In this document: positions 1 through 60,691 of the stretch, in pieces
How positions within the stretch are numbered: the first letter of the stretch is position 1
Layout of the letters: each line of letters begins with the position of its first letter
Assembly: GCA_964603935.1 (NCBI GenBank)
Contig: CAZRWL010000004.1
Coordinates: 1 to 60,691 of the forward strand
From: an uncultured Gammaproteobacteria bacterium
Lineage (GTDB): Bacteria; Patescibacteriota; Microgenomatia; Levybacterales; UBA12049
Reading direction: 5' to 3'
DNA length: 60,691 nt
The notes under the pieces: model-generated
The model's database searches: none
What the model was told of the DNA's origin: nothing
Seen by the model: only the letters and a program-made list of their open reading frames with translations
Position numbers and translations under genes: made by a program

Positions 1-361
1 TTGCGCCACTCTCTCCACTCAGTTAGACCTTAATTCTTAATCATTGATAATTAATCCTTAGTCCATCGCTCCTCTCCACCCTAACCCTGACAGCGTCGTA
101 ATTTAGGTTGATTTATCAGTCTAAACTCGCGATTTTAGCCTCAAAAACACGTCATTTAGCGCATTCGTATTTTATTCTCTGGAATCCGTTTGCGATTGCC
201 GCAGCAGAGCATTACGGATTCTTGAGTCCGCCGAATATTCGCACTTCATGCCGTATTCGAATAGAATTGAAAAGGCATGAAGTAAGAGTAAGGCGGACGC
301 TATGAAAGAACGAGGTAAGCGATGTACTGTTGTGAAAATTCCCGCAGAACCTCGTGAAAAG

Positions 362-370
362 TTATCCACA
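362..370 (+). promoter_or_regulatory. Perfect DnaA box TTATCCACA in the ~420-bp non-coding left end
   Basis: Exact consensus 9-mer; a 1-mismatch box (TGTGAAAAT) lies at ~331-339. Function is not provable from this window. Confidence 0.45.
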
Positions 371-428
371 TTTAAGTCCTATAATATTTTAATCCCGTGT
401 ATCAAACTATATCAAGCGCTTCCCTTCC

Positions 429-1262
429 CTACGGAGCTTTGAGGCTGAGTGTCGCGAACAGCAGAAGAACAAAAAATGACACCCAAACATATCCCCACAC
501 TACATTTTTAAACAATCTTCTATCAAGCCATACTTGGGACAGCCCAATAAACACATAGAAAAACCCCGCCAGAAAAATTCCTATTAACATGGGGACTGCC
601 GGCCAAAACCAAACCGCCAAAGCCAGCTCAGCCGAACAAACAGTTAGCAAAAATATCCACAATAAGTTTGAAATGAGCTTACCATCCAAGGTATGAGTCC
701 AGAACGAATGCAGAATAAGCGGAAATGAAAGAGCAATAATCAAAAATAGTGTCAAAAAAACATTTGCATGCAAAGAAAAAATGACGTTTGAAAGAAAAAG
801 ATAAGTGAGAATAGTTATCACAAAAGACACTGTTCTGGCTGATGACAGCAATGCAATCGTCCTAATGGAAGAAACAATAAAGATATTCTCCGAAAGAAGC
901 AGTGAGTACAAGCCTATCGCATATACTAAAGTCATACCTATTCTTATTGCTAATCTAGCAGGAAACAAAAAATAGAACAATGCGCAGGCAAGGCTGTAGA
1001 AAAATGGAAGAATAAAAATTTGAGGCGAGAAATTATCTTTAATGTCTTTCTTTACCGCCCAGAAAATAAAAATATCAGTCAAAACAGAAAGCAAAATTGC
1101 AGCATACGCTCCTCTTTTTCCAAATAACTGTTCCGAAGAAAAAAGTATCAAGGATAATACTGCGACGCTGATAATAAATTTTTGTCTTTTTGGTATGTCA
1201 AAAAGAAGATCTTTCTTTTTCTTAATTTTGCGCCAAATTTGAATAAACTTTTTGAACATCAT
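429..1262 (-). CDS. Polytopic membrane protein of unknown function (DUF5656-like)
   Basis: 277-aa ORF with about 8-9 hydrophobic segments, directly downstream of yebC; start uncertain (overlaps the yebC 3' end). Confidence 0.7.
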   Translation of the reverse strand: MMFKKFIQIWRKIKKKKDLLFDIPKRQKFIISVAVLSLILFSSEQLFGKRGAYAAILLSVLTDIFIFWAVKKDIKDNFSPQIFILPFFYSLACALFYFLFPARLAIRIGMTLVYAIGLYSLLLSENIFIVSSIRTIALLSSARTVSFVITILTYLFLSNVIFSLHANVFLTLFLIIALSFPLILHSFWTHTLDGKLISNLLWIFLLTVCSAELALAVWFWPAVPMLIGIFLAGFFYVFIGLSQVWLDRRLFKNVVWGYVWVSFFVLLLFATLSLKAP

Positions 1263-1950
1263 CCAACTCCCCTATTTTGTTTAAAAAATTAATAACTTTT
1301 TGCGATTTTTCCGGGTCTGAAATAACAATTGGACTTAGCGGTTTTTGAATAACTTCAGCCTTTTCTACGGCTATGCCTTTCTCAAGAAGGCGTTCCCGAA
1401 CAGAAAACAAATCGGCATAAGCAGTCTCAATAACTGCTTTATCTCCGGCATCTTCTATATCCTCCGCCCCGCTGGCAACAGCAATTTCAAAAAGCTCGTC
1501 TATTGTTTTTCCTTTTTTGTCCGCAACTATTTTGCCTACTTGGGAAAAAAGATACGCAACGGAACCCGGCTGACCAAAATTTCCGCCTTCTTTATTGAAT
1601 AGACTTTTTATTTCGCTGGTTGTCCGCAAAGTATTGTCTGTAGCAGCTTCGATAATTACGCTTACGCCCTCCGGAGCAAATCCCTCATAAAGCACTTCTT
1701 GCACCTCGCCCGTGTCCTTACCGACAGCTCTTTGAATCGCCCGCTCAATATTATCCTTGGGCATATTTACGGTTTTTGCTTCTTCGATCGCCAATCTCAA
1801 CCTAAAATTACTATCCGGGTCTGTAATTCCCCCACCTTGCTTAATCGCAATTGTTATGGCATTTGAGATCTTGGTAAAAGTAAGGCCTCTTTTGAGGTCT
1901 GCAGCTCCTTTTGCTCTTTTTATTGTAGCCCATTTTGAGTGTCCGGACAT
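1222..1950 (-). CDS. yebC: YebC/PmpR family protein
   Basis: Hallmark N-terminus MSGHSKWATIKR, NFRLRLAI, NMPKDNIERAI, YEGFAP, LDDVQKVYSN; TATAAT just upstream of the ATG at 1950. Confidence 0.96.
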   Translation of the reverse strand: MSGHSKWATIKRAKGAADLKRGLTFTKISNAITIAIKQGGGITDPDSNFRLRLAIEEAKTVNMPKDNIERAIQRAVGKDTGEVQEVLYEGFAPEGVSVIIEAATDNTLRTTSEIKSLFNKEGGNFGQPGSVAYLFSQVGKIVADKKGKTIDELFEIAVASGAEDIEDAGDKAVIETAYADLFSVRERLLEKGIAVEKAEVIQKPLSPIVISDPEKSQKVINFLNKIGELDDVQKVYSNLAQN

Positions 1951-2027
1951 AAGCTTAATTATACTTTCTGCCGTTGACTTTTGCAAGAAAACATAGTATC
2001 ATATTGTGCACATAACTACATCCGCAA

Positions 2028-2741
2028 ATGACCTTATTAAAAGACAAAGCGATTCAAGCAATGCTTTTAGGTGAATGGCAAAACGCGATAAAACTTAACA
2101 AGGCTCTTCTACGTGAAAATCCAAGCGACATCGACGCGCTAAACCGTCTGGCGTATGCTTTCACGACTTTGGGCAGGATAAAAGATGCCAAATCTACTTA
2201 TAAAAAAGTCTTAAAATTAGACGCTCTTAATCAAATCGCCATAAGAAATATCAAGAAAATAACAGGCTTAAATAATCGAATCAACGAAAATACAAGCTCT
2301 ACCCAGCATCTCAACAATATTTTCCTTGAAGAAACAGGAAAAACAAAAATAATCTCTCTTGTAAATACGGCCCAACCAAAGGTTATTGCTCTTCTAACAA
2401 TAGGCCAGCCTGTTGCAATTGCCATAAAACGATCGAGAATATTCATTCAAAATCAAAATAATCGATATTTGGGAGTATTGCCTGATGATATAGGCAAAAG
2501 ACTTATTAAGCTCATAAAAGGCGGTAACAAATATGCAGCTTGCGTCAAGTCAGCAGGAGACACAAATGTTTCTGTTTTTATAAAAGAAGCTAAAAGAGCT
2601 GCAAGATACAAAAACCAGCCTTCTTTTCTGCAAATATCGGACAGCGATCTGAGTTTGCCAAAGGGAAAAACAAGAAATCAAAAAGAGTTTGGAGAGGAAG
2701 ACGACGAAAAAAATTATTTATTGGACGCGGAAGGGTCTTGA
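2028..2741 (+). CDS. TPR-repeat protein with C-terminal HIRAN-like domain
   Basis: TPR pattern (DIDALNRLAYAFTTLGRIKDAKSTYKKVLKLD), then YLGVLPDDIGKRL; acidic tail. Confidence 0.75.
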   Translation: MTLLKDKAIQAMLLGEWQNAIKLNKALLRENPSDIDALNRLAYAFTTLGRIKDAKSTYKKVLKLDALNQIAIRNIKKITGLNNRINENTSSTQHLNNIFLEETGKTKIISLVNTAQPKVIALLTIGQPVAIAIKRSRIFIQNQNNRYLGVLPDDIGKRLIKLIKGGNKYAACVKSAGDTNVSVFIKEAKRAARYKNQPSFLQISDSDLSLPKGKTRNQKEFGEEDDEKNYLLDAEGS

Positions 2742-2875
2742 AATACGATTCTTCCCTTCGAAAGCTTTTTCTTTGCTTGGCGAATAGCCGACTCATCACT
2801 AAGACTCTTAAGCGAAATCACAGAAAGTATTACTGACACAAAACCTATCAAAATGATTACATGCCAAATATTCAT
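2714..2875 (-). CDS. Small single-TM protein, 53 aa (not in ORF track)
   Basis: Own translation: MNIWHVIILIGFVSVILSVISLKSLSDESAIRQAKKKLSKGRIVFQDPSASNK*; starts 12 bp after the upstream stop and fills the gap. Confidence 0.6.
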   Translation of the reverse strand: MNIWHVIILIGFVSVILSVISLKSLSDESAIRQAKKKLSKGRIVFQDPSASNK

Positions 2876-2887
2876 AAACAATAAGTG

Positions 2888-3691
2888 TTAAAACGGCGAA
2901 GCACCCGCTTTGTCCTCTCCTATTGTTATAGTAATATCGGAAACTGCATTGCTGCTTTCTTTAACGCTTTTATATTTTAACATTTTAGTTAACTTTTTAA
3001 CCGTATAAGTTTCTTTATCAGTATAGAAAATTTCGGATGTTTTTATAGGACTATCCGATGTCGCAACAATTATAACATTTCCGCCCATATTCGTAATAAG
3101 TCTCGCCAGTCTATTTCCAAAACCAACCACGTCCGTTCCATTGATAATCCGTATTGTTTGACTGTCTCTTTCCATTAACTCATCGCTAACTTGCCTTCCG
3201 ACAATTTTATCCGCTTCTGCCGCGCTTAAATTTTGCGCAATTTCTCTCACGTTGATTTCGCTATCTTTAACGCTTCGGGCGAAAAACGAGAGCCTTAAAA
3301 GGTCTATGATTGTTAGGTTTGTTTGCAGATTATTGTAATTTAAAATCGCTTTTAAGAAAAACGCGGAGTTATTCTGATTCATATCCAAAGAGTTTGAAAC
3401 TATAAATCCATTGATGGGAACTTTCAGGAATTTTCCGGCATTGGCAAACTCAATGCTCTTATTTAATTTAAAAATTGCGATGGTTTTTTCGCCTGGAGAC
3501 AACGACATAACCTTAACGCTCCTATTATCCGAAACGCTGATGGTGAATCTTCCAAAATCGTCAAACTGACCGGCTCTTACAACCAATATAATCTTAAAAA
3601 TCAAAGAGATTCCGGCAATCACTGCAAGAAATATAAGGAAAACAATAGCAATCTTCGTATTACTAGCAACTGCTTCTTTTTGTTTTCTCAT
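2888..3691 (-). CDS. Membrane-anchored LytR C-terminal domain protein
   Basis: N-terminal TM; IRIINGTDVVGFGNRLARLITNMGGNV and DITITIGED match LytR_C. Confidence 0.78.
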   Translation of the reverse strand: MRKQKEAVASNTKIAIVFLIFLAVIAGISLIFKIILVVRAGQFDDFGRFTISVSDNRSVKVMSLSPGEKTIAIFKLNKSIEFANAGKFLKVPINGFIVSNSLDMNQNNSAFFLKAILNYNNLQTNLTIIDLLRLSFFARSVKDSEINVREIAQNLSAAEADKIVGRQVSDELMERDSQTIRIINGTDVVGFGNRLARLITNMGGNVIIVATSDSPIKTSEIFYTDKETYTVKKLTKMLKYKSVKESSNAVSDITITIGEDKAGASPF

Positions 3692-3695
3692 AGGC

Positions 3696-3842
3696 CTAGA
3701 AGTCTTTGCGCTTTTTCTCGATTATCTTGGGCATAGAAAAAGTAGGAGCGCCCATCCCTACAGACATAGAAGAGATATTTTTTGAATCTTTTTTCTTCTT
3801 TTTCTTTTCCCCCTTATAAAATCCTCCCATCCCACCACCCAT
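3696..3842 (-). CDS. Small Lys-rich protein, 48 aa (not in ORF track)
   Basis: MGGGMGGFYKGEKKKKKKDSKNISSMSVGMGAPTFSMPKIIEKKRKDF*; strong SD GGAGGTGA upstream; stop 4 bp before the next ATG. Confidence 0.7.
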   Translation of the reverse strand: MGGGMGGFYKGEKKKKKKDSKNISSMSVGMGAPTFSMPKIIEKKRKDF

Positions 3843-3927
3843 AATAAAATTTCACCTCCTCTGCAAAGCAGAACTAATAATTAATATTATCTCAATAATC
3901 CAACACAAAAATCAAGAATTAAAGGCA

Positions 3928-4185
3928 TTATCTATAAACTCCCTGCCTATGTTCAACCTTTATTATCTCCAATATGCTTAATTCTTTATTAAATTCATAA
4001 ATGATTCTATAGTCTCCAACTCTAAATTTATAATAACCAGCAAGATCTCCATGCAATTTTATTCCTAAATTAGGATTTTGCTTTATCTTATCAAAGGCTT
4101 CATCTATTTTATTTTGAATTCGCAGGGGAAGTTTCGAGATTTTTCTGTTAGTCTTTTTAGGAAGAATAAGTGTTTTAGCGGGCAT
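3928..4185 (-). CDS. RelE/ParE family toxin
   Basis: KLHGDLAGYYKFRVGDYRIIY...HRQGVY; overlaps the antitoxin; non-ATG start uncertain. Confidence 0.9.
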   Translation of the reverse strand: MPAKTLILPKKTNRKISKLPLRIQNKIDEAFDKIKQNPNLGIKLHGDLAGYYKFRVGDYRIIYEFNKELSILEIIKVEHRQGVYR

Positions 4186-4450
4186 TTCTTTTCTTAAGTT
4201 GTTTCCTGAACTCTTCCAAAGTTATATACTTTCCTTCAGCAATCTCCTTCTCAGCTTCCCTAATATCATCCATGGAATTCTCAAGTGTATAAATTGTCTC
4301 CTCCATTGATTCTAAATATTCGGGAGACACAATCGTAGCTTTAATTTTCCCCTTTTTTGTAATGTCCACACGGGAATAATCCTCGTTAACTTGATCAACG
4401 AGTTTTAGAAGATCGCGTCTTGCTTGAGTAACAGGAATTGTTTGAATCAT
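4175..4450 (-). CDS. Phd/YefM family antitoxin
   Basis: IPVTQARRDLLKLVDQV...ITKKGK...YLESMEETI; palindrome TATGTA-N9-TACATA (4460-4480) in its promoter. Confidence 0.9.
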   Translation of the reverse strand: MIQTIPVTQARRDLLKLVDQVNEDYSRVDITKKGKIKATIVSPEYLESMEETIYTLENSMDDIREAEKEIAEGKYITLEEFRKQLKKRNAR

Positions 4451-4487
4451 ATATTTATATATGTATTCTCAGTGTACATAATTCCGC

Positions 4488-5228
4488 TCACATTGTCAAG
4501 ATGATGCTTAAAAAATTTTTTAAATCTTCCGGCAGGGGGCTTTCGAAGCTTAAAAGATCGTTTGTTCGGGGATGGTGAAAGGAGATTTTGGAGGCGTGGA
4601 GGAAAATCCGCGGTAATAATTTCCTGTCGTTCCTGCCTGTTTTTCTTCCCGCATACAAAGGGTCTGCGAAAATAGGATGATGAATGTATTGCAAATGCAC
4701 TCTTATCTGATGCGTCCTCCCCGTCTTCGGATAAAGCTCCACCAAACTCAAACTCTCTTGGAAATTTGAAATTTGAAATTTGAAATTTGAAATTACGCGG
4801 TAACGCGTAACGGACTCCCGTCCGTCCGCGATAACTCCGAATCTTTTTCTATTCCACGGCAGTCTTCCCACGGCAACATTTATCTCTCCTATCGCAGACT
4901 CTATTTTCCCGTGGGCCAAAGCAATGTAAGTTTTCTGCACTTTTCTTTCCTTAAATTGAGACTGAAGATTTACGAAACTTTCAGGATTTTTGGCAACCAA
5001 AAGAATTCCCGAAGTCTCTTTATCCAAACGATGCACAATCCCCGCTCTTTTATAAAAATCCGATTCCCTATCAATTGAAAATTGAAAATTGAAAATTGAA
5101 AATTTTTCCTCCACCCAATCCTGCACCGTCATCAAATCTTTTGTTGTGTCTGCCCTATTCACAATCATCCCCGCAGGCTTGTCCAAAACCAACAAATCCC
5201 CGTCCTCAAAAATAACCTTCATCTCCAT
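4488..5228 (-). CDS. RluA/RluD family pseudouridine synthase (no S4 domain) with two in-frame 7-mer arrays
   Basis: LDKPAGM, GIVHRLDKETSG, TGRTHQIRVH, LHA motifs. Confidence 0.94.
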   Translation of the reverse strand: MEMKVIFEDGDLLVLDKPAGMIVNRADTTKDLMTVQDWVEEKFSIFNFQFSIDRESDFYKRAGIVHRLDKETSGILLVAKNPESFVNLQSQFKERKVQKTYIALAHGKIESAIGEINVAVGRLPWNRKRFGVIADGRESVTRYRVISNFKFQISNFQESLSLVELYPKTGRTHQIRVHLQYIHHPIFADPLYAGRKTGRNDRKLLPRIFLHASKISFHHPRTNDLLSFESPLPEDLKNFLSIILTM

Positions 5229-5297
5229 GTTTAAAATAATACCATAAATCAATTTGTCCTTGACTTAACAATCTGGATTTTGTATGCTCTCCTTGAT

Positions 5298-5807
5298 ATG
5301 GTAACGTCTAAAGAAACACAACCGGATATAACATCAAGAACGGAACGCGGATATTTATTTTCGGAGGGAAGAGGGGGAGGCGCAAAAAGAGTTATTGATA
5401 GTGCAAGAAAATTGGCAAATAAACTACGAAGTCCAGTAATCAATACCGGTCATATTTTATGGGCAATCGCTGATAATCCAGATAATCTAGGCAGTGAACG
5501 CCTTCAGGAAAAAGGAGTACCGCTACATTCGCTTCGAAAAAATTTACGTGCCCACTTATTCCATAACCACAAATTGGAGGACGATGGCCACAATGAAGGT
5601 AAGGAATTTAGCCAATCAGCACAAAATACGCTTAAGTTAGCTCAGGAGGAAGCCATGAGAAGGAACGGTCATCGCCTCATTAACACTTATGATTTATTAT
5701 TAGGAATTATCCAAGATGGCACAGCGTCTCCGAATATTGGAACAAAAGTATTAGATGAAATCCCAACCCGAAAAGGCAAATTTTCCCTTCACATAGATTA
5801 TCGATAA
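5298..5807 (+). CDS. Stand-alone Clp N-terminal (repeat) domain protein 1
   Basis: AKRVIDSARKLA...INTGHILWAI and FSQSAQNTLKLAQEEA...INTYDLLLGII; promoter TTGACT-17-TATGCT at 5260-5288. Confidence 0.8.
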   Translation: MVTSKETQPDITSRTERGYLFSEGRGGGAKRVIDSARKLANKLRSPVINTGHILWAIADNPDNLGSERLQEKGVPLHSLRKNLRAHLFHNHKLEDDGHNEGKEFSQSAQNTLKLAQEEAMRRNGHRLINTYDLLLGIIQDGTASPNIGTKVLDEIPTRKGKFSLHIDYR

Positions 5808-5831
5808 TTCTCCTATAACTCATAGAGCTGT

Positions 5832-6308
5832 ATGGCAGGACAAGAACAAAGATCACTTGCTGAAAGACTTGGAACATTTAATTTTTCAGAAGAAGCAAGA
5901 CAAGCTTTGGAATTCGCAATCGGAAAAGGACGCAATTTTGGATATATAGAGACAACCCACATTCTGCTGGGATTACTTAATAATCCGGGTAACAAAGCGT
6001 GCAAATTACTTCTTACCAAACGCGATCTAAATTTGCAAACCATAAAAGCCAACGTTGATTTTTTGCTTGAACACGAAAAAAGAGATTTGTCTAAGGATAC
6101 TCCAATAAATTTTACTCCAAGAGCAAAAAACGCGGTACTCTTTGCGCTAACAGAAGCTGCAAAAGAAGATAATCAAGGAACTATCGACACTCATCATCTT
6201 CTATTTGGGCTCTTATCGGACAGAAATGCAATAGCTACGGTATTGCTTGAACCCTATGGAATTACACAAGAAAACCTGACAGAACTAAGGAAAATGACAA
6301 AACCTTGA
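5832..6308 (+). CDS. Stand-alone Clp N-terminal domain protein 2
   Basis: FSEEARQALEFA...IETTHILLGLL and FTPRAKNAV...IDTHHLLFGLL; no AAA+ module. Confidence 0.88.
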   Translation: MAGQEQRSLAERLGTFNFSEEARQALEFAIGKGRNFGYIETTHILLGLLNNPGNKACKLLLTKRDLNLQTIKANVDFLLEHEKRDLSKDTPINFTPRAKNAVLFALTEAAKEDNQGTIDTHHLLFGLLSDRNAIATVLLEPYGITQENLTELRKMTKP

Positions 6309-6345
6309 CTTAAAACATATAAAATTATAGAATTGTCAAATCATT

Positions 6346-6780
6346 ATGCAACCAAAAGAAGCAGATCGAACTCAACCTACAGCAATTTTTCTACAACCCG
6401 GCTTATATTCAGCCCTTGTGGAATCTGCAAGAGCTAACGGCAGAAATGCTATAACTACCATAGATATTCTTTGGCTACTTATAGGTAATCCTGAGGCAAG
6501 CGAAATATTGGAAACTGCAGGCATAAACATAAAGAGAGTTCAAGGCTTAATAGAAAAAGATCATTCCCTGCTAAGCTTACAGGCTCCAATTTTTTGGAAT
6601 AAATTTACAAGAAGCGCTCATCACACATTAGCTGAAATTGCGAAAAATCGTCCGCAGGGTAACAGAGAGCTTTCTCTAGCAGATATCGCATCAGGAATAA
6701 TTAAGCCAAATTCTGTGCCAAGCGTAGCTAAAAGCACATTATTTTTTGCAGGACTTAAACATGGAACAATAGCTTCTTAA
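6346..6780 (+). CDS. Degenerate Clp N-terminal domain protein 3
   Basis: ARANGRNAITTIDILWLL...EILETAGI and KFTRSAHHTL; promoter TTGACT-17-TAGAAT at 6305-6333. Confidence 0.65.
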   Translation: MQPKEADRTQPTAIFLQPGLYSALVESARANGRNAITTIDILWLLIGNPEASEILETAGINIKRVQGLIEKDHSLLSLQAPIFWNKFTRSAHHTLAEIAKNRPQGNRELSLADIASGIIKPNSVPSVAKSTLFFAGLKHGTIAS

Positions 6781-7453
6781 TCCTTCCAATCCACCCCTCT
6801 TGTCTGGCCAGAAAAGCGATTGATGAAATAAGCATTGCAATAAGAATTACGTTTTCGGGAATGAGCATAGGGGCTGTAAAATTATTTACCAAAGAAATAG
6901 TGGAGAAACTGATTAAAAACAACAGTGCTATATTCCCCTCTTTAAGTTTGCCGTTCAAAAGCCGGGGCAAAAGAAATCTTAAAAAGACTATAAACAAAAC
7001 AAAATAGACCGCGACCAAACTGACTGCTCTTTGGATAGTAAATCCGTTTTCGGAAAACATAAAATATCCCAGAAAGCCAATTGGAAGCGTAACCGAAAAT
7101 GCAATCGAGAAAAAATCAGCCATTCTTCCCAAAGGCAATGGATCTTTTTTACGGCTTCGTAAAAATAAGAACCCTGCTCCTGCCCCCGCCACTCCTCCCA
7201 AAAGAGACAGCCCCGGAAAATACGGAAACAATAAAAAAATAAATAAATTGGATAAGATGTTTTTCTCATGAAATATTCCATAAAAAAGTCTTGCGAAAAA
7301 AAGACAAGAAAGACTCCCTAAGAAAATTATGTTAAAAAGTTTTTCCATTGTTACGTCTTTCCGCAGAAAAATAAAATCATCCTGAGCCAATAAATAAACG
7401 CAGTATAAAAAAATAAAAAAACAAATTAAAAGAACAAGAATGAAAAATTGCAT
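6755..7453 (-). CDS. Lgt-like (prolipoprotein diacylglyceryl transferase family) membrane protein, divergent
   Basis: FARLFY, GLSLLGG, ADFFS...IGFLG pattern; multi-TM. Confidence 0.6.
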   Translation of the reverse strand: MQFFILVLLICFFIFLYCVYLLAQDDFIFLRKDVTMEKLFNIIFLGSLSCLFFARLFYGIFHEKNILSNLFIFLLFPYFPGLSLLGGVAGAGAGFLFLRSRKKDPLPLGRMADFFSIAFSVTLPIGFLGYFMFSENGFTIQRAVSLVAVYFVLFIVFLRFLLPRLLNGKLKEGNIALLFLISFSTISLVNNFTAPMLIPENVILIAMLISSIAFLARQEGWIGRIKKLLFHV

Positions 7454-7474
7454 ATTAAACCAAGTTTGACTTGG

Positions 7475-8776
7475 CTAAAATTTAATCAAAAATAAATAAT
7501 ACATGCTCAAGATCACCATAATAACTCCAACGCTTGCAATTACCGCTCCTACCCCTAACAAATCAGCCAACCCTCCGGCAAGAACAACAGGCAGGAAAGA
7601 AACCGCTCCTACCAAAGAATTCAAAAGTCCATACATTCTTCCTCTCATATCCTCGCCGGTCTCAATTTGAATGGTTGTGTTGGACGGAATAAAAACAAAC
7701 GAATTCGAAAAACCAATAACAAAAGCAAGAACCACAATAATATGTAAAATATTTATATCCAAAATGTTAGGCAGAAAATTATTCAGACTTTGCACAAATC
7801 CATAAGAAGCAACACGGCTTGTGAATGGCAGCAGAATAAAAATGATTCCCGTAATCATAAATCCAATCGCGCTTAAACATCTATGATTAAACTTCTTACC
7901 TATGCTTCCCAGAAAAAAAGCTCCAAGCCCCAATCCCAGACCTGCCGGAGCAATAAGTATCCACGAAAGACTTTCAAGCGGCGCTTGAAGTATTGTCGTG
8001 ACATAACCTGGAGCAAGTACCGCAAACATGAAAATTATAGCTTGAGCTATAGTCAGCATAACAAGGGCATGCATAACTTTTCGGGCTTTCCTTATAAAGG
8101 AAAATATTTCTCTTGTCTCTTTGGCAATTGAAAAATTGTTAAAGAAAGACAATTTATCTTTGGGCGCTTCTTTTTTTCCATTGACAAGTTTAACTAAGAT
8201 AACAAAAAGAGCGCTAACAAGAAAAAGTAAGCCGAGAAAAATAATAGTGTTGGTCTCGCCAAACAAAAGAAGCATGGGTCCCGCAAATACATAGCCTATC
8301 AATGTGCTTGCGTATATTCCGAATGCAAACACCGCATTTGCCGGCATAAGAAGATGTTTAGGAACTAATTGCGGAATAATTGCGGATTCAGCGGGAATAA
8401 AAAATTGCGTAGCAACAGCAATCAAAAAAGTAAGAAAGTATATTAATCCCAGATGCAAATCCGGAATCAGAAACGGCAAAATAAGCAGTCCTCTGATTAA
8501 ATTTGTATACACCAACACTTTTTTCTTGTTCCACCTGTCTACGTATACACCCGTAATAACGCTAAATATTACTGCGGGAATCATAAACGAAAGAATCATT
8601 CCGGATACGGCGGTATTTGAGCGGGTAATATTGTAAATTATGAAAATTAAGACAAAATGCTGCATGTTGAAAGCCAGCTGGGAGAAAAATTCGGAAAGCA
8701 TCATCAGAAGAAACGGTTTTATTGCCAGAACTTGAAGAATATTGTTCCCCAGAACTCGCTTTTTAACAACATCCAT
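7475..8776 (-). CDS. MFS transporter (DHA3/MefA-like)
   Basis: GVYVDRWNKKKVL motif A, PAESAIIPQLV, MRGRMYG; about 12 TM. Confidence 0.92.
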   Translation of the reverse strand: MDVVKKRVLGNNILQVLAIKPFLLMMLSEFFSQLAFNMQHFVLIFIIYNITRSNTAVSGMILSFMIPAVIFSVITGVYVDRWNKKKVLVYTNLIRGLLILPFLIPDLHLGLIYFLTFLIAVATQFFIPAESAIIPQLVPKHLLMPANAVFAFGIYASTLIGYVFAGPMLLLFGETNTIIFLGLLFLVSALFVILVKLVNGKKEAPKDKLSFFNNFSIAKETREIFSFIRKARKVMHALVMLTIAQAIIFMFAVLAPGYVTTILQAPLESLSWILIAPAGLGLGLGAFFLGSIGKKFNHRCLSAIGFMITGIIFILLPFTSRVASYGFVQSLNNFLPNILDINILHIIVVLAFVIGFSNSFVFIPSNTTIQIETGEDMRGRMYGLLNSLVGAVSFLPVVLAGGLADLLGVGAVIASVGVIMVILSMYYLFLIKF

Positions 8777-8817
8777 AACTATTCATTCTACCAACTATTC
8801 TAAGAGAATTACAAGCT

Positions 8818-11379
8818 CTAAGCCTTCCGGAGAAACTCGGAGATTTTGGATTTGTCGCGGGAGAGCCAGAGGCTGTTTGCGCGAATTTGCTCTGTAACTT
8901 GAGCTATTGTTCTTTCCAGTCCTGGGGATGGATTTTTTTTGAAAAACTTCTCTATCTCCAAAGCTTTTTTACTGTCAACAAAATTAACAGCCGGCTGAAT
9001 AAACCGCGGATACAGATGTCCTCCGGCGAAAGTCTTTTGAATTAATTTCCAATTTTTCTGCAAGAAATCCCAAGCCAGGTCGCGCCCGGCCGGATTCGCC
9101 CAGACAAAACTTACTGCTTTAAATCTATCCTGAGCTCTGGTTTCCTGTGAAAAAGCGAATGTCAAAGTTTTCGTTAATAAATTTACGTCTTTAAACAAAC
9201 ACAAAGCCCTGAAAATTCTATCTTTCTCTTCCTGAAACGGAGTTTTGTCATACAAATTTTTAAGCATTGCATATTCATCATCTTCCCCATTTTCCGCAAC
9301 CAAATTATAGACAAGTCCCCGCAAATCAGAATCTATTTTTGATTTACTTTCAACAATTGACTTGAATAAATCCTTTGCTTTGGCAATTATTGCCTTATCC
9401 CCAAAAGTACCCGCAGCAAAAAGAACAATACTTCTTAGCAGGGTTTGGGCATGCTCTTCCTGAGGTTTTTTATCCCATCCGATTCTTACAGTAATTACGG
9501 CAAAAATTTCTCTGCAATATTTTCTGAAATTTACATGAAACTTTTCAGAGGAGATTAAATTATCCAAAGTTCTCAAATCCGCCGCAATCTGCGCCCAGAC
9601 AATATATTCATTTTCTTTTTTATAAGAAAGCGTCAGTTCCAGTGCCTTATCGGTTGCCATATGTCCTGACTGAGCCAGCGCGTAAGCATCTCTCACGATT
9701 CCAAACCTATCTTCTGCTGAAACCTTTTTTTCTTCGATTGAATCTTGCAATAATTGCAAGTTCTCAGCAGAATACTTTATGCGAACCAGACTTGTCTCTC
9801 CTCTATTAAGCTTTATTTGTTCCTTCTGCTTTGGCATTAAAATGGTCTTTTTTGAAAAAAGAAAAGAGTCAATAGGAATAAGCCAAACCGTTTTATCGTA
9901 AGACTTCTTTGCGGATATCGGACTTGAAAAAAATCTTGTTTGCGTAAGTTTCAGTTTTTTCGAAACGTCGGAAACGATAACTAACGGATATCCCGGCTTG
10001 CCTGTCCAATTCTCCATTATTTTTTCAACTTTTTTTCCTGACGCTTTCTCCAAAGCTTTCCACAAATCCACTGTTGCCGCATTGCCGTATTTGTGTTTTT
10101 CAAGATATATTTGCAATCCTTTTTGGAAATTTTTCTCTCCAAGATAAACTGCCAGCATTCTGATAACTGAAGCGCCTTTCGAATAACTGACAGCGTCAAA
10201 AATTTCACTGATTTCGCCGGGATGGCGCACCGCTACTTCAATCGGATGAGTGTTTTTCAAACCATCCAGCTCCAACGCTCTTGCATGATCCATAAAAACA
10301 AATTGCTTCCAAATATGCCAGTCGGGAAAGATTGAATCAACTGCAAGATATTCGATGTAAGAAGCAAATCCCTCATTGAGCCACAAATGCGTCCACCACT
10401 GCATGGTTACCAAGTTTCCAAACCACATATGCGCCAATTCATGCGCGATAACTAACGCAACCCACTGCTTATTCGCAGTTGAAGAAAGCTCCTCGTCAAC
10501 CAAAAGCGCTGTTTCCCTGTAAGTTACCGCTCCCCAATTCTCCATTGCTCCGGCTGCAAAATCCGGAATTGCGATTAAATCTAAAACAGGCAAAGGATAC
10601 TTAATCCCAAAGTAATCTTCATAAAACTCTAAAACCCGCACTGCCGTTGACAGCGCAAATTTTGCCTGATGTTTTTTACCGAAAGTTGTAAAAACCCTAA
10701 CTTTAAAAGCAGTTTTTACTTGCCCAGTGGAGCCTGTGCGAAAGCGGGATTCAATAAACTCAAATTTCCCAACAATAAAAGCCGCTAAATACGTTGACAT
10801 TTTTGGCGTTGGCGCAAATGTAACAACTTTGTATCCCGGAGAATGTTCTGCTACTTCTGTTTCAACCGTATTGGAAATTGCCGTGTGGTCTTGCGGAATT
10901 ATTAATTTAACATCAAAAACCGCTTTCTTGGCCGGTTCATCGAAGGAAGGAAAAGCCCGCCTGGCATCTGTTGATTCAAATTGCGTAACAGCCATATAAT
11001 GTTCTTTTCCGCCATGCTGGTACCTACTTCGATAAAATCCCCGCATTTTATCATTCAGAATTCCGGTAAATTTAAGCTGTAATTTTGTTTCCTCCGCTTG
11101 AGTCTTCTTTTCAAAAAACATTGTCGCTGTTTCCAATTTTTCATTGTAAGAAATGCTTTGTGATTTTAATTCTGTCGTTCCATCACGCAAAACAGCAGCT
11201 GTGATTTTGAGTTCAGCCGCGTGAAGGGTAATTTCGCTTACCGGCTTAGTCAGATTTAGCAAAATTTCTACTTCCCCGCCAAAAGTAAACTCTTTTAAAT
11301 TCGGAAAAAGAGTTATTGAATATCGTTTGGGGACAATATGATTAGGAAGTCTGACCTGTACTTTTTGCTTTAATTTCAT
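8818..11379 (-). CDS. pepN: M1 family aminopeptidase with ERAP1-like C-terminal domain
   Basis: GAMENWG, HELAH-x18-E (NEGFA), YSKG. Confidence 0.95.
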   Translation of the reverse strand: MKLKQKVQVRLPNHIVPKRYSITLFPNLKEFTFGGEVEILLNLTKPVSEITLHAAELKITAAVLRDGTTELKSQSISYNEKLETATMFFEKKTQAEETKLQLKFTGILNDKMRGFYRSRYQHGGKEHYMAVTQFESTDARRAFPSFDEPAKKAVFDVKLIIPQDHTAISNTVETEVAEHSPGYKVVTFAPTPKMSTYLAAFIVGKFEFIESRFRTGSTGQVKTAFKVRVFTTFGKKHQAKFALSTAVRVLEFYEDYFGIKYPLPVLDLIAIPDFAAGAMENWGAVTYRETALLVDEELSSTANKQWVALVIAHELAHMWFGNLVTMQWWTHLWLNEGFASYIEYLAVDSIFPDWHIWKQFVFMDHARALELDGLKNTHPIEVAVRHPGEISEIFDAVSYSKGASVIRMLAVYLGEKNFQKGLQIYLEKHKYGNAATVDLWKALEKASGKKVEKIMENWTGKPGYPLVIVSDVSKKLKLTQTRFFSSPISAKKSYDKTVWLIPIDSFLFSKKTILMPKQKEQIKLNRGETSLVRIKYSAENLQLLQDSIEEKKVSAEDRFGIVRDAYALAQSGHMATDKALELTLSYKKENEYIVWAQIAADLRTLDNLISSEKFHVNFRKYCREIFAVITVRIGWDKKPQEEHAQTLLRSIVLFAAGTFGDKAIIAKAKDLFKSIVESKSKIDSDLRGLVYNLVAENGEDDEYAMLKNLYDKTPFQEEKDRIFRALCLFKDVNLLTKTLTFAFSQETRAQDRFKAVSFVWANPAGRDLAWDFLQKNWKLIQKTFAGGHLYPRFIQPAVNFVDSKKALEIEKFFKKNPSPGLERTIAQVTEQIRANSLWLSRDKSKISEFLRKA

Positions 11380-11410
11380 TACGCAAAAGTATATAATAGA
11401 TCGTATTATT

Positions 11411-11493
11411 GGGCAAGTGGCGGAATGGTATACGCGGTAGTCTCAAAAACTACTAGTCGCAAGGCTGTGTGGGTTCGACTCCCTCCTTGCCCA
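11411..11493 (+). tRNA. tRNA-Leu (CAA), CCA not encoded
   Basis: Acceptor GGGCAAG/CTTGCCC + A; anticodon arm GTAGT-CTCAAAA-ACTAC; long variable arm; GGTTCGACT T-loop. Confidence 0.95.
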
Positions 11494-11503
11494 CTATTTG
11501 TTT

Positions 11504-11830
11504 ATGAAAAATTTAACTTTAAATCAGGCGGTAAAAGAAACCATAAAAGTAGCTTTAAAAATGCCCAAAAGTAAAGAATGGTTGATCCACAATAATTTCG
11601 CAGCTATGGTTGAAGAAGTGGGAGAATTAGGAAATGCCATTCAAGTGGAAGAAGGCTTCAAGTCTAAGAAGCGCAAAAAAGCGGAAATTGCAGACTCAAT
11701 CTGCGACATATTATATGAGCTTTTCAGAATAGCAAAATGGTATAAAGTAGACTTAAATGAAGAATATCCATTAGTGTTAAAACAAATCGATAATCGAAGA
11801 AAGCGCGGCGAATTTGATCATGATGAATAA
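11504..11830 (+). CDS. MazG-like nucleotide pyrophosphohydrolase
   Basis: MVEEVGEL...EIADSICDIL (EExxE...D pattern). Confidence 0.85.
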   Translation: MKNLTLNQAVKETIKVALKMPKSKEWLIHNNFAAMVEEVGELGNAIQVEEGFKSKKRKKAEIADSICDILYELFRIAKWYKVDLNEEYPLVLKQIDNRRKRGEFDHDE

Positions 11831-12410
11831 GCGGATTTTTATAGTTCACGGCTGGGGCGGAAATCCAAGGGAAAATTGGTTTCCCTGGTTAAGAAAAGAG
11901 CTGGAAGCCAAAGGTTTTGAAGTTTTTGTCCCCCAACTACCTGATCCTGAAAATCCAAGAATATACAATTGGGTTCCAAAATTAGCAGAAGCTGTTGGCA
12001 CAAACCAGGACGAACAAACCTATTTCGTGGGACACAGCATGGGTTGCCAGACAATCGCAAGATATCTTGAAAACTTACCAGAAAATATCCAAGTTGGAGG
12101 CGCAGTTTTTGTTGCCGGGTTTTTCAAAAGATTAACCGGACTTGAAGATGAACCCGGAGTTCCGGAAACTGATAAGCATTGGCTTGGTACGCCTCTTGAT
12201 TTAGCAAAAGTTAAATCTCATTTGCTTAAAAGTGTAGCGATTTTTTCAGACAACGACCCCTATGTTCCCTTAGATAATCAAGGCGATTTTAGAGACAAAC
12301 TCGGGTCAAAAATTATTATCGAACATCAAATGGGCCACTTCAATGAAAGCGCCGGAATAATCCAACTCCCCATCGCTTTGAAATCTGTTTTGGAAATTTC
12401 TAAAAAGTGA
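11823..12410 (+). CDS. RBBP9/YdeN family alpha/beta hydrolase
   Basis: IVHGWGG, NWFPWL, GHSMG, SDNDPYVP, GHF. Confidence 0.92.
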   Translation: MNKRIFIVHGWGGNPRENWFPWLRKELEAKGFEVFVPQLPDPENPRIYNWVPKLAEAVGTNQDEQTYFVGHSMGCQTIARYLENLPENIQVGGAVFVAGFFKRLTGLEDEPGVPETDKHWLGTPLDLAKVKSHLLKSVAIFSDNDPYVPLDNQGDFRDKLGSKIIIEHQMGHFNESAGIIQLPIALKSVLEISKK

Positions 12411-12436
12411 GATGCTGAAATAAATTCAGCATGACA
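12409..12436. repeat. 28-bp palindromic element, family A (GAGATGCTGAA-N6-TTCAGCATGACA)
   Basis: Related copies at 13777, 32003, 32040, 37384 and 50352; expanded 46-bp copies at 28590, 37936 and 48345. Confidence 0.9.
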
Positions 12437-12442
12437 ATGAAA

Positions 12443-13765
12443 TTACTCTGCTTCTCGTTTTTTGTCAACATTATAGAATTTGATGCGGTCGCCGCGAAAA
12501 ATCAAATCTATCTCTCCCATCGGACCGTTTCTGTGTTTGGCTATCAAAAGCTTGGTCTGCATGGTCGGAGTAATTTCTGCCTCAGGACGGTATAAAAACA
12601 TCACCACATCCGCATCCTGTTCGATTGCCCCTGATTCCCTCAAATCCGCAAGCTGTGGTTTTTTCTCTCCTCTATGCTCTACTGCGCGGGATAATTGCGA
12701 CACTGCCAAAACAGGAACTTTTAATTCCCTTGCTAAATTTTTTAGGGACTGGGAAACAATGGATACCTCCTGCACGCGATTGTCATACCTTCGACCCGGA
12801 TCAACAAGCTGAAGATAATCAACGATAAAAAGGGAAATATTTTGCTCCAAAATAAGACGCCTTGCTTTCGTGCGCATTTCGGATATTGTAATTCCGGGCG
12901 TGTCATCTATAAAAATCGGCGCATCTGCCAATTCCCCCATTGCGTGTGAAAGCTTTGTAAAATCAGAGTCTGTTAATTTTCCTGTTTTTATTCTCCATGC
13001 GTCAACATCCGCCTGACCTACCAACAAACGATCCACCAATTCCTCTTTGCTCATTTCCAAAGAAAATATCGCAACAGGGGTTTTGTCTACGACACCTGCA
13101 TGCTGGGCAATGTTTACGATCATTGCTGTTTTTCCCTGTCCGGGACGGGCAGCCAAAATCAGCAAATTGGACTGCTGCATTCCCGAAAGTGTATTATCCA
13201 AATCAACAAAACCTGTTTTTACTCCCCTTAACCCCGCTCCCTTCTTATGAAGTTCGTCAATTCTGTCAAAGCTTTCAGCCAATGCTTCTTTAAGAGGAAC
13301 AAATGATCTTAATGAACTTTTTTGGGATATTGCAAAAATTGATGATTCTGCTCTGTCCAGAACCGAATCGATTTCCTTGTCGTCCGCAAAACCCATTTCG
13401 GCAATTTGAGCTCCAGCCTGAATTAAAGACCTTTTTGTTGCAGCTTCTTTAATAAGAAGAGCATAATGTTCAATATTTGCAGCTGTTGGAACTGCATCAA
13501 CAAGTTCTGTCAAATAAGAGGACTCTATCTTCTGGGAAGTTTTATTTTTTTTAAGCTGCGCTCTCAAAGTTAATAAATCAATAGGTTTTCCCTGCTCATA
13601 CAAAGACAGCATTACCCCGAATATAATTCCATTAATAGGATTGTAGAAATCATCAATGGCAAGAAGCTGGGAAACTGTCGCAACAGCATCTTTATCTATG
13701 AGAATTGCTCCCAAAACACTGGCTTCCGCTTCTTCATTATGAGGGGGAACCTTCAATGTAGACAT
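12443..13765 (-). CDS. dnaB: Replicative DNA helicase
   Basis: PPHNEEAE, AARPGQGKT, DYLQL, QLSRAVE, DLRESGAIEQDAD, KHRNGP; no intein. Confidence 0.98.
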   Translation of the reverse strand: MSTLKVPPHNEEAEASVLGAILIDKDAVATVSQLLAIDDFYNPINGIIFGVMLSLYEQGKPIDLLTLRAQLKKNKTSQKIESSYLTELVDAVPTAANIEHYALLIKEAATKRSLIQAGAQIAEMGFADDKEIDSVLDRAESSIFAISQKSSLRSFVPLKEALAESFDRIDELHKKGAGLRGVKTGFVDLDNTLSGMQQSNLLILAARPGQGKTAMIVNIAQHAGVVDKTPVAIFSLEMSKEELVDRLLVGQADVDAWRIKTGKLTDSDFTKLSHAMGELADAPIFIDDTPGITISEMRTKARRLILEQNISLFIVDYLQLVDPGRRYDNRVQEVSIVSQSLKNLARELKVPVLAVSQLSRAVEHRGEKKPQLADLRESGAIEQDADVVMFLYRPEAEITPTMQTKLLIAKHRNGPMGEIDLIFRGDRIKFYNVDKKREAE

Positions 13766-13776
13766 AACTTATTAAA

Positions 13777-13804
13777 TGTCATGCTGAACTTGTTTCAGCA
13801 TCTC
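13777..13804. repeat. Family A palindromic element (intergenic)
   Basis: TGTCATGCTGAACTTGTTTCAGCATCTC. Confidence 0.9.
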
Positions 13805-13820
13805 ATTATGACAAGAATTA

Positions 13821-14339
13821 TCATCCAAGCGTTACCACTTCCATTTTCTCCGGCAGTTTGTCTTTTGTTATTGTTATTTTGGACACTGGAATTGCATTCT
13901 CAACACCCAGCGCTTTTGCCGCTTCTGCTTTTTTATCTCCATACAATATTGTAATTTTTGGCTCCAGGCCTGTTATTGACGATTCGCTAAATTCATCATC
14001 TGTATTTATTACTGCGACCTGACATTCATCAAATCCATCAACTTTCGATTCTGTTGTTTTGCCCAAAATAACACTTACGGCATCTATTGAAAACCTGTAT
14101 AGAATTCCTTTGGGAGTTGATGTTCCTGAGATTTTTGCGCCCCCAACCTCATATCCTCCCGGACCGCTTATGATCATTCGCGAGTCAGTTATCCTTGATA
14201 AATCAACATTGCCGACTCCATCCAGAAGAGCTATCGCGTCCGCACTCGTTTTTGGCATTTCTCTTGCGGGGTCTACGATAAAAGTTGCGCTTTTGCCTTT
14301 AATCTTTATAGTATTTTTGCCAATAATCGAAATATCCAC
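13821..14339 (-). CDS. Degenerate MBL-fold (Lactamase_B_3-like) protein
   Basis: IKIKGK..IVDP, GPGGYEVGG, LEPKITI; the HxHxDH metal motif is absent. Confidence 0.7.
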   Translation of the reverse strand: MDISIIGKNTIKIKGKSATFIVDPAREMPKTSADAIALLDGVGNVDLSRITDSRMIISGPGGYEVGGAKISGTSTPKGILYRFSIDAVSVILGKTTESKVDGFDECQVAVINTDDEFSESSITGLEPKITILYGDKKAEAAKALGVENAIPVSKITITKDKLPEKMEVVTLG

Positions 14340-14420
14340 TCCAACATCCTACCACAGAGATATTTTCTTGACAAGTATTGCCTTTTATCGTATTATCACT
14401 TATCCAAGAGATTTTCAAAA

Positions 14421-14846
14421 ATGAAAAAAGAAAAACTTATCCTCTCTTTTATCGCTATTGTCTTCGGTCTTTTAGCCGCGGGTGGAATATTCTATATTCT
14501 CCAAGCAGCAAAAACAGTTCCCGCAAATAATGCCAATATTGCATCTCTTATTTCTCCAACGCCAACTCCTATTCCTTCTGTTTTTTTAACTATTGACCGG
14601 CCTAAAGACGAAGAGGTTGTAACCAGCAAAATATTAACCATTTCGGGAAAAACCGTAAGTAATGCCGTCATTGTTATCATCACCGATTCCTCCGAAGACG
14701 TAATTACCCCCGCATCTAATGGCAATTTTTCCGCGACTGTTAAAATCGACAATGACCAAAATATTATACAAATCACAGCTATCGCGCCGAACGGAGAACA
14801 GGTTACGGTTAAAAAAACAATCACATATTCACAAGAAGAATTTTAA
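14421..14846 (+). CDS. Membrane-anchored Ig-like domain protein
   Basis: N-terminal TM, PTPTP linker, beta-rich LTISGKT...GNFS...NIIQITA. Confidence 0.75.
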   Translation: MKKEKLILSFIAIVFGLLAAGGIFYILQAAKTVPANNANIASLISPTPTPIPSVFLTIDRPKDEEVVTSKILTISGKTVSNAVIVIITDSSEDVITPASNGNFSATVKIDNDQNIIQITAIAPNGEQVTVKKTITYSQEEF

Positions 14847-14849
14847 TTT

Positions 14850-15533
14850 ATGTATAAAAAATTTTTATCATTATTGCTAATTGTTAATTGCTACTTGTTA
14901 ATTGTTGCGCCTTTGGCGCTGGCTGCCACTCCAACTCAGGATGATAGAACGCAGGAAATAAGAGATCAACTGATAACAAATATTGCCTCCCGCGTTGCGC
15001 AGTTAAAATTAGTTGAAAAACGCGGAATAATAGGCATAGTTATCAATGTTACCAATACTCAAATTACCGTTACAGACTTACAGAACAATACGCGCTTCAT
15101 AGATGTTGACGAATTGACTAAATTTTCTTCTCCCAATGCCAGAGGAACTTATGGAATTTCAGACATTAAAAAAGACTCAGCTATCGGAGTTTTGGGATTA
15201 TACAATAAGGAATCACGAAGAATTTTAGCCAGATTTGTCAATGCTATAACTGTTCCGCTTATCGTTCATGGAGGTGTTGCTGCAATTGATAATGAAAATT
15301 TCGCCATAACTATTGCAACGGAAAAGGGTAAAGAGATTATTGCTGACATAGAAGCCTTGACCAGAACTTACTTGTACACACAAGAAGAAGGATATGGCAG
15401 ATCCGGATTTTCAAAAATTAAAGAAAATTACAGCATTATAGCTGTTGGCGTAAAAGACATAAAAGACAACCAAAGAATGACTGCAACCAGAATTATATTT
15501 TTCCCGGAAATTCCCGCCAGACTTCCAAAATGA
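14850..15533 (+). CDS. Secreted protein with repeated beta (DUF5666-like) modules
   Basis: Signal peptide ALA; two G-x-V..I..TKF/SDIK...G repeats. Confidence 0.65.
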   Translation: MYKKFLSLLLIVNCYLLIVAPLALAATPTQDDRTQEIRDQLITNIASRVAQLKLVEKRGIIGIVINVTNTQITVTDLQNNTRFIDVDELTKFSSPNARGTYGISDIKKDSAIGVLGLYNKESRRILARFVNAITVPLIVHGGVAAIDNENFAITIATEKGKEIIADIEALTRTYLYTQEEGYGRSGFSKIKENYSIIAVGVKDIKDNQRMTATRIIFFPEIPARLPK

Positions 15534-16657
15534 TTACTCATTTAATTAAACTTCGGCAGGAGATAGCCAAAAATAAATTGGATGCAGCGTTAATCTCTTC
15601 AGTATCCAATATCATTTATTTAACAAAATATTCAGGATTTTCAAAAGAGGAACGTGAAGCATATTTATTTATTACTCAAAACCAGCAATATATTCTAACT
15701 GACGGGAGATATGCTCATGCGATTAAAACATTAATTCCAAATTTTAAATTAATCGAAATCTCCTCAACGAATTCGGCAGAAGATATATTAAAAAAACTTA
15801 AAACCAAACACAAAATAAAAAGGCTCGGCGTTGAAGAAAATAATTTAACCCACAAAGAGTACAAAGAACTTTCTGCCTGCTTTAATGACCTGCCTGCCGG
15901 CAAGGCGGGTTTAAATCATTTTAGTTTGAATAATTTTCGTGCAATAAAAAACGGGAAAGAAATTTCCGCAGTAGAAAAGGCTTGTAAGCTTGGAGATAAA
16001 ACTTTTGCTTATATTCTAAAAAAAATTAAACTCGGAGTTTCGGAAAAAGGGGTAGCAAATGAAATAGAATTTTTTATCAAAAAACATGGCGCTGACATTT
16101 CTTTCCGTCCAATCGTTGCTTTTGGAAAAAACTCAGCTATTCCCCACCACGTTTCTACCCATAACTCCAAACTCTTAACTCATAACTCAATCATATTGTT
16201 GGATTTCGGTGTTAAATTAAATAACTATTGTTCCGACATGACCCGCACAGTCTTCTTCGGCAAACCAAGTCCCGAACAGAAACGCATGTACAAAACCGTT
16301 CTCCAGGCGCAAAAGCTTGCCATCGAATCCCTCACCTCGGATGGTGGCAGGCTGAGCTTGCGAAGCCATGACTCCTCCGAGGTGGATCGAATCGCCCGCG
16401 ATTATATAATTTCTAAAGGCTACTCAACTATCCCCCACTCTCTCGGTCATGGCATCGGCATTGACGTCCACGAATCTCCCCATCTTTCTCCCAACTCCAA
16501 AGATATATTAAAAGAAGGCATGGTTTTTTCCATCGAACCCGGAATTTATTCTCCAAATTTTGGTGGAGTCAGAATCGAAGATTTAGTGGTTTTGGAAAAA
16601 AACAATGTCCGCCTCCTCACCCACTCCCCAAAAGGCCCTCTTGACATATTGTCATAA
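15530..16657 (+). CDS. pepP: Xaa-Pro aminopeptidase (M24B) carrying three in-frame repeat insertions
   Basis: Creatinase_N domain, DFG, YCSDMTRT, HSLGHGIG, EPGIY, GVRIED. Confidence 0.93.
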   Translation: MITHLIKLRQEIAKNKLDAALISSVSNIIYLTKYSGFSKEEREAYLFITQNQQYILTDGRYAHAIKTLIPNFKLIEISSTNSAEDILKKLKTKHKIKRLGVEENNLTHKEYKELSACFNDLPAGKAGLNHFSLNNFRAIKNGKEISAVEKACKLGDKTFAYILKKIKLGVSEKGVANEIEFFIKKHGADISFRPIVAFGKNSAIPHHVSTHNSKLLTHNSIILLDFGVKLNNYCSDMTRTVFFGKPSPEQKRMYKTVLQAQKLAIESLTSDGGRLSLRSHDSSEVDRIARDYIISKGYSTIPHSLGHGIGIDVHESPHLSPNSKDILKEGMVFSIEPGIYSPNFGGVRIEDLVVLEKNNVRLLTHSPKGPLDILS

Positions 16658-16677
16658 ATATGACATTATAATTATAT

Positions 16678-16911
16678 ATGCAGCTTATACGAACGACTTT
16701 GAGATTAAAAGAAAATCTAAAAAAACGTGCAGAAAAAAAAGCGTTTGACGAAAACGTAAGCTTACAAGCTATTTTTAACCAAGCTCTGGAACAATATCTT
16801 GAAAAAGACGCTAAGAAACAAGCAAAAAAAATTATATTAAAAGCATATCACTTCGGTAAAAATTTAGATAACTTAACCCGCAATGATTTCTACCCTGACC
16901 CAGAAATTTAA
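16678..16911 (+). CDS. Ribbon-helix-helix antitoxin
   Basis: RTTLRL...SLQAIFNQALEQYL; promoter palindrome TGTCATA-AA-TATGACA at 16650-16665. Confidence 0.8.
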   Translation: MQLIRTTLRLKENLKKRAEKKAFDENVSLQAIFNQALEQYLEKDAKKQAKKIILKAYHFGKNLDNLTRNDFYPDPEI

Positions 16912-16912
16912 T

Positions 16913-17341
16913 ATGCTAATCGACACAAATATCTTAGTTTATTCTATCAATCTAGATTCACTAAAATATAAACAAGCCAAAGAATTTATAAACAATAACC
17001 TAGGCAGACTGGAAATTGCTCACCAGAATATTCTTGAAGCGATTAGAGTATTAACTCATAAAAAATTTTCCAATCCTAGGAAATTAAAAGAAGCGCTAAG
17101 TTCTACTTTGTCAATCGCGCAATCATGTTCCCTGATTTCGCCCAATCAGAATACGCTCTATCTGGCACTTGAGTTAATTAAAAAACATAACTTGAGCGGA
17201 AATAGGATTTTTGATGCTTATCTCACTGCAACAGCGCTCTCCAACGGAATTACGTCAATTGCTACAGACAACACCCGAGATTTCAAGAAATTCAATGGAA
17301 TCAAAACCATTAACCCTTTTGCCTCAACAATCCGCAATTAA
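16913..17341 (+). CDS. VapC/PIN domain toxin
   Basis: MLIDTNILVY, E, IFDAYL, TDNTRDF. Confidence 0.9.
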   Translation: MLIDTNILVYSINLDSLKYKQAKEFINNNLGRLEIAHQNILEAIRVLTHKKFSNPRKLKEALSSTLSIAQSCSLISPNQNTLYLALELIKKHNLSGNRIFDAYLTATALSNGITSIATDNTRDFKKFNGIKTINPFASTIRN

Positions 17342-17359
17342 ATTCCGATATTTTGATAC

Positions 17360-17388
17360 TTGACTTTCGTTGGGTAAAGTGATATAAT
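17360..17388 (+). promoter_or_regulatory. Sigma70 promoter (TTGACT-17-TGnTATAAT) overlapped by a 20-bp imperfect palindrome GACTTTC-N6-TAAAGTG (HisR-type operator)
   Basis: Palindrome at 17362-17381 resembles the YACTTTA-N6-TAAAGTR motif recalled for TrpR-family HisR regulators; lies directly upstream of the TrpR-like gene. Confidence 0.65.
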
Positions 17389-17401
17389 TTAGTATGATAC
17401 A

Positions 17402-17686
17402 GTGAAAATTGACAGCCGCAATAAGAATGTCTCCGATCTTTTAAGAGTGTTCCTTGCTTTAAAAAATGAAAAAGAGTGCTGGAAGTTTTTTAGAGATTTA
17501 TTAACAGAAGCGGAAATAAAAGAATTCGCAAATAGATGGAAGGTTGCCAGAATGCTTGATCAAAAAAATTACTACGAAGCAATTGAAAAAGAAACCGGTG
17601 TAAGCAGCACAACAATTGCCCGGGTAAATAAATGGCGAACGAAAGGCGAAGGCGGATTTAAAACAATGTTAAGAAGATTAAAATAA
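17402..17686 (+). CDS. YerC/YecD TrpR-like repressor (HisR-like)
   Basis: ECWKFFRDLLTEAE...RWKVARML...TGVSSTTIARV...G.GG; GTG start. Confidence 0.92.
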   Translation: MKIDSRNKNVSDLLRVFLALKNEKECWKFFRDLLTEAEIKEFANRWKVARMLDQKNYYEAIEKETGVSSTTIARVNKWRTKGEGGFKTMLRRLK

Positions 17687-17738
17687 AACTTATGAAATCT
17701 CAACCGCCGTCGAGACTTGAAGAGCATTCGGGATTTTC

Positions 17739-17768
17739 TTGACAATATGCAAAACAACATGATATAAT
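17739..17768 (+). promoter_or_regulatory. Consensus sigma70 promoter TTGACA-18-TGnTATAAT
   Basis: TTGACA 17739-44, TATAAT 17763-68; the ATG at 17776 sits at about +1 (leaderless). Confidence 0.8.
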
Positions 17769-17775
17769 ACTTTAT

Positions 17776-17835
17776 ATGACAAACGCAAGATTAAAATTTG
17801 CCTATCATTATTACACCACCTTAATGGCGGCGTAA
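17776..17835 (+). CDS. Attenuator leader peptide MTNARLKFAYHYYTTLMAA
   Basis: 19-aa ORF between the promoter and the terminator; codons TAT CAT TAT TAC at 17803-17814 overlap pairing segment 1. Confidence 0.75.
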   Translation: MTNARLKFAYHYYTTLMAA

Positions 17836-17860
17836 TTTTTGTTGCTTAAAAAATAATTAC

Positions 17861-17883
17861 ACCGCCGGACAGGCGGTTTTTTT
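17861..17883 (+). terminator. Attenuator terminator ACCGCC-GGACA-GGCGGT + T-tract, with antiterminator 17826-37/17855-66
   Basis: Mutually exclusive 1:2, 2:3 and 3:4 pairings are readable in the sequence. Confidence 0.82.
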
Positions 17884-17897
17884 GTGGCTTAAAATAT

Positions 17898-18939
17898 ATG
17901 AACAATCAAAGAATATTATGGTTTCAAGACGGAGTAAAGTTTTCTACTCAAGCTAGAATGTGGGAGAAAATTGATGCACTAACTCAAAAACTCATTGACC
18001 TTGCCAGCAATAGAGATTTTGAGCATGTTGTAGTTGATCCTGTTTCTTGTGCCCAAAAATTATTTAGGCAAACAGACATGCGAGATTATAGCTGTGTTAT
18101 AGATTTGTCAGGATTCTTTGGGGAAATTATTAAACGAAATTCTCCCCAGATTTCCGTTGTTAGTAACTTCAGGCTGAGTAGAATTAGAATCGTATCCTCT
18201 CCCCGTTTGGATGGAAGTGGATTTTTAGTTAGTTTAAATAACCAAGAAGTTAAAAAAATAAAAGACAACATCGATTTGAGCAGGCCTTTACTTTTGGATG
18301 ATGTTGCTTGGTCCGGAAGAACTATTGTTGAAGCAATAAAAATATTAGGAATAGATCCAACAACTACAACAGTTGGACTATTAGCAACTAACGACGGGAA
18401 TTTTGGAGAAGGGAAACCTGGGGCTTTAGGCGTATTAAAAGAAAAAGGAATTACTATCCTGCCAGGAGAAACTATTTCGACCCCGCAAGATGATGGCTTT
18501 CACCTTGCTGATTTTTTCAATTTTTCACCCGATGAAAATCTCTTCAATAGCATATTGGAAATTTGGATAAAAAGAAAAAAGATGCAAAATCTTTCCGGCG
18601 AAACAAGACAAAATACGGAGAATGAAATGAGAACTATTTTAATTAACAACAGAGAAGCCCTTTTCCCAAGAGCTATTTCGTCCGAAGGGATGAGAGCTCT
18701 CCAACAAGAAGGGCGTCTTTATCAATACAAGTGGAATAGCGAAAAATCAAATATTTGACACTAATCCACCCAATTGGCTTATGCCGTCTTTTATGCAAAG
18801 AGTGGATTTAAATATGGTTGCTAGAAATAAAAAAGAAATTATGGAAACTTTAAGGGAGTTTAGGAATATAATTAGCGAAGACCAAGAGATAGCAGAAGGA
18901 CGAAATGAAATTACAAGACGCGGAATAGAAAGAGGATAG
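17898..18939 (+). CDS. Type I phosphoribosyltransferase-like protein, split by a +1 frameshift near 18717-18720
   Basis: PRPP-loop PLLLDDVAWSGRTI; frame 0 stops at 18758; the +1 frame is open 18694-18939 and ends 2 bp before the next ATG. Confidence 0.72.
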
Positions 18940-18941
18940 AT

Positions 18942-19487
18942 ATGAGAAAAATACAAATCGGAGTCATGGGGTCATGTGCGGATCTAAAATACTCAAAGAA
19001 AATAGAACGACTTGCTGAGCAAGTTGGTTTTTGGGTTGCTAAAAAAAAGGCGACTCTTATTTTTGGCGCAGAAAAAGATGTTGATTCTTTATCAACTTCC
19101 GCATGCCGCGGAGCCAAAAAAGTAAAAGGCCTTACTGTTGGAATAACTTACGGAAAAGGACTGGAAGTAAAAGAGAAAAACACTGACATTGTTATCGCAA
19201 GTGGCTCAGAAAGAGGAGGAGGAAGAGAGTTTCCTCTGGTATTGAGCTGTGATGCAATTATTTGCATTAGCGGAGGTTCCGGAACTTTAACCGAGATAGC
19301 TATTGCCTACCAAGCAAATATACCGATTGTGACTTTGCAAGGAACCGGCGGATGGAGCGAAAAACTAGCCGGACAATTTTTGGATGGACGAAATAGAATT
19401 AAAATAGAGTCTGCCAAAACTCCTAAAGAAGCAGTTAGCCTGGCAATAAAACTAGCCTTAAAAAATCATCGTAACCAATCCTTATAG
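18942..19487 (+). CDS. LOG/SLOG family protein (TIGR00725-like)
   Basis: IGVMGS, AEQVG, GGGRE, DAIICISGGSGTLTEIAIAY..NIPIV, GTGGWS. Confidence 0.9.
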   Translation: MRKIQIGVMGSCADLKYSKKIERLAEQVGFWVAKKKATLIFGAEKDVDSLSTSACRGAKKVKGLTVGITYGKGLEVKEKNTDIVIASGSERGGGREFPLVLSCDAIICISGGSGTLTEIAIAYQANIPIVTLQGTGGWSEKLAGQFLDGRNRIKIESAKTPKEAVSLAIKLALKNHRNQSL

Positions 19488-19577
19488 TTAGGGATTGGCT
19501 GTGTTTTTCATTTTAAATTAAACCGCAAAAACACCATCGATCTCTGTCTATAAGGATTTTTTTCTTTGACAGAGATC
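19475..19577 (+). promoter_or_regulatory. Candidate structured RNA switch between the LOG stop and the PRTase-2 start
   Basis: Three hairpins plus an alternative 11-bp pairing 19477-87/19548-58. Confidence 0.6.
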
Positions 19578-19580
19578 ATT

Positions 19581-20498
19581 ATGGTAGAAAGTTTTAATTA
19601 TAAATCACTCGAGAAAAAAGAGACAACGCAACAAAGTCCTTATGTAGTATCACAGGATATAGGTATTCTGATGAAAAAATGGGCGAAAGAAAGAAATTTT
19701 AATCTTCCAAATGAAGAGTTTATTACACAGTTGCGTTCGGAGTTTGCTCAATTTATGAAACGAATTTTTCCGAGCTTTGAATCGGTAAATGAAAATGAAT
19801 TATCAAATGGATTAAGAAGTCTTGTTGAAAGTACCGAGCTTTTTTCGATATCCTTAGACCGAGTCTATTTTCAGTCAAATCCTAGCATAGACATTTCCAG
19901 ACTTGTGGATAATGAGGGCAAAGATAAAGGTTTGGGCAGAAGAAGAGATTCATCTTCCCTTCTTGGACAATTTAAAAAATTAAAAAAACTTGACATAAAA
20001 GAAGCTGTTTTAGTGGATGATGTCGTTTTCTCAGGAAGTTTGGTAGAAAGAATAATGAATGTTTTATCGGACATTAACATAAAAATACCAGTAATTTGTG
20101 CTGGCATTGCAATAAAGGAAGGAATAGATATTATTGCTAAGTCTGGCAAAGAATTACGAGCCGTAAAAATTTATGACAAAGTAATCGATGAAGTTTGCGA
20201 AAGAGATTTTTATCCGGGCGTCCCATTTTGCGGAAGATCTCTTAACAGTTGCGACAACGTTGGTATACCCTACATTCTGCCCTTTGGAGACCCTGGAAAA
20301 TGGGCGTCAATACCGCAAGAGTGGCAAAAACCTTTCTCTCAATTTTGCTTACGACAATCTATCAAATTATTTGAAAAGGTAGAAAACTGCTCAGGAAGAT
20401 ATATTTACTGTTCAGATTTAGATCGAAAAATAATTTCATTACCAAGTAATAATACTAGATTTATTAGTTCCCTAAAACAATTTTTACAAGAAATATGA
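19581..20498 (+). CDS. Second type I phosphoribosyltransferase-like protein
   Basis: AVLVDDVVFSGSLV PRPP-loop; shares SR..D..G and D....DF motifs with the first PRTase-like gene. Confidence 0.75.
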   Translation: MVESFNYKSLEKKETTQQSPYVVSQDIGILMKKWAKERNFNLPNEEFITQLRSEFAQFMKRIFPSFESVNENELSNGLRSLVESTELFSISLDRVYFQSNPSIDISRLVDNEGKDKGLGRRRDSSSLLGQFKKLKKLDIKEAVLVDDVVFSGSLVERIMNVLSDINIKIPVICAGIAIKEGIDIIAKSGKELRAVKIYDKVIDEVCERDFYPGVPFCGRSLNSCDNVGIPYILPFGDPGKWASIPQEWQKPFSQFCLRQSIKLFEKVENCSGRYIYCSDLDRKIISLPSNNTRFISSLKQFLQEI

Positions 20499-20584
20499 TA
20501 TTATAAAAGAGGCTATAAAAAAAATCACCCCGCTGTTTAGGCGGGGGAAATTCGTTATTTACAATTTAACACAAGAAAATAATT

Positions 20585-21772
20585 ATGTCAAGTATTAAAG
20601 CGCAAACGCTAAAAGGATTCAGAGACTTCCTCCCTAGCGAGGCGAGAAAGAGACAGTTTGTTGTTAACGCTTTGAAAAAGGTGTTTGAATCTTATGGCTT
20701 TGAACCGCTTGAAACACCTAGCTTGGAATACGAAGAAATACTTCTTGGAAAATATGGTTCGGAAGGCGATAAATTAATGTACCGCTTCGAAGATAATGGG
20801 AAAAGACGCGTTGCATTAAGATACGACCAGACCGTTCCCCTGGCCCGTGTTGTGGCACAATACCAAAATCAACTCCCAATGCTGTTTAAACGGTACCAAA
20901 TTCAAAATGTCTGGCGCGCGGAAAATACCCAAAAAGGCCGTTTCCGCGAATTTCTCCAATGCGACATCGACACTGTCGGCACATCTTCCCCACTGTCCGA
21001 TACGGAAATTATTGAAGTTGCTGCAACTTCACTCAAAGCTTTAGGATTTAAAGATTTTAAAATCTTAATCAATGACCGGAAAAATTTTGACAAATTAGAT
21101 AAAAAAGCAATATCTATCATTGATAAATTGGCGAAAATCGGCGAAGACAAAGTTAAGATATATCTGAAAGAAGAAGAAATTGACGACAAAACTCTTGAAA
21201 AAGTAAAAAACATGCCTATTACTGAAGAATTGAAAAATATTGCAGGTTTGCTTGAAAAAATAAAAATTGAATTTTCTCCGACCCTTGCTCGCGGTTTAGA
21301 TTACTACACAGGATTAATTTTTGAAATTGAGATTGAGGGATATTCTGCGGGATCGGTTTGCGGAGGAGGACGCTATGATAATTTAATCGGTTTATTCGCC
21401 AATAAACAAGTCCCCGCAGTTGGCTGCGCTTTTGGTTTCGACCGCCTGATGGAGGCCATGGATCAGCTTAATCTTTTCCCCAAAGACCTGCAAACAACCA
21501 AAGTCTTAGTTACTATTTTCTCCCCGGAACTTGTTCAACAATCAATTAACTGCACTACAGTACTACGTAGCGCTAAAGTATCTACAGAGTTATATCTTGA
21601 TCCAAATGCCAAGCTGGAAAAACAGATGAAATACGCAGATACCAAAGGTATCCCTTACGCTGTTATCATAGGTCCTGATGAGGCAAAAAATAAAACCGTA
21701 ACCTTAAAAAACCTAAAAACCCGCGAACAAAAGACAATTTCCAACGGAAAAATAATCGAAGAGTTATCTTGA
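20585..21772 (+). CDS. hisS: Histidine--tRNA ligase
   Basis: KGFRDFLP, LRYDQTVP, QKGRFREFLQCD, RGLDYYTG, GGGRYD, anticodon-binding domain. Confidence 0.98.
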   Translation: MSSIKAQTLKGFRDFLPSEARKRQFVVNALKKVFESYGFEPLETPSLEYEEILLGKYGSEGDKLMYRFEDNGKRRVALRYDQTVPLARVVAQYQNQLPMLFKRYQIQNVWRAENTQKGRFREFLQCDIDTVGTSSPLSDTEIIEVAATSLKALGFKDFKILINDRKNFDKLDKKAISIIDKLAKIGEDKVKIYLKEEEIDDKTLEKVKNMPITEELKNIAGLLEKIKIEFSPTLARGLDYYTGLIFEIEIEGYSAGSVCGGGRYDNLIGLFANKQVPAVGCAFGFDRLMEAMDQLNLFPKDLQTTKVLVTIFSPELVQQSINCTTVLRSAKVSTELYLDPNAKLEKQMKYADTKGIPYAVIIGPDEAKNKTVTLKNLKTREQKTISNGKIIEELS

Positions 21773-23005
21773 GGTTTTTCTTCTTATCAATATATCTTCT
21801 CCCCATTTTAAGGTTTCGTTTAATATCCTTTGTCTCAAAATCACAGGCATTTGGGCATATCCCTTATCAACTTCTTTTCCACGCTCAAAATATTCCCCCT
21901 CAAAACCTCTATCGCTAGAACGCATAGCCTGAGGAGCTACTACTTTGTGGTTAACGGAATAACTCATTTCAAAAACGATACCCATCGTAGTTCTGGATAT
22001 ACTTTTAGGCAACAGCTGCAGCGTATTTTCTCCTTCAATGATCATCTCCAACGGAGTTGACCTCCTTATTCCCAAATCAATCAATAAATTTTCTACAACT
22101 TCGGGCAACATATCATAGTCCTCTGGTTTCACATCTATGGATAGCTCTCCATGTCTTCTTTTTTCGGCAGGATTAGTTCCCCATTTATACTCAGCTACCT
22201 CACCCGTTAAATCGAATAAACGTGAAGCAGTTTGACGGGCTTTGGCTAATTCCCCACTTCCGTTTGTACTAAATATGTCAATCCAGCCAAAATCTATGCT
22301 CGAATCTTCAGGTTTTCCTTTCTGGTCAGATACCAAAAGGTCTTCAATCCAATCAGCTGCGCCTTTTAATATTGCTGTATGTATTGGCCTAGAGATAAGT
22401 TTCTTGCCAGGATTTCTTGTACGATAAAAATCGCCAACATCTTTTCCTCTTCCTGTGGGAACATCTCTTGTTCCGCTCATAGGTAAACCGGAATATGGAC
22501 CAGGAAAATAATAGTATTCTGGGCGCGTTGTTGAAGACACACTAAATCCCTCAAATTCGTCTGTACTAATGCTAGCTCCTATTTTATTTTCTGTTATTCC
22601 TTGAGGTCTTACTTCAAAAGAGAAATCTCCATCATATTTCCCAGGCTTTCCGTCTTCCGATTTTTTTGTGCGAAAATAAATTTCGACGTCTACCTTATCC
22701 GAAGGCTTAATCCCCAGGTCATTAAAGAACATCCTTAAAGGTTTCGGAACTTCATCCAACTCCTTCTTGGAGGGTGCAAAAGACAAGTATGTCCAAATCC
22801 AAGGATTATCATCATGCTTCCTTATTCGCTTATCAAATCCCCGAGGAAATCTTTCTTCGTTCGCTAACTTTTCATAAAGATTCTCAAATTTAGCATGGGT
22901 ATCCCGTTCGTATTGCTCCATTTGACCCAACCAACCGATTAGAGGGGAAACTTGACCTACTTCTTTAGACAAAGAAAACATTCCTGATTCTATTGCTTGA
23001 GTCAT
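21764..23005 (-). CDS. Orphan protein with an internal two-domain duplication
   Basis: 413-aa ORF with its own TTGACA/TGCTATAA promoter; DLGI and W.ED.L motifs occur twice. Confidence 0.75.
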   Translation of the reverse strand: MTQAIESGMFSLSKEVGQVSPLIGWLGQMEQYERDTHAKFENLYEKLANEERFPRGFDKRIRKHDDNPWIWTYLSFAPSKKELDEVPKPLRMFFNDLGIKPSDKVDVEIYFRTKKSEDGKPGKYDGDFSFEVRPQGITENKIGASISTDEFEGFSVSSTTRPEYYYFPGPYSGLPMSGTRDVPTGRGKDVGDFYRTRNPGKKLISRPIHTAILKGAADWIEDLLVSDQKGKPEDSSIDFGWIDIFSTNGSGELAKARQTASRLFDLTGEVAEYKWGTNPAEKRRHGELSIDVKPEDYDMLPEVVENLLIDLGIRRSTPLEMIIEGENTLQLLPKSISRTTMGIVFEMSYSVNHKVVAPQAMRSSDRGFEGEYFERGKEVDKGYAQMPVILRQRILNETLKWGEDILIRRKTSR

Positions 23006-23065
23006 ACATAAAAGACAGTGGTAGATTTATAGCAAAATAAAATATTCTTGTCAAGGAAATTTTCA

Positions 23066-23131
23066 AAGAATCTCAAAACCCGCGAACAGAAAACTATCTC
23101 CCCGGACGAACTTATAGAGGATCATCTATAG
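23066..23131 (+). pseudogene. Relic of a hisS 3' end (KNLKTREQKTISPDELIEDHL*)
   Basis: Same 66-bp length as 21707-21772; first 12 codons encode identical residues with 7 synonymous changes. Confidence 0.85.
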
Positions 23132-23528
23132 GATCATGTAATTCTCCTGTTTCATCGTTTTCCCTCGACTCCCCAACTTCTACATGTCCATGAGTTTCTT
23201 CAATGCGTTTTAATTCAATCGTAGGAGAAGGTATTGCTTTGTGAATAATACTTATGTGCGAAGCTAACGCTCTAACCATTGGTACCCATTCGTTTCTCAA
23301 CTCCTGTTTTTTAGCTAACATAAGAAGCTTAGCCGTACTCTCATCACCACGTACTATTGCTACCCTAGCATCAACTACAAATGAGAGGTATGCCAACTCT
23401 TTCCTACTAAGCTTAAGGAGCATTTCTTTTTTACCCACAAATATCGTTTCCCTAAAATTAACGCCGCTTATTACCTGTTGTTCGGAACTTGAACTAGTAA
23501 TGACTCCTGGTCTTGCTTCCACAACCAT
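23112..23528 (-). CDS. Hypothetical protein
   Basis: 138-aa ORF; TATAAT just upstream. Confidence 0.6.
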   Translation of the reverse strand: MVVEARPGVITSSSSEQQVISGVNFRETIFVGKKEMLLKLSRKELAYLSFVVDARVAIVRGDESTAKLLMLAKKQELRNEWVPMVRALASHISIIHKAIPSPTIELKRIEETHGHVEVGESRENDETGELHDPIDDPL

Positions 23529-23654
23529 AACTTGCAGATTATAATACTAATTAAAGGCAAACGCAAAGAGCAGGATTGTATAGGATTTGCTTGCAATCCT
23601 ATAGGCTTTATTGTATAATATACTTTCGCCCTCAATTACAGGGCACGGTCACAT

Positions 23655-24860
23655 ATGGCAAGAGCAGAAAGAAGGCCGGGAAAACCATCACAAGGTGCTA
23701 AAGAAGATCCTTTTTCATTTTCACAGAGTTCGCAACCAGAGGGGGCGCAACCTGTACCAATTCTTCCAAAAAGAAGCAATACTGCTTTTGAAAGATTGCC
23801 CTCCTCAAGGAAACAACCAAACATTGAGATACGTCTTGCCTGGATAAGCGGATTTACATCTCGAGTTATCCATGGCGTAAACAATGTATTTACGGAAAAT
23901 AGATCCGGAATCCCCAAAATCAGCATTGACCCAAACAGAGTAAACGCATCCCTGACCCTTGAGGAAATTGTAAAAAAAGAAAAACAAAGAAATGACAGTA
24001 AATCTAGCTATTTATATCATGCGCTTATAGACTCCGGCGTAGCGGAAAAATTAGCTGACGCATTATTCTCAAGCATAGGCGAATCTGACAGTATCCCTAT
24101 GTACTGGGCAGAACCTACAGAACCTATATTTATACCGGGAAAAGAAATAGAAGCTTACGCAAAGGAAGACTTAGCCAGCGAAGTAACCGCAGGACTATTG
24201 CTGGGAATGAAGCTGCTAGAACGAAATATTCAAAGATTACCCGCTCAGGTAGAACTAGAGAGAAAAGATTGGATTGAAATAGCAAGAAACAATATGGACG
24301 TATTTTTTCAAAATATAGTAACAGGATACCGCCAAGGCGATCCTAATTTTGCAAATTTAGATCAAATAAAGCTTAATCGCCATAGGAAAAATATAATCGG
24401 CATACTTGATCATGAAGATACTCGTTTTGTAGCGCAAGGCGCAGAAGTTCACGTAGTTTTTCCGGGACAGACTCTTGAAAGCAGCGACTTTTCTTTTGGC
24501 TCAACTCTAAACCAAGGCGTTATCACAAAAATAGCGGCGCCATTAGAAATCGCTTTTGCAAGAAAACTGGCCAATATGGATAACCGCATGGCCAAACCGG
24601 AACATGAAAAAAATGCCGAACAAATATTAAAAGCACTTCTCCCTGGCGGCATGCCTGAATATACAGCGCTCGCCAAGCTTTTCTTGGAATCCAAAATTCC
24701 TTCACTTTTTATGGACTGTCGTAAAAACCGCATTCAAGCGATAAGAAGCGCATTAAAGGAACGCAGCAAAGAACACATGGTTGGCATGATTTTCGCATAT
24801 TTATTACATGAGGACTCGGAAGAAACAACTAATTTAAATGTCAATGTCTACCCTGAATAA
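23655..24860 (+). CDS. Hypothetical protein
   Basis: 401-aa ORF; promoter TTGCAA...TGTATAAT at 23591-23619; disordered N-terminus. Confidence 0.75.
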   Translation: MARAERRPGKPSQGAKEDPFSFSQSSQPEGAQPVPILPKRSNTAFERLPSSRKQPNIEIRLAWISGFTSRVIHGVNNVFTENRSGIPKISIDPNRVNASLTLEEIVKKEKQRNDSKSSYLYHALIDSGVAEKLADALFSSIGESDSIPMYWAEPTEPIFIPGKEIEAYAKEDLASEVTAGLLLGMKLLERNIQRLPAQVELERKDWIEIARNNMDVFFQNIVTGYRQGDPNFANLDQIKLNRHRKNIIGILDHEDTRFVAQGAEVHVVFPGQTLESSDFSFGSTLNQGVITKIAAPLEIAFARKLANMDNRMAKPEHEKNAEQILKALLPGGMPEYTALAKLFLESKIPSLFMDCRKNRIQAIRSALKERSKEHMVGMIFAYLLHEDSEETTNLNVNVYPE

Positions 24861-24904
24861 AATTTTTATTGCATTCTATCCTCTATTTTGATAAAATTAT
24901 AATT

Positions 24905-25204
24905 ATGAAAGCGAATATTCATCCTAAATATTTTGACCAAGCGCAGGTTATTTGTGCCTGCGGGAACAGATTTACAACAGGTTCGACCTTGGAGGAAATC
25001 CGCGTGGAATTATGCAATAAATGCCATCCATTTTATACAGGCGAGCAAAGATTCGTAGACAGCGCTTCCAGAATTCAGAAATTCCAGGCAAAACAGAATC
25101 TTGCCAAACAATATCTGACCAAAAAAGTCAAAAAACAGGAAGATCAAAAGCAAAAAGATACCGCGCCCAAAACTCTACGTGAAATGCTCATGGCAGTTAA
25201 ATAG
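24905..25204 (+). CDS. rpmE: 50S ribosomal protein L31 (Zn-binding type, C-terminally extended)
   Basis: MKANIHPKY, CACGN, CNKCHPFYTG. Confidence 0.96.
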   Translation: MKANIHPKYFDQAQVICACGNRFTTGSTLEEIRVELCNKCHPFYTGEQRFVDSASRIQKFQAKQNLAKQYLTKKVKKQEDQKQKDTAPKTLREMLMAVK

Positions 25205-25213
25205 ATATTCCCC

Positions 25214-26092
25214 ATGTACGATTACAGACGTGTCCAAATAGAAGAACTTACAAAAAAAATTGAAGAAACCAATACCCTTCTCTCTGATCCCGCATTGAAA
25301 GAGTTGGCGGAAAAAGAAATCGTTGATCTTGAATCGCGAAAAAAGATATTGGAGGAAGCTCTCAATAAAGAAGGTGAGGAAGGCGCCTCCCTTGATGACC
25401 GCAACGTGATTATGGAGGTCAAGGGCGCAGCCGGAGGCGAAGAGGCAAAGTTGTGGAGGGAAGAACTCTTGAGAATGTATCTTCGCTTTGCGCAACTTAA
25501 AGGATTTCAAGTTGAGCAAATTGATGATGGGATAATAAAGATTTCCGGGACATCCTCTACTCCGCCGCCTTTCAAAACTTTCAAATTCGAAGCAGGAGTG
25601 CATAGGGTGCAAAGAACTCCGTTAACTGAAAAACGGGGAAGAATTCACACCTCAACCGCAACTGTTTACGTTCTTCCGGAATTAGACGATATTGATTTGC
25701 ATATCAATCCTGAAGATATATCTTTTGAAGCGTTCAGATCCGGAGGACACGGCGGACAAAATGTAAATAAGGTTTCAACCGCGGTAAGATTAAAGCATAT
25801 TCCTTCAGGAATAATAGTTACATCCCAGAAAGAAAGATTCCAGGCGCAAAACAGAGAAATCGCAATGGATTTACTTCGTTCCAAACTCTGGGAAATGGAA
25901 ATAGAAAAACAGAATAAAGAGATTGCCTCTCTTAAGTCAACCCAGGTCGGCCGGGGCATGAGGGCGGAAAAAATCAGAACTTACAATTTCCCTCAAGACA
26001 GACTTACGGATCATAGAATTGGAAAAAGCTGGCATAATCTACCTGTTCTTCTGGAAGGAGAAATTGATGATATCATTAACTCGTTTTCATAA
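25214..26092 (+). CDS. prfA: Peptide chain release factor 1, shortened
   Basis: GVHRVQRTPLTE (PxT), GRIHTST, GGQNVN, KIRTYNFPQDRLTDHR; follows rpmE. Confidence 0.92.
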   Translation: MYDYRRVQIEELTKKIEETNTLLSDPALKELAEKEIVDLESRKKILEEALNKEGEEGASLDDRNVIMEVKGAAGGEEAKLWREELLRMYLRFAQLKGFQVEQIDDGIIKISGTSSTPPPFKTFKFEAGVHRVQRTPLTEKRGRIHTSTATVYVLPELDDIDLHINPEDISFEAFRSGGHGGQNVNKVSTAVRLKHIPSGIIVTSQKERFQAQNREIAMDLLRSKLWEMEIEKQNKEIASLKSTQVGRGMRAEKIRTYNFPQDRLTDHRIGKSWHNLPVLLEGEIDDIINSFS

Positions 26093-27766
26093 ATACTTCT
26101 GGTCTTGGATTTTGAGTTTGGAAATATTATCCAAATCGTTTTCCAGAAGTTTTGACAGCTGCCTTCCGCCCGCCAAATGAGGCAAAACAACATAGTCCGC
26201 TTTTGCGCTGTATAATATTTTCGCGTCAACAGAATCCAAAGCAGTTACGATTGCAATCGCCCGGCTTTTGTTAAATTTCAACTCTTCTAACAAAAGCAGA
26301 TTGTCTTCAACATCGGGAATTGTTGAGATAACAAGACTGGCCTCATGAATTCTGGCAATACTTTTAATTTCATTATCTGAAATATCTCCAAAAAGCCGAT
26401 GGATATTTTTATTGGCTATTCTCTTTATTATCGCAGGGTCAAAATCTATAACAACGATTTCCTTTTCCTTATCCAGAGACTCCAAAACGGATTCCCCCAT
26501 TTGATCTGCGCCAATTAAGACAATGTGATCTTTGAGATTTTCCATATTCTTTTCCGACTGAACAATTTCATCTTTTTTCCCATTCTTTCTTTCAAAAATA
26601 CTTAAATAATTATGCAGCAAAAGATACAGCCTATTGTCGTTTCCAATCACATACGCAGAAACTATGAATGCAATTATGGAAACAGCTGTTATCAGAGACA
26701 AAACATTGTTATCAATATGTCCTAATTTTCCTCCTAAGAAAACCAGAATCAAGGAAAATTCCGATATTTGCCCGAGATTTACTCCGCTTAGAAATGACGT
26801 CCGTTTCCTAAAACCCGTCAATCCCATCGCAATTATTACTATTAAAGGCTTGCCGGCAAGCGCTATCAAGGAAAAAATTATTACAGCAAATGCTATTGAT
26901 CCTGAGATATTCAAGGCCATTTTGATCCCAAGAATTACAAAGAAAATAATGATAAAAAAATCTCTGAGTATTTTCGCTTTGGCAATTATCTGATAATTTG
27001 CGATTGAATTGGCTAAGGCCAAACCTGCCAAAAATCCGCCTATTTCCACTGAAAAACCAACTATTGGAGAACTCACTAAAGCTGCTAATCCAAAAACCCA
27101 GGCAATGCTTACCAAAAATAAAATTTCCGAAGACTTGGATAAAGATGCGACAATCTTGGGAAACACTTTTTGGCTCAAATATCCAATCGCGCCAAAGACA
27201 ATTACTCCCTTTATTAAAATCTGCGAAAGAGTAATTAACGGATTAGAGGCCGCTTGAGAAGAAAAACTTGATAAAAAGATTAGGACAGCTATGGCTAGAA
27301 AATCCTGCAGAATCAGTACGCTAACCGCAATTTTCCCATAAAGACTGTGCAGGTTTTTCTTGTCCGAAAGAAATTTTACAACAATAATTGTGCTGGAAAA
27401 AGTTAAGGCAATTCCTATGTACGCTGCGCTAACAGCGTTAAAACCCAAAATAACTGCAGCCAAGTAAGACAAGAGAAAGGTAAATATGGTTTGCGTAAAA
27501 AAGATTATGAAAACTATTTTTCCCACAGAGCGGAAATCGCGGACTTTCATTTCGAGCCCTAACATAAAAAGCAAAAATGTTACACCCACATTTCCCAATG
27601 CCTGAAGTAAATCTCGGTTTTGAATATTGAGAAATCCCACTGGGCCAACAATGATTCCCGTTAGTATGTACGCCAAAATTATCGGCTGCCTAAACCATTT
27701 AAAAATTACTGCGAGAAATGCCGCAAGGCAAAGGATCAAAGTTATTTCCCAAAAAATATTTTCCAC
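26087..27766 (-). CDS. CPA2 cation:proton antiporter with TrkA-N/RCK domain
   Basis: LILQD, LRDFF, QISEFS, C-terminal HIVLIG..ADYVVLP. Confidence 0.92.
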   Translation of the reverse strand: MENIFWEITLILCLAAFLAVIFKWFRQPIILAYILTGIIVGPVGFLNIQNRDLLQALGNVGVTFLLFMLGLEMKVRDFRSVGKIVFIIFFTQTIFTFLLSYLAAVILGFNAVSAAYIGIALTFSSTIIVVKFLSDKKNLHSLYGKIAVSVLILQDFLAIAVLIFLSSFSSQAASNPLITLSQILIKGVIVFGAIGYLSQKVFPKIVASLSKSSEILFLVSIAWVFGLAALVSSPIVGFSVEIGGFLAGLALANSIANYQIIAKAKILRDFFIIIFFVILGIKMALNISGSIAFAVIIFSLIALAGKPLIVIIAMGLTGFRKRTSFLSGVNLGQISEFSLILVFLGGKLGHIDNNVLSLITAVSIIAFIVSAYVIGNDNRLYLLLHNYLSIFERKNGKKDEIVQSEKNMENLKDHIVLIGADQMGESVLESLDKEKEIVVIDFDPAIIKRIANKNIHRLFGDISDNEIKSIARIHEASLVISTIPDVEDNLLLLEELKFNKSRAIAIVTALDSVDAKILYSAKADYVVLPHLAGGRQLSKLLENDLDNISKLKIQDQKYL

Positions 27767-27786
27767 TAAAATTATTGTACCAAATT

Positions 27787-28740
27787 TTAATCTAGGCGGA
27801 CGATTTCTTCTTCAAGGAGAATATGGTATTTATCTTTTATCGCTTGTTTTGCAACGCTAATAAGCACTTTTACATCTTCCGCAGTGGCACTATCAACATT
27901 CAGAATAAAATTAGGATGCTTTTCAGATATCATTGCTCCCCCTGCTCTTTTTCCTTTCAAATCGCATAGCGCTAATAATTTCGTAGTTGGGACAACGGGA
28001 AAAGGATCGGTTTTGACAAAAGACGCAAATTCTCTCTGCAAATCCCTGGAGAGTGAATCTAAGGGAATATTCTTGAAAGTGCTGCCAATGTTTGGATAAT
28101 TCATCGGGTGGCGGTTATTCCGATAATCCATTTTCTGTTGAATTTTCTCCCTTATTTCATTTTTGTCTCCCGGTGCTAATTCCAAAATTACATGGGTAAT
28201 AAATTCATTCTCTCCCTCACCCGATTTAAATACGCTGTTGCGATAACCGAATTGACACTCTGTATTATTTCTTATTCTTTCTTCCAAGCTGTTAATAGCT
28301 AAGCTGCTAACCGCCGCAACAGAGTCCTTTATCTCACCCCCAAAAGCCCCCGCGTTCCCCCGAACAGCGCCGCCCAAAGTTCCGGGAAGCCCTCCGGCCC
28401 ATTCCAAGCCGGTTAGTGAATTTTCAATGCAATAATCCAAAAGATCTTTTATCAAAACTCCCGAACCGACTGTTAAATTATTCTTTGCTCTCTCTATTCC
28501 CCGTATTTTATTATAAATTACCAATCCATCAAATCCCTCATCGCTTATCAAAACATTCGTCCCCCGGCCTAAAATAAATATCTTCTCGTTGTCATTCTGA
28601 ACACCCTTCGGGTACTTTGCTTGTTTCAGGATCTCCCTTAACTCCCTTATCGACTCTATTTCAATAAAAAACTTAGCAGAACCGCCAATTCTAAAATTAC
28701 TGTAGTTTTTCAGAGGAACCCGGCTTTTGATTTTAGACAT
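27787..28740 (-). CDS. murB: UDP-N-acetylenolpyruvoylglucosamine reductase
   Basis: FRIGG, GRGTNVL, GLPGTLGGAVRGNAGA, FGYRNS, GSTFKN, HPNF. Confidence 0.96.
   Translation of the reverse strand: MSKIKSRVPLKNYSNFRIGGSAKFFIEIESIRELREILKQAKYPKGVQNDNEKIFILGRGTNVLISDEGFDGLVIYNKIRGIERAKNNLTVGSGVLIKDLLDYCIENSLTGLEWAGGLPGTLGGAVRGNAGAFGGEIKDSVAAVSSLAINSLEERIRNNTECQFGYRNSVFKSGEGENEFITHVILELAPGDKNEIREKIQQKMDYRNNRHPMNYPNIGSTFKNIPLDSLSRDLQREFASFVKTDPFPVVPTTKLLALCDLKGKRAGGAMISEKHPNFILNVDSATAEDVKVLISVAKQAIKDKYHILLEEEIVRLD
28590..28635. repeat. 46-bp expanded family A element, in frame within murB
   Basis: Encodes [15 protein letters not shown]; near-identical to 37936-37981 and 48345-48390. Confidence 0.92.
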
Positions 28741-28744
28741 GTTA

Positions 28745-29851
28745 TTATTGGTTAGGGGCGGCAACCAAGGTTGCTTTTACAATCAATGTCTTACTGCTTC
28801 TCCATAGAGATACTGAAATAACATCGCCGATTTTCCTCCTTGTTACAATAGCCGCAACCGTATTTTCATCTGCGCCGACTTTCTCGCCATCTATGTTTGT
28901 GATGATGTCTCCGCTTACTATTCCTGCTTTTTCTGCAGGAGAATCTGTCATTACGGTCTGCACATAAGCGCCTTGAGGAATATCGTTAAGAGCAGCGATG
29001 TCCCGCTTGAGCATTTTATACGCGATACCTAAATAAGGCCTGTTGAATTGACCGCTTTTATTGAAGTTGCTGAGGCTATCCTTGATAATATTTATCGGAA
29101 GCGCAAATCCAATATTCTCCGCCCCCGAAGCAATCGCAGTATTAACTCCTATTACCTGACCCGAGGAATTGACCAGCGGTCCCCCTGAATTACCGGGATT
29201 TATAGCAGCATCTGTTTGTATAACATCATCAATTTTCTCCGCAAATCCTTCGAATGCAGATCCCGCTGTTATTCCGCGCCCTATTCCGCTTACTATTCCT
29301 TTCGTAACACTGCCTCTAAATTCTCCTAAAGGAGTGCCGACAGCAACCACTAACTGCCCTACTTTTACCGTTGACGAATCTCCCATCTCAACGGGCTTCA
29401 ATCCCGAAGCATCGATTTTCACAATAGCGATATCGTTTACCGGATCTCTATAGACACTTTTCACGTCGTACTTCTTCCCGTCATGAGTTATTACTTTATA
29501 TTTTCCGGGCGCATCGACCACATGTTTGTTTGTTACTATTAATCCGTCTCCCGAAACAACAAATCCCGACCCAATATCTTGTTCCTGCTTTGCAGCCTGC
29601 GGACCGGAGAAAATATCAAAAGGATCAAAATTAATAATTCGCTGTTCTATACCAACTGTTACAACAGATGGGGAAATTTTTTCAACCACGCTTACAACTA
29701 CCGATTCTTCCGAAACTATTTTAACTTTCTCTGAAGATTTTGCAGATTCTTTCCCGCCAATTCCGATTAAGCTTGGCAAATAGGAAGATGCCGTGTTCCA
29801 GACACCCAAAATAATTAAAAGAATTACAACGATCAAAATTAACTTCCTCAT
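28745..29851 (-). CDS. htrA: HtrA/DegP-family serine protease with PDZ domain
   Basis: GSGF, TNKHVV, DIA, QTDAAINPGNSGGPL. Confidence 0.95.
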   Translation of the reverse strand: MRKLILIVVILLIILGVWNTASSYLPSLIGIGGKESAKSSEKVKIVSEESVVVSVVEKISPSVVTVGIEQRIINFDPFDIFSGPQAAKQEQDIGSGFVVSGDGLIVTNKHVVDAPGKYKVITHDGKKYDVKSVYRDPVNDIAIVKIDASGLKPVEMGDSSTVKVGQLVVAVGTPLGEFRGSVTKGIVSGIGRGITAGSAFEGFAEKIDDVIQTDAAINPGNSGGPLVNSSGQVIGVNTAIASGAENIGFALPINIIKDSLSNFNKSGQFNRPYLGIAYKMLKRDIAALNDIPQGAYVQTVMTDSPAEKAGIVSGDIITNIDGEKVGADENTVAAIVTRRKIGDVISVSLWRSSKTLIVKATLVAAPNQ

Positions 29852-29857
29852 ACATTG

Positions 29858-31144
29858 TTATTTTACCAATTCCAAGACCGCTTTTTCAAGTTGGGAGTCG
29901 TGAGCAGGATCTTTTTCATCCAATTTAACCTCTATGTCCGGCTTTAATCCGCTGCCATGAACCCACGCGCCGTTTGGAGTCAGCCATTTTGCAACAGTCA
30001 CATGCAGGCCCGCTCCGTTTCCCAAATCATCTGCCTGCTGAATAGTGCCTTTACCAAAAGACGTCTCCCCAATCAGAATTGCCCTGTTTTTGCCATTTAC
30101 CTTATTATCCCTTAATGCGCCGGATACTATTTCACTTGCCGAAGCGCTCCCCCTGTTTATCAAAACGACAAGAGGGATTTCGTACAGAAGTCCTCTGCGC
30201 GTAACCGAAAGAGTTGCTTGCTCCCCTTGGGCATTCTCCTGCAGAACAACAGGGGTTCCTTGTTTTAGAAACTCCGATGAAATGTAAACTGCGTCAGTCA
30301 GATATCCGCCGGGATTATTGCGAAGATCAACTATTAATCCCTTGATGGTTTTGTCCGCTTGCATCTTAAGATTAATGTCGTTAATAATAGAAGTCCAATC
30401 TTTATTTGTCGAGTCCCCAAACTGAGAAAGCCTGACATACGCAATTTTATCATCCTCTTCCCCTTTGGTACTTTTGATACCTTTGATATTTTCAATTTCC
30501 TTTATTTTCTTGACCCATCCCGTAACACTTTTCACTGTTATCGTATCTCTTATTATTTTTACATCAAGAGGTTTTTCGGAATTTTTATGCAGGATCGACA
30601 AGGTAACGCTTGTGCCCTTTGGTCCTCTGATTTTTTCTACAGCTGCAGGCAATGTCCAATCCAAAGTTGATTCACCGTTTACTTTTAGTATGAAATCTCC
30701 TGCTTTTATCCCTGCTTTTTCTGCCGGACTTCCGGCCAGAGGAGCTATGACAATAATTTGCTTATCCTTTGTTCCCAATTCTGCCCCAATTCCGGAGAAT
30801 TGTCCGGCAAGTCCGTCTTTAAAATTTGTATTCCGTACCGGAGGAAGATATACCGTGTAAGGATCTCCAAGGCTTGAAGTCAACCCTTCAATCGCGCCAT
30901 TCAACATTTTCATCGGATCCAGTTTGGTTTTATCGTAATAATCTGATTCGAGCTTACTCCAAACATTCCAAAAAAGAGAAAAATCAATACTGTTTTTTGT
31001 TGCCGGAGCCTCCTTGTTTATAACTGCTAGAGATGGTTGGTAATTCTTCCAGGAGACTTTAACATTGCTAATGCCAAGATAATAACCTATAAGAGCTGAG
31101 ATTATTAGCAATACAAGAAATTGTAGTGATTTTATTTTCTTCAT
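29858..31144 (-). CDS. ctpA: S41 carboxy-terminal processing protease
   Basis: DPYT, GIGA, DLRNNPGG, SASASEI, SFGKG. Confidence 0.95.
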   Translation of the reverse strand: MKKIKSLQFLVLLIISALIGYYLGISNVKVSWKNYQPSLAVINKEAPATKNSIDFSLFWNVWSKLESDYYDKTKLDPMKMLNGAIEGLTSSLGDPYTVYLPPVRNTNFKDGLAGQFSGIGAELGTKDKQIIVIAPLAGSPAEKAGIKAGDFILKVNGESTLDWTLPAAVEKIRGPKGTSVTLSILHKNSEKPLDVKIIRDTITVKSVTGWVKKIKEIENIKGIKSTKGEEDDKIAYVRLSQFGDSTNKDWTSIINDINLKMQADKTIKGLIVDLRNNPGGYLTDAVYISSEFLKQGTPVVLQENAQGEQATLSVTRRGLLYEIPLVVLINRGSASASEIVSGALRDNKVNGKNRAILIGETSFGKGTIQQADDLGNGAGLHVTVAKWLTPNGAWVHGSGLKPDIEVKLDEKDPAHDSQLEKAVLELVK

Positions 31145-31170
31145 AAGGACAGCTTACGCTGAAAAGAAGG

Positions 31171-31401
31171 TCAGGGCATTAGAGCTAAGTGTCTTGAATA
31201 TTTTATGTTAAAACCAACTCTTTTTTGGTGTTTCAGGCACAATCCGTTCCGTGAAGCGGGAATAATCTTTCCTCTTTCTGTTAAAAATTTAGAAAGCGTT
31301 CCCATCTCCCAAAAAGAAGGCTCTTTTTTACCCTCACAGAAAAAACAAACCTTCGGGGCTGTAAACTTTCTTCTTGGCTTCCTGGCAATTTTCTTATTCA
31401 T
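31171..31401 (-). CDS. rpsR: 30S ribosomal protein S18
   Basis: CFFC, FLTERGKIIP, CLKHQ, RHLALMP. Confidence 0.93.
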   Translation of the reverse strand: MNKKIARKPRRKFTAPKVCFFCEGKKEPSFWEMGTLSKFLTERGKIIPASRNGLCLKHQKRVGFNIKYSRHLALMP

Positions 31402-31449
31402 AATTGAATCCTTAATCTTCACCATTAACCATGAACTATTAACTATCAA

Positions 31450-31989
31450 CTAGAAAGGTATATCGTCCGGCGTTACCTCTTCGCTTAATGCTTCCTTAAC
31501 TGTTTCGTCTTTCTTTTTTTCTTTTGCTGAAACTTTTTCGGCTTCTTTCTTTGGCTCCTCTGCCGCTTTTGCATCCTGTGTTTTCTTTGAAACATCTTCA
31601 GCCGGTACCACATCTTCTGGTGCTGTTGGCGCAGTTCCCGCCCCCGCTGTTCCCCTATTGCTATCCAGCAAAATCATGTCTGAAATTACAATTTCCGTTC
31701 TATTTCGCTGGGCGCCATCTTGCCCTGTCCAAGTTCTGGTTGCCAGCCTTCCCTCAACAAAAACTTTTCTGCCTTTTACCAAAAACTGGCTGCATAATTC
31801 GGCTAATTTATTCCACGCGACTATATTATGAAACTCCGCTTCGTCATGCTTCTCGCCGCTATCTGTTTTCCAGCTTCTGTTGGTTGCCAGACCGAAAGAA
31901 CATACAGCTGTGCCGTTGGGCGTATACCGCAATTCAGGATCCCTTGTTAAATTTCCAATCAATTGTACCCGATTCAAAGATCTCGCCAT
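31450..31989 (-). CDS. ssb: Single-stranded DNA-binding protein
   Basis: SLNRVQLIGNLTRDPELRYT; DDIPF tail. Confidence 0.98.
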   Translation of the reverse strand: MARSLNRVQLIGNLTRDPELRYTPNGTAVCSFGLATNRSWKTDSGEKHDEAEFHNIVAWNKLAELCSQFLVKGRKVFVEGRLATRTWTGQDGAQRNRTEIVISDMILLDSNRGTAGAGTAPTAPEDVVPAEDVSKKTQDAKAAEEPKKEAEKVSAKEKKKDETVKEALSEEVTPDDIPF

Positions 31990-32002
31990 AATACTTTTTG
32001 AG

Positions 32003-32067
32003 TGTCATCCCGAACTCGTTTCGGGATCTCGGCTCAAACGAGATGCTGAAACAAGTTCAGCATGACA
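32003..32067. repeat. Inverted pair of family A elements
   Basis: 32003-32030 and 32040-32067, between rpsF and ssb. Confidence 0.9.
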
Positions 32068-32073
32068 ATAAGC

Positions 32074-32346
32074 CTATCTTCTCAATAACAAGTGTCTTAA
32101 AATATTGTCATTCTCCAATAGTTTCTTCTCAAAATCCGCCGGAATATTTTCCCCTTCCAAAATAAAATCAAAATAAAATCCGTTATTTTCCTTTTTAATT
32201 TTGTAAGCTAATGGTCTAAGTCCGGCTTCGTTTTCCTTAACAATTTTTAAATCTTTCAACAGCGTTTTTACTCCTGTAATCAATTTCTTCCTCAAAACAT
32301 CTGTTAAGGATGGCTTTATAACCAGTATTAATTCGTACGATCTCAT
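32074..32346 (-). CDS. rpsF: 30S ribosomal protein S6
   Basis: MRSYEL, G.RPLAYKIKK, ILRHLL; rpsF-ssb-rpsR synteny. Confidence 0.93.
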   Translation of the reverse strand: MRSYELILVIKPSLTDVLRKKLITGVKTLLKDLKIVKENEAGLRPLAYKIKKENNGFYFDFILEGENIPADFEKKLLENDNILRHLLLRR

Positions 32347-32430
32347 TAAGCCTAATCCTATCATATTGAAAATTACAAAACAAGCCCTTATTCTGCCGAT
32401 ACGGAATCGTTATAGATATAAATCTAAGGC

Positions 32431-32949
32431 TTACTGCCCTTTTTCTCCAACAAGCATTCTGCCTCTTGTTTTCAGAAAAAGGAATGACTTGCATTCTTCG
32501 GTACCAATATTGAAAATGTCCTCTTTTTCGTAAAGAGAATGCAGAGCTGTTTTCAACACGCTATTAAAATCTTTAACGAAAGCAGACCGCATTTGAGCCG
32601 AATCTTTAATTCCCTTATTGAACTGGCTTTGGCTGATTGCTCTCCCGTCTATGTGAATTGAGATAATATTGCTCTGTGGACTTTTGTTTATCACAAATTC
32701 CTGATGCGCATCCATTCCCCCTCTATTCTTATTGTTATTTTTAACGCTGTCCGTCATGGGAGTGAGTATAAGCTGACCTTTAAAATTCATCCATTTCAAA
32801 AATGCTTCTATTGCCCGGCTGTTGAACTGCAAAGATTCCTCAAAATTTGCTCCCTCTCCTTTATAGTTATTAACAAATTCTCCCCCATTGGCTTGAGGCA
32901 ATCTTTCTCTTACCTCTTTTCGTCCGAAAGGAAATTTCAATGTTTCCAT
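32431..32949 (-). CDS. Hypothetical protein
   Basis: About 172-aa ORF, divergent from the 33070 gene. Confidence 0.55.
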   Translation of the reverse strand: METLKFPFGRKEVRERLPQANGGEFVNNYKGEGANFEESLQFNSRAIEAFLKWMNFKGQLILTPMTDSVKNNNKNRGGMDAHQEFVINKSPQSNIISIHIDGRAISQSQFNKGIKDSAQMRSAFVKDFNSVLKTALHSLYEKEDIFNIGTEECKSFLFLKTRGRMLVGEKGQ

Positions 32950-33069
32950 ATGCAAAATAGATTAAACGCATTATACATCAACTTTAATGGCGTGGCGCAA
33001 CATGGTTCGCAGTATTTGCTTAAATTAACTCTTTGGCGTATATTTGGTGTATATAATAAAGCTAATCTT

Positions 33070-35040
33070 ATGGCTATCGCTATAGAAAAAGAGGTAAGAC
33101 CCGACAGCCGACCTCCTACATCGCTTAATCTCTTGCACTTCCGTACGCCTGCTCTTGACGGCACCCGGATAAATAACTTCAGAGAAAATTTAGATACCGC
33201 AGCTGCGTTTGAAACTCAATGTCAGAGAACAGGATCATTTTTAATAAAACTTTCTTCAGAAGCAAAAAAAAGACACGACAGGATAACAAATTCCGAACAG
33301 GAGCTTTTGAAGGTCATTCCGGCCTTAGTCAGCTCTCAACAGTTTGCAGACGTATACTTAAGAATGCGTGAAGCTTTTCAGCAAATGGATTTCCAAGATT
33401 TTATCGCCGCCTTCAAAAAATCTCTAGAACTAACGCTTAGCGTCTCTGAACTTTTTGGATGGAAAGGCGCAGACAAAGATTCCAAAAAATTGTTTTTGGG
33501 AAGAACTCCAAGCAGTAGAATAAATAATCAGGCAAGCGTTCTTGTTCGGAAATATCTGGAAAATACGCCGGATGGATTCACGCAAGGACCATCGGAATGG
33601 AAAAATTTCCTAGGACATCCCGACAACTTTATAAGCGGGATACCATCATCCAAAGTAAAATCTGTAACTCAAAAAGGCAGCATAAGAGCAGTTACGCGGT
33701 TTATTATGTCAACGGGTATTCCTGATTGGTTTTCATACGATATGAAAGACGAACCGGATAAAGCTAAGATTCAGGAAGAAATGGAAGATGATAGACAGGC
33801 ACAGGAAAATATTGAAAAACAACTTGAAGCATCAAATCAACAAAAACTTCTGAATATAAACGCTACAGTTAAAAGGGCTAATGAAACCATACAGTGGGCA
33901 AATAGCAAAAACAAAGAATTATTTGATAATTTGAATATGGCTAAACTGCTTCTTTTCCTTCATTTTATAGACAGTTCTCAAAATCAAATCAGAGAAAGCC
34001 TAAATACAATTAGAAAAGCCTTTACCGATCAGCAAGAATATTTACCTGAAAATACAGACAGGCAGGTTGAAAATACAGTTAAAAAATATTCCGAATCAGA
34101 AGCTATTTTACGGGATCCGGAAAATTACGCTCTTTTTTTAGAAGAAAAGTTCATGGACGCAGGAATAAACCCCTCCTTAGCTCTTATTGATGACGCATTT
34201 ATAAACTTCATCCGTATGATAACCGTATCTGATAAAAATCACATCAAAAAATCTTTGTCTAAAAAATCTGCCAACGCAATTAATTATGGGATAAAACCGC
34301 TAATGGACATTTTAAATCCGGAAGATATTGACATGACAGATTTTGCCAAAGATTACGCCGGACAAAGTGTGGAATATTTCATTTGGGAATTATCAGATTT
34401 GATTGCTGCAAAATTTCAATCTCAATCGGGAGTAGATTGGGATAACCACTCTATAAAAAGCGCGCTGATAGAAGTCAGGGAATTCTCGGCTGCATTTTTA
34501 AGGAAAAACTGGCAATGGGCGTATGATAATTTAAAACTGGAATTGACAGAAATAGACAAAGGAAGATCAATAATTTCAACAATGCCTCAAAATACAACAA
34601 TGTCCCCTGACAGTAGAAATAATCAAAATCAAAACGGTAAGCCATCAGCAGAAAGTATTAATAATGCTATATTTGAATCGCAAGAAGGGAATTTATCAGA
34701 TTGGAAACTATACTATTCCGATAATAGATCTACTGACATAAAACATCTTACGGAAATAGGCGGAAATACCCTTGAAGAAAAGGAAAAAACATTAGAGGTT
34801 TTTCTTGCAAGAAGCCAAATACCCGTCTCTATCAAATCTTCCAGCATCATCAATACATTTGATTGGCTGGTTACAGTCCCCAAAGATGTAGAAGAAGTAA
34901 GAATGAAGAAAAATGTAAATGGGGAAATTTTTAAAAAAATAAAAAGAGGGCCAGTCAGAATATTTTACGTGATGGACGAAGCAAGAAAACAAATTATCTT
35001 TTTTCTGCACCAAAAACAGGCAATGGGCTACGGATTTTAA
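33070..35040 (+). CDS. 656-aa orphan with C-terminal RelE/ParE-like domain
   Basis: TATAAT at 33052 supports the MAIAIEKE start; C-terminal FKKIKRGPVRIFYVMD resembles the RelE beta-sheet. Confidence 0.72.
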   Translation: MAIAIEKEVRPDSRPPTSLNLLHFRTPALDGTRINNFRENLDTAAAFETQCQRTGSFLIKLSSEAKKRHDRITNSEQELLKVIPALVSSQQFADVYLRMREAFQQMDFQDFIAAFKKSLELTLSVSELFGWKGADKDSKKLFLGRTPSSRINNQASVLVRKYLENTPDGFTQGPSEWKNFLGHPDNFISGIPSSKVKSVTQKGSIRAVTRFIMSTGIPDWFSYDMKDEPDKAKIQEEMEDDRQAQENIEKQLEASNQQKLLNINATVKRANETIQWANSKNKELFDNLNMAKLLLFLHFIDSSQNQIRESLNTIRKAFTDQQEYLPENTDRQVENTVKKYSESEAILRDPENYALFLEEKFMDAGINPSLALIDDAFINFIRMITVSDKNHIKKSLSKKSANAINYGIKPLMDILNPEDIDMTDFAKDYAGQSVEYFIWELSDLIAAKFQSQSGVDWDNHSIKSALIEVREFSAAFLRKNWQWAYDNLKLELTEIDKGRSIISTMPQNTTMSPDSRNNQNQNGKPSAESINNAIFESQEGNLSDWKLYYSDNRSTDIKHLTEIGGNTLEEKEKTLEVFLARSQIPVSIKSSSIINTFDWLVTVPKDVEEVRMKKNVNGEIFKKIKRGPVRIFYVMDEARKQIIFFLHQKQAMGYGF

Positions 35041-35824
35041 ATTTTAAGTATCCTGTCCTTAGTCTATCCGGAAATTTTTCGATGGCGTAGCGCAGCATGG
35101 TTCGCGGCATTTGTTTGTAATGTTTGTTCAGGAATCCAATTTCGGTTTTCAAATCTTTCTTCCCTACTTCTCTTAACATCCACCCAACTGCTTTATGGAT
35201 TAAATCATGCTTATCATTTAATAAAATTTCCGCAATTTTCAAAGTCGCGCCAAATTTATTATTTTTTATGAAATAATAAGTCGCTACAATCGCAATTCTT
35301 CTCTCCCATAAATTTTCCGATTTTGCAAGCTTGATTAGAATCGGAGGGGTGGCAGAAGAGGAAGGGCTCCCGACAGCGCGCACGTGAGCGCTAGTCGAAC
35401 GAGCACTGGCGGGAGGGAAACTTCTGACAGGACCCCGACCTAAAATATAAGCGCCTACAATTTTGTCCGCAGACAAATCCACCAAATCCCAATTATTTAC
35501 ACATTTTGCATTTTTTAAGTAAAAATCGAAAATGTTTTTCTTTTCCTCTTCCGATCCGACATCAAACCTGTTAACTAAAATCAAAAGCGCGATTAGCCTT
35601 TCTTCATGAATTTTGGATTTAAGAAGCTTTAAAATATCTGCAAAACTTAAACTTCTAAATTTAATGGCAATCTTCCGGGACTGCGGAACTGTTAAGCCAA
35701 TAAACACATCCCCTTCCCCATATTCCCCTTTCCCTGTCTTAAAAAACCTCTGCGAAACCTCCGCCCTCTCCTCATCCGCAAGTCCACTCAGTTCTTTTTT
35801 TAACTCAATAATTGCATTTCTCAT
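34994..35824 (-). CDS. DNA alkylation repair protein (AlkD-like) with a 32-codon repeat insertion
   Basis: FFKTGKGEYGEGD, NNWDLVD, WERR, IHKAVGWMLRE, RYAIE. Confidence 0.92.
   Translation of the reverse strand: MRNAIIELKKELSGLADEERAEVSQRFFKTGKGEYGEGDVFIGLTVPQSRKIAIKFRSLSFADILKLLKSKIHEERLIALLILVNRFDVGSEEEKKNIFDFYLKNAKCVNNWDLVDLSADKIVGAYILGRGPVRSFPPASARSTSAHVRAVGSPSSSATPPILIKLAKSENLWERRIAIVATYYFIKNNKFGATLKIAEILLNDKHDLIHKAVGWMLREVGKKDLKTEIGFLNKHYKQMPRTMLRYAIEKFPDRLRTGYLKFKIRSPLPVFGAEKR
35345..35440. repeat. Family B element (96 bp), in frame in the alkD-like gene
   Basis: Ends AGGGGTGGCARAAGAGGA...CAGGACCCCGACC are shared with 48886-48975. Confidence 0.85.
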
Positions 35825-36963
35825 TTTCCTACGATAATAACTATATCTTTTGCGTCGTCTTCTGCAAGATTAGCTGATGCGCTTGCTACTATAAAAGATG
35901 CGACTTTGATATCTTTTTTCAAAATGTACAGAAAATCACTAAAGTCTTTTTTCGTCTGAATGTTTATGTCTAAATAATCAAAATTGTCAGCGTTGCTAAT
36001 TCCGACCACATTGTACCCAAAATCCTTGAGAATATCCCTCATTTGATTCGCCACACCAACATCTCCCGCCCCATTTTCAACAAAGATTTTGGGAATACTG
36101 CGATTAATTTCAGTCGGAGTATCAAAACCAATAATTAGATCGTAAGCTTTACTATCCTCACTTTTGTATACTTCCAGAAAAGGAATTGGGAAATTTCCGG
36201 ATGCATCCATTAAAGACTGATATCCGACATGTCTTTCCAATCCTAACGCGGGGTCCATCACAATTACCCCGCTCTCATCATAACCGTTTATAACAACTGA
36301 GTGTTCCCCTTTAACAACTTTTACTTTTCCGTAAGATAAAGCATCGTCGATGGATTTTTCGTATCCGATTTTTATCCAAGCCATAACTAAATGTCCTGAG
36401 GAAATTGCTCTTTGAATTGATGAGACAGTTGAATTATTGATATAGATCGGTTTTGAAATTAATCGGTAATTTTCGAAAAGATCAAAGAAAGGCGGCGCGT
36501 GAATTCCGTAATATTCAGATCCTCCAAATCCTTTATCTAAATTCGCATATAGACTTTCTGAATTTGATGTATTCCCCATCCGCAATCCCACATTGGGATT
36601 TTTTGAAATTGCGACTTTGTTGATTAAGGTTTTTTCAGCTGTCAGCTCATTGTTAACTGCAAGATTAGGATTATTGGTAAAATGAAAAATGATACTTGAT
36701 GCAACCGCAAATTCACAGCTTAGATTAAAAGCTTGCTTGCGGGGCGTTAGGAAAATTTCGTAACTTGGCGGAAAAACTAACTTGGGATCAGATTTAGCTC
36801 CCAACACCAAATTACTATTTCCTGCTGGATCAAAAGCAAACTGCTTCTGAGGAAACTTTACGATATTTTTAGGCGGTTTGGGAGTATCAAAAAACCAAAA
36901 CCAAAAGATAGTATAAAGCGAAAACAAAACAGATCCTGCAACAATTATTTTCCAATTCCGCAT
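35821..36963 (-). CDS. C39-like peptidase fused to a LytR_C domain, membrane-anchored
   Basis: Q...SCE, EHSVVINGYD, MDP triad; C-terminal VENGAGDVGVA...DIVIIVGK. Confidence 0.8.
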   Translation of the reverse strand: MRNWKIIVAGSVLFSLYTIFWFWFFDTPKPPKNIVKFPQKQFAFDPAGNSNLVLGAKSDPKLVFPPSYEIFLTPRKQAFNLSCEFAVASSIIFHFTNNPNLAVNNELTAEKTLINKVAISKNPNVGLRMGNTSNSESLYANLDKGFGGSEYYGIHAPPFFDLFENYRLISKPIYINNSTVSSIQRAISSGHLVMAWIKIGYEKSIDDALSYGKVKVVKGEHSVVINGYDESGVIVMDPALGLERHVGYQSLMDASGNFPIPFLEVYKSEDSKAYDLIIGFDTPTEINRSIPKIFVENGAGDVGVANQMRDILKDFGYNVVGISNADNFDYLDINIQTKKDFSDFLYILKKDIKVASFIVASASANLAEDDAKDIVIIVGK

Positions 36964-36976
36964 CACAACAATTCTA

Positions 36977-38164
36977 CTATGCGCCAATTTTAAACTCTAC
37001 GACATCCCCATCCTGCATGATGTAATCCCGGCCTTCGAGGCGCGCCTTGCCGTTTTCCCGAGCGCCTTTCCAACCGTTTAAGCTAACAAACTCCGAATAA
37101 GAAACAACTTCTGCTTTGATAAATTTTTTTGTAAAATCAGTATGAATCACTCCTGCCGCATCAACTGCCTTCATCCCTTTCTGAATGGTCCAAGCCCTAA
37201 CTTCTTTTTCTCCGGCTGTTAAAAAAGAAATTAAACCAAGTTTTTCATATGCTCTTCTTATCAGGTGCTCAAGCCCTGACTCTTTAAGCCCCAATTCTGA
37301 AAGATATTGCTTTTGCTCGTCTCCTGACAATTCCGACAAATCAGATTCTATTTTCGCGCAAATTACAACCATATTATCCAAATTGTCATGCTGAACTGGT
37401 TTCAGCATCTCCCTATATTTTTGAGCAATGGATTTGATCGCTTCCTCGTTATAATCCGCCTCAGACACATTCAGAATAATTATTTCCGGTTTTGCGGACA
37501 AAAGAAAAAAGGTGTTCGCGAATTCCTGTTCTTCTGGTGTTAAGATAATTTCTCTTGCAGGCTTTCCGCTATTTAGGTCTTTAAATAATTTTTCAATCGC
37601 TGTTTTTTCCGATTCTTTGGCAAATCTTTTTACCTTGCTTTGCGCAGATGTGATTGTTTGTAAATCTGCCAAAATTAATTCTGTCTCGATTGCCTCATAA
37701 TCTTCTTTCGGCCCGACGCTTCCTTCACGAATAATAGGGACTTGCCCTGAGCTGGCCGAAGGGTCTTCAAAAGCGCGGACAACATGAGCGATTATTGAAA
37801 CTTCGCGGATATGGGATAAAAACTTATTTCCCAATCCCGCCCCTTCCGACGCGCCCTTAACAAGTCCGGCAATGTCCACAAAGTTTACAGTAGCAGGTTT
37901 TATCGGCGGCCATTTACTTTTGTCCGTCCCTTCGTTGTCATGCTGAATACCCTTCGGGTACTTTGCTTGTTTCAGCATCTCCCCAGCCGTTATTTCCGCT
38001 AACTTTTCTAGTCTTTGATCCGGCACTGGAACAATACCGACATTCGGTTCAATAGTCGCAAAAGGATAATTCGCCACAAACGCTTGCTGCTTTTTCAAAA
38101 GCGCGTTAAACAAAGTGCTTTTGCCCACATTCGGCAGCCCCACAATCCCCACGCTCAGATTCAT
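36977..38164 (-). CDS. ychF: Redox-regulated ATPase YchF with three in-frame repeat insertions
   Basis: GIVGLPNVGKST, NYPFATIEPN, DIAGLV, GLGNKFL, TGS domain. Confidence 0.97.
   Translation of the reverse strand: MNLSVGIVGLPNVGKSTLFNALLKKQQAFVANYPFATIEPNVGIVPVPDQRLEKLAEITAGEMLKQAKYPKGIQHDNEGTDKSKWPPIKPATVNFVDIAGLVKGASEGAGLGNKFLSHIREVSIIAHVVRAFEDPSASSGQVPIIREGSVGPKEDYEAIETELILADLQTITSAQSKVKRFAKESEKTAIEKLFKDLNSGKPAREIILTPEEQEFANTFFLLSAKPEIIILNVSEADYNEEAIKSIAQKYREMLKPVQHDNLDNMVVICAKIESDLSELSGDEQKQYLSELGLKESGLEHLIRRAYEKLGLISFLTAGEKEVRAWTIQKGMKAVDAAGVIHTDFTKKFIKAEVVSYSEFVSLNGWKGARENGKARLEGRDYIMQDGDVVEFKIGA
37384..37411. repeat. Family A element, in frame in ychF (EMLKPVQHD)
   Basis: TGTCATGCTGAACTGGTTTCAGCATCTC. 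Confidence 0.9.
37936..37981. repeat. 46-bp expanded family A element, in frame in ychF
   Basis: Encodes EMLKQAKYPKGIQHD. Confidence 0.92.
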
Positions 38165-38167
38165 AAT

Positions 38168-39202
38168 CTATTTCCCCTTTAATACGTAATATGTTGCTTT
38201 TCCTTTTCCTTTTCTTTCAATTAAGCCTAATTTTCTAAGCTTTTTAAAATCCTGTGTTCTTGTTGCTTTTGCACGCTCTGTTAGTTTGGCATAATCACGA
38301 TCTTTTATAAAGCCCTTATCTTTAATAAAGCTAAGTATTCTCAAATGATAATCTTGCAGTTCCGTTTTGGGACTAACAGCAACTTTTGATAGAATTCCCT
38401 GAACTCTCAAAAGTTCATCTATAATACCCTCCGTAAAATATTCCAAAAAAGAAGTAAAATCGATTTTGCTCACTATTTCATAGTAATTGCCATATTCGCC
38501 TACCGTCTGGAAATATTTAGTTACATTTTTATTATAATAATTTTCAAAACTAAAAAGATTGAAAGTATTTAGTCCCATCGCCGCCAGCAATACTTTTGTC
38601 GCCAGACGCGTTGTCCTTCCGTTGCCATCCATGAACGGATGAATAATTACCATTTGCTTATGAAATATACCGGCCAAAATAAGAGAATCTATTTCGTTGA
38701 GATTTGTATTTACGAAGTTAATTAAATCTTCCATCAACGGCGCTACATCCTTAGCGTCCGGCGGTAAATAAACAATCTTACCCGATATTGGATCATTAAC
38801 CACCACAGGCTTCAAGCGGAGCTTGCCCGACTCAAAAATCGGAAGTAATCCCTCTGTGACCTGCTTTTGGATTTTTGAAATTAGCCTAACAGACATTCTT
38901 ATTTCATTATTATTTAATTGACTGTTTAAGTCCGAAAGGGCTTGATTATAATTTAGCACTTCTTTTTCGCTTTCGCGGACATGTGAAGGTCTGGACTTGA
39001 GAATTCTTTTAACCTCTGCTAGAGGAAGCGGGTTCCCCTCTATACTTGTTGAGGCATGTGCAGATAGCGCCTCAGCGCTTTTTTCCAATTCTGCCAATAC
39101 GATATGCGGAAATCGCCTATTATTTAATTCGCTAACAAGCGTGTTTATCCGTTTGATATTTGCCAGAAGTATATTTGTAATAACGTATCGGGGATTAAAC
39201 AT
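38168..39202 (-). CDS. Fic family protein with C-terminal winged HTH
   Basis: HPFMDGNGRTTR, STSIEGN, C-terminal DFKKL.KLGLIERKGKGKATYY. Confidence 0.93.
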   Translation of the reverse strand: MFNPRYVITNILLANIKRINTLVSELNNRRFPHIVLAELEKSAEALSAHASTSIEGNPLPLAEVKRILKSRPSHVRESEKEVLNYNQALSDLNSQLNNNEIRMSVRLISKIQKQVTEGLLPIFESGKLRLKPVVVNDPISGKIVYLPPDAKDVAPLMEDLINFVNTNLNEIDSLILAGIFHKQMVIIHPFMDGNGRTTRLATKVLLAAMGLNTFNLFSFENYYNKNVTKYFQTVGEYGNYYEIVSKIDFTSFLEYFTEGIIDELLRVQGILSKVAVSPKTELQDYHLRILSFIKDKGFIKDRDYAKLTERAKATRTQDFKKLRKLGLIERKGKGKATYYVLKGK

Positions 39203-39209
39203 AAAGATA

Positions 39210-39245
39210 TAGTCGTATTGTAGTCGATTGGTAGTCGATTGTCAA
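39210..39245 (-). promoter_or_regulatory. fic promoter with three TAGTCG direct repeats at an 11-bp period
   Basis: TAGTCG at 39210, 39221 and 39232; TTGACA on the minus strand at 39240-45. Confidence 0.6.
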
Positions 39246-39272
39246 TGCTAACGCCCCACAATCCCCCACAGC

Positions 39273-39941
39273 CTACAATCGAACTCCGGAGAAATCTGCT
39301 AGAGGCAGCTTTGATCCAATCGGCGGGCGAGATTTTGTAAGCGCAATTTTTTGAACACGCGCACTTCCTTTGACAACTTTTTGCAGACTGGAAGAGCGTT
39401 CATAATCTTCAGGAGTTACTATTAATGGCTCCAGCCGCAAGAACATGGGATTTTCCGCAACTATTTGAGGTGCATAGTGGTTTATCCAGTTAATATTGTA
39501 CTCGAAATCTAGAATCTCCAAACAACCCTTATTTTCCAGCACTCTCCACATTTCTCTCATAGCCGTTGTTTTAAGAAGAGCGCTAACCTCTTTTATGTTT
39601 TTTCTGACAGAGTCGTGAGACCTTTTCATCGACTCAACAAACCATTCTCTGACTAACGGAGGGAAATCGTTGGTAGCTAGCACATCGGGGTTATCAAAAA
39701 TTTGGCTAGCCGCAATTTTCCTATCGGTAAGTCCATTTACAATAAAATCCGCGCGAATACGGCTAACCGTTTCATTTCCGATAGGCAAATTAAAAACATC
39801 TCCGAGAATTAATTCTCCGTGCTGACCTTTTGGCATCTTAAAATCCAAACCAATGGCTCTCTCATGTTTTTGCTTTGCAGTCCAGGCTGCGCCTTTTTCT
39901 CCGCATCCTACAACAAGGATAACAGATTCTCTTTCAATCAT
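39273..39941 (-). CDS. Class I SAM-dependent methyltransferase-like protein with a large insertion
   Basis: ILVVGCG, GDVFNLP, AMREMWRVL..KG. Confidence 0.65.
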   Translation of the reverse strand: MIERESVILVVGCGEKGAAWTAKQKHERAIGLDFKMPKGQHGELILGDVFNLPIGNETVSRIRADFIVNGLTDRKIAASQIFDNPDVLATNDFPPLVREWFVESMKRSHDSVRKNIKEVSALLKTTAMREMWRVLENKGCLEILDFEYNINWINHYAPQIVAENPMFLRLEPLIVTPEDYERSSSLQKVVKGSARVQKIALTKSRPPIGSKLPLADFSGVRL

Positions 39942-40043
39942 ACCTGCAGTTTACCAAACAGAGGTCTTTTTATCAAAAGTTATGCGCCTGTATTGTGCAC
40001 CTGGAAGGTGAAAATGTATTTACACCTGAAGAAAAAGCCTAAA

Positions 40044-40093
40044 ATAGCAGAATTTTTAAAACAAGAAATGGTTTGGGGAATTTTAGCGAGACT
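40044..40093. repeat. AGAATTTT...GGTTTGGGGAATTTT boundary/promoter repeat
   Basis: Related copies at 40587-40636, 55081-55102 and 56621-56667. Confidence 0.65.
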
Positions 40094-40094
40094 C

Positions 40095-40376
40095 TTAACC
40101 CACTAATTGGATTTTGAGTTTCAGGCTTAAGGCTGATGCAATTTTCTGTATCAGGCCCACAGACGGATTTGCGCTCATGCTTTCAAGTCTGGAAATAACA
40201 GCTTGGGTTGTATTTGCCCTTTTAGCCAATTCCCGCTGGGAAATTTTCCTTTCAAGTCTGGCTGAAATAAGAGCTCTGCTTATCTGATATTCTGCTTCTG
40301 ACTCCTGCCAAGCTTTTCTAAAAGCCGGATCTTTTAGCCTATTCTTTAAATCTTGTCTAAAGGCATATAGTTTCAT
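40095..40376 (-). CDS. XRE-family HTH protein (HigA-like, no adjacent toxin)
   Basis: LKDPAFRKAW, ISQRELAKRANTTQAVISRLE, NPSV. Confidence 0.88.
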   Translation of the reverse strand: MKLYAFRQDLKNRLKDPAFRKAWQESEAEYQISRALISARLERKISQRELAKRANTTQAVISRLESMSANPSVGLIQKIASALSLKLKIQLVG

Positions 40377-40482
40377 AAATTGAATATATCCTAAAAGATA
40401 TCATTTTGTCAATGACGAAATACAATTGTTACACGTCTTCTGAATTGTCCCTTTAAAACGTCATCTCAATTGTCCTGTCGGT

Positions 40483-40566
40483 TGTCATTGCGAGGAGCGT
40501 TAGCGACGAAGCAATCTCTCTTTCAACTTAAGATTGCCACGCTCATTTCATTCGCTCGCAATGACA
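40483..40566. repeat. Paired palindromic element TGTCATTGCGAG...GCAATCT / AGATTGC...CTCGCAATGACA
   Basis: Terminal inverted repeat TGTCATTGCGAG/CTCGCAATGACA; shares TGTCAT...ATCT ends with family A. Confidence 0.85.
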
Positions 40567-40705
40567 AATTGGCTGTTTTGACAACAATAGAATTTTCAAA
40601 ATTCAAAAAATGGGCTTGGGGAATTTTAGCAAGACTTTCGCATTTTATCCTATTAGAACGAAACGACATCTGAAAACCCAAACGACAGGAGTTTAGTCAG
40701 GAGAT

Positions 40706-41458
40706 CTATTGAAGTACCGCCCAATTATCCGAATCTTCTTGACTATCAAAGTGGGGTCCTTCCCCTTGATACCGACATGGATTTTGATCTCTTTCTGCTT
40801 TGGAGATTAGAAGATCGTCTTTTGAAATACCTTTCCGCCGATATTCTGCCAATACGCTATCGCTCATGTGATCAAAAACTGAATCTAAATCTGAAAAAGG
40901 CGCTGTCCAACCATCTATTTTTTTGGGAGGAAAACCGCTTTTTCCATATACGATGTCAAAAGAATCTCCGCGCTTTTCAGAAATCGCAGCCCATCCAATC
41001 AGTTCCCCGGCTTTAACCTTATTACCCAACTTCAAATCAGATATTACATCTATATGCTGAACGCTAAACGACCATACCCCAAAAGGAGGCACCATAGCAA
41101 ATATTTGCATGGGGGTAATCCAAATTTCACCTTCAAGATTTTCGTTTGGATCGGAGCGAAGGTCCGCAACATAACCGTCATATGGGGAATAAATCTCAAT
41201 CGTTTTATTTTGGTTATATTCGGGTTTTACCCAAAAGTAGTGCTTCATATTCCTTCTTCCCTCCCTCTGATCTTGAGGAACAGTTACATGTCCTGCGCAA
41301 CTTCTGTACTTAGAAATCTTTTCTATTTTGTTCAAGTCAACAAAATTGGCAGTAATCACGGGTGGAAGCTTGCCTTGCGCGGACCTAAGAGACAGGAAAA
41401 TCATTGATATCAACCCTAAAATTAAAATGCCAATTCCTGCTAATATTCTTTTTAACAC
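40706..41458 (-). CDS. Exported hypothetical protein with an M23/hybrid-motif-like core
   Basis: N-terminal TM; IYSPYDGYV, H, VKAGELIG. Confidence 0.65.
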   Translation of the reverse strand: MLKRILAGIGILILGLISMIFLSLRSAQGKLPPVITANFVDLNKIEKISKYRSCAGHVTVPQDQREGRRNMKHYFWVKPEYNQNKTIEIYSPYDGYVADLRSDPNENLEGEIWITPMQIFAMVPPFGVWSFSVQHIDVISDLKLGNKVKAGELIGWAAISEKRGDSFDIVYGKSGFPPKKIDGWTAPFSDLDSVFDHMSDSVLAEYRRKGISKDDLLISKAERDQNPCRYQGEGPHFDSQEDSDNWAVLQ

Positions 41459-41510
41459 TACTTAAGTTAATCAAATTCCCTAAGCGATTGTCAAATTTAG
41501 TCACGTACTG

Positions 41511-42197
41511 TTATGCTGTAAATGGCAAATTATACTCTTCTTTCTGCAGAAAAGATTCTTTTTCCAAATCACTTAAGCTTTTAATAACCAAAAATTTACC
41601 TTGGCGGCCAATAATTTTTTTCCTTTCAATCTGCTTTATGATAATACTTACTGTTTCCCGGGTTATAACTGCAATATTGGCGATATCCTGATGTGTCAAG
41701 GGCAACTTAATAATAATATATCCATCTTTGCCTGTTTTTTCACCAAAACGCTTTGCCAAAATAACTAGAACCGAAATAATTCTGCTATACGCATTTCCGG
41801 AAAGAACATGTCCGATATTGATTATCAGCGCGTTCAAACCTGTCAGTATACGGCTGAATAATTCAAAAAGCACATCCGGATTTTCCTTGAGGAATATGAG
41901 GAGTTCTTCTTTTGGCGCCCGTTGCAACTGCACCTCCGACATCGCCTGATAAAAATATATATTCGGGATATTATTTATTGCCCAAATCATCGGGAAATAT
42001 GATCCCGCCTTAAAAATATTTACTGTTAGCTCTCTTCCGTCCTCCATGATCAAATTCATTTTTACATATCCTGATTTTACATAGCACACGCCCCGAGGCG
42101 TATCTTCACCCCTAATTACATTTTCTCCCTTTTTGTAAGTCAACACTTTAAATTTAGAAAAAAAATTATCAACCTTTTGCTGAATATTTTTATCCAT
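41511..42197 (-). CDS. Crp/Fnr family transcriptional regulator
   Basis: cNMP-like domain (YKKGE, VKSGYVK), LTHQDIA...TRETVS. Confidence 0.93.
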   Translation of the reverse strand: MDKNIQQKVDNFFSKFKVLTYKKGENVIRGEDTPRGVCYVKSGYVKMNLIMEDGRELTVNIFKAGSYFPMIWAINNIPNIYFYQAMSEVQLQRAPKEELLIFLKENPDVLFELFSRILTGLNALIINIGHVLSGNAYSRIISVLVILAKRFGEKTGKDGYIIIKLPLTHQDIANIAVITRETVSIIIKQIERKKIIGRQGKFLVIKSLSDLEKESFLQKEEYNLPFTA

Positions 42198-42279
42198 ACA
42201 AGTACTTTATACAATTTTAGAGCCAAATTTACAAATTTTATGCCGCATTTTTCTCTTAATACGCACGAAGAAAATATTT

Positions 42280-43470
42280 TTATTCATACCTTAATGCCTG
42301 GATGGGATCAAGGCGTGAGGCGCGGATTGCCGGAGCAACCCCGAAAATCACCCCGACCGCTGCTGAAAACCCAAACGACAAGAATACCGACCACAAAGGA
42401 ACTGTTGTGGTAAAAAACCTTCCGACAATTAATGACAACCCAACGCCAATCAAAATTCCTATTACTCCCCCAAACCCCGAAAGAACCACAGCTTCTATCA
42501 AAAACTGGTTTCTGATGTCAGACGGTTTTGCCCCGATTGCTTTTCTAAGCCCTATCTCCCTTGTTCTTTCCGTCACGGACACAAGCATAATATTCATAAT
42601 CCCGATTCCCCCGACTATCAGAGAGATTGCGGAAATTCCGCCCAAAGCCATAGCCAATACCCCTGTGATTTGCGATATGGTGGACAGAGTTTGTTCCTGA
42701 CTTTGAACGGTAAATTCATCCTCCGAAAGCCTTTTTTTGAGGATTTGCGTTGCCTTCGTCTGAACACTTTTAACCTCCTGCGAATTATTTACCGAAATAT
42801 ATATCGTATTCAGCCTGTCTATTCCGAACTGCCTTTGAGCGCTTGTTATAGGAATGAAAATAGAATTATCCTGATCTATGCCGAAGATTGATCCGCGCGA
42901 TGCCAAAACTCCAATCACCGTATATTTTAATCCCGCTACGTCAATTTTCCTGCCGATTGCCGATTTTGCTCCAAACAAACTACTCACTACTGTCGGGCCG
43001 ACAACCGCAACTTTGCGCAAACTTCGCTGTTCGGAAATCCTGAAAAATCTGCCCTCTGCAAGGGCAATGGAAATTGTTTGCGGATAATTTGCCTCAACGC
43101 CAAACACTGCAGCCCCTTTATCTGTTTTGCTTGCATATTTCAAGGTCGCCTGCCTTTGCACAACTGCGCTAATCTGCGCTTGGAAAGATAGCTTTGATCT
43201 TAAATTAACGCTATCCGCATAGACCAGCCTATTCGCCTGCACTCCTCCGGGAGATCTTGCGCCTCCGATTCTCCCCGGAATAACAAAAAGCAGATTTGCT
43301 CCCAGACCCTGTATCTGATTCGTAATAAAGGTTTTAAGACCGGTAACAATAGAAATGAGTAAAATTACCGAAGTTACGCCGATTACAATTCCCAAAACCG
43401 TTAAAAACGATCTCATCCTGTTAGCCAAAATAGAAGTAAAAGCTGATTTTGCTATTTCAAAAATATCCAT
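42280..43470 (-). CDS. MacB/FtsX-type ABC permease
   Basis: RSFLTVLGIVIG, GGIGIMNIMLVSVTERTREIGLRKA, PA.RA.RLDPI.ALR. Confidence 0.95.
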   Translation of the reverse strand: MDIFEIAKSAFTSILANRMRSFLTVLGIVIGVTSVILLISIVTGLKTFITNQIQGLGANLLFVIPGRIGGARSPGGVQANRLVYADSVNLRSKLSFQAQISAVVQRQATLKYASKTDKGAAVFGVEANYPQTISIALAEGRFFRISEQRSLRKVAVVGPTVVSSLFGAKSAIGRKIDVAGLKYTVIGVLASRGSIFGIDQDNSIFIPITSAQRQFGIDRLNTIYISVNNSQEVKSVQTKATQILKKRLSEDEFTVQSQEQTLSTISQITGVLAMALGGISAISLIVGGIGIMNIMLVSVTERTREIGLRKAIGAKPSDIRNQFLIEAVVLSGFGGVIGILIGVGLSLIVGRFFTTTVPLWSVFLSFGFSAAVGVIFGVAPAIRASRLDPIQALRYE

Positions 43471-43483
43471 ATCCTGAAAATTT

Positions 43484-44152
43484 CTAAAAAACACTCCCGT
43501 CTTTGATTTTTATAATTCTTTTTGCCTCTCTGGCAATATTTTTCTCATGAGTAATCATGATAATTGTTTTGCCCTCCCTATGCAGTTTTTTAAAAATCCG
43601 CATAATCTCCTCTCCTGATTTTGAATCCAAATTTCCTGTCGGTTCATCCGCCAGTAAAATTTCAGGGTTAGTTACCAAAGCCCTTGCAATAGCCACCCTT
43701 TGCTGCTGTCCTCCGGAAAGCTGATTAGAAAAAGATGTTAATTTATCACCTAATCCTACATCTTCCAATTCTTTTTTCGCGCGCATTTCCCTTTCCCCGC
43801 GCTCTACTCCCGCGTACATTAAAGGAAGAGTAACGTTGTCTAAAGCCGATGTCCGGGGCAGTAAATTAAACGCCTGAAAGACAAAGCCTATTTTTTTATT
43901 TCTGATTTCCGCAAGCTTATCCTCCGTAAAACAAGAAGTATCTTCGTGGTTTAATTCGTAAATGCCCCTTGTTGGTTTGTCCAAAAGACCGATTATATGC
44001 ATCAGGGTTGATTTGCCCGAGCCTGATGCTCCAATAATCGCAACGAACTCCCCTTTCTTAATTGAAATATTGACATTTTTTAAAGCTTGAAAGGACACTT
44101 CTCCGGTTTTGTAGATTTTGCTTATCTTTGAAAGCTTAACTGCTGTAATCAT
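43484..44152 (-). CDS. ABC ATP-binding protein (LolD/MacB-type)
   Basis: [25 protein letters not shown]. Confidence 0.96.
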
Positions 44153-45183
44153 CTTGCTCTTATTCCGCTTCTATTATTTCGATTGATAGCATTTCCCGCG
44201 GATGGAGGATTCAAAAGTACTCTTTGTTTTTCCTGCAAGCCTTTAACAATTTCAACGCTTACGTCCGAACTGATTCCGGGACTAACTCCAACAGGAGTCA
44301 AACCCTTCTGCGACTGAACAAAAACAGTATTGTCTTCCCGCAAAGCCTCTATGGGAATTGTTAAGACATTTTTTGCGCTTTTTATTATGATTGTCGCTTC
44401 TCCGCTTAGGCCATTCACGAAATTCTCGGGAGAACTGTCAAGCCTTATTCTGACAGTAACCGCATTGGCTCCGGAAGAGGTAGTTTTAATCTGAGGTAAA
44501 ATTTTGGCAACCTCGCCTGCATACGCAGTCGGATATGCGTCAAGAGCTACAACTGCAGAAAGTCCGATTGTTATTTTTCCGATATCCGCTTCGTCAATAT
44601 CCGTATCGAAAAAAACTTGCGAATTATCAACCACCTGCGCAATTACATCTGCCGCTGAAACATTTTGTCCGGCCACATTAAGCGCTTGAATAACAATTCC
44701 CGGAATGGGAGAATACAAAACCGAATCACTCAGCGCTTGTTTGGCAGCCAATAACCCTTCATATGCGTTATCCTGCGCCGCCTCGGCTGTTGTCCTTGTC
44801 TGTCTTTGAGCAAAAGTTTCCGCATTGCCGACATCTTTTAAATCATCATGTATTTTGTCAACAATTGCCCTTTTGTCCCGCAAAGTATTTTCCGTTTCCC
44901 GCAAAGCAATATTCAAAGTCTCTGTATCCAAACCGCCGATAATTTGCCATTGAGAAACAATGTCTCCCGCGTCAACATTCATGTATGCTAATTTTCCGCT
45001 GGTTTTAAAATGCAAATTTACGCTGTTTTTTCCGGTCAACGTGCCGGCGCCCGAAACTTCCTCACGTATATTCTCTCTTTTAACAGAAACAAATTGAAGG
45101 GGAACAGGTTTTTTTCTATTTGAAAAAATAAAAAAACCAACCAGAATAATAGCAATAAATAAAATCCAGCCCCAATATTTCAC
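44149..45183 (-). CDS. Efflux membrane-fusion (MacA-like) protein
   Basis: TM anchor, lipoyl halves (SPIPG), IDEADI, EIVKGL. Confidence 0.9.
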   Translation of the reverse strand: MKYWGWILFIAIILVGFFIFSNRKKPVPLQFVSVKRENIREEVSGAGTLTGKNSVNLHFKTSGKLAYMNVDAGDIVSQWQIIGGLDTETLNIALRETENTLRDKRAIVDKIHDDLKDVGNAETFAQRQTRTTAEAAQDNAYEGLLAAKQALSDSVLYSPIPGIVIQALNVAGQNVSAADVIAQVVDNSQVFFDTDIDEADIGKITIGLSAVVALDAYPTAYAGEVAKILPQIKTTSSGANAVTVRIRLDSSPENFVNGLSGEATIIIKSAKNVLTIPIEALREDNTVFVQSQKGLTPVGVSPGISSDVSVEIVKGLQEKQRVLLNPPSAGNAINRNNRSGIRAR

Positions 45184-45221
45184 GCTACGGATTATATCAC
45201 GTTCTGATCTTCCGATTATTA

Positions 45222-46709
45222 TTAAACGTATCCCGGGAAGAAGTCAATCTTAACTTGATCTGAACTAATACCCATACTTTTCAAAGTTTGCTCAAAACCT
45301 GAGACCATCGCATGCGGTCCGGAAAGATAAAACAATCTTTCTTTCCAATCCAAAACCTCTTCTTTAATCATTTTTGCGTCAATTCTTCCTATCTTTCCCT
45401 TCCAACCAGCAGGAATTTCCCCGGTCAATGTGTAAACAGTTTTTATTCCCAGACTGGAAAATGCTTGATTCCAAACATCCGTATACATAATTTCCGATGC
45501 GAATTTATTTGAATAAAGCAAAATAATATCCCTTTTCTCTCCCTTGTCTAAAAGATATTTAGTCATACTTCTGTAGGGCGTAATTCCTATTCCTCCGGCA
45601 ATAAATACGATCTTTTTGCTTACGTCTCCGGGCAAAATAAATGTACCTGCCAACTGCGCTCCTGCCAAAGGAGTTTTATGATCAAGATTTGCTAATGCTT
45701 TTTTAAAACTGCTTCCATTGGAATAAAGTTTAATTCCAAGTTTTAAGATATTCTCTGTCGGCGAAGATGCAATGGTAAAATATCTCCTGTTACCTCTGCT
45801 GTCGGATTTATCGTGCGGCAAAGTCCATTCCAGATATTGTCCGGGAACAAAATCGATTTTTTTATCCGGATTGAAAGTAAAATCAAGAATATCCGGTCCG
45901 ATTTTCAGCTTCTTCTTTAAAGTTAAAAGTAATTTTTGTTTCGGACTGACAAGGTAAGAAAAAATATTCCCCAACACGAGAGCAATTTCCGGAGTTAAGT
46001 AAATCACTCCCATACCAACTAAAATCCCATACAATATTCTCCATGCTTTCGAAGGAGGAGTTGTCAATGGTTCCGTCAACATGATAAATGCGAGGAAAAA
46101 TAATGCTGATTGAAAAAAAATTGTCTTTAATGATCCGATTAAATCTCCATGATTAAAGTATGCAAAACCCAAAACAACAATCGCTGCCGTAGCTAAAAAA
46201 CTGAATAGCAAATCTTCTCTCTGAATTTTTTTGACTATCAACAATCCGCCCAAAACAACAAACGGCATCATCCATGCGTTCCCCACCCACCAGCTTGCAT
46301 ACTGGCCGATAATAATCGGAGTTAGCACTACCGCAATGGCAGCCGGATTAAAAATATGCTTCCTGTTAATCGCCAATATATATTTTGATGCCATAGACAA
46401 AACACCAACCGATCCTAATAATGCAAACGAGCGGAAAGAAAATGAAGGAGTAACAATAAGGGCCAAAATAAGAGCAGTTATGTATACCGATTCTATATTG
46501 GCCGGAACTTTAAGAACAGAGGTAAAAATTTTGTTGGATATCCAGCATATTGAAATAAGAAAAAAAACTGAAAAAATTATTTCATATGGAAAAAAAGGAA
46601 GAACTCCAAAAAAACTTAGCGCGAACGCAATCACGACGAAGATAATTAAAAAATACAGCACAAGCCTGTACATTGTAATTCTGTCCAGAAAATTATCTAT
46701 CAAGTTCAT
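45222..46709 (-). CDS. NqrB/RnfD-like membrane domain fused to an FNR-type FAD/NAD-binding domain
   Basis: HIFNPAA, MLTEPLTTP; RYFTIASSP, IAGGIGITPY, YLSGP, DFFPGY. Confidence 0.88.
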   Translation of the reverse strand: MNLIDNFLDRITMYRLVLYFLIIFVVIAFALSFFGVLPFFPYEIIFSVFFLISICWISNKIFTSVLKVPANIESVYITALILALIVTPSFSFRSFALLGSVGVLSMASKYILAINRKHIFNPAAIAVVLTPIIIGQYASWWVGNAWMMPFVVLGGLLIVKKIQREDLLFSFLATAAIVVLGFAYFNHGDLIGSLKTIFFQSALFFLAFIMLTEPLTTPPSKAWRILYGILVGMGVIYLTPEIALVLGNIFSYLVSPKQKLLLTLKKKLKIGPDILDFTFNPDKKIDFVPGQYLEWTLPHDKSDSRGNRRYFTIASSPTENILKLGIKLYSNGSSFKKALANLDHKTPLAGAQLAGTFILPGDVSKKIVFIAGGIGITPYRSMTKYLLDKGEKRDIILLYSNKFASEIMYTDVWNQAFSSLGIKTVYTLTGEIPAGWKGKIGRIDAKMIKEEVLDWKERLFYLSGPHAMVSGFEQTLKSMGISSDQVKIDFFPGYV

Positions 46710-46915
46710 GACAATGAAGCTTTGTAGCCGGTTTTTTTTATTTGGTCTATTATTGCTTGGGGTTTTATTCTCTCTTCATCGAACTCAACCTCAGTCTCTT
46801 GTTTTGCATAGCTGGTTTTAGCGTTTTTCACACCCAAATCTTCCAGATCAAAATCAATGCTCATCGCGCAGCTGACGCAATGCATCCCTTCAATTTTAAA
46901 TTTTAATTTTTTCAT
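46706..46915 (-). CDS. copZ: Heavy-metal-associated (CopZ-like) chaperone
   Basis: GMHCVSC, ...GY. Confidence 0.88.
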   Translation of the reverse strand: MKKLKFKIEGMHCVSCAMSIDFDLEDLGVKNAKTSYAKQETEVEFDEERIKPQAIIDQIKKTGYKASLS

Positions 46916-46955
46916 AAAAGATCCTTCGACTTCGCTCAGGATGATTTGACTGCTG

Positions 46956-47972
46956 TCAAATCACCTCGATCACTCCCCTATACATTCCCATTGAGCAGGA
47001 AAACGGAATGGGTCCTGTTTTCTGAGGAGTAAAGGTTATTGTTTGCGTTTCGTTCGGCTGTAAATTCTTGCTTATTCCAAGCTGGGGAATCCTGAATGCG
47101 GATGCGCAGCTGTATGCGTCTTTACCAATCAGCTTAATTGTTACAGGAGACCCTTTTCTGACCTTAATGTAATTTGGCGAGTAACCCTGAGGAGTAATAA
47201 TAATTTCCGCATTTTGACTTATTTGCGTATTGTTATTTTGAGCCGGATTTGCGCCAAAGACAATTAGAACATCCTCTGTTACAGACTGTATTGATATGGG
47301 CGAACCGCCGGCTACCAATGCTCCATTTGCAGAAGTTATTCCCAGATACAAAACAGCAATAGCTGCTATTTTCAAAAACTTTTCTCTGAAGTTATCCCCC
47401 AAAATACTGGTTATCCAGCCTATTCCGAAAAATAAAGGCATTGTTCCCAAAACAAAAGCAGCCATAATCGCAGCTCCCAGAAAAGCGTTTGCACTGCTAA
47501 TAGCCAAAGCTTCCATCGCCAAGGTGGTACCGCAGGGAATAAAAATAGTCATAGCTCCCAAAAAGATAGGCGCAAATAAGTCTTTACTTTTAGATTGATT
47601 TCTGACTCGCCTTGTCAAAAATTTTGGCGGCTGAATAACCGCATATCTGAAAACCGGGTGCACCTCCAAAAGATTGAAAGCAACAGCAACCATGTAAATT
47701 CCGGCCGCAAATTGCATGATTATTTGCGCTTGCTGACTTATACCAATTGCTCCTCCAAAAGCACCAAGAATAAATCCCAATATCGAATAAGAAACTAATT
47801 TCGCCAGTAAAAAAGCAAGGGTCGGAAAAATCGTATTTTTTCGGTTAATTCCCCTTTCGATTTCCTCTTCTTCTTTGGCTGCGATAACTGATGCCAAAAG
47901 CCCGCCCTGAACAGCAAGGCAAGTCAATCCTCCAACAGTAAGACCGGTGATAAATATTACCCACAAATCCAT
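46956..47972 (-). CDS. DsbD_2/TauE-like membrane protein fused to a cupredoxin domain
   Basis: TCLAVQGG, IPCG, FVLGT; C-terminal SC...FSCSMGMY. Confidence 0.85.
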   Translation of the reverse strand: MDLWVIFITGLTVGGLTCLAVQGGLLASVIAAKEEEEIERGINRKNTIFPTLAFLLAKLVSYSILGFILGAFGGAIGISQQAQIIMQFAAGIYMVAVAFNLLEVHPVFRYAVIQPPKFLTRRVRNQSKSKDLFAPIFLGAMTIFIPCGTTLAMEALAISSANAFLGAAIMAAFVLGTMPLFFGIGWITSILGDNFREKFLKIAAIAVLYLGITSANGALVAGGSPISIQSVTEDVLIVFGANPAQNNNTQISQNAEIIITPQGYSPNYIKVRKGSPVTIKLIGKDAYSCASAFRIPQLGISKNLQPNETQTITFTPQKTGPIPFSCSMGMYRGVIEVI

Positions 47973-47973
47973 A

Positions 47974-50343
47974 TTATATTTTTGCTTTTTTCAACAATAA
48001 AGAATTAGCGACAACAGAAATAGAACTGGTTGCCATGGCAACCGATGCAAAAATAGGACTCAAAAGAAGATGAAAAAACGGATATAAAACTCCCATAGCA
48101 ACCGGTATTAATATTACATTATAACCAAACGCCCAGAAAAGATTCAACTTAATTGTCCGCATTGTTTTTTTAGATAATTCGATGGCAGAAGCTACTGTTC
48201 TCAGATCTTTATTGATTAGGGTAATGCCTGCCGCTTCAATTGCCACATCTGTTCCTGTTCCCATCGCTATCCCAACATCTGCTGCAGCCAATGCCGGCGC
48301 ATCATTTATCCCATCGCCAACAAACGCAACTATCTTTTTTCCATTGTCATTCTGAATACCCTCCGGGTACTTCGCTTGCTTCAGAATCTCCTCTTTCTCT
48401 TGAGGCAATATTTCCGCGAAGACTTTCTTAATTCCAATTTGTTTTGCAATCGCATTTGCAGTTCTCTGGTTATCTCCGGTAATCATAACCGTTTCTATTG
48501 CCAAATTGTTTAACTGCTTAATCGCTTCTTTGGCAGAATCCTTAACCGTGTCTGCAACAGCAATAAGCCCTGCCAGTTTCCCATCAACAGCCAACATCAT
48601 AACCGTTTTCCCCTCACTTTCTAACTCCTCAAGGCGTCGCCTTGCAGAATCAACCTCTACCTTTTCTTTATCCATTAATTTTCTATTTCCAAACGAAACT
48701 TTTAACTTTGAACTTTGAACTTTTAACTCGCCCTCTACCCCGTGTCCTGCAATCGCCCTAAACCCTTCAATTTTGCTTAAAGCAAGCTTTTGTTCTTCCG
48801 CTTTCTTAACAATCGCCTCTGCCAGCGAATGCTCACTTCCCTTTTCCAACGACGCGGCCAAACGTAAAATATCCTCCTCATTGAAAGGGGTGGCAAAAGA
48901 GGAGCGGACGAGCGGAGCGACGGAGCTCGCCTGCTTGACAGGCGTGGCATGAGTATTCGCGGCAGGACCCCGACCAATGATGTCAGTGATGATTGGCTTC
49001 CCATTCGTAAGCGTTCCTGTTTTGTCAAAAATAACAACATTAACTTTATGAGCAGTTTCCAGGCTTTGGGCATCTTTGATAAGTATTCCTTTTTCTGCTC
49101 CCAACCCTGTACCAACCATTATTGCTGTTGGAGTTGCCAATCCCATCGCGCAGGGACAAGCGATAATTAGTACGGCAACCGTATTCAGCATGGCAAAAAC
49201 AAATGCCGGCTGCGGACCAAAAATATACCACAGACCAAACGTTACAAATGCCAGCATAATTACGATAGGCACAAAATAAGAAGAAATTAAATCCGCGATT
49301 CTTTGAATAGGCGCTTTGCTTCCCTGCGCTTCCTGCACTAACTTAATGATTTGCGCAAGCATGGTATCGCTGCCTACCTTTGTCGCTTTGTAGAGAAATG
49401 TTCCTGATTTATTAAAAGTTGCGCCAATAACCGCATCTCCTTTTATTTTATCGATAGGTAAACTTTCGCCTGTTACCATTGACTCATCAATTGAAGATTC
49501 TCCCTCCATAATAACTCCGTCAACAGGAATTTTTTCACCCGGTCTGACACGGATAACTTCACCAACGGCAACTTGATCTATTGGAATATCAACTTCTACC
49601 CTTCCCCCTTCCCCCTTCCCCCTTAAAACCCTTGCAGTCTTGGCTTGTAAACCTATTAATTTTTTAATCGCTTCCGATGTGCCCGCCTTTGCTTTTGCTT
49701 CGAAATAACGTCCCAACAAAATCAAGCCGATAACAATCGTAGCCACATCAAAATATGGCATTGCCTCCAAGCCTAAATTCATGATTATATTAGGTAAAAA
49801 TGTTACGAATGCCGAATAAGCAAAAGCAACAGTTGTTCCCAATGCAACCAGAGTGTCCATATTGGCAGTTCGATGTCTTAAGGCAGGAATTGTCGCTTGA
49901 TAAAACATGCTTCCTGCCCAAAACTGAACAGGAATAGCAAGCAGAAATTGCACGAAGAAGTTTTTCAAAAAAATGGGCGCGGTGTTTATCAACCCGGGAA
50001 AACTTCCCCACAAAATCAGCGCTCCCAAAAACAAACTTACAATTACCTTATTCTTCAAAGCTTTCAGTTCTTTTTCTTTTTCAATTTTTTCCTTGTCCGC
50101 CAAAGCTTCAGCGTCGGCGGATTTATCTCCAACAATTAATTTATATCCAACATTGGATACTGCAGATGCTATTTGTTCTTCTCTGCATACATCTGGATCG
50201 TATGTTACCGTTGCTTTTTCTGTTGCCAAATTTACCGCAGCATTACTTATGCCTGAAGTTTTCATCAATGCTCTTTCAATTGTCCTCACACAAGAAGCAC
50301 AATGCATGCCCTTGATTGGAAATGTTTTTTTAACTTCTACCAT
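47974..50343 (-). CDS. copA: Cu(I)-transporting P1B ATPase with several in-frame repeat insertions
   Basis: GMHCASC, TGES, CPC, DKTGT, SEH, GDGIND, YN, MATSS. Confidence 0.97.
48345..48390. repeat. 46-bp expanded family A element, in frame in copA
   Basis: Encodes [15 protein letters not shown]. Confidence 0.9.
48886..48975. repeat. Family B element (90 bp), in frame in copA
   Basis: Encodes GRGPAANTH...FATP; same ends as 35345-35440. Confidence 0.85.
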
Positions 50344-50351
50344 AGTTTTAT

Positions 50352-50379
50352 TGTCATGCCGAACTCGTTTCGGCATCTC
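50352..50379. repeat. Family A element (intergenic)
   Basis: TGTCATGCCGAACTCGTTTCGGCATCTC; stem differs from other copies by compensatory changes. Confidence 0.88.
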
Positions 50380-50743
50380 AATCCTTAACAATAATTTTCC
50401 CATGAAACATGCCCATTCCGCAGGAAATTTCAAATATTCCGCTTTTCTTGGGTGTTATTTGAATTGTCGTTGTTTTATTTAAAGGCAGGTATTGTCTGAT
50501 TTTAAAATCAGGAATTAAAACTTCTTCCAAACACGAACTTGAATCTTGGCGTATAAAATTAAGCGCCGTTTTCTTTCCTTTTTTAATTGAAATTGCATTT
50601 GGCGTATATCCCCCCTTAACAATAATATCAACCGTATCGCTCACCGAAACCATCGCTCCTTCTCTTTTCAGCAAAAAAAACCAATAAGTAAATCCTATTC
50701 CAAAAACACTAAAAATAGCGACCAATAATTTATCAATAGTCAT
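50378..50743 (-). CDS. Membrane-anchored cupredoxin (CupA-like)
   Basis: [21 protein letters not shown]. Confidence 0.9.
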
Positions 50744-50766
50744 AATGATTATCCTTTCTAAGGATA

Positions 50767-51030
50767 TTACTTTGACCAGCGATTGTACAGCGTAATTGTG
50801 CCGTACACCGTTATCCAAGTCAAGCCTGATGCAGTTGCTAATCCTAGAATTAATGATCCCAAATCCGGAGCAAATGCAGCTTTGACCGTCTCAAGATTTA
50901 CAGTATGCATCCAAGATTGAGCAATGGAAAAGAGCAAATCCGGCATTAGATACGAAAATAACGCGCAAGCTATGACCCAAACCCCCATAACCGCTGCTCC
51001 CGCGTTGGCGAAAACTTTTGCATTCAACAT
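50767..51030 (-). CDS. Small two-TM protein (DUF5676-like)
   Basis: SD GGAGGTGA; C, SWMH, LYN pattern. Confidence 0.7.
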   Translation of the reverse strand: MLNAKVFANAGAAVMGVWVIACALFSYLMPDLLFSIAQSWMHTVNLETVKAAFAPDLGSLILGLATASGLTWITVYGTITLYNRWSK

Positions 51031-51048
51031 CTTTATCACCTCCCTTCG

Positions 51049-51113
51049 CCCGCCAAAGCTTTCTCGGCCTTCGTAGCCGAAGTTACTTCGGCGAAGGAGG
51101 CAGCGTCGGCGGG
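51049..51113. repeat. Nested palindromic element (CCGCCAAAGCTT...CAGCGTCGGCGG with a 39-bp hairpin insert)
   Basis: An uninterrupted version lies in frame in copA at 50096-50121. Confidence 0.8.
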
Positions 51114-51121
51114 TCTTCTCG

Positions 51122-51955
51122 TTATATCTTTTTTCTAATTTTATAAAAAACAAAAACAAGAACTGCGACGAAAGCAAGATTGAGAATAAGATTATTTCCA
51201 ACATATTGATTCACGAAACTGCTTGCATTGGTAATTATTTTTGTAAACCCCGCAACATCGCCCATTCCCAAGCGGCCGATTGCTTTTAAGTAAATAATCG
51301 TTATTCCTGTGAATGCAAAAATAATGCTGGCTGCAAGACTGCTTAAAGTTACGATTCTTTCCTTTCTCAGAAATACAAAACTCAACAACGGCTTTCTTAA
51401 AAATGCAAGTTTATTAATTTTTCCGGAAAGAAATACCGCTATAAAAAGAAGCGGCATAATCATTCCCAATACATACATTCCTCCGATAGACAAAGCTCCG
51501 AAAAAATTAGGAGAGAGAAATGTCAATGTCAATATGCCAATCAAAACCGGCGCGCAACAAGCAGATGTAATGCCCGAAAAAATTCCCAGAGTAAAAACCG
51601 AAAGCACATCGGTTTTTCGCGTGTCACGTCCAGGAAAACTTGGCATTGGTAATTTTACTCCTAAAAAAGTAATTGCAGCTGATATAAGCATGATAAATCC
51701 GCCTATGAAATAAATACTGTCATGATAGACAAAGAGAGCTTTTGATAACGCTGCCACTCCCAAAACAGCAGGCATCATCACTACAAAAATACCCAATCCA
51801 AAAACCAATGTCATCAAAACCACTTTCTCTTTTTCCTTAAATACGCTGCCTAGATATGCCGGCAGTAAAAAGGAAATACAGCAGGGAGCAAAAAGGGCAA
51901 CTATTCCCGCAGCAAACGCAGCGATTAAAGAAGTTTGAAAAACTATCTGCTCCAT
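51122..51955 (-). CDS. CcdA/DsbD-type thiol-disulfide transporter
   Basis: FAPCCISFLLPAY, SACCAPVL. Confidence 0.85.
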   Translation of the reverse strand: MEQIVFQTSLIAAFAAGIVALFAPCCISFLLPAYLGSVFKEKEKVVLMTLVFGLGIFVVMMPAVLGVAALSKALFVYHDSIYFIGGFIMLISAAITFLGVKLPMPSFPGRDTRKTDVLSVFTLGIFSGITSACCAPVLIGILTLTFLSPNFFGALSIGGMYVLGMIMPLLFIAVFLSGKINKLAFLRKPLLSFVFLRKERIVTLSSLAASIIFAFTGITIIYLKAIGRLGMGDVAGFTKIITNASSFVNQYVGNNLILNLAFVAVLVFVFYKIRKKI

Positions 51956-52905
51956 TATGCCCCGCACCCTCCCTGCTGAACATTTAAGCCCGGTACATTC
52001 TGAACATTTTGACGGGTTTGCTGTGATCCCTGCGCTGAAGAATATTGAGAGCTCAAGGCAGTCCTGGCATCAACTTTGCTCCAATCAATCCCTTGTTTAC
52101 CAAAATATGCGGCGAGCTCTACGTAGGTTTGCGGAAACCAGAAGGCGTTAAGAGCGAGAATATCTTTGTAGATTTGCTTCTCCGGGACACCTTGAGAAAC
52201 TGCAAGCTCTATATATCCTAATGCTGCCATGCCATGATTGCAATCTGGGAATTCAGTTGAATTATTACAGCAGGGACGAAAAACATTCTGCGCAATTCTC
52301 TTGACCAGTTCTTGCTGCTCCACAGTTAGTTTAATAATTTCTGCCGAAGAATAAAGTTCGGATGTGGGTTTGGATCCCAAATTCCATCCGCCGGTTGACG
52401 CAAAATTCATCACATCTCCTTTGCCATAGATTTTCATTGACCCTTCTTCAAGAATTTTGTTTTTATTAACCAATCCCAATGCCCATAAAGTATTTACCAT
52501 GAACCGCGAATTGGATTCGTTAATTGTCATTTTATCATTTGAAACACTCATTAAATGCCCCATCTCTTTTTTCGCCGCCATATCCTGAACAAATAACTCC
52601 TCATATTTTGTTTTATCTATAACTCCTGATTCCAATAACTGTTTTCCGATATCGCTCCATTTAGCAGCTAATTTATATCCTTTCTGAGGCAATACTTTTT
52701 GTTTAAGAATTTGCGCAAGTTCTTCCGGATTTTTTGTTGTTTTTGCCAATTCGAAGAGTTGAACATTGAAGTTTTTTTTCATAATGTAATATTGCACAAA
52801 TCCTGTAATTAAAACCGAATTTAAGAGCAACAGAATAACCATCCATATTGGTATCACTTTGAAAAGCAATTTTCTTATTTTTCTTTTAAATTTTTTGGAA
52901 GCCAT
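51955..52905 (-). CDS. Membrane-anchored Cys/His-motif protein of unknown function
   Basis: ASTGGW, RPCCNNS.EFPDCNHGMA, C-terminal GGCG. Confidence 0.8.
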   Translation of the reverse strand: MASKKFKRKIRKLLFKVIPIWMVILLLLNSVLITGFVQYYIMKKNFNVQLFELAKTTKNPEELAQILKQKVLPQKGYKLAAKWSDIGKQLLESGVIDKTKYEELFVQDMAAKKEMGHLMSVSNDKMTINESNSRFMVNTLWALGLVNKNKILEEGSMKIYGKGDVMNFASTGGWNLGSKPTSELYSSAEIIKLTVEQQELVKRIAQNVFRPCCNNSTEFPDCNHGMAALGYIELAVSQGVPEKQIYKDILALNAFWFPQTYVELAAYFGKQGIDWSKVDARTALSSQYSSAQGSQQTRQNVQNVPGLNVQQGGCGA

Positions 52906-52907
52906 TT

Positions 52908-53405
52908 TTATTTCACAACTGTTCCCGTAAGAGTAAATGTCAACTTGGAGTTGGCCTTATCATTTGTTTCAACCGATACAAATCTGTTTATCGGCCCTAC
53001 GCCTTGAGGTCCGTGATACGCAGGATCAAAAACAGCAGTTAATTTTGCCTCTGCGCCTTTTGGTATTTCTCCAACCCATGCAGACAAACCGTCCATGCCA
53101 AAACGCGGACCATCAACTCCGTTAATCGTAACATAAGCTTTTGTACAATGACAGGAAGTTTTTATATTGAATAATTTAAGTATGTCTGTACCTGTATTTT
53201 TGATAGCAAAAGCTTTCGTAACATTTCCTTTGTACATCGGTATATTCCCCCAATCAAAACTTGTGGAATCCGACACATAAGCTTTGGCGTTCTGAGAAGC
53301 TGTGATTTGAGGAGTATTCGTAGTTTTCGTTAAGAAAAACACTCCTCCAAAAAACAAGACTATTGTTGAAATAACCATTAGAATAATGATCTTTTTTTCG
53401 CTCAT
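52908..53405 (-). CDS. DUF1573 domain protein
   Basis: FDWGNI, IKNTG, TSCHCT, FDPAYHGP, ETND. Confidence 0.85.
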   Translation of the reverse strand: MSEKKIIILMVISTIVLFFGGVFFLTKTTNTPQITASQNAKAYVSDSTSFDWGNIPMYKGNVTKAFAIKNTGTDILKLFNIKTSCHCTKAYVTINGVDGPRFGMDGLSAWVGEIPKGAEAKLTAVFDPAYHGPQGVGPINRFVSVETNDKANSKLTFTLTGTVVK

Positions 53406-53406
53406 A

Positions 53407-53682
53407 TTAATTATTTGTTTTTTTAAAAATAGTCATAATTTCTTCGATTGCTTTTTCTTGCTTGCCTTTTCTGATAGAGTCAATTGCGCAGGTTTTGAGG
53501 TGATTTTCCAAAACAACTCCTTCAGTTTGCGAAATTGCATTTTCCACTGCTTGCATTTGATGAAGCACATCAATGCAGTAAGTATCGTCCTCAACCATTT
53601 GAATAACTTTTTTTAGATGCCCATTAGCAATTTTTAAACGGTGGAGTATTCTTTCCTGTGTATCTTTCGGTCTGTATGCCAT
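53407..53682 (-). CDS. csoR: CsoR/RcnR family metal-sensing repressor
   Basis: RLKIANGHL, YCIDVLHQ, NHLKTC (C-H-C copper ligands). Confidence 0.93.
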   Translation of the reverse strand: MAYRPKDTQERILHRLKIANGHLKKVIQMVEDDTYCIDVLHQMQAVENAISQTEGVVLENHLKTCAIDSIRKGKQEKAIEEIMTIFKKTNN

Positions 53683-53700
53683 AAAATTAAGTGAAGAAGG

Positions 53701-53721
53701 ATATCCCCCCTACGGGGATAT
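53701..53721. promoter_or_regulatory. CsoR-type operator ATATCCCC-N5-GGGGATAT
   Basis: C/G-tract palindrome 19 bp upstream of csoR; minus-strand TTGACA at 53743-48. Confidence 0.8.
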
Positions 53722-53879
53722 ATTACTACCACAGAATACCCATGTCAATAAGTAAATAAAAATCGTAAAAAAATGAACGGACTTTTTTCTGGGGAGGGTT
53801 TTAGTTAGTAATATTTTTACCCATAGTCCTAACAAACGCATCTCTTAAAGCGGAAATTTTAGAAATATTCTTCTATTAT

Positions 53880-55052
53880 TCATTCTGCCTCCCTCGACCA
53901 AAAATGTACTCTCCTGCGCACAATATTTCTAGCTTTTCTGAAAGCTTTAATTGGAGCAAGATTATCAAGTAAGGGAGTTATGTCCACATAGATATCACCA
54001 CGTGGATTAGCATATTCGTTAGGTCTTAATGCGTTAACCTGACTATGATACTCAATTGGCTTATGCGTTAAGCATCCGCTATCAATAACTTCCGGCATCA
54101 CCCCATAACTATTAACCTCTATATCCAAAAAGGCTATTCTATCAATCCAAACTCTACCTAGCCTATCATACGCCATTACCCATTCTACTGGTCGTCCATT
54201 AAGAGATGCTATGTAAGTTTCTAGCGTGAATACTTCTGGGGGCTGTCTTGAAACATCTGTTCTAACCGGAGGATTTTTAAAACTGGGAACAAATGCTTTT
54301 AGCGTAGGATCGGAAAAGTCAAAACTTCTAAATCTTGCTGACAAATTTGCATTTTTCCCAAATATCTCTTGCTTTAAATAACCTGGTTGATATTTCTGGA
54401 ATTGTTTTAGCACGCCTTTATCATCGTACCTCTTAATTTCCTTATCAAAAGTGTACCATTCCGCCTGTGAGTTAGTTAGTCTTCCTTTGTTCGTTGATAA
54501 TCCAAAATATTTCTCTATAAGTCCTGTTCCATAACGGCTTTTACGGGTACGATCAGCACTATATTGCATTATGTACCTAATTATATTTTCATGTGATTTT
54601 GCTTCTTGTGTGTAATGTATCCCCGTTCCCTTACTATAACCACCAGGTCCGTCACCAGACGTAGTCCTCCAAGTTTTACCACTTACTGACTCAACAACAA
54701 CCCTTGGCAGCAGTTTTCCCGTATATGAATCTTCGTAAAACATAATTAATGTTCCGCCAAAATTACCAGGCAATGCTACAAAGAAATTTCTTTTTCCAAT
54801 CGTGAGTAAATTAACTGGCTTAAGTTCTTCTTTGGATAAAAGTGTTCTTGTTAGCTCAAGTTGGTTTGGATCATGAACTGCTTGTTCTATTTTATGATTC
54901 TCTTCAGAGGTTAGTGGTCTTACCATGTAGGGTTTTAGGAATTCGCCATTTGAGCGATCGGATTCTCCAATGCCTGCGCCTTTCGGAAATATTCTTCCCA
55001 AAAAACGATCCAAATGTCCTTTATTTTCTTTTTGAACGTCACCCTCTGCCAT
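53880..55052 (-). CDS. Hypothetical protein
   Basis: About 390-aa ORF; TGTTATACT -10 just upstream of MAEGD; motif-like S.SG..WR, YSKG, GRVWI, NSYG. Confidence 0.75.
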   Translation of the reverse strand: MAEGDVQKENKGHLDRFLGRIFPKGAGIGESDRSNGEFLKPYMVRPLTSEENHKIEQAVHDPNQLELTRTLLSKEELKPVNLLTIGKRNFFVALPGNFGGTLIMFYEDSYTGKLLPRVVVESVSGKTWRTTSGDGPGGYSKGTGIHYTQEAKSHENIIRYIMQYSADRTRKSRYGTGLIEKYFGLSTNKGRLTNSQAEWYTFDKEIKRYDDKGVLKQFQKYQPGYLKQEIFGKNANLSARFRSFDFSDPTLKAFVPSFKNPPVRTDVSRQPPEVFTLETYIASLNGRPVEWVMAYDRLGRVWIDRIAFLDIEVNSYGVMPEVIDSGCLTHKPIEYHSQVNALRPNEYANPRGDIYVDITPLLDNLAPIKAFRKARNIVRRRVHFWSREAE

Positions 55053-55157
55053 ACACATAAAGTATAACATACCGCTTACAAAAAGTTGGTTGGGGAATTT
55101 TGCCCCCATAAAATACCCCTTGACAAACAACGTAAAGTACAATACAATGTACTATGT

Positions 55158-55451
55158 ATGTTACAGATCGTAAATATTACCGATGCGAGGAATAACTTAG
55201 CAAAGCTTATTGAGAAAATAAAAATTACCAAAGAACCCGTTGTCATAGTTCAGGATAGTACTCCTTCTGTTGTTTTGTACCCTTATGACGAAATGGTAAA
55301 ACAGGAACAAGAAAGAAATCAGCTTTTCAAACTAAGATTCGAGAAGATATTCAACGAAGGAAAAGAATCTTTCAAAAAATATCTTCAGAAAAAATCAATA
55401 CGGAATCCCCGTTCAGAAGATAAAGCCTACTCAATTATAAAAAATGCATAA
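55158..55451 (+). CDS. Phd/YefM family antitoxin
   Basis: VNITDARNNLAKLI..EPVVI; palindrome AGTACA-N6-TGTACT at 55136-53. Confidence 0.85.
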   Translation: MLQIVNITDARNNLAKLIEKIKITKEPVVIVQDSTPSVVLYPYDEMVKQEQERNQLFKLRFEKIFNEGKESFKKYLQKKSIRNPRSEDKAYSIIKNA

Positions 55452-55839
55452 GGCCGTTGTGGATACAAATGTATTTATTTCCAGTATTCTATTTGGCGGA
55501 AATCCCCAGAGAATAATCGAAGCATGGCTTAATCAAAAATACATATTTTGCTTATCTCCACAATTAAAAGCAGAAATTCTTAACAAATTACAGAAAAAAT
55601 TTTTATTATCTAATCAAAAACTGCAAGATATTGAAGAAGCGCTGGATGCCAAAACAGAAAAATATATTCCCAAAAAAAAGCTTTTTATCTGCAAAGATGC
55701 TGCGGATAATTTCCTTATTGAGCTCGCGCAAGAAGCTCAAGCAAACTATCTAATAAGCGGAGACAAACTTGTCCTAAAGATTAGGCAATATAATAAAACA
55801 CAAATCATCTCCCCAAAAGATTTTCTAGAATCACTCTAA
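55444..55839 (+). CDS. PIN domain toxin (TIGR00305-like)
   Basis: VVDTNVFIS, CKD.ADN, LISGDK. Confidence 0.9.
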   Translation: MHKAVVDTNVFISSILFGGNPQRIIEAWLNQKYIFCLSPQLKAEILNKLQKKFLLSNQKLQDIEEALDAKTEKYIPKKKLFICKDAADNFLIELAQEAQANYLISGDKLVLKIRQYNKTQIISPKDFLESL

Positions 55840-55865
55840 AACACTCTTTTAGCTTATCATTATGG

Positions 55866-56612
55866 CTAATTATTTTGTTTTATTTGATCGTATATTTTTA
55901 AAAGTGGCTCCTCCCAGCCAAAACAAGTTTCCTGATTCAAAAGTAATTTAAAAGACTCAATGCATAAGGGTTCTAATTTTGCATATTCCTGAAGCACGCC
56001 AATCGCTTCTTCAATAAAACCGCCAACAGTCCCATTAGAATCATCTACCCCTCCTGATGTTAATTTTTTATCCAGCCGTAAAAGTAGTTTAACTATTAAT
56101 CCTGAAGTCTCAATATTTACAGGTAATTCAGAAATAATCGCAGATAAACGATTACAGCCTTCGGAAAGAGAATTCTGATAAGCGAACCAGATTTTGGAGG
56201 GACCGTTATACGGCTTAATATATTTAATTGCCATGCTTAATGACTTCTCAATGGTTACTAATTGCTCTTTGGAAAGTTTACCATGTTTCCCGCTGCATTT
56301 GGGACGACGCAAGACTTCTTTATCTTCTTTCTTAAGAGGTTTTCCGCCTAAAACAGCATGAATTGCCAAAGCCACCATATGCTTACACAGTGTGTCGTTT
56401 TGACCAAGATAACATTCGCAACTGCCGTCGTCATATTGGCCATTTGCAACAAAAACACTATAAGGACTTGTGCCAAGCACTATTGCCGAAAAGCCATCCA
56501 GCTCCTCTTTAAAATCTTTTACTTTTCCGCTTTCATACAAGCCAATAGCTTTATGATAAGTAGATTCATCTGTAGCAAATTTAATTTTATTAAGATCAAA
56601 ACGCGGTTTCAT
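55866..56612 (-). CDS. SWIM zinc-finger protein
   Basis: CEC-x8-CKHMVA; GGVDDSNG. Confidence 0.85.
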   Translation of the reverse strand: MKPRFDLNKIKFATDESTYHKAIGLYESGKVKDFKEELDGFSAIVLGTSPYSVFVANGQYDDGSCECYLGQNDTLCKHMVALAIHAVLGGKPLKKEDKEVLRRPKCSGKHGKLSKEQLVTIEKSLSMAIKYIKPYNGPSKIWFAYQNSLSEGCNRLSAIISELPVNIETSGLIVKLLLRLDKKLTSGGVDDSNGTVGGFIEEAIGVLQEYAKLEPLCIESFKLLLNQETCFGWEEPLLKIYDQIKQNN

Positions 56613-56804
56613 ACCAGCGGATTATAGCAGAATTTTAAATCTAAAGCGGTTTGGTTTAGGGAATTTAATCTCCCTTTTTAAAAAACTTGACAAATTTTGC
56701 CGATCGGAAGTTTTTGTCTGCAAGATAACGAACGGAATTTACAACTTCATGGAAAAGAATTGTCAGATTTAGCCTGACACCTTTAAGGTGTAAAGCTAAA
56801 TCAC

Positions 56805-57188
56805 TTAGGCTTTGAGCAGGGAAAGATTATATTTCCAAATCTTTTTATCAGTTGTAATAAAAGTTAAGTTTTCTGCTCTCGCTTGAGAAATAAGCATTCT
56901 GTCAAATGGATCCCTATGATTCTTATGCAAAGATAGCCTATTAAACTCCAAGACATGAATCAAATTAATGTCTAGAATTTTGAAGCCTGCAATTTCAAAG
57001 CACTTGCTTAGCGTAGTCTTCAAAGGAAGTTTGCCGACCCTATTCTTTATGCTTATTTCCCATGCGCTTGCAATACTAATAAAAATTTGATTCTCGAAAT
57101 CCTTAATAATCTCTTTTATATCCTCTTTCAATTTTTTATCCCCATTCAAAGACCAAAGGAAAATGTTTGTATCAAGAAGGTATTGCAT
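56805..57188 (-). CDS. VapC/PIN toxin
   Basis: YLLDTNIFLW, SAWE, HRDPFDRMLISQA, TD. Confidence 0.93.
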   Translation of the reverse strand: MQYLLDTNIFLWSLNGDKKLKEDIKEIIKDFENQIFISIASAWEISIKNRVGKLPLKTTLSKCFEIAGFKILDINLIHVLEFNRLSLHKNHRDPFDRMLISQARAENLTFITTDKKIWKYNLSLLKA

Positions 57189-57192
57189 TACT

Positions 57193-57426
57193 TCACTCTC
57201 CGTAAAAAAGCTTATTTATCTCTTCATCCTCATCATTAAAATTATCCGGAACAAAAATTTTCCCTTTTAGCAAACCCAACTTTCGAGGTTTTAGTTTTTC
57301 TTTATAAGCTACTATTTTTGCTACCGGCTTGCCTGCTTTGGCTATTATCACATCTTCTCCTGCTAAAGTCATTGCTATGAGCTTGGAAAGATTTGTTTTT
57401 GCCTGATGGATATTCATTATTTGCAT
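57193..57426 (-). CDS. Phd/YefM family antitoxin
   Basis: NIHQAKTNLSKL, GEDVIIAKAGKPVA; operator CTTAGCTAA-C-TTAGCTAAG at 57438-56. Confidence 0.93.
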   Translation of the reverse strand: MQIMNIHQAKTNLSKLIAMTLAGEDVIIAKAGKPVAKIVAYKEKLKPRKLGLLKGKIFVPDNFNDEDEEINKLFYGE

Positions 57427-57499
57427 AATTATATAATCTTAGCTAACTTAGCTAAGTTTATAACATGAGAAAGCAGTTTGTCAAGCGGCAAATCGAAAA

Positions 57500-57625
57500 T
57501 TATTTCTGAATTTGCTTCCAAAGCCAAACGCCCAACAAAATTAAATCTACAAGAACAACGAATCCAAAAAGCGATCCGAAAATTCCTACTCCTCCCATCA
57601 TTCCCGGATATCCCCAGTTCATCAT
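57500..57625 (-). CDS. Small Met/Gly-rich single-TM protein, 41 aa (not in ORF track)
   Basis: MMNWGYPGMMGGVGIFGSLFGFVVLVDLILLGVWLWKQIQK*; SD GGGGGTGA. Confidence 0.75.
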   Translation of the reverse strand: MMNWGYPGMMGGVGIFGSLFGFVVLVDLILLGVWLWKQIQK

Positions 57626-57667
57626 ATTTATCACCCCCTTTCAGGCAATGCCGCAAATGCATCTTAA

Positions 57668-58177
57668 CTATTCAGGTTTCTTCCTTAAATACAACATTGA
57701 TCCTAAAATAAGGACTAGTGAAATAACAACCGGCACAAAAACAGGACCTACCCAAGGAACCGGCAGAAGGAAAAAAATATCTAAATCCTGTAAATTAGCA
57801 GGCCAGTTGATAATCAGTTTCAAAAAGATGTAATAAAAAATATCCCAGACGCCAAAAGCCAAAAAGAAAAAAGCCAATATCTTTTTAAAATCTTCGGCTG
57901 CCAAAATTGCAACAGATGCCAGCATCACCAAAGTTGCTCCTTCCCTCACCATTTCTATGTTTAAGATTGCCGTATCCTTAATAATTTTCAATGCCGTGTC
58001 CGGCTGCAAAAAGGCAATTCCCGGAAGCAATAATAAAGTTTCTCCTTTGCCAATCTGTGAATATGAAGCTCCCAGCAGGTGGCGTAAGTAAACTACAACT
58101 GAAGCTTCCACAAAAGCAAAAGCTACAGAAAACACAGCAACTTTCAAAACTGTCCTTAAAATAATATTAGCTCGCAT
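57668..58177 (-). CDS. Conserved membrane protein
   Basis: EASVVVYLR, E..RE.AT, WDIFYY, DIFFLLPVPW. Confidence 0.8.
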   Translation of the reverse strand: MRANIILRTVLKVAVFSVAFAFVEASVVVYLRHLLGASYSQIGKGETLLLLPGIAFLQPDTALKIIKDTAILNIEMVREGATLVMLASVAILAAEDFKKILAFFFLAFGVWDIFYYIFLKLIINWPANLQDLDIFFLLPVPWVGPVFVPVVISLVLILGSMLYLRKKPE

Positions 58178-58842
58178 TACATTATTCTACGCTCTCTAAA
58201 ATATTCATATATGCTTGGCCAAATAAATCCTAGACTTGCCGCAAAAATCAATTCTTCAAGCGGCACGCCAAAGATAAAAATTCCCCATAAAGCTTTAAGA
58301 TTCCAGACTCGCTCTACGTAGCCCGGAAACATTGCAATAAGTAAAACGAAATATGCAAAATATATAATAGTGCTGGCACATAGGCTTGTAAGCATTCTTC
58401 TTCTTAACTCAGGTCTAACAAAGTAAGAAATTAATCCGCCGATTGTCATTGCAATAATCGCAGAATAGATATGGTTAATCTTTGCTGTAAATAATAAAAA
58501 AATAAAAGTTACTGGTCCTAAAAGAAGACTAAACACAAGACGCTTGCCTCTTGCCGATGACTTAACCATTGAAGGAAAAACCAAATTATAAACCACTACG
58601 GCAATACCCCCAGTGCTAAAAGAAAAAATCACGCTCTCTATATCAAAATTGAACGGAAGACTGAAGATTGATTGGGGTTTCCAATATTCCGGAACCCAAA
58701 GCGGTTGAGTAAACCCGAACAGCGATATCCACAAACTAAAAGTGAGCATTTCTTTCCGTTTTTCTTTGCTCGAATAAGAATAGATAATTACCCAAACAAT
58801 CAAAGAAAAGGAACTCCAAATAAGCCACGCGTATTGCTGCAT
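58177..58842 (-). CDS. Lycopene-cyclase-domain (CrtYc/d-like) membrane protein
   Basis: Duplicated domain: PEYW...DIES and W....GVPLEE. Confidence 0.75.
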   Translation of the reverse strand: MQQYAWLIWSSFSLIVWVIIYSYSSKEKRKEMLTFSLWISLFGFTQPLWVPEYWKPQSIFSLPFNFDIESVIFSFSTGGIAVVVYNLVFPSMVKSSARGKRLVFSLLLGPVTFIFLLFTAKINHIYSAIIAMTIGGLISYFVRPELRRRMLTSLCASTIIYFAYFVLLIAMFPGYVERVWNLKALWGIFIFGVPLEELIFAASLGFIWPSIYEYFRERRIM

Positions 58843-58843
58843 A

Positions 58844-59392
58844 TCAAGTTTTCTTCTTCTGCCTTGATTGTTTGTCGGCTAACGGCAGGATATATCTATC
58901 TAACCCGTACCAGCCCGCAGTTTTCCAAGCAAGAATTATGAAAATTTGGAAAAACAATAATGTTGGATTTGTGCTTACAGTTCCCGCAAAAAGGTAATTA
59001 AAGTTCATGAATGCTCCAAAAAATGCTGCGAGTCCCGTAAATGCGCCCAAAATTAAAGCAATTCCCACAAAAAGCTCTCCGAAAGAAACTAAATATGAAA
59101 ATACTTCGGCGTTGGGCAAAGCTACTGCTTTTATAAAATCAGCATACCAGCCTGCAACACTTGGATGAGCTCCCGCTGTTTTAGCCAGTGCTCCATTCAA
59201 AAAACCCGTTATAGCTGCTCCTGCTTTGTCTCCTACCCATACGGGATTTATAACTTTTTCCCATCCGGCAACAAGCCATTGCCATCCAACATAAATTCTA
59301 ATGACAAACCACAGCCACGAAACTCTTTTGTCCGAAAAAAGAAAACGAAATATTGCCGGCTGCGGAATATCCACTATACTGTTTTTATTCAC
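58844..59392 (-). CDS. DoxX/DoxD family membrane protein
   Basis: RIYVGWQWLVAGWEK, GELFVGIALILG, GLD; SD AAGGAGGTGA before the GTG at 59392. Confidence 0.9.
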   Translation of the reverse strand: MNKNSIVDIPQPAIFRFLFSDKRVSWLWFVIRIYVGWQWLVAGWEKVINPVWVGDKAGAAITGFLNGALAKTAGAHPSVAGWYADFIKAVALPNAEVFSYLVSFGELFVGIALILGAFTGLAAFFGAFMNFNYLFAGTVSTNPTLLFFQIFIILAWKTAGWYGLDRYILPLADKQSRQKKKT

Positions 59393-59434
59393 GTCGATCA
59401 CCTCCTTCTTTATTTATCTTACGCTATTTACTTT

Positions 59435-60103
59435 TTAAATTGCAACTTTACGAACCGGTTGATGACTCTGATCCCTATACGCATCGAAAATCTTGATCAC
59501 ATCCTTATCGTTAACTTGCGCAAAATTTTCGTAATAAGATCCGACCGATCCAAAGAATTCACCATCCGATGGCATTTCAAGCGTAACCAACTTGTCTGCA
59601 TCTTTTCTGATAATTTCCGCTGTTGATTTTGGAATTATCGGAACAGCAACAATAAGCCTTAAGGGATTGGAATGCTTAATTTCCTTAATTGCGACTCGCA
59701 ACGTTAGTCCTGTTGCCGCCCCATCATCGACAACGATAGCTATTTTCCCCTCCGGAGACATCGTACTATTCCCACGCAAATACTTCTCTCTCCTCCTTGC
59801 AGCTTCTTGGCGCTGTCTTTCTATTTCTTCCTCCAGCCAATTATCGTCGATCAACGCTAATTCACATGCGTTAATAGTGTGTCCATTTGCTGCAGCTGCT
59901 GCAATTGCGTACTCAGGATTACGCGGATGGCTAATTTTCTTTACGATTACCAAATCAAGGGGAACAGAAAGGCTCTTTACTATTTCAGCGCCTATTATTA
60001 TACCGCCTCTCGGAATGGCGTAAACAACAACTTCCTTACCTGCATACTGCTTTAATCTTTCCGCAAGCAATTGTCCCGCCTGCGTTCTATCTTTAAAATA
60101 CAT
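59435..60103 (-). CDS. Type I phosphoribosyltransferase family protein
   Basis: FKDRTQAG, IPRGG, IVVDDGAATG, VAVP. Confidence 0.9.
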   Translation of the reverse strand: MYFKDRTQAGQLLAERLKQYAGKEVVVYAIPRGGIIIGAEIVKSLSVPLDLVIVKKISHPRNPEYAIAAAAANGHTINACELALIDDNWLEEEIERQRQEAARRREKYLRGNSTMSPEGKIAIVVDDGAATGLTLRVAIKEIKHSNPLRLIVAVPIIPKSTAEIIRKDADKLVTLEMPSDGEFFGSVGSYYENFAQVNDKDVIKIFDAYRDQSHQPVRKVAI

Positions 60104-60355
60104 ATATTCTTAGACTTCACCCAGTCTAATAATTAACTTATTTATTGTCAATAAAGTAGGAAAACCGGAAAAGGAGTGGAAAATTGTCTGAAAAATGTCC
60201 AGATTTCGTCAAGCTATCCTTGAAACTCTCGAATACAATACTGACATGAGCGAGGAAGATAGAAAATACTTAAGATCAGCAATAAAAATGAGACCAAGCT
60301 TGGAAATTTTCCAAAAGATGGTTTATATTTTAAGGAAAACGCGGGAAAAAACAGA

Positions 60356-60691
60356 TCAACTGTTAAATATTTCTTTAGTTATTTCCTCTCTGGATTTGAG
60401 GAAAAAATAGCCAACTGTTCCAAAAGTAATTAATGGAGAAAGCCATGTGGGAATATGATACCCAAAACTATCCAAAATCATAATTGCTCCTAAGAAGAAT
60501 ATCGAATACATTGCTCCATTTTTTAGATATTTATACTTCTTTATTCGCTCGATATTACTTATTGTCAGTTTTCGCAAAACAAATGCGCCAAGACCATTGC
60601 CCAAAAGAATTAGAGGTATGGAAAAAGTAAAGGCAAATGCTCCTATCACTCCGTCTATTGAAAACGTTGAATCCAAAACCTCAAGATATGC
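60356..60691 (-). CDS. DUF475/TerC-like membrane protein, 3' part (runs off window)
   Basis: YLEVLDSTFSIDGVIGAFA, GLGAFVLR, YLKNGAMYSI. Confidence 0.85.
   Translation of the reverse strand, partial: AYLEVLDSTFSIDGVIGAFAFTFSIPLILLGNGLGAFVLRKLTISNIERIKKYKYLKNGAMYSIFFLGAIMILDSFGYHIPTWLSPLITFGTVGYFFLKSREEITKEIFNS

Follow-up and report, generated by a model that had tools for sequence, protein, structure and literature searches.

How does a short palindromic sequence come to lie in frame inside conserved genes, and what could have carried it there? The question is raised by a window of 60,691 nt (the whole stretch of DNA that was analyzed) from a small-genome groundwater bacterium, probably one of the Patescibacteria to judge by its genome size, completeness, and habitat, whose genome assembly, here G000, comprises 1.08 Mb and is 97% complete. 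A search of the window for TGTCAT-N(10-40)-ATCTC gave 11 matches, compared with 0.62 expected from 100 shuffles, none of which reached 11. Nine copies of the element, here called family A, had been described in an earlier sequence-only reading, and all nine were recovered at exactly the same coordinates. Translation confirmed that four of them are in frame (one in murB, two in ychF, and one in copA), with Pfam domains flanking each copy. The tenth match (40483) has the same ends and a different stem and was named family B; the eleventh (52525), which has no stem, looks like a chance occurrence. The features of the window are as follows.

12409..12436, minus strand: single family-A arm of 28 nt, 7 nt 3′ of the stop codon of dnaB (assigned by Pfam)
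13777..13804, plus strand: single family-A arm of 28 nt, 12 nt 5′ of the dnaB start; fold as single-stranded DNA −6.7 kcal/mol, z −4.3
27787..28764, minus strand: murB, host gene (Pfam FAD_binding_4, MurB_C)
28590..28635, plus strand: 46-nt version of the family-A arm, carrying an 18-nt loop module; it lies in frame within murB on the antisense strand, and its stem has partly decayed
32003..32067, no strand assigned: convergent doublet between rpsF and ssb, in which a 9-nt spacer separates a C-type arm (32003-32030, plus) from a G-type arm (32040-32067, minus); fold −16.8 kcal/mol, z −5.1
36977..38164, minus strand: ychF, host gene (Pfam MMR_HSR1, YchF-GTPase_C; PDB 2dby, E 7e-92)
37384..37411, plus strand: family-A arm of 28 nt, in frame at ychF site 2 (EMLKPVQHD)
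37936..37981, plus strand: family-A arm, 46-nt form, in frame at ychF site 1 (EMLKQAKYPKGIQHD)
40483..40566, no strand assigned: family-B convergent doublet with a TTGCGAG-type stem and TGTCAT/ATC ends
47974..50343, minus strand: copA, host gene (Pfam HMA, E1-E2_ATPase, Hydrolase), with a probable start at MVEVKK as judged from the G004 orthologue
48345..48390, plus strand: 46-nt version of the family-A arm, lying in frame within copA directly before the GDGINDAP motif
50352..50379, plus strand: single family-A arm, 8 nt 5′ of the probable copA start and outside the gene

Across the in-frame copies, the YchF translation reads GEMLKQAKYPKGIQHDNEG and REMLKPVQHDNLD. In four metagenome runs, depth over the family-B doublet was very high.

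A family-A arm consists of a 5′ TGTC tail, an 8-bp stem starting with AT, a 5-nt loop, and a C immediately after the palindrome, with the stem following sCyGAA..TTCrGs. Some arms carry recurrent loop modules of an additional 18, 33, or 39 nt, and sizes range from 28 to 67 nt for arms and from 64 to 160 nt for doublets. The genome holds ∼135 arms, arranged as 53 doublets and 29 singles; every one of the 53 pairs is convergent, and one C-type arm is joined to one G-type arm in 39. The unit is mostly such a doublet rather than the single hairpin of the sequence-only reading. When 28-mers were picked genome-wide by their ends only, 72 were obtained against 0.8 expected, and all eight Watson-Crick pairs were present in 68 of the 72. 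The identity of the pairs varied (pair 7-23: G-C 38, C-G 27, T-A 6; pair 9-21: T-A 49, C-G 22), and the observed stem pairing was reached in none of 1,000 partner shuffles, which bears out the compensatory stem changes noted earlier in the window. TGTCAT and ATC were invariant or nearly so among 104 aligned 28-mers, partly due to the search requirement. As single-stranded DNA, the 28-mer folds with z of about −4, and the degraded murB copy with z −0.36. Each arm is free of stop codons in three of the six frames and, where the stem contains CCGAA, in five of the six.

Searches of other resources gave few leads. In Rfam, only a tRNA was found at the gathering thresholds, and the doublet gave only chance-level matches. 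With phmmer, the 32-residue peptide encoded by a doublet, too short a query to be informative, gave only three hits at E ≤ 0.001 among 1.84 billion representatives. In the literature, the motifs of peptide and DNA turned up nothing beyond primers matching by chance, and a search on palindromic elements in CPR returned nothing relevant. One exact 26-mer match was present in the genome of a Rickettsia endosymbiont (L090). Genome-wide, the orientation of doublets relative to the local gene strand or GC skew was not significantly biased (31 versus 20, p = 0.16).

A large share of the arms lies within genes. Forty-eight of the 135 (36%) are in frame in 26 Pfam-confirmed genes, 45 internally and three as C-terminal tails, and the host genes include those for LeuRS, IleRS, GatB, RecJ, TopA, GuaA, and LepA. 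The four copies in the window share one frame and orientation, as had been noted, but this does not hold for the genome, in which arms within genes use four different stop-free frames. In other genera of the same family, 13 of 31 sampled arms lie within stop-free frames of at least 150 codons. The earlier proposal that the inserts add peptide loops to core proteins is supported. In an AF2 model of YchF (mean pLDDT 81.8), each insert lengthens a helix (H51-67 or H240-258), from which a loop leads to a strand; at site 1, the model places the insert as a helix extension followed by a low-confidence loop.

Comparison with orthologues of MurB, YchF, and CopA supports the earlier view that the copies are insertions. 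The murB copy is confined to G000 among six orthologues and is missing from five congeners. The copy at YchF site 1 (net +51 nt) occurs only in G000 among 33 orthologues, and that at site 2 occurs in G000, in two of five congeners (G004 and G005), and in G026 from another family, being absent in the other 29 aligned orthologues. The CopA copy is common to G000 and G004, in which a variant with a longer loop occupies the same site, and is absent in three CopA homologues of ∼40% identity. Thus, the copies at YchF site 2 and in CopA are common to the nearest relatives, and copies shared by separately assembled congeners keep the palindrome. In LeuRS, all three doublets have empty sites in congeners. 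Since congeners carry empty sites, the family-A copies are lineage-specific insertions. Net length changes at inserts were +12, +15 to +24, and +51 nt; divergence of the flanks (78%-84% protein identity) is too great to fix the exact boundaries or the target site. Under a strict pattern, six congeners hold 3 to 18 copies versus 99 in G000, and the burst in G000 is recent. The element had been called active; activity is something that we infer from the lineage-specific copies.

That reading had found no mobilizing enzyme in the window, and indeed all Y1 and GIY-YIG hits lie on other contigs. It had also pointed to GIY-YIG genes flanked by the same hairpins as worth looking for, and such genes were found, in relatives. 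There, family-A arms flank a gene for a 97-residue, single-domain GIY-YIG protein; in G001 and G005, an arm-GIY-YIG-arm unit lies between thyA and folA, and this unit is absent from the thyA-folA junction of G000. The protein scored 57 bits against Pfam GIY-YIG, gave nothing useful in NCBIfam, and had only weak UPF0213 and UvrC hits in the PDB. A literature search joining GIY-YIG with hairpin or MITE returned nothing relevant. Hairpins and a nuclease of this kind were described in 2025: Ssn nucleases with hairpin motifs (SRM; NTS/dRS3 in Neisseria) in an arm-ssn-arm layout, the nuclease being assigned to CDD family cd10448 (Chenal et al., 2025, PMC11893778).

A survey of 151 genomes took the 30 best loci of the GIY-YIG gene and counted an arm if it lay within 150 nt. 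Arms were present at 22 of the 30 loci and on both sides at 16, compared with 71% and 42% of ssn loci in the published work (PMC11893778); eight ssn-like loci had no arm within this distance. Upstream arms (21) were in the same orientation and downstream arms (17) in the opposite one. All 13 loci at ≥63% identity carry family-A stems. None of the 17 at 49%-59% identity does; nine of these keep the ends but have different stems, among them the published NTS-type core, which the flanking hairpins of homologues at ∼53% identity carry. Arm density was 70 arms per 88.5 kb at GIY-YIG loci versus 14 arms per 126 kb at YchF control loci. Among the relatives covered by both the arm count and the Ssn search (G002 and G006 left out), an Ssn-subfamily hit (E ≤ 1e-20) or an ssn gene in place was present in 8 of the 10 genomes that hold 10 or more arms and in none of the 13 that hold fewer. 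The total number of GIY-YIG genes bears no relation to arm number across 41 genomes (G040, 14 genes and no arms; G024, 4 genes and 121 arms), and among GIY-YIG genes only the Ssn subfamily tracks arms informatively. An ssn gene of family-A type is absent from the G000 assembly; the only Ssn-subfamily gene there, on contig C12, has 54% identity and is flanked by family-B arms.

It is probable that, as a whole, family A represents an Ssn-related hairpin repeat, spread by an Ssn-type nuclease and persisting in frame in genes. The usual unit is a convergent arm pair, which in relatives encloses an ssn-type gene, and doublets and singles without the gene would be non-autonomous copies. During spread, the nuclease may bind the hairpin extruded on single-stranded DNA and cut a few bases 5′ of it, and host replication or repair would finish the copying. 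Insertions at tolerated helix-loop-strand junctions would survive selection and be translated as loops of 10-30 residues; such in-gene copies could survive because an arm lacks stop codons in three of its six frames, or in five for CCGAA stems, and because a loop module brings in 18, 33, or 39 nt. To our knowledge, GIY-YIG nucleases have no strand-joining activity, and the transposition chemistry is therefore not established. The published enzyme is specific for single-stranded DNA, which it cuts on the 5′ side of its hairpin; the three bases 5′ of the palindrome are important in cutting, and the C after it is important in binding (PMC11893778). These properties fit the conserved positions of family A. 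In that paper, mobility of the hairpins is hypothesized only.

One alternative is a REPIN-type element that moves in trans through the action of a RAYT-like Y1 (HUH) transposase, of which the genome has eight; the analogy had already been drawn in the sequence-only reading. G000 encodes eight Y1_Tnp genes above the Pfam cut-off, with HUH (NHFH) and YIHLNP motifs, the doublets are convergent like REPINs, and in one family (f1) a Y1 gene occurs in 10 of the 11 genomes that hold 10 or more arms versus 5 of the 14 that hold fewer. The key test of the analogy fails, however: none of the eight Y1 genes of G000 has an arm within 3 kb or flanking hairpins that could be found, and arms are likewise missing around the one Y1 gene that each of G024, G012, and G022 has (0/3). 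Their scores against NCBIfam REP_Tyr_transpos were 29-62 bits, with a cut-off of 80, and their motifs and length resemble subclass 2.1, which in the part of Quentin et al. consulted is not REP-associated (PMC6006769). In two further families (f2 and f3), Y1 genes occur in 11 of 16 genomes, and arms are absent in 15 of the 16. On neighborhoods, inverted repeats, NCBIfam scores, and co-occurrence, a RAYT link was rejected as the main explanation and appears improbable. Family A also lacks the marks of a classical MITE derived from a DDE insertion sequence, namely a target-site duplication and a parent IS with the same terminal repeats: inspection by eye of the 6 nt on either side of each of the 53 doublets revealed no duplication, and the two DDE_Tnp_1 and two rve hits in G000 all lie on stretches without arms. 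Neither TnpB nor IS110 was found in G000 at its 97% completeness.

The hairpins might instead be non-mobile modules with a host function, such as a hairpin that stabilizes transcripts or acts as a terminator, or else a site for protein binding, and copies could recombine with one another to spread them. Many arms do lie a few bases from gene ends, NTS of Neisseria have a host-level effect on transformation (PMC11893778), and some sites recur across genera (RecJ in G000 and G012; YchF site 2 in G026). We give this explanation little credence, as host function would not account for copies in 26 unrelated essential genes and four frames, the decayed murB stem, a copy number of 3-121 among relatives, or the arm-gene-arm layout. 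That in-gene copies are removed at the RNA or protein level, leaving proteins without extra loops, was considered only because the sequence-only reading had asked about retention, and it is very unlikely: features of introns or inteins are absent, the published nuclease is inactive on RNA (PMC11893778), and the inserts are always whole codons and stop-free, which selection would not demand if they were removed. An assembly or binning artefact might be suspected, given that Logan contigs often end at repeats and that chimeric joints between copies were listed. Among the contigs examined, however, no joint precisely skips an arm, and those that were listed either arose through the repeats or belong to other organisms. 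The murB copy is bridged without differences by Logan contigs of runs X1 and X3, the latter a second sample, and both ychF copies are bridged by contigs of X1, possibly the source sample. With the palindrome retained in shared copies of separately assembled congeners and reading frames intact in 26 genes, the chance of an artefact is close to negligible.

Spread by an Ssn-type nuclease thus remains the preferred reading of family A. More speculatively, Ssn-type elements may be truly mobile, adapted to life inside genes (with arms open in most frames and all three loop modules a whole number of codons), and a general source of loops in essential proteins of small-genome groundwater bacteria; they and the Rickettsia palindromic elements (RPEs) may be one phenomenon, and the arms of G000 may have been spread by an Ssn since lost or by the family-B Ssn acting across families. 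We offer this wider view tentatively. RPEs may depend on Ssn because Rickettsia is listed among the motif-rich genomes in the 2025 paper (PMC11893778).

The published Ssn system was characterized as a host-level modulator of transformation (PMC11893778). Lineage-specific insertions and gene-less doublets provide direct comparative evidence that such hairpins move, and the published SRM search motif overlooks the entire family-A stem family. In-frame palindromic repeats in essential genes have hitherto been known mainly from Rickettsia; the second large case described here involves at least 26 genes, and the affected proteins include two aminoacyl-tRNA synthetases, GatB, LepA, RecJ, and topoisomerase I. 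The insertions are a natural experiment that shows where in conserved proteins a loop can take up 10-30 additional residues, and the family-A-type Ssn and its hairpin form a candidate nuclease/substrate pair.

Units bounded by inverted hairpins are known elsewhere, as in the intergenic mosaic elements of Neisseria and the double-hairpin elements of Allomyces mitochondria, and double-hairpin elements are also found within coding regions. With REPIN/RAYT systems, family A shares a short inverted hairpin pair as the replicating unit, stem covariation, and an enzyme supposedly acting in trans (PMC3116915, PMC3337134). It differs in that no Y1 gene is flanked by arms, the associated gene being a GIY-YIG nuclease, and in that REPs are extragenic by definition, whereas 48 of 135 family-A arms lie in genes. 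With SRM, it shares a (C/T)GTCAT head (published criterion HGTCWY), a C directly after the palindrome, many copies per genome, a GIY-YIG gene of ∼95 residues between arms, and a comparable fraction of ssn loci that carry arms. In contrast to SRM, none of the 135 arms matches the published search sequence (two matches in all of G000 versus one to three in five shuffles), and flanking of an ssn gene in G000 was found for family B only (C12), not for family A. The 36% of arms in frame in genes and the loop modules of 18, 33, or 39 nt also set family A apart; in the main text of PMC11893778, "in-frame" occurs zero times, and the passages covered do not mention coding insertions.

RPEs likewise are palindromic repeats: they have entered many housekeeping genes that are unrelated to each other, keep the frame, and are translated as extra peptide. 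In R. conorii, 44 RPE integrations were reported, nearly half of them in ORFs (Ogata et al., 2000, as reviewed in PMC10969869), and the in-frame gene load of family A (48 copies, 26 genes) is of the same order. Compared by description only, RPEs are longer (∼150 bp; PMC10969869) than the arms of 28-67 nt and doublets of 64-160 nt described here. Family A also differs from RPEs in the phylum of its host, and for family A a candidate partner nuclease has been identified.

The window contains 11 matches to the pattern TGTCAT-N(10-40)-ATCTC (0.62 expected), and nine of these are exactly the family-A copies placed there by the sequence-only reading. Of the other two, the match at 52525 is chance-like and that at 40483 has identical ends around a different stem (family B). 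The window is contig C4 of G000, a genome of groundwater metagenome origin (1,080,654 bases, 58 contigs, 97% complete, GC 0.378). The genome-wide count that the earlier reading had called for gave 135 family-A hairpin repeats, or arms, when one mismatch was allowed per end and the stem was required, far more than the nine in the window. The observation holds, and its extent is far greater than reported. An exact family-A 26-mer was matched in at least 124 stretches, which span very many phyla; among the matches listed are L070, from a metagenome-assembled genome labelled Nanoarchaeota (a binning error is possible), and L090, a Rickettsia endosymbiont chromosome.

Lengths of the 135 arms in G000
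27 nt: 6 arms
28 nt: 104 arms
46-47 nt: 10 arms
50 nt: 1 arm
61 nt: 11 arms
67 nt: 3 arms

Selection of 28-mers by the two ends alone yielded 72 in G000 (0.8 expected), 68 of which have eight Watson-Crick pairs, with clear compensatory changes at two stem positions. As single-stranded DNA, the arm is predicted to fold (z about -4) into an 8-bp stem with a 5-nt loop, preceded by a 4-nt tail (TGTC) and followed by a tail of 3 nt. The loop of longer arms holds extra modules of 18, 33 or 39 nt, each of whole codons. The arms form 53 pairs (doublets) and 29 singles. All the pairs converge; one overlaps, and the spacers of the others measure 8-10, 12-15, 17-18 or 29-32 nt. A C-type arm is paired with a G-type arm in 39 of the 53. 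Among single arms, the TGTCAT strand is the C-rich strand by local GC skew in 23 of 29, a bias confounded with gene orientation and short contigs. Tandem half-arms (head, 5' stem and about 8 nt; one or two repetitions) adjoin the 5' side of a complete arm upstream of ssn genes at six loci (L222, L223, L225, L228, L230 and L233) and are likewise listed at G000 C3:12755-12803. They may be the footprint of a cutting or copying process.

The in-frame copies proposed for murB, ychF and copA were confirmed: the translations of the minus-strand ORFs run through the arms, and Pfam domains flank each arm. The arm at 50352 precedes the likely start of copA by a short distance. Across G000, 48 of the 135 arms are inside 26 ORFs, all of them Pfam-confirmed conserved genes.

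ORFs of G000 with arms inside (window coordinates and strand for the first three, from ORF translation and Pfam)
27787-28764, -, murB: 1 in-frame arm
36977-38164, -, ychF: 2 in-frame arms
47974-50433, -, copA (as ORF): 1 in-frame arm
GuaA: 3 arms
LepA: 2 arms
PurL: 1 arm
GT4 glycosyltransferases, three genes: 2, 2 and 1 arms
IleRS: 1 arm
FolC-like Mur ligase: 2 arms
Mevalonate-kinase-like GHMP kinase: 1 arm
RmlD: 1 arm
CCA-adding enzyme: 1 arm
SecD: 1 arm
RecJ: 4 arms
LeuRS: 6 arms
Metallo-beta-lactamase-fold protein: 1 arm
1368-aa protein: 2 arms
CobQ-like amidotransferase: 2 arms
GatB: 4 arms
RecX: 1 arm
TopA: 2 arms
Wzy/TPR protein: 2 arms
PurH: 1 arm
GAPDH: 1 arm

Three of the 48 genic arms form C-terminal tails (GT4c, RmlD and SecD). 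Stop-free frames of at least 120 codons cover about 89% of G000, and by this rough measure arms are still depleted in genes. The genic arms had been described as always in the same frame, which is true within the window; genome-wide, four stop-free frames are in use (peptide types EMLKQVQHD, CHPELVSGS, VILNLFQDL and RSRNKFGMT), and the single-frame rule is therefore limited to the window. A polarity was observed, the C-type arm standing first, in sense, in 13 of 16 genic doublets; genic single arms are C-type in 3 of 3 sense cases and G- or T-type in 10 of 12 antisense cases. At two pilin-like genes (G000 C11:29630-30768), a doublet immediately precedes the N-terminal methylation motif, and the ATGACA of the arm could provide their start codon.

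Alignment with orthologues from five congeners and from another 27 genomes of the same order revealed the arm-free sites that the sequence-only reading had proposed to look for. YchF site 1, a net gain of 51 nt, is occupied in G000 only among 33 sequences; the MurB arm, among aligned orthologues, and all three LeuRS doublets are likewise confined to G000. The arm at YchF site 2 is present in G000, G004 and G005, where the palindrome is preserved, and in G026, a member of another family; the remaining 29 sequences lack it. The CopA arm is common to G000 and G004, with a different loop module in the latter. Judged from these alignments, the family-A copies at these sites are insertions, not ancestral sequence. 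By a strict pattern, G000 has 99 arms against 3-18 in six congeners; of the family's other genomes, 19 of 24 contain the pattern, as does 1 of 14 in a sister family and neither of the two in a third. Of 31 arms sampled from five other genera, 13 are inside long open frames, one of these cases being RecJ at the site that is occupied in G000. Metagenome contigs bridge the murB arm (runs X3 and X1) and both ychF arms (X1); X1 is possibly the source run.

An AlphaFold2 model of YchF, based on 33 orthologues (mean pLDDT 81.8), predicts that the first half of each insert extends an existing helix (51-67 and 240-258) and that the second half is a loop into the next strand, with low confidence for the loop at site 1. 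Alignment of PDB 2dby to YchF leaves two matching gaps at the inserts.

Other in-frame insertions were also seen. A further 21-nt insertion in ychF (37739-37759, -; SASSGQV) is found in G000 only among 33 orthologues, and YchF of G005, G026, G038 and G069 has further insertions, unrelated in sequence, in the same two loops. An Ala/Ser/Pro-rich repeat (type ..SAPS..VRAVGSPSS.ATP..) occurs in copA (about 48880-48972, -) and in G000 C3:47118-48695 (FolC-like) and C7:16706-19531 (LeuRS); it is absent from the G004 CopA orthologue, and in LeuRS is absent or much shorter in five congeners. A third repeat of about 45 aa (..RQPRVSDDA.L...SASLSKIR.Q.G..PNFSSSE.GLP..) is present in two unrelated genes, G000 C14:17799-20165 (TopA) and C2:72498-73721 (GT4).

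Two kinds of enzyme were weighed as the mobilising partner. G000 has eight RAYT-like genes with a Y1 (HUH transposase) domain, divergent paralogues that are about 225 aa long and share a conserved C-terminal extension, on C16, C29, C2 (two genes), C31, C27, C3 and C53. No arm lies within 3 kb of these eight genes and no flanking hairpins were found at them; the same is true of the single Y1 gene in each of three arm-rich relatives. The Y1 genes score below the NCBIfam RAYT cut-off and are common also in sister families without arms, and on these grounds a RAYT was rejected as the leading candidate for the partner. In motifs and length they resemble subclass 2.1 of Quentin et al., which is reported not to be REP-associated (PMC6006769).

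For GIY-YIG nucleases, the raw gene count was uninformative about arms. The anticipated genes between the same hairpins were found in two relatives: in G001, an arm, 26 nt, a 97-aa GIY-YIG ORF, 2 nt and an inverted arm lie between folA and thyA, with an orthologous copy in G005. The thyA-folA junction of G000 is empty of such a unit. A search with the 97-aa protein over 151 genomes of the family gave a match at 1e-10 in 77. An arm is present within 150 nt at 22 of the best 30 loci. Arms lie upstream and co-oriented at 21 loci, downstream and inverted at 17, and on both sides at 16. Family-A stems accompany all 13 closest homologues (63-100% identity) and none of the 17 more distant ones, nine of which have different stems between TGTCAT/ATC ends, in some cases identical to the core of the Neisseria NTS hairpin; nuclease clade and stem sequence therefore covary. 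The partner is most likely a small GIY-YIG single-strand DNA nuclease of the Ssn type rather than a RAYT, and the proposal that a miniature mobile element has added loops to core proteins is broadly right. Such a nuclease is not known to have joining activity. An ssn gene of the family-A type is missing from the G000 assembly. The one Ssn-subfamily gene of G000 is on C12, between arms of family B, which has only three units in the genome. The family-A copies of G000 may be orphans, be served by the B-type enzyme or have their own gene in an assembly gap. The family-B doublet in the window (40483-40566) reaches a depth in the thousands, far above its flanks, in four groundwater runs, which makes this hairpin a very common one in the community.

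The hairpin and nuclease class is already described. According to the parts of Chenal et al. (2025; PMC11893778) consulted, Ssn proteins (about 94 aa) cut single-stranded DNA a few bases 5' of the NTS hairpin, cutting depending on three bases 5' of the palindrome and binding on the C after it. The broader class of NTS-like hairpins is named Ssn-related motifs (SRM); a motif is near 71% of ssn homologues and on both sides in 42%, and for the IS-like NTS-ssn-NTS layout mobility is a hypothesis only. The searched text of that paper lacks the term "in-frame" and mentions no Patescibacteria. The published SRM search sequence gave chance-level matches over all of G000, and none of the 135 arms match it, which places the family-A stem outside it. 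A 2024 review singles out the Rickettsia palindromic elements as the outstanding example among in-frame repeats (PMC10969869). Family A has its head, its tail C and its layout in common with the Ssn-related motifs. New relative to the known systems are its stem family, a main unit that is a doublet without a gene, evidence for movement from the comparison of genomes, and the in-frame load on essential genes.

Follow-up and report, generated by a model that had tools for sequence, protein, structure and literature searches.

In the genome of a tiny CPR bacterium from groundwater, hisS, two unusual PRTases (PRT1 and PRT2) and a LOG-like gene very probably share an operon with sensors of tyrosine and histidine shortage, as judged from the sequence. 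The region is one co-directional operon running from hisR to hisS, and all of its elements are found in the window, the whole 60,691-nucleotide stretch of DNA that was analyzed; features lie on the + strand unless stated otherwise. A sequence-only reading had listed seven elements here, and all seven are real and lie where it had put them. The best explanation overall, with a probability of about 0.6, is a composite Tyr/His starvation operon with PRTase–SLOG modules. Sequence comparisons strongly support a composite cargo of PRT1–SLOG plus PRT2–hisS, and they support well a recurrent unit of one PRTase and one SLOG protein that would be wired to tRNA-charging sensors.

The first gene, hisR (17402–17686), encodes a YerC/TrpR-family repressor of 94 amino acids, which matches Pfam Trp_repressor (PF01371, 3.5e-21) and NCBIfam YerC/YecD (TIGR02531, 2e-23). 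An RHH–PIN pair is found just upstream of the region. The hisR promoter (TTGACT-17-TATAAT, 17360–17388) matches at 11 of 12 positions in a promoter scan. Box 1 (ACTTTC-N6-TAAAGT, 17363–17380), whose palindrome sits between the −35 and −10 hexamers, has one mismatch to the HisR consensus cacTTTAnnnnnnTAAAgtg given in the available text of PMC9413887, and box 2 (17386–17403) has two mismatches and extends into the GTG start codon of hisR. The palindrome by itself has no genome-wide significance: the 1.08 Mb searched contain 8 sites with at most one mismatch, and our own estimate of the expected number is about 10. Support for the boxes therefore comes from their position and from their presence in orthologous loci, as ACTTTA-N6-TAAAGT occurs twice at the same position in nine of nine orthologous hisR loci. 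Its profiles and these sites identify the TrpR-like gene as an orthologue of hisR whose own promoter carries both boxes, and the sequence evidence strongly supports that HisR represses this promoter through both boxes.

HisR (YerC) regulons occur in Firmicutes and other phyla, and the available text of PMC9413887 names no CPR genomes. The window resembles these regulons in having a TrpR-family protein of less than 100 amino acids and a 20-bp palindrome (cacTTTA-N6-TAAAgtg) on its own promoter, pointing to autoregulation, and in some relatives hisR is the first gene of his operons. In relatives, orthologues with 54–68% identity stand in front of his operons or hisS: hisGDCBHA in L050 and L055, as the earlier assignment of a HisR-like repressor would predict, and HisG-like or other cargo with hisS behind it in six loci (L049, L051, L052, L053, L056 and L057), two of which (L052 and L053) have orphan HisG-like genes in the slot between hisR and hisS. 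The cargo in this slot is different in every relative. Because hisG, hisD, hisB and hisA/F gave no tblastn match in the host genome, which is 97% complete, the host is predicted to be a histidine auxotroph. Its regulon thus differs from known HisR regulons, consisting of hisS and PRTase/SLOG genes rather than genes for histidine biosynthesis or transport. HisG with HisZ/HisS would occupy the same place behind HisR and adjoining hisS; however, the PRTases have the type I PRTase fold rather than the HisG fold, and the host has no his pathway for the product to enter.

A second promoter (TTGACA-18-TATAAT with an extended TG, 17739–17768) follows hisR and is the only one of 23 sites found by the scan that matches at 12 of 12 positions. 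A small-ORF scan identified a leader of 19 codons (17776–17835) behind it, with the control codons tat cat tat tac (Tyr-His-Tyr-Tyr, 17803–17814). Small Tyr/His ORFs of this kind have a background of 0.022 per 330 nt in the host genome. Pairing energies and a terminator scan delimit an attenuator (17811–17884) consisting of region 1 (17811–17820), region 2 (17826–17835), which contains the leader stop codon, region 3 (17857–17866), and a terminator stem (17861–17877) followed by a T run. The pairing energies are −8.0, −13.6 and −11.3 kcal/mol for 1:2, 2:3 and 3:4, respectively. In agreement with enterobacterial his/trp attenuation, regulatory codons of a short ORF overlap region 1, its stop lies in region 2, and mutually exclusive 2:3 and 3:4 hairpins precede a T run, but the window has just four control codons of two kinds (three Tyr and one His). 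Transcripts from both promoters are strongly supported by sequence to meet this leader-peptide attenuator. However, equilibrium folding from region 2 to the end does not reproduce the antitermination switch (terminator pairs 0.87, antiterminator 0.13), which counts against the best explanation, and when a ribosome was placed on the His codon, the terminator was lost in only one (L051) of five leaders tested. The leader has no Rfam leader-family match. Joining HisR to an attenuator is another difference from known HisR regulons; in Firmicutes, attenuators are reported where HisR and T-box control are absent, according to the part of PMC9413887 available.

Homologous leaders or HisR C-terminal tails in 10 relatives read HHH, HNH or HH, and in five relatives the HisR C terminus itself serves as the His-codon leader, which is again unlike known HisR regulons. 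In contrast, the leaders of the two loci with PRT1–SLOG–hisS downstream read YHHY (L065) and YHYY (the window). This bears on the earlier suggestion that an island had captured the hisS attenuator. The variable cargo of the slot agrees with capture; the leader, however, has changed to Tyr codons, and hence the cargo is integrated, not merely parked.

PRT1 has 51 homologues and consists of a zero-frame part (17898–18758, 286 amino acids to TGA) with the PRPP loop DDVAWSGRT and a C-terminal part in the +1 frame (18721–18939, 72 codons plus stop) with the family motif NPPNWLMPSF. A model of the full-length homologue P0016 (pLDDT 92.8) matches OPRTase 2yzk_A with a Z of 10.3, which places PRT1 in the type I PRTase fold at the level of models. 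Sequence evidence strongly supports that full-length PRT1 of 346 amino acids could be made only via a +1 ribosomal shift at CUU-U-AUC. The putative site (18708–18723) comprises SD-like GAAGGG, the 3-nt spacer CGT, the codon CTT (18717–18719), a skipped T (18720) and ATC (18721–18723). The possible interval is 18694–18758, and the shift is placed at Leu274 because of homology to long PRT1 relatives. A contig from another sample spans 18248–19246 with 0 differences. The available text of PMC12421855 gives the prfB motif as AGGGGG, 3 nt and CTTT. PRT1 likewise has CTTT with CTT (Leu) in the P site, a purine run three bases upstream and C after the A-site codon; unlike prfB, its zero-frame A-site codon is the sense codon TAT (Tyr) rather than a stop, the signal would be the supply of Tyr-tRNA rather than the release-factor level, and the shift would come late in an enzyme gene, close to its 3' end. 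GAAGGG also encodes a conserved Glu-Gly of the PRT1 family and is present in the non-shifting locus L003, and may hence have no stimulatory role.

The frameshift is likely to be programmed, judging from its conservation. In a protein-level comparison, 15 PRT1 homologues with 63–74% identity stop at the same place, and the separately called +1 ORFs of the close clade (P0173–P0176) are 65–73% identical. The post-shift segment is structured and has invariant N288, P295 and F297. A shift that responds to Tyr-tRNA also has a parallel in E. coli, where the state of tRNA-Tyr affects +1 shifting at Tyr codons, according to the available text of PMC13326639. A fixed split or inactivation of the gene, with a 286-residue product working alone or a dead gene, would fit the two ORFs given by gene callers and an A-site codon for Tyr that is ordinary and common; the host prfB has no frameshift, which also counts against a shift mechanism in this host. 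This alternative is nevertheless unlikely, since both halves are about equally conserved across the clade at 63–74% identity, a slippery CTTT and an SD-like element stand at prfB spacing, and the +1 frame of the window has no start codon before the conserved strand and NPPNW motif, the first ATG lying inside the motif.

A tyrosine-type sensor is present upstream of PRT1 in all 15 assessable loci. In seven of them (L001, L002, L003, L005, L006, L066 and L072) a T-box lies directly 5' of PRT1, six (L004, L007, L067, L068, L069 and L076) have a Tyr-rich leader ORF, and L065 and the window have a mixed Tyr/His leader. A small ORF in which at least three of four consecutive residues are Tyr or His was found in seven of the eight PRT1 loci without a T-box, compared with none of the seven with one. 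The T-boxes score 62.6–100 bits (E 3e-11 to 7e-21) and, like tyrosine T-box leaders (RF00230), show a full-length match, a UAC specifier and a UGGU bulge. Six of the seven specifier loops have the sequence GAA-N-UAC, and that of L066 has UAC or UAU. However, four of the seven matches (86.3, 79.7, 72.2 and 62.6) are under the Rfam gathering score of 93, and among the five T-boxes whose alignments show the base 3' of the specifier, just one has a purine there, both of which count against the assignment. The usual cargo of T-boxes is synthetases, biosynthesis genes and transporters; to our knowledge, a PRTase with SLOG is not among these classes. A tyrS gene lies 3' of PRT1–SLOG in two loci, L007 and L003, the operon of the latter ending with it, a resemblance to tyrosine T-box regulons. 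An Rfam scan detected no T-box in the window itself, which uses a leader peptide and a frameshift in its place. The occurrence of PRT1–SLOG as a recurrent pair under tyrosine regulation in other genomes, sometimes followed by tyrS, is thus strongly supported by sequence. PRT1–SLOG belongs to a tyrosine regulon and not to a histidine regulon. The earlier guess of a link between the module and translation status proved right and can be carried further, as T-boxes, leader peptides and the frameshift would all read tRNA status.

The next gene (18942–19487, 181 amino acids) encodes a SLOG cluster 4 (LOG-like) protein that matches PF18306 (4.1e-30) and, below cut-off, TIGR00725 (1.6e-23). The nearest solved chain is 1rcu_A (3e-12). 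The protein has the Rossmann-like SLOG domain with the phosphate-binding motif GGxGTxxE (here GGSGTLTE) and adjoins a PRTase, as do other members of the superfamily; PRTase–SLOG gene pairs of the LOG/SLOG superfamily were reportedly described by Burroughs et al. 2015. It differs from YpsA, whose gene pair with a PRTase is noted in the available text of PMC6459960, and from canonical LOG, grouping with the 1rcu/MoCo-carrier clade. A literature search found no description linking PRTase–SLOG to aminoacyl-tRNA synthetases, T-boxes or HisR. SLOG orthologues occur in 7 of 401 genomes in a set drawn evenly across the phylum. Five of these seven have hisR and/or hisS no more than 3 kb from SLOG, whereas the chance for a single-copy gene to lie so close to a random place in a 1-Mb genome is well under 1%. 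His leaders precede L083 and L059. In L081, HisG–HisI–SLOG fills the slot, and hisD and hisA/F were not found in that genome.

Between SLOG and PRT2 there is a structured spacer of three hairpins (19475–19575). The segment 19470–19575 folds at −32.1 kcal/mol (z −4.79), with none of 200 shuffles as stable, and matches no Rfam family. In the scan its first hairpin (19475–19498), followed by a T-rich run, is terminator-like; the last takes in the nucleotides immediately 5' of the PRT2 start codon. PRT2 (19581–20498, 305 amino acids from ATG; TTG at 19566 is a possible start) has the PRPP loop DDVVFSGS and 615 homologues, and its AF2 model (pLDDT 92.9) matches orotate PRTase 2yzk_A with a Z of 11.4, by which PRT2 also is a type I PRTase in fold. 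The assignment of both proteins as PRTase-like is consequently borne out by structure search. A GC hairpin (20528–20546, no strand assigned) preceded by an A run and followed by a poor T run separates PRT2 from hisS; the scan lists it as a minus-strand terminator only (fold z −2.03). The hisS gene (20585–21772, histidine–tRNA ligase, 395 amino acids; TIGR00442, 3.9e-121, 404.8 bits against a cut-off of 286.75) is the only HisRS gene of the host, with a single tblastn match.

In other genomes, PRT2 and other SLOG-paired PRTases lie behind His leaders or HisR or adjoin hisS, as in L086, where hisS comes immediately 3' of PRT2. A PRT2–hisS arrangement behind His leaders or HisR is thus strongly supported on sequence grounds, although four of seven PRT2 loci (L058, L060, L084 and L085) have no hisR or hisS in the flanks retrieved. 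The neighborhood survey does not bear out a conserved PRT–LOG–PRT trio: PRT1–SLOG and PRT2(–SLOG) are separate modules, which, to judge from contigs of equal length among the homologues of each, appear to co-occur only in the close clade of the window.

The genes may also be incidental cargo, that is, mobile accessory PRTase/SLOG genes in the variable hisR–hisS slot that are regulated by position without functional meaning. PRT1 and PRT2 are each found in 2 of 41 related genomes and neither in the six other genomes of the genus, slot cargo varies, terminator-like hairpins flank PRT2 on both sides, and the RHH–PIN pair lies nearby. Such a reading is quite improbable, because PRT1 is paired with tyrosine sensors through three different devices in unrelated neighborhoods, the leader of the window has Tyr codons where relatives carry His, and SLOG lies near hisR or hisS far more often than by chance.

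In the composite starvation operon, a shortage of charged tRNA-Tyr or tRNA-His would stall the ribosome on the leader, allowing the antiterminator to form, and a shortage of Tyr-tRNA would lengthen the pause at CUU-UAU to give more full-length PRT1. Each PRTase would spend PRPP on an amino-acid-specific acceptor, related to Tyr for PRT1 and to His for PRT2. The SLOG protein, which both would share, would bind or cleave the resulting ribose-5-phosphate compound, and the role of the module would be to provide TyrRS or HisRS with its cognate amino acid or to save that amino acid for it. Such amino-acid-specific phosphoribosyl chemistry is conceivable but short of probable. A PRTase and an N-glycosidase acting on one compound would make a futile cycle, which counts against this explanation.

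General remodeling of nucleotide pools would avoid amino-acid-specific chemistry: SLOG, in the manner of other LOG-family nucleotide 5'-monophosphate nucleosidases, would split NMPs to base and ribose-5-phosphate, the PRTases would re-salvage the bases, and Tyr/His would be a choice of sensor only. Consistently, an IU-nucleoside hydrolase and a HAD phosphatase accompany modules in L005, L056 and L086, a PfkB kinase is present in L084 and a PNP-like gene in L059, the host has prs and four other canonical PRTases, and the LOG-type motif is invariant in the SLOG alignment. We nevertheless regard this as unlikely. Tyr sensors accompany PRT1 in all 15 assessable loci, and His sensors accompany PRT2, a 271-residue PRTase and HisG, a pairing that generic salvage does not need; moreover, the SLOG protein is not in the canonical LOG clade.

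Tyr and His tRNAs are two of the four queuosine-bearing tRNAs, and IU-type nucleoside hydrolases serve queuosine salvage. The operon might therefore salvage queuine or 7-deazaguanine, with stalling and the UAU shift reporting poor decoding by unmodified tRNA. The host has tgt, with queA and queC not found; tgt is present in 6 of 6 genomes with SLOG against 23 of 41 relatives, and lies about 2 kb from PfkB–HAD–SLOG–PRT2 in L084. In E. coli, Tyr codons undergo more +1 shifting when Q is lost, according to the available text of PMC13326639. Still, this reading is very improbable: T-boxes sense charging rather than modification, one base requires no pair of amino-acid-specific PRTases, TGT takes the free base and leaves no obvious role for a PRTase, queA is present in three of five other SLOG genomes, and neither asnS nor aspS was seen next to a module.

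A conflict system, which the sequence-only reading had also considered, is the least probable of all. It would combine a PRTase akin to retron type III-A/PRTase-CE effectors with a SLOG sensor. PRT2 matches PF24390 (PRTase-CE) at 4.6e-5, under cut-off, as do 12 of 28 family members; PADLOC gives PRTase_III-A matches (E 0.006–0.03); the distribution is patchy with high sequence conservation; and PRTase–SLOG pairs are noted among conflict-type contexts in the available text of PMC6459960. However, none of these matches reaches its curated cut-off, the neighborhood has no effector gene such as one for a reverse transcriptase, nuclease or TIR protein, viral contigs yielded no relative, and the genes are embedded in aminoacyl-tRNA synthetase operons under amino-acid sensors.

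The seven co-oriented elements that the sequence-only reading described at 17360–21772 of the window are borne out. A hisR-like gene (17402–17686), assigned to the YerC/YecD TrpR family by Pfam and NCBIfam, is followed by a leader region, by PRT1 (17898–18758, running on in the +1 frame to 18939), by SLOG (18942–19487; SLOG cluster 4 by Pfam and NCBIfam), by PRT2 (19581–20498) and by hisS (20585–21772; histidine--tRNA ligase by Pfam and NCBIfam), all on the plus strand. PRT1 and PRT2 are type I PRTase-like genes that score below every curated cut-off. Rfam searches over 17000–22000 at E-values up to 5 returned chance-level matches only, the best being mir-4679 (E 0.48). Upstream, an RHH (CopG-like, E 0.0014) and PIN (7.3e-13) gene pair at 16678–17341, likely a toxin–antitoxin module, separates an M24 peptidase gene from hisR; in most relatives these two genes are adjacent or one gene apart. 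Downstream, a 413-aa ORF on the minus strand (21764–23005) converges on hisS, overlaps its end by 9 bases and matches none of Pfam, NCBIfam and PADLOC.

The hisR product scores 82.6 bits against the YerC/YecD model TIGR02531 (cut-off 42.2), which places it in that family, and falls under the cut-off of the TrpR equivalog model. The consensus operator of HisR is the palindrome cacTTTA-N6-TAAAgtg (PMC9413887), and two such boxes lie at 17363–17380 (1 mismatch) and 17386–17403 (2 mismatches). Genome-wide, sites with at most one mismatch number 8, which is about the chance expectation, so that the motif is not significant alone and the case for the boxes rests on position and conservation: each of the 9 orthologous loci has two copies of ACTTTA-N6-TAAAGT, the first overlying the hisR promoter and the second reaching the start codon. 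The window's repressor is thus most probably HisR. Its orthologues, found in 9 relatives at 54–68% identity, keep a setting of M24 peptidase, hisR, variable cargo and usually hisS. They precede hisS in 6 loci and the full hisGDCBHA operon in two (L050 and L055); other cargo between hisR and hisS includes HisG-like genes, M15 and M20 peptidases, a GNAT protein, a nucleoside hydrolase and HAD phosphatases. HisR2 paralogues linked to tyrosine genes have been reported (PMC9413887), and the effector of the window's HisR may have shifted towards tyrosine. A second YerC/TrpR-like gene (85 aa) follows tgt in the window's genome and in genome G011, as seen at L089 (the window's genome, contig 9, 1062–2685) and at L047; queA and queC were not found in the window's genome. 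A reading of the locus in terms of queuosine was considered and set aside as improbable.

The host genome, recovered from groundwater metagenomes, is 1.08 Mb in size and 97% complete. Because tblastn found no hisG, hisD, hisB or hisA/F in it, the host is in all likelihood a histidine auxotroph that has retained its regulator HisR. A replacement of HisG by PRT1 or PRT2 in a working his pathway is ruled out, since hisD, hisB and hisA/F are missing from this genome; PRPP synthase is present. Some relatives have truncated histidine pathways. Locus L081 (2757–5373) of genome G437, which is 100% complete and in which hisD and hisA/F were not found, has the order hisR, HisG (long form), HisI and SLOG, and orphan HisG-like genes adjoin hisS in G011 and G012. 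The locus shows reduced-genome bacteria of the Candidate Phyla Radiation (CPR) rewiring the histidine regulon once the pathway has been lost: HisR and an attenuator persist, in some cases with the leader fused to HisR, and the cargo genes are exchanged.

A 19-codon leader ORF (17776–17835) follows a 12/12 promoter. Its codons 10–13 are tat cat tat tac, and its end overlaps a series of hairpins with energies of -8.0 (1:2), -13.6 (2:3) and -11.3 kcal/mol (3:4, the terminator); the values for 2:3 and 3:4 are consistent with alternative antiterminator and terminator hairpins. Related leaders or HisR tails are present in 10 loci. His-codon leaders read HHH in L051, HNH in L053, HH in L056 and HHLH in L083. 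In L052, L054, L055, L081 and L082 the His run forms the C-terminal tail of HisR itself (HHH or HH, 6 to 12 codons ahead of the stop) with an intrinsic terminator after it; in these loci hisR seems to double as the leader peptide of the attenuator. At equilibrium the window's attenuator folds mainly into the terminator form (0.87), and the switch does not emerge from such folding alone; when folds were constrained by a ribosome footprint, the switch was seen in L051 only. We infer the attenuator from its anatomy and conservation. The window's ...YHYYTTLMAA aligns with ...SHHHTTLGAV of L055, which suggests that its Tyr codons arose from His codons by two C-to-T changes. A leader that combines Tyr and His codons in this way would make a compact two-amino-acid attenuator.

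PRT1 relatives were recovered at 7 loci from genome contigs and 13 from metagenomes, two of the latter being the contigs of L005 and L007. PRT1 is followed by SLOG at 6 of the 7 loci from genomes and at most metagenome loci of sufficient length. An Rfam T-box lies immediately 5' of PRT1 in L002 (100 bits), L006 (98.7), L003 (95), L001 (86.3), L066 (79.7), L072 (72.2) and L005 (62.6), the gathering score being 93 and the E-values 3e-11 to 7e-21. Five of the alignments show GAA-U-UAC in the specifier loop, L072 shows GAA-G-UAC, and L066 shows UAC or UAU. L070 has the 3' half of a T-box only, as judged by eye. PRT1 loci without a T-box carry small Tyr-rich ORFs shortly 5' of a terminator: YYY in L004, YYNY and YYYY in tandem in L067, L068 and L069, Y-R-Y-Y in L076 and two Y-C-Y in L007. 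In L067, L068, L069 and L007 these ORFs form a tandem pair, with a terminator-like hairpin for each. L065, a PRT1-SLOG-hisS locus and the nearest relative lacking the frame break described below (55% identity), has the leader YHHY against YHYY in the window. Under a strict criterion (an ATG ORF of 8–45 codons with at least 3 of 4 consecutive residues Tyr or His), leaders occur upstream in 7 of the 8 loci that lack a T-box and in 0 of the 7 that have one, against a whole-genome background rate of 0.022 per 330 nt; because L067 and L069 are identical upstream and L068 is close, the seven amount to about five independent cases. The upstream sequences of L073, L075 and L077 were too short to be scored for a sensor. 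A tyrS gene follows PRT1-SLOG in L003 and L007. Instead of the histidine setting proposed from the sequence alone, the T-boxes with UAC specifier, the Tyr leaders and tyrS assign PRT1-SLOG to tyrosine, and the two genes are probably a tyrosine-regulon pair.

SLOG combined with other PRTases appears to be a histidine-regulon pair. Of 401 genomes sampled from the phylum, 7 have a SLOG orthologue, and in 5 of these hisR and/or hisS lies within 3 kb of it (the window, G437, G061, G436 and G250). G061 has hisR-SLOG with a PRTase-like 242-aa gene, and G436 has a His leader, a 200-aa gene, SLOG and hisS; the two others are G336 and G308, the G308 copy lying on a 4.3-kb contig. The search of genome contigs for PRT2 gave at least 3 loci. 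PRT2 relatives adjoin SLOG in L059, L084 and L085 and hisS in L086, and the one in L059 follows an HHH leader beside a hisR-like gene. Within the fetched flanks of the PRT2 loci L058, L060, L084 and L085, neither hisR nor hisS was found. L060 also encodes, at 1904–3250, a 448-aa protein in which an N-terminal SLOG cluster 4 region is joined to a deacylase domain of the AstE/AspA type; its gene lies 1.7 kb from the PRT2-like gene.

A fixed PRT-LOG-PRT trio, as the earlier proposal had it, does not hold, for the PRT1-SLOG and PRT2/SLOG pairs recur in different contexts. On this reading the window couples a Tyr-type pair (PRT1-SLOG) with a His-type arrangement (PRT2-hisS), and its leader bears both kinds of codon. 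The spacer between SLOG and PRT2 is strongly structured (z -4.79); one of its hairpins is terminator-like, and another covers the ribosome-binding region of PRT2. This spacer resembles a junction of two modules and might control PRT2-hisS. The hairpin 5' of hisS is a poor terminator on the plus strand, and in L065 and L086 hisS lies within about 20 nt of the preceding gene.

The type I PRTase fold expected of both PRTase-like proteins was recovered by structure searches. The PRT2 model (pLDDT 92.9) matches PRTases only in Foldseek (E ~2e-4) and, in VIA, aligns with the OPRTase 2yzk_A at Z 11.4 over 116 residues with an rmsd of 3.1; a PRT1 homologue aligns with the same chain at Z 10.3 over 137 residues with an rmsd of 5.5. 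The top structure matches, 39 for PRT2 and 37 for the PRT1 homologue, are all PRTases or PRPP synthases. The PRPP loop, an acidic pair and a Ser/Thr-Gly turn, is kept: D134, S139 and G140 are invariant and D135 near-invariant in PRT1, and D146, D147 and G152 are invariant in PRT2. The models thus give PRT2 and, through its homologue, PRT1 a type I PRTase core fold. By sequence both are new families, because their Pfam and NCBIfam scores lie under the curated cut-offs (12.5 and 15.6 bits for PF00156 against 26.3; 23.9 for PF24390 against 27). PDB sequence searches with their profiles gave no match under E 0.08, and hhalign established no kinship between the two (probability 4.6%, E 0.0087). SLOG scores 104.8 bits against PF18306 (LDcluster4, SLOG cluster 4; cut-off 26.3), and G111, G112, G114, T115 and E118 of its GGxGTxxE motif are invariant in 17 sequences. 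It stays below the curated LOG models (NF058542, 22.4 bits against 300; TIGR00730, 17.3 against 96.35; PF03641, 14 against 27), and the closest solved chains are 1rcu and the MoCo carrier protein. Complex prediction for PRT1 and SLOG yielded no answer (score 0.00). In the Atlas, PRT2-like folds occur joined to HAD phosphatases, and 15% of one cluster are joined to nucleotidyltransferases; these are leads only. A conflict system, which had also been considered, is very unlikely: PADLOC gave weak matches only (E 0.006–0.03) that do not place the genes in retron type III-A or PRTase-CE, no RT or effector gene lies in the window's neighbourhood, and viral contigs yielded 0 relatives of PRT1 or PRT2.

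PRT1 is interrupted near its 3' end by a candidate +1 frameshift. Long homologues (335–354 aa) run on beyond ...EGRL into a segment containing NPPNWLMPSF. In the window this segment lies in the +1 frame, which is open from position 18694 onwards; the zero frame ends at 18756–18758. Homology places the shift at CTT(18717–18719)-T-ATC, which would give a product of 346 aa. The site, GAAGGG-CGT-CTT-T at 18708–18720, has the layout of the prfB motif as defined in PMC12421855, namely a purine run, three bases and CTTT; the slippery CTTT stands three bases downstream of an SD-like element, and the 16S tail carries CCUCC. However, its A-site codon is TAT (Tyr), whereas that of prfB is a stop codon, so that the site would work like prfB without being a member of its class. 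The genome's own prfB (contig 6, 45494–46483) is uninterrupted, and its release factor 2 gene therefore has no programmed frameshift. GAAGGG also codes for conserved residues and is present in L003, where PRT1 does not shift. When the window's PRT1 was read with a four-letter step at CTTT, the reading also shifted at 4 other in-frame CTTT sites and failed to pass through the gene. The stretch 18248–19246 was recovered with 0 differences in another sample's assembly from the same study. Fifteen homologues at 63–74% identity, the shifting clade, end at the same point as the window's zero frame; four +1 ORFs, 65–73% identical, were called separately, two of them on contigs equal in size to those with truncated PRT1. 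Compared at the protein level, the break and both reading frames are conserved across this clade, which is absent among the 13 metagenome loci. In the AF2 model of the full-length homologue P0016 (pLDDT 92.8), the segment after the shift packs onto the core as a strand and helices, and it bears invariant residues.

The PRT1 of L007, a locus with tyrS and without a T-box, has a frame break of its own near residue 80 (about 6200–6260, on a contig shared with L074). The likeliest site is ccc-t-atc, where TAT once more occupies the A site. On the reading proposed below, the device would have arisen twice, as CUU-UAU-C in the window's clade and as CCC-UAU-C at another gene position in L007; the latter break is known from one contig and may reflect misassembly. 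In E. coli, +1 shifting at Tyr codons is reported to rise by 31–37% without Q34 and by 76–106% without Q34 and ms2i6A37 (PMC13326639). A site of this type can therefore register the condition of tRNA-Tyr. Among bacterial genes other than prfB, PRT1 is one of the rare candidates for programmed +1 frameshifting at a sense codon, and it comes with a built-in hypothesis, Tyr-tRNA sensing.

The T-boxes, the Tyr/His leader peptides and the candidate Tyr-codon frameshift agree with the earlier suggestion of a module tied to translation status. We propose, with a probability of roughly one in three, that the PRTase and SLOG pairs form an amino-acid-specific branch, hitherto unrecognised, of the response to uncharged tRNA in CPR bacteria. 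PRT1 would then be under three interchangeable Tyr-tRNA sensors: T-boxes, Tyr leader peptides and a +1 frameshift of the 'hungry-codon' type, in which UAU occupies the A site. The enzymes would carry out new PRPP chemistry on Tyr- and His-related acceptors or on tRNA-Tyr and tRNA-His themselves. We favour such amino-acid-specific phosphoribosyl chemistry over generic nucleotide salvage because the PRTase families differ between Tyr and His sensors and SLOG is common to both. The regulatory devices are all of known kinds, and what is new is their combination, their cargo and the candidate sense-codon frameshift. Our literature searches found nothing relevant on SLOG cluster 4/TIGR00725 or on PRTase with phosphoribohydrolase and HisRS, and no paper on T-box, tyrosine and PRTase in Patescibacteria. 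Two uncharacterised, widespread families, with 615 (PRT2) and 51 (PRT1) database relatives, gain a firm physiological context, namely induction when charged tRNA-Tyr or tRNA-His runs short, which narrows the range of substrates worth testing.

Contigs from three sequencing runs join the terminator region (window 17860–17897) straight to the start of hisS (20672–20681). The joints, 17887>20681 and 17897>20672, have sides of 27–28 letters only. These contigs probably come from other organisms and may represent relatives without the cargo, or chance.

Follow-up and report, generated by a model that had tools for sequence, protein, structure and literature searches.

A short stretch of DNA upstream of an uncharacterized gene cassette in a CPR/Microgenomates genome most probably encodes a leader-peptide attenuator of the classical kind, which would respond to the charging of tRNA-Tyr together with tRNA-His. 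The element lies at 17739–17883 on the + strand of the window, by which we mean the whole 60,691-nt stretch that was analysed. We put the probability of this reading, which includes a leaderless mRNA and makes both the specificity and the lineage new for such elements, at roughly 80 per cent. When charged tRNA runs short, the attenuator most likely raises expression of a nucleotide-handling gene pair and of the only hisS found in the genome. The pair encodes a phosphoribosyltransferase (PRTase)-like protein and a SLOG protein, and orthologous copies of this cassette in related genomes are preceded either by T-boxes with a Tyr specifier or by other short ORFs (sORFs) with Tyr runs.

Leader anatomy and proposed switch

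An earlier sequence-only reading of this DNA had described a 1:2 / 2:3 / 3:4 attenuator layout with the codons TAT CAT TAT TAC at the stalling position. On re-reading the sequence we found the segments, control codons, and T tract where that reading had placed them, to the base. The element opens with a sigma-70-type promoter (17739–17768, + strand; TTGACA-18 nt-TGaTATAAT) that matches the hexamers at 12/12 positions, has the TG of an extended −10 box, and is the top-scoring site within 16500–19500. An ATG at 17776 starts 7 nt after the end of the −10 box, with no room for a Shine–Dalgarno sequence. It begins a putatively leaderless ORF of nineteen codons (17776–17835, + strand; MTNARLKFAYHYYTTLMAA*), in which the control codons (17803–17814, + strand) are in frame as Tyr10, His11, Tyr12, and Tyr13. 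TAT and TAC are used in the leader much as in the genome (67 per cent TAT), and in long ORFs the codon frequencies are 3.4 per cent for Tyr and 1.6 per cent for His. From the promoter geometry it is plausible that the mRNA is leaderless, with transcription starting at or near the AUG. The same geometry, with an extended −10 box 6–11 nt before the ATG, is found in 7/7 leaders (six first-in-line Tyr leaders from the cassette loci described below and a Phe leader from the window's genome).

Segment 1 (17810–17820, + strand; ATTACACCACC) forms nine of eleven possible pairs with segment 2 (17826–17837, + strand; GGCGGCGTAATT), interrupted by two A.C mismatches, and this 1:2 hairpin is seen when the RNA is folded as if it ended after segment 2. 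The leader stop codon, TAA (17833–17835), falls within segment 2. As the antiterminator, segment 2 forms 11/12 pairs with segment 3 (17855–17866, + strand; AATTACACCGCC), and segment 3 in turn overlaps the 5′ arm of an intrinsic terminator (17861–17883, + strand; ACCGCC-GGACA-GGCGGT; −10.7 kcal/mol). The terminator stem (17861–17877), which is the 3:4 pairing, has six pairs, five of them G-C, around a loop of five; its 3′ arm GGCGGT occupies 17872–17877 and its T7 tract 17877–17883. The first structural gene begins 14 nt past the T tract.

Given this layout, transcription would begin no more than a base or two from AUG 17776, and a ribosome would translate the nineteen-codon leader. With ample Tyr-tRNA and His-tRNA, the ribosome would clear codons 10–13 and cover segment 2; segments 3 and 4 would then be free to pair, and RNA polymerase would terminate at the T7 tract. 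A ribosome stalled at Tyr10-His11-Tyr12-Tyr13 would cover segment 1 only; segments 2 and 3 would then pair, no terminator would form, and transcription would read through into the PRTase-like and SLOG genes and probably also into a PRTase-CE-like gene and hisS. The primary signal would be the supply of charged tRNA-Tyr, with tRNA-His as a secondary one. Such a switch would imply that transcription and translation are coupled on leaderless mRNAs in these organisms.

An Rfam scan of the window (17000–18600, E up to 10) gave no meaningful match and no T-box; among the leader families only Phe_leader was listed, with 17.5 bits against a gathering score of 55 (E 8.4). A search for sequencing runs that include the region turned up no RNA run, and the reads of four DNA runs showed no informative variants within the leader. 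A short unrelated contig in the DNA runs resembles 17824–17887.

Orthologous cassette loci and predicted folding

The family of the first protein predicted to be under this control (P0001) has fifty-one homologues in 5.8 billion clusters, all of Microgenomates type; the fifteen closest are 63–74 per cent identical. Loci from relatives were found with the family alignment; a single-protein query gave no relative. Upstream DNA could be read at seventeen distinct loci, of which eight have a T-box with a UAC specifier, one (L015) holds the 3′ half of a T-box, seven have a short ORF with a Tyr run, and one is cut. Rfam T-box matches at seven loci (L002/L008, L003, L004, L005, L007, L011, and L017) scored 62.6–100 bits (E 1e-11 to 1e-21), three of them above the gathering score of 93, and the T-box of L054 was assigned by eye from its motifs. 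UAC (Tyr) is the triplet before the last base of the specifier loop in all eight T-boxes with a stem I (loop sequences GAAUUAC[C/U/A], GAAGUACC, AUAUACG, and GAAAUACC). The T-box bulge, UGGU, is compatible with a discriminator A.

At the seven non-T-box loci, the sORF with its Tyr run is followed by a G+C hairpin and a T run. The run reads YHYY in the window, YHHY in L010, YYY in L006, YCY in L009 (which has two sORFs), YRYY in L021, and YYNY, then YYYY, in both L012 and L013. Among the readable loci, His codons in the run are restricted to the window and its sister locus L010. The pre-gene junction TTTTTTTGTG(G) is common to leader loci (window, L010, and L006) and T-box loci (L007, L008, and L015). 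A Tyr sensor had been one of several options in the sequence-only reading, and the Tyr (UAC) T-boxes and pure Tyr-run leaders of the orthologous cassettes support it; orthologous leader ORFs with Tyr runs and terminators, along with the promoter geometry, likewise argue for its proposal of a leaderless attenuator.

The window and L010 are sisters in the protein tree (support 85/94). That tree, built from sixteen cassette genes with L009 cut at an internal stop, is otherwise poorly resolved: the T-box label changes three times on the best tree, but well-supported branches force only one change, so switches between T-box and leader are not countable.

The leaders themselves could be aligned for three sequences (window, L010, and L006). 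The alignment shows conservation of the Tyr/His codons as well as of the four segments, and where segment 2 changes from GGCGG to CGGGG in L006, segments 1, 3, and 4 carry matching changes. Outside the Tyr run, the peptide sequence is not conserved among the leaders. These comparisons bear on whether the sORF simply encodes a functional nineteen-residue peptide with its own terminator, independent of the downstream genes. The sORF is indeed bracketed by a strong promoter and a terminator, as such a gene would be. Yet only the Tyr run is conserved, a 1-nt indel between the window and L010 shifts the frame of the peptide tail while the RNA segments are retained, and the closely spaced downstream gene has no promoter of its own; we regard a free-standing peptide gene as hardly credible.

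We then folded each leader with a 27-nt ribosome footprint held single-stranded, using an equilibrium partition function and not a kinetic model. For the window, the probability of the terminator was 0.00–0.20 with the A site at codons 10–13, 0.81 at codon 14, and 0.99 at codon 15. All nine terminator-bearing leaders behaved alike in this footprint-constrained folding: the terminator probability was about 0 for an A site inside the run and rose to at least 0.9 at a position between the run itself and at most three codons past it. (No terminator was found by scanning for the second L009 sORF.) Since a simulated stall anywhere in codons 2–13 of the window led to read-through, all that can be said of the placement is that the run fills the last permissive codons.

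The 2:3 antiterminator is present in the minimum-energy folds of the window and is mutually exclusive with the 3:4 terminator. At equilibrium the ribosome-free leader of the window adopts the antiterminator fold, and the probability of the terminator is 0.02. The window has a weak 1:2 hairpin; L006, L009, and the first leaders of L012 and L013 have strong ones. Because of this weak hairpin, an untranslated window leader is predicted to read through, whereas in the trp paradigm an untranslated leader terminates; the leaders of the window, L010, and L021 and the second leaders of L012 and L013 depart from that paradigm in needing a ribosome on segment 2 to terminate.

Chance expectations were estimated by shuffling. 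An ATG-initiated sORF with a Tyr run as dense as the window's arose in 7/2000 dinucleotide shuffles of 17769–17897. Shuffles at least as dense numbered one for L006, none for L012 or L013, and nineteen for L021 (each of 2000), and the Tyr run alone was not significant in L010 (194/2000) or L009 (251/2000). An antiterminator able to remove the terminator appeared in 10/300 linker shuffles of the window, and a terminator switch placed at the run in 0–10 of 300 shuffled linkers. The overall fold energy of the window leader is unremarkable (z −1.86; 9/200 shuffles fold as well).

This modest z-score would suit a leader terminator that is controlled by something other than a ribosome (a protein, such as the product of an upstream TrpR-family gene, a small RNA, or a ligand), with the sORF incidental. 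A TrpR-family gene (PF01371, 75.5 bits) does end 53 nt ahead of the promoter, and the HisR regulators of his genes belong to the TrpR family (PMC9413887). We nevertheless consider such control quite unlikely. Seven loci conserve a Tyr run that is in frame and placed where the switch occurs, together with the pairing pattern, but they share neither an RNA sequence nor a ligand pocket, and Rfam returned no match for the window. At L006, L009, and L010 the upstream genes with a Pfam annotation do not put a TrpR-like gene beside the cassette, and in DNA run reads the DNA of a related strain diverges after 17709, right past the TrpR-like gene. Moreover, a DNA-binding repressor would act at the promoter, as an addition to attenuation and not an alternative to it.

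The genes under predicted control and the proposed signal

The first gene under the predicted control (17898–18758, + strand) encodes the N-terminal 286 amino acids of P0001, a divergent protein of the type I phosphoribosyltransferase fold. P0001 has no Pfam or NCBIfam match. Its structural model (pLDDT 92) retrieved XGPRT/UPRT-type PRTases in Foldseek (E about 3e-4), and when the family profile was searched against PDB sequences nothing scored better than E 0.14. The ESM Atlas returned only unnamed or PRTase-like clusters, and PADLOC left the cassette unmatched, with only PRTase_III-A for the third gene (E 0.006). The C-terminal part of the P0001 family follows in the +1 frame (18760–18939, + strand), reflecting either a split gene or a frameshift; its product is identical at 26/54 positions to residues 287–340 of the 346-amino-acid homologue P0016 (E 7e-14), and another comparison also matches 18700–18924. 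The constant partner of the PRTase-like gene is a SLOG cluster 4 gene (18942–19487, + strand; LOG-like, TIGR00725 family). Further downstream lie a PRTase-CE-like gene (19566–20498, + strand, with an alternative start at ATG 19581; PF24390 at 23.9 bits, below the cut-off), whose PRPP-loop region bears a distant resemblance to the P0001 family, and hisS (20585–21772, + strand; TIGR00442, 404.8 bits), the sole HisRS gene that a genome search returned. At 19475–19498, 5′ of the PRTase-CE-like gene, a 10-bp hairpin with a T-rich tail could end many transcripts short of hisS. No own promoter was found for the gene at 17898, and on the + strand none better than 9/12 was found for hisS. The leaderless promoter geometry directly precedes hisS in thirteen of eighteen relatives and is found at 17/20 of their tyrS genes; hisS in the window is without it. 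Genes for tRNA-Tyr(GUA) and tRNA-His(GUG) each occur once in the genome, and the contig ends inside the genome's own tyrS.

The sequence-only reading had placed the leader upstream of hisS, which holds as far as orientation goes, but the two are 2.7 kb apart with three other genes between them. It had also suggested that this might be a His leader that drifted. On that view the attenuator would once have controlled hisS through a run of His codons, which CAY-to-TAY transitions later eroded to Tyr. A downstream hisS in the same orientation and without its own promoter is what such a history would leave, as are the one His codon remaining in the window and the two in L010. On the other side, no orthologue among the readable cassette loci has a pure His run; the hisS-free loci have pure Tyr runs; and the T-box loci combine UAC with UGGU, whereas His T-boxes would have to pair with discriminator C. 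The element always precedes the cassette, not hisS, and the standalone hisS of eighteen relatives has a leader sORF or T-box motif in 0/18 cases. We therefore rejected the drifted His leader as very unlikely, Tyr control belonging to the PRTase/SLOG cassette.

A gene for a synthetase does accompany the cassette at some loci: hisS follows it only in the window and L010 (where it starts 7 nt past the SLOG stop), and a TyrRS gene lies downstream at L005, L009, and L012. The codon content of the leader appears to track the downstream synthetase gene, with the His link coming from two sister loci and representing one evolutionary event. Tyr control would have been inherited with the PRTase/SLOG cassette, and a His codon gained in the lineage where hisS came to rely on the leader promoter. 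The codon mix of a leader would in that case follow whichever synthetase gene joins the operon.

The signal might also be something other than charging. The sequence-only reading had speculated about tRNA modification or decoding speed, and in an elaborated form the leader and the T-boxes of relatives would gauge whether position 34 carries queuosine/preQ1, or how fast GUN-anticodon tRNAs decode, and the cassette would salvage a 7-deazaguanine base for TGT. Tyr runs do also contain His (window and L010) and Asn (L012 and L013), and the cassette-linked synthetases, TyrRS and HisRS, both serve Q-family tRNAs. The cassette joins a PRTase fold to a LOG-like fold, and enzymes with these folds make or cut the base–ribose-5-phosphate bond. 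Matches in the genome include tgt at 463.7 bits and, at 145.1 bits, a YhhQ/Vut_1 transporter; no QueA turned up and QueC was marginal, a pattern that resembles a salvage lifestyle. The gene tgt is present in 8/9 cassette genomes and 37/61 relatives, an association that is not significant (binomial P about 0.08, with kin not independent). T-boxes, however, examine the 3′ end of a tRNA to tell whether it is charged, and charging-reading T-boxes with the C-ending specifier UAC stand at eight orthologous loci. Cys and Arg occur in the runs too, Asp is absent, and five loci have Tyr only. The TAT/TAC usage of the leader mirrors that of the genome, and neither sequence nor fold searches tied the cassette to a known queuosine enzyme. 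We judge sensing of modification or decoding speed to be unlikely and prefer charging as the signal.

A looser version of this idea, which we would still call rather unlikely, is that the cassette serves tRNA-linked base salvage, for instance by releasing queuine or preQ1 for TGT or by activating such a base, and that the T-boxes and leaders gauge the performance of GUN-anticodon tRNAs. If true, poor decoding or charging of tRNA-Tyr/His would switch on the supply of the wobble base, and an orphan CPR enzyme pair would have a function. We know of no regulatory loop in which the performance of a tRNA controls synthesis of its own modification. Under the charging reading, too, the tie between expression of this orphan PRTase/SLOG pair and tRNA-Tyr status would give a handle on its function.

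Relation to known attenuation systems

Leader-peptide attenuation has been described mainly in Proteobacteria and predicted in Actinobacteria and some Firmicutes. Our full-text literature searches returned no paper on leader-peptide attenuation or T-boxes in CPR/Patescibacteria. The Rfam families scanned include no Tyr-codon leader, and to our knowledge no Tyr-codon leader peptide has been described; the window would hold a tyrosine-specific one, a specificity that we did not meet in limited literature searches.

Tyr T-boxes (RF00230, as at Bacillus subtilis tyrS) are predicted to read the same signal, uncharged tRNA-Tyr, and occupy the same position before the orthologous cassette at eight or nine loci, with the same kind of terminator. 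They differ from the window leader in binding the tRNA directly, without translation. The loci provide a natural experiment in which one cassette is under a tRNA-binding riboswitch in some genomes and, as predicted here, under a translated leader in others. At his genes, T-box, attenuator, and repressor substitute for one another, as PMC9413887 describes. His leaders (RF00514, and those predicted in Firmicutes in PMC9413887) likewise relieve a terminator through stalling at His codons; the window differs in having one His codon (L010 has two) amid Tyr codons, and in that the genes it would control are not biosynthetic.

Close parallels are E. coli pheM-pheST and the attenuators predicted for trpS and leuS in Streptomyces (PMC1262725), which share with the window an sORF of cognate codons, alternative hairpins, and an operon with an aminoacyl-tRNA synthetase. 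Compared with pheM-pheST, the control codons of the window are Tyr plus one His, its first genes are PRTase-like and SLOG rather than a synthetase, and it has a predicted leaderless mRNA, a weak 1:2 hairpin, and a CPR/Microgenomates host. Mycobacterial polycysteine sORFs (bioRxiv 10.1101/834739) also open a leaderless mRNA with a codon run, through which expression of the downstream operon responds to one amino acid. The window differs in amino acid and lineage and has an explicit intrinsic terminator and antiterminator.

Within the window's own genome, a T-box search (E up to 0.01) found none, nor was a T-box found in six other genomes of the same genus. A strict genome-wide scan for sORFs gave nineteen candidates, two of them with a codon run; a looser scan was too noisy for a census. 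The genome does carry a Phe leader (MKINSKTFNFFFTFA*), which comes with its own antiterminator and terminator and is located between rplT and an aminotransferase-unknown-pheS-pheT operon, which is the classical rplT-leader-pheST position. It scores 22 bits with Rfam Phe_leader (gathering score 55). Together with the Tyr/His leader of the window, this makes two predicted leader-peptide attenuators in one CPR genome of 1.08 Mb.

Leader anatomy and gene order in the window

The DNA matches the sequence-only reading's description of the attenuator exactly. On the forward strand, the promoter TTGACA-18 nt-TGaTATAAT (17739-17768, with TTGACA at 17739-17744) is the only 12/12 promoter match within 16500-19500. 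Its -10 box ends seven bases before the ATG at 17776, which opens a leader ORF of 19 codons, MTNARLKFAYHYYTTLMAA* (17776-17835, stop codon 17833-17835), with the control codons TAT CAT TAT TAC at 17803-17814. Nine of 11 positions in segment 1 (17810-17820) are able to pair with segment 2 (17826-17837), and 11 of 12 in segment 2 with segment 3 (17855-17866). Segment 3 in turn shares bases with the 5' arm of a terminator (17861-17877, -10.7 kcal/mol), after which come seven T's. The 2:3 helix, the antiterminator, is present in minimum-energy folds of the leader. Overall fold energy is unexceptional (z = -1.86; 9/200 shuffles fold equally well), and an Rfam search of the leader gave no family match (Phe_leader scores 17.5 bits; its gathering score is 55).

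The first gene downstream (17898-18758, forward strand) encodes a 286-residue protein with a PRPP-loop-like motif and no Pfam or NCBIfam match. The nearest folds to its structure model (pLDDT 92) are phosphoribosyltransferases (PRTases) of the XGPRT/UPRT type (Foldseek E about 3e-4). The gene stops at 18756-18758, and the C-terminal ~59 residues (TNPPNWLMPSF... in longer homologues) lie in the +1 frame at 18760-18939. Since all fifteen closest homologues are 274-288 aa in length, a split of the gene, or a programmed frameshift, seems to be conserved in their clade. The same gene is also interrupted at locus L009 (3501-4512, in-frame stop at codon 114) and at L012 (497-1516, where it is divided into ORFs of 232 and 104 aa); sequencing errors, decay or recoding may account for these interruptions.

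Next come a SLOG cluster-4 (LOG-like) gene, which completes the cassette, then a gene with a weak match to PRTase-CE, and hisS (TIGR00442, 404.8 bits). From 17768 to hisS, forward-strand promoter matches do not exceed 9/12. At 19475-19498, a 10-bp hairpin whose tail is rich in T could halt part of the transcripts. Between the PRTase-CE-like gene and hisS there is also a G+C-rich hairpin, CCCCGC...GCGGGG (20526-20546), preceded by an A run; it looks like an opposite-strand terminator, although both flanking genes are on the forward strand.

The end of a TrpR-family gene (PF01371, 17402-17686) lies 53 nt upstream of the attenuator promoter, and this gene is served by an 11/12 promoter at 17360-17388. 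PMC9413887 places the HisR repressors that act on his genes in the TrpR family. Just 5' of the TrpR-like gene, at 16678-17341, a PIN-domain gene and an overlapping ribbon-helix-helix gene (weak match) are likely a VapBC-type toxin-antitoxin pair.

Leaders and T-boxes at orthologous loci

The family of the first gene comprises fifty-one proteins in a collection of 5.8 billion clusters. Named members are from Roizmanbacteria, Daviesbacteria or the Patescibacteria group, and fetched contigs also carry Levyibacteriota names. The family occurs in two of sixty-one relatives and in 4/401 sampled genomes of the class. Using an alignment of forty members as query, we obtained seven loci from species genomes, thirteen from metagenomes and one more from the class sample. 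Five were duplicates (L016 of L007, L019 of L009, L014 of L012, L002 of L008, and L018 within L017) and L022 came without upstream DNA; seventeen distinct loci, window included, were available for comparison. The SLOG cluster-4 gene is next in every locus with annotated downstream DNA except L006, where a short-chain dehydrogenase takes its place.

Seven loci match the Rfam T-box (L004 100.0 bits, L008 98.7, L005 95.0, L003 86.3, L011 79.7, L017 72.2, L007 62.6), three of them above the gathering score of 93 and all with E of 1e-11 or lower. T-box motifs were recognised by eye in L054, and L015 holds the 3' half of a T-box. In the eight loci with stem I, the specifier loops read GAAUUAC[C/U/A], AAAUUACC, GAAGUACC, AUAUACG or GAAAUACC, and UAC (Tyr), before the last loop base, is the sole triplet common to all eight. 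The UGGU of the antiterminator bulge is compatible with a discriminator A, which suits tRNA-Tyr and not bacterial tRNA-His.

No T-box is present in the seven other readable loci, window included; each has a Tyr-run short ORF along with a G+C-rich hairpin and T run. Besides that of the window, the leader peptides are MKWTINSSYHHYTTSNGGVDSCV in L010, MKIKSSSVSVYYYTS in L006, MKTIGLNMYCYLTLYRRG and then MNKTRLIKQFSFYCYQLLYR in L009, MMIFSITNNFYYNYPA and then MKSFDNKKQLTWSVSYYYYQLLYGGEPFYA in L012, two resembling these in L013, and MKQTNLKAQHLNNSYRYYLFYCGG in L021. The terminator scan found none after the second short ORF of L009, and L020 is cut so that its terminator alone remains. L012 (216-470) and L013 (3211-3465) carry tandem attenuators before the cassette, YYNY with a terminator and then YYYY with a second terminator; the YYYY leader lacks its own promoter.

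The three closest leaders, those of the window, L010 and L006, align with 71% mean column identity. CTATCAT.A.TA.AC.ACC is retained, as are the segments and the TTTTTTTGTGG junction, and because of a one-base indel the peptide tails and stop codons of the window and L010 differ. In L006, segment 2 changes from GGCGG to CGGGG, matched by changes in segments 1, 3 and 4. The covariation is suggestive, being drawn from three sequences, and not a test. The sequence-only reading's proposal of a drifted His leader fails on the orthologues.

The best reading is that the window element is a leaderless leader-peptide attenuator that would sense charged tRNA-Tyr and, through one codon, charged tRNA-His, as a functional counterpart of the relatives' Tyr T-box. 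It would control the PRTase-like/SLOG cassette and probably hisS too. His leaders, T-boxes and TrpR-family HisR repressors replace one another in Firmicutes (PMC9413887), attenuators are predicted at trpS and leuS of Streptomyces, with reference to pheST (PMC1262725), and leaderless polycysteine short ORFs are reported from mycobacteria (10.1101/834739). Full-text literature searches yielded nothing on leader-peptide attenuation in Patescibacteria, nothing on T-box riboswitches in the Candidate Phyla Radiation, and no mention of Patescibacteria among the papers listed on T-box Tyr specifiers.

Codon runs and the predicted switch

We compared Tyr density in ATG-started short ORFs with that in 2000 dinucleotide shuffles of each leader region. 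The observed density was reached by seven shuffles for the window, one for L006, none for L012 or L013, and nineteen for L021. For L010 (194/2000) and L009 (251/2000), Tyr alone is not significant.

Terminator pairing probability was then calculated codon by codon with the ribosome's footprint, A site -15 to +11, kept unpaired; these and the design calculations all assume equilibrium. In the window the probability is 0.00 at Tyr10 and His11, 0.20 at Tyr12 and 0.16 at Tyr13, rising past the run to 0.81 at Thr14 and 0.99 from Thr15 to the stop. The terminator switches within or just past the run in all nine leaders that have one. When the linker between footprint and terminator was shuffled, an equally effective antiterminator arose in 0-10 of 300 shuffles per leader. 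The leaders show two designs. Untranslated, L006 and the first leaders of L009, L012 and L013 are predicted to terminate because their 1:2 pairing is strong. Read-through is predicted for the untranslated window, L010 and L021 leaders and the second leaders of L012 and L013, in which termination is predicted to depend on a ribosome arriving at segment 2.

Amino acids, synthetases and other leaders of the genome

A TyrRS gene follows the cassette in L005 (T-box) and in L009 and L012 (Tyr leaders), and a HisRS gene in the window and L010, where hisS begins 7 nt past the SLOG stop. Only these last two carry His codons within the run; the protein tree groups them as sisters (support 85/94), so the association of His codons with hisS counts as one event. 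The genome has one hisS, one tRNA-Tyr(GUA) and one tRNA-His(GUG).

Among relatives, none of eighteen stand-alone hisS genes had a Tyr/His-run short ORF or T-box motif within 350 nt. Twenty stand-alone tyrS genes showed no T-box motif, and three had TTG/GTG-started ORF fragments with a Tyr/His run. T-box hits in these genomes lie on contigs other than those of tyrS or hisS. From this survey, we regard the tRNA-sensing leader as a feature of the cassette rather than of synthetase genes generally. A -10 box lies 4-12 nt before the ATG in 13/18 hisS (L028-L046) and 17/20 tyrS (L056-L075); leaderless mRNAs appear common in this order, and the window hisS has, judging from its sequence, lost its usual promoter.

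The sequence-only reading had also raised, as a speculation, a sensor of tRNA modification (queuosine) or decoding speed. Several hints favour the queuosine idea. His and Asn occur within the runs. The linked synthetases are TyrRS and HisRS, and the cassette folds are of a base-handling kind. The window's genome has tgt (contig C9:4882-6021, the match containing one reported in-frame TAA) and, at C3:1923-2417, a transporter of the YhhQ/Vut_1 type; a genome search did not find QueA and gave only marginal hits for QueC, which suggests salvage of a 7-deazaguanine base. The gene tgt is present in eight of nine cassette genomes compared with 37/61 relatives, a difference that is not significant. 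None of these hints reaches significance. The T-boxes at orthologous loci argue for charge sensing, and Cys and Arg too occur in the runs.

T-box searches found none in this genome (97% complete) or in six others of the genus; sixteen of thirty-six genomes of the family had hits. A strict genome scan for promoter-proximal terminators preceded by a short ORF gave nineteen candidates, two with a codon run: the window leader and MKINSKTFNFFFTFA* on contig C20 (4833-4965 of locus L023). Flanking this second attenuator are rplT and an operon made up of genes for a HisC-like aminotransferase and a 332-residue unknown, then pheS and pheT. The leader has an antiterminator and terminator with a clear 2:3/3:4 alternative and switches as the Tyr leaders do; Rfam Phe_leader gives it only 22 bits, below the gathering score of 55. 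On the same contig, an Ile-rich short ORF with no evident promoter, MTTRVNFISIIKIITPVWEVYSRK (L023 963-1075; C20 4462-4574), stands before a 94-aa ORF, with a GGGAGG/CCTCCC hairpin pair and then a T run in between; this locus is a possible third attenuator.
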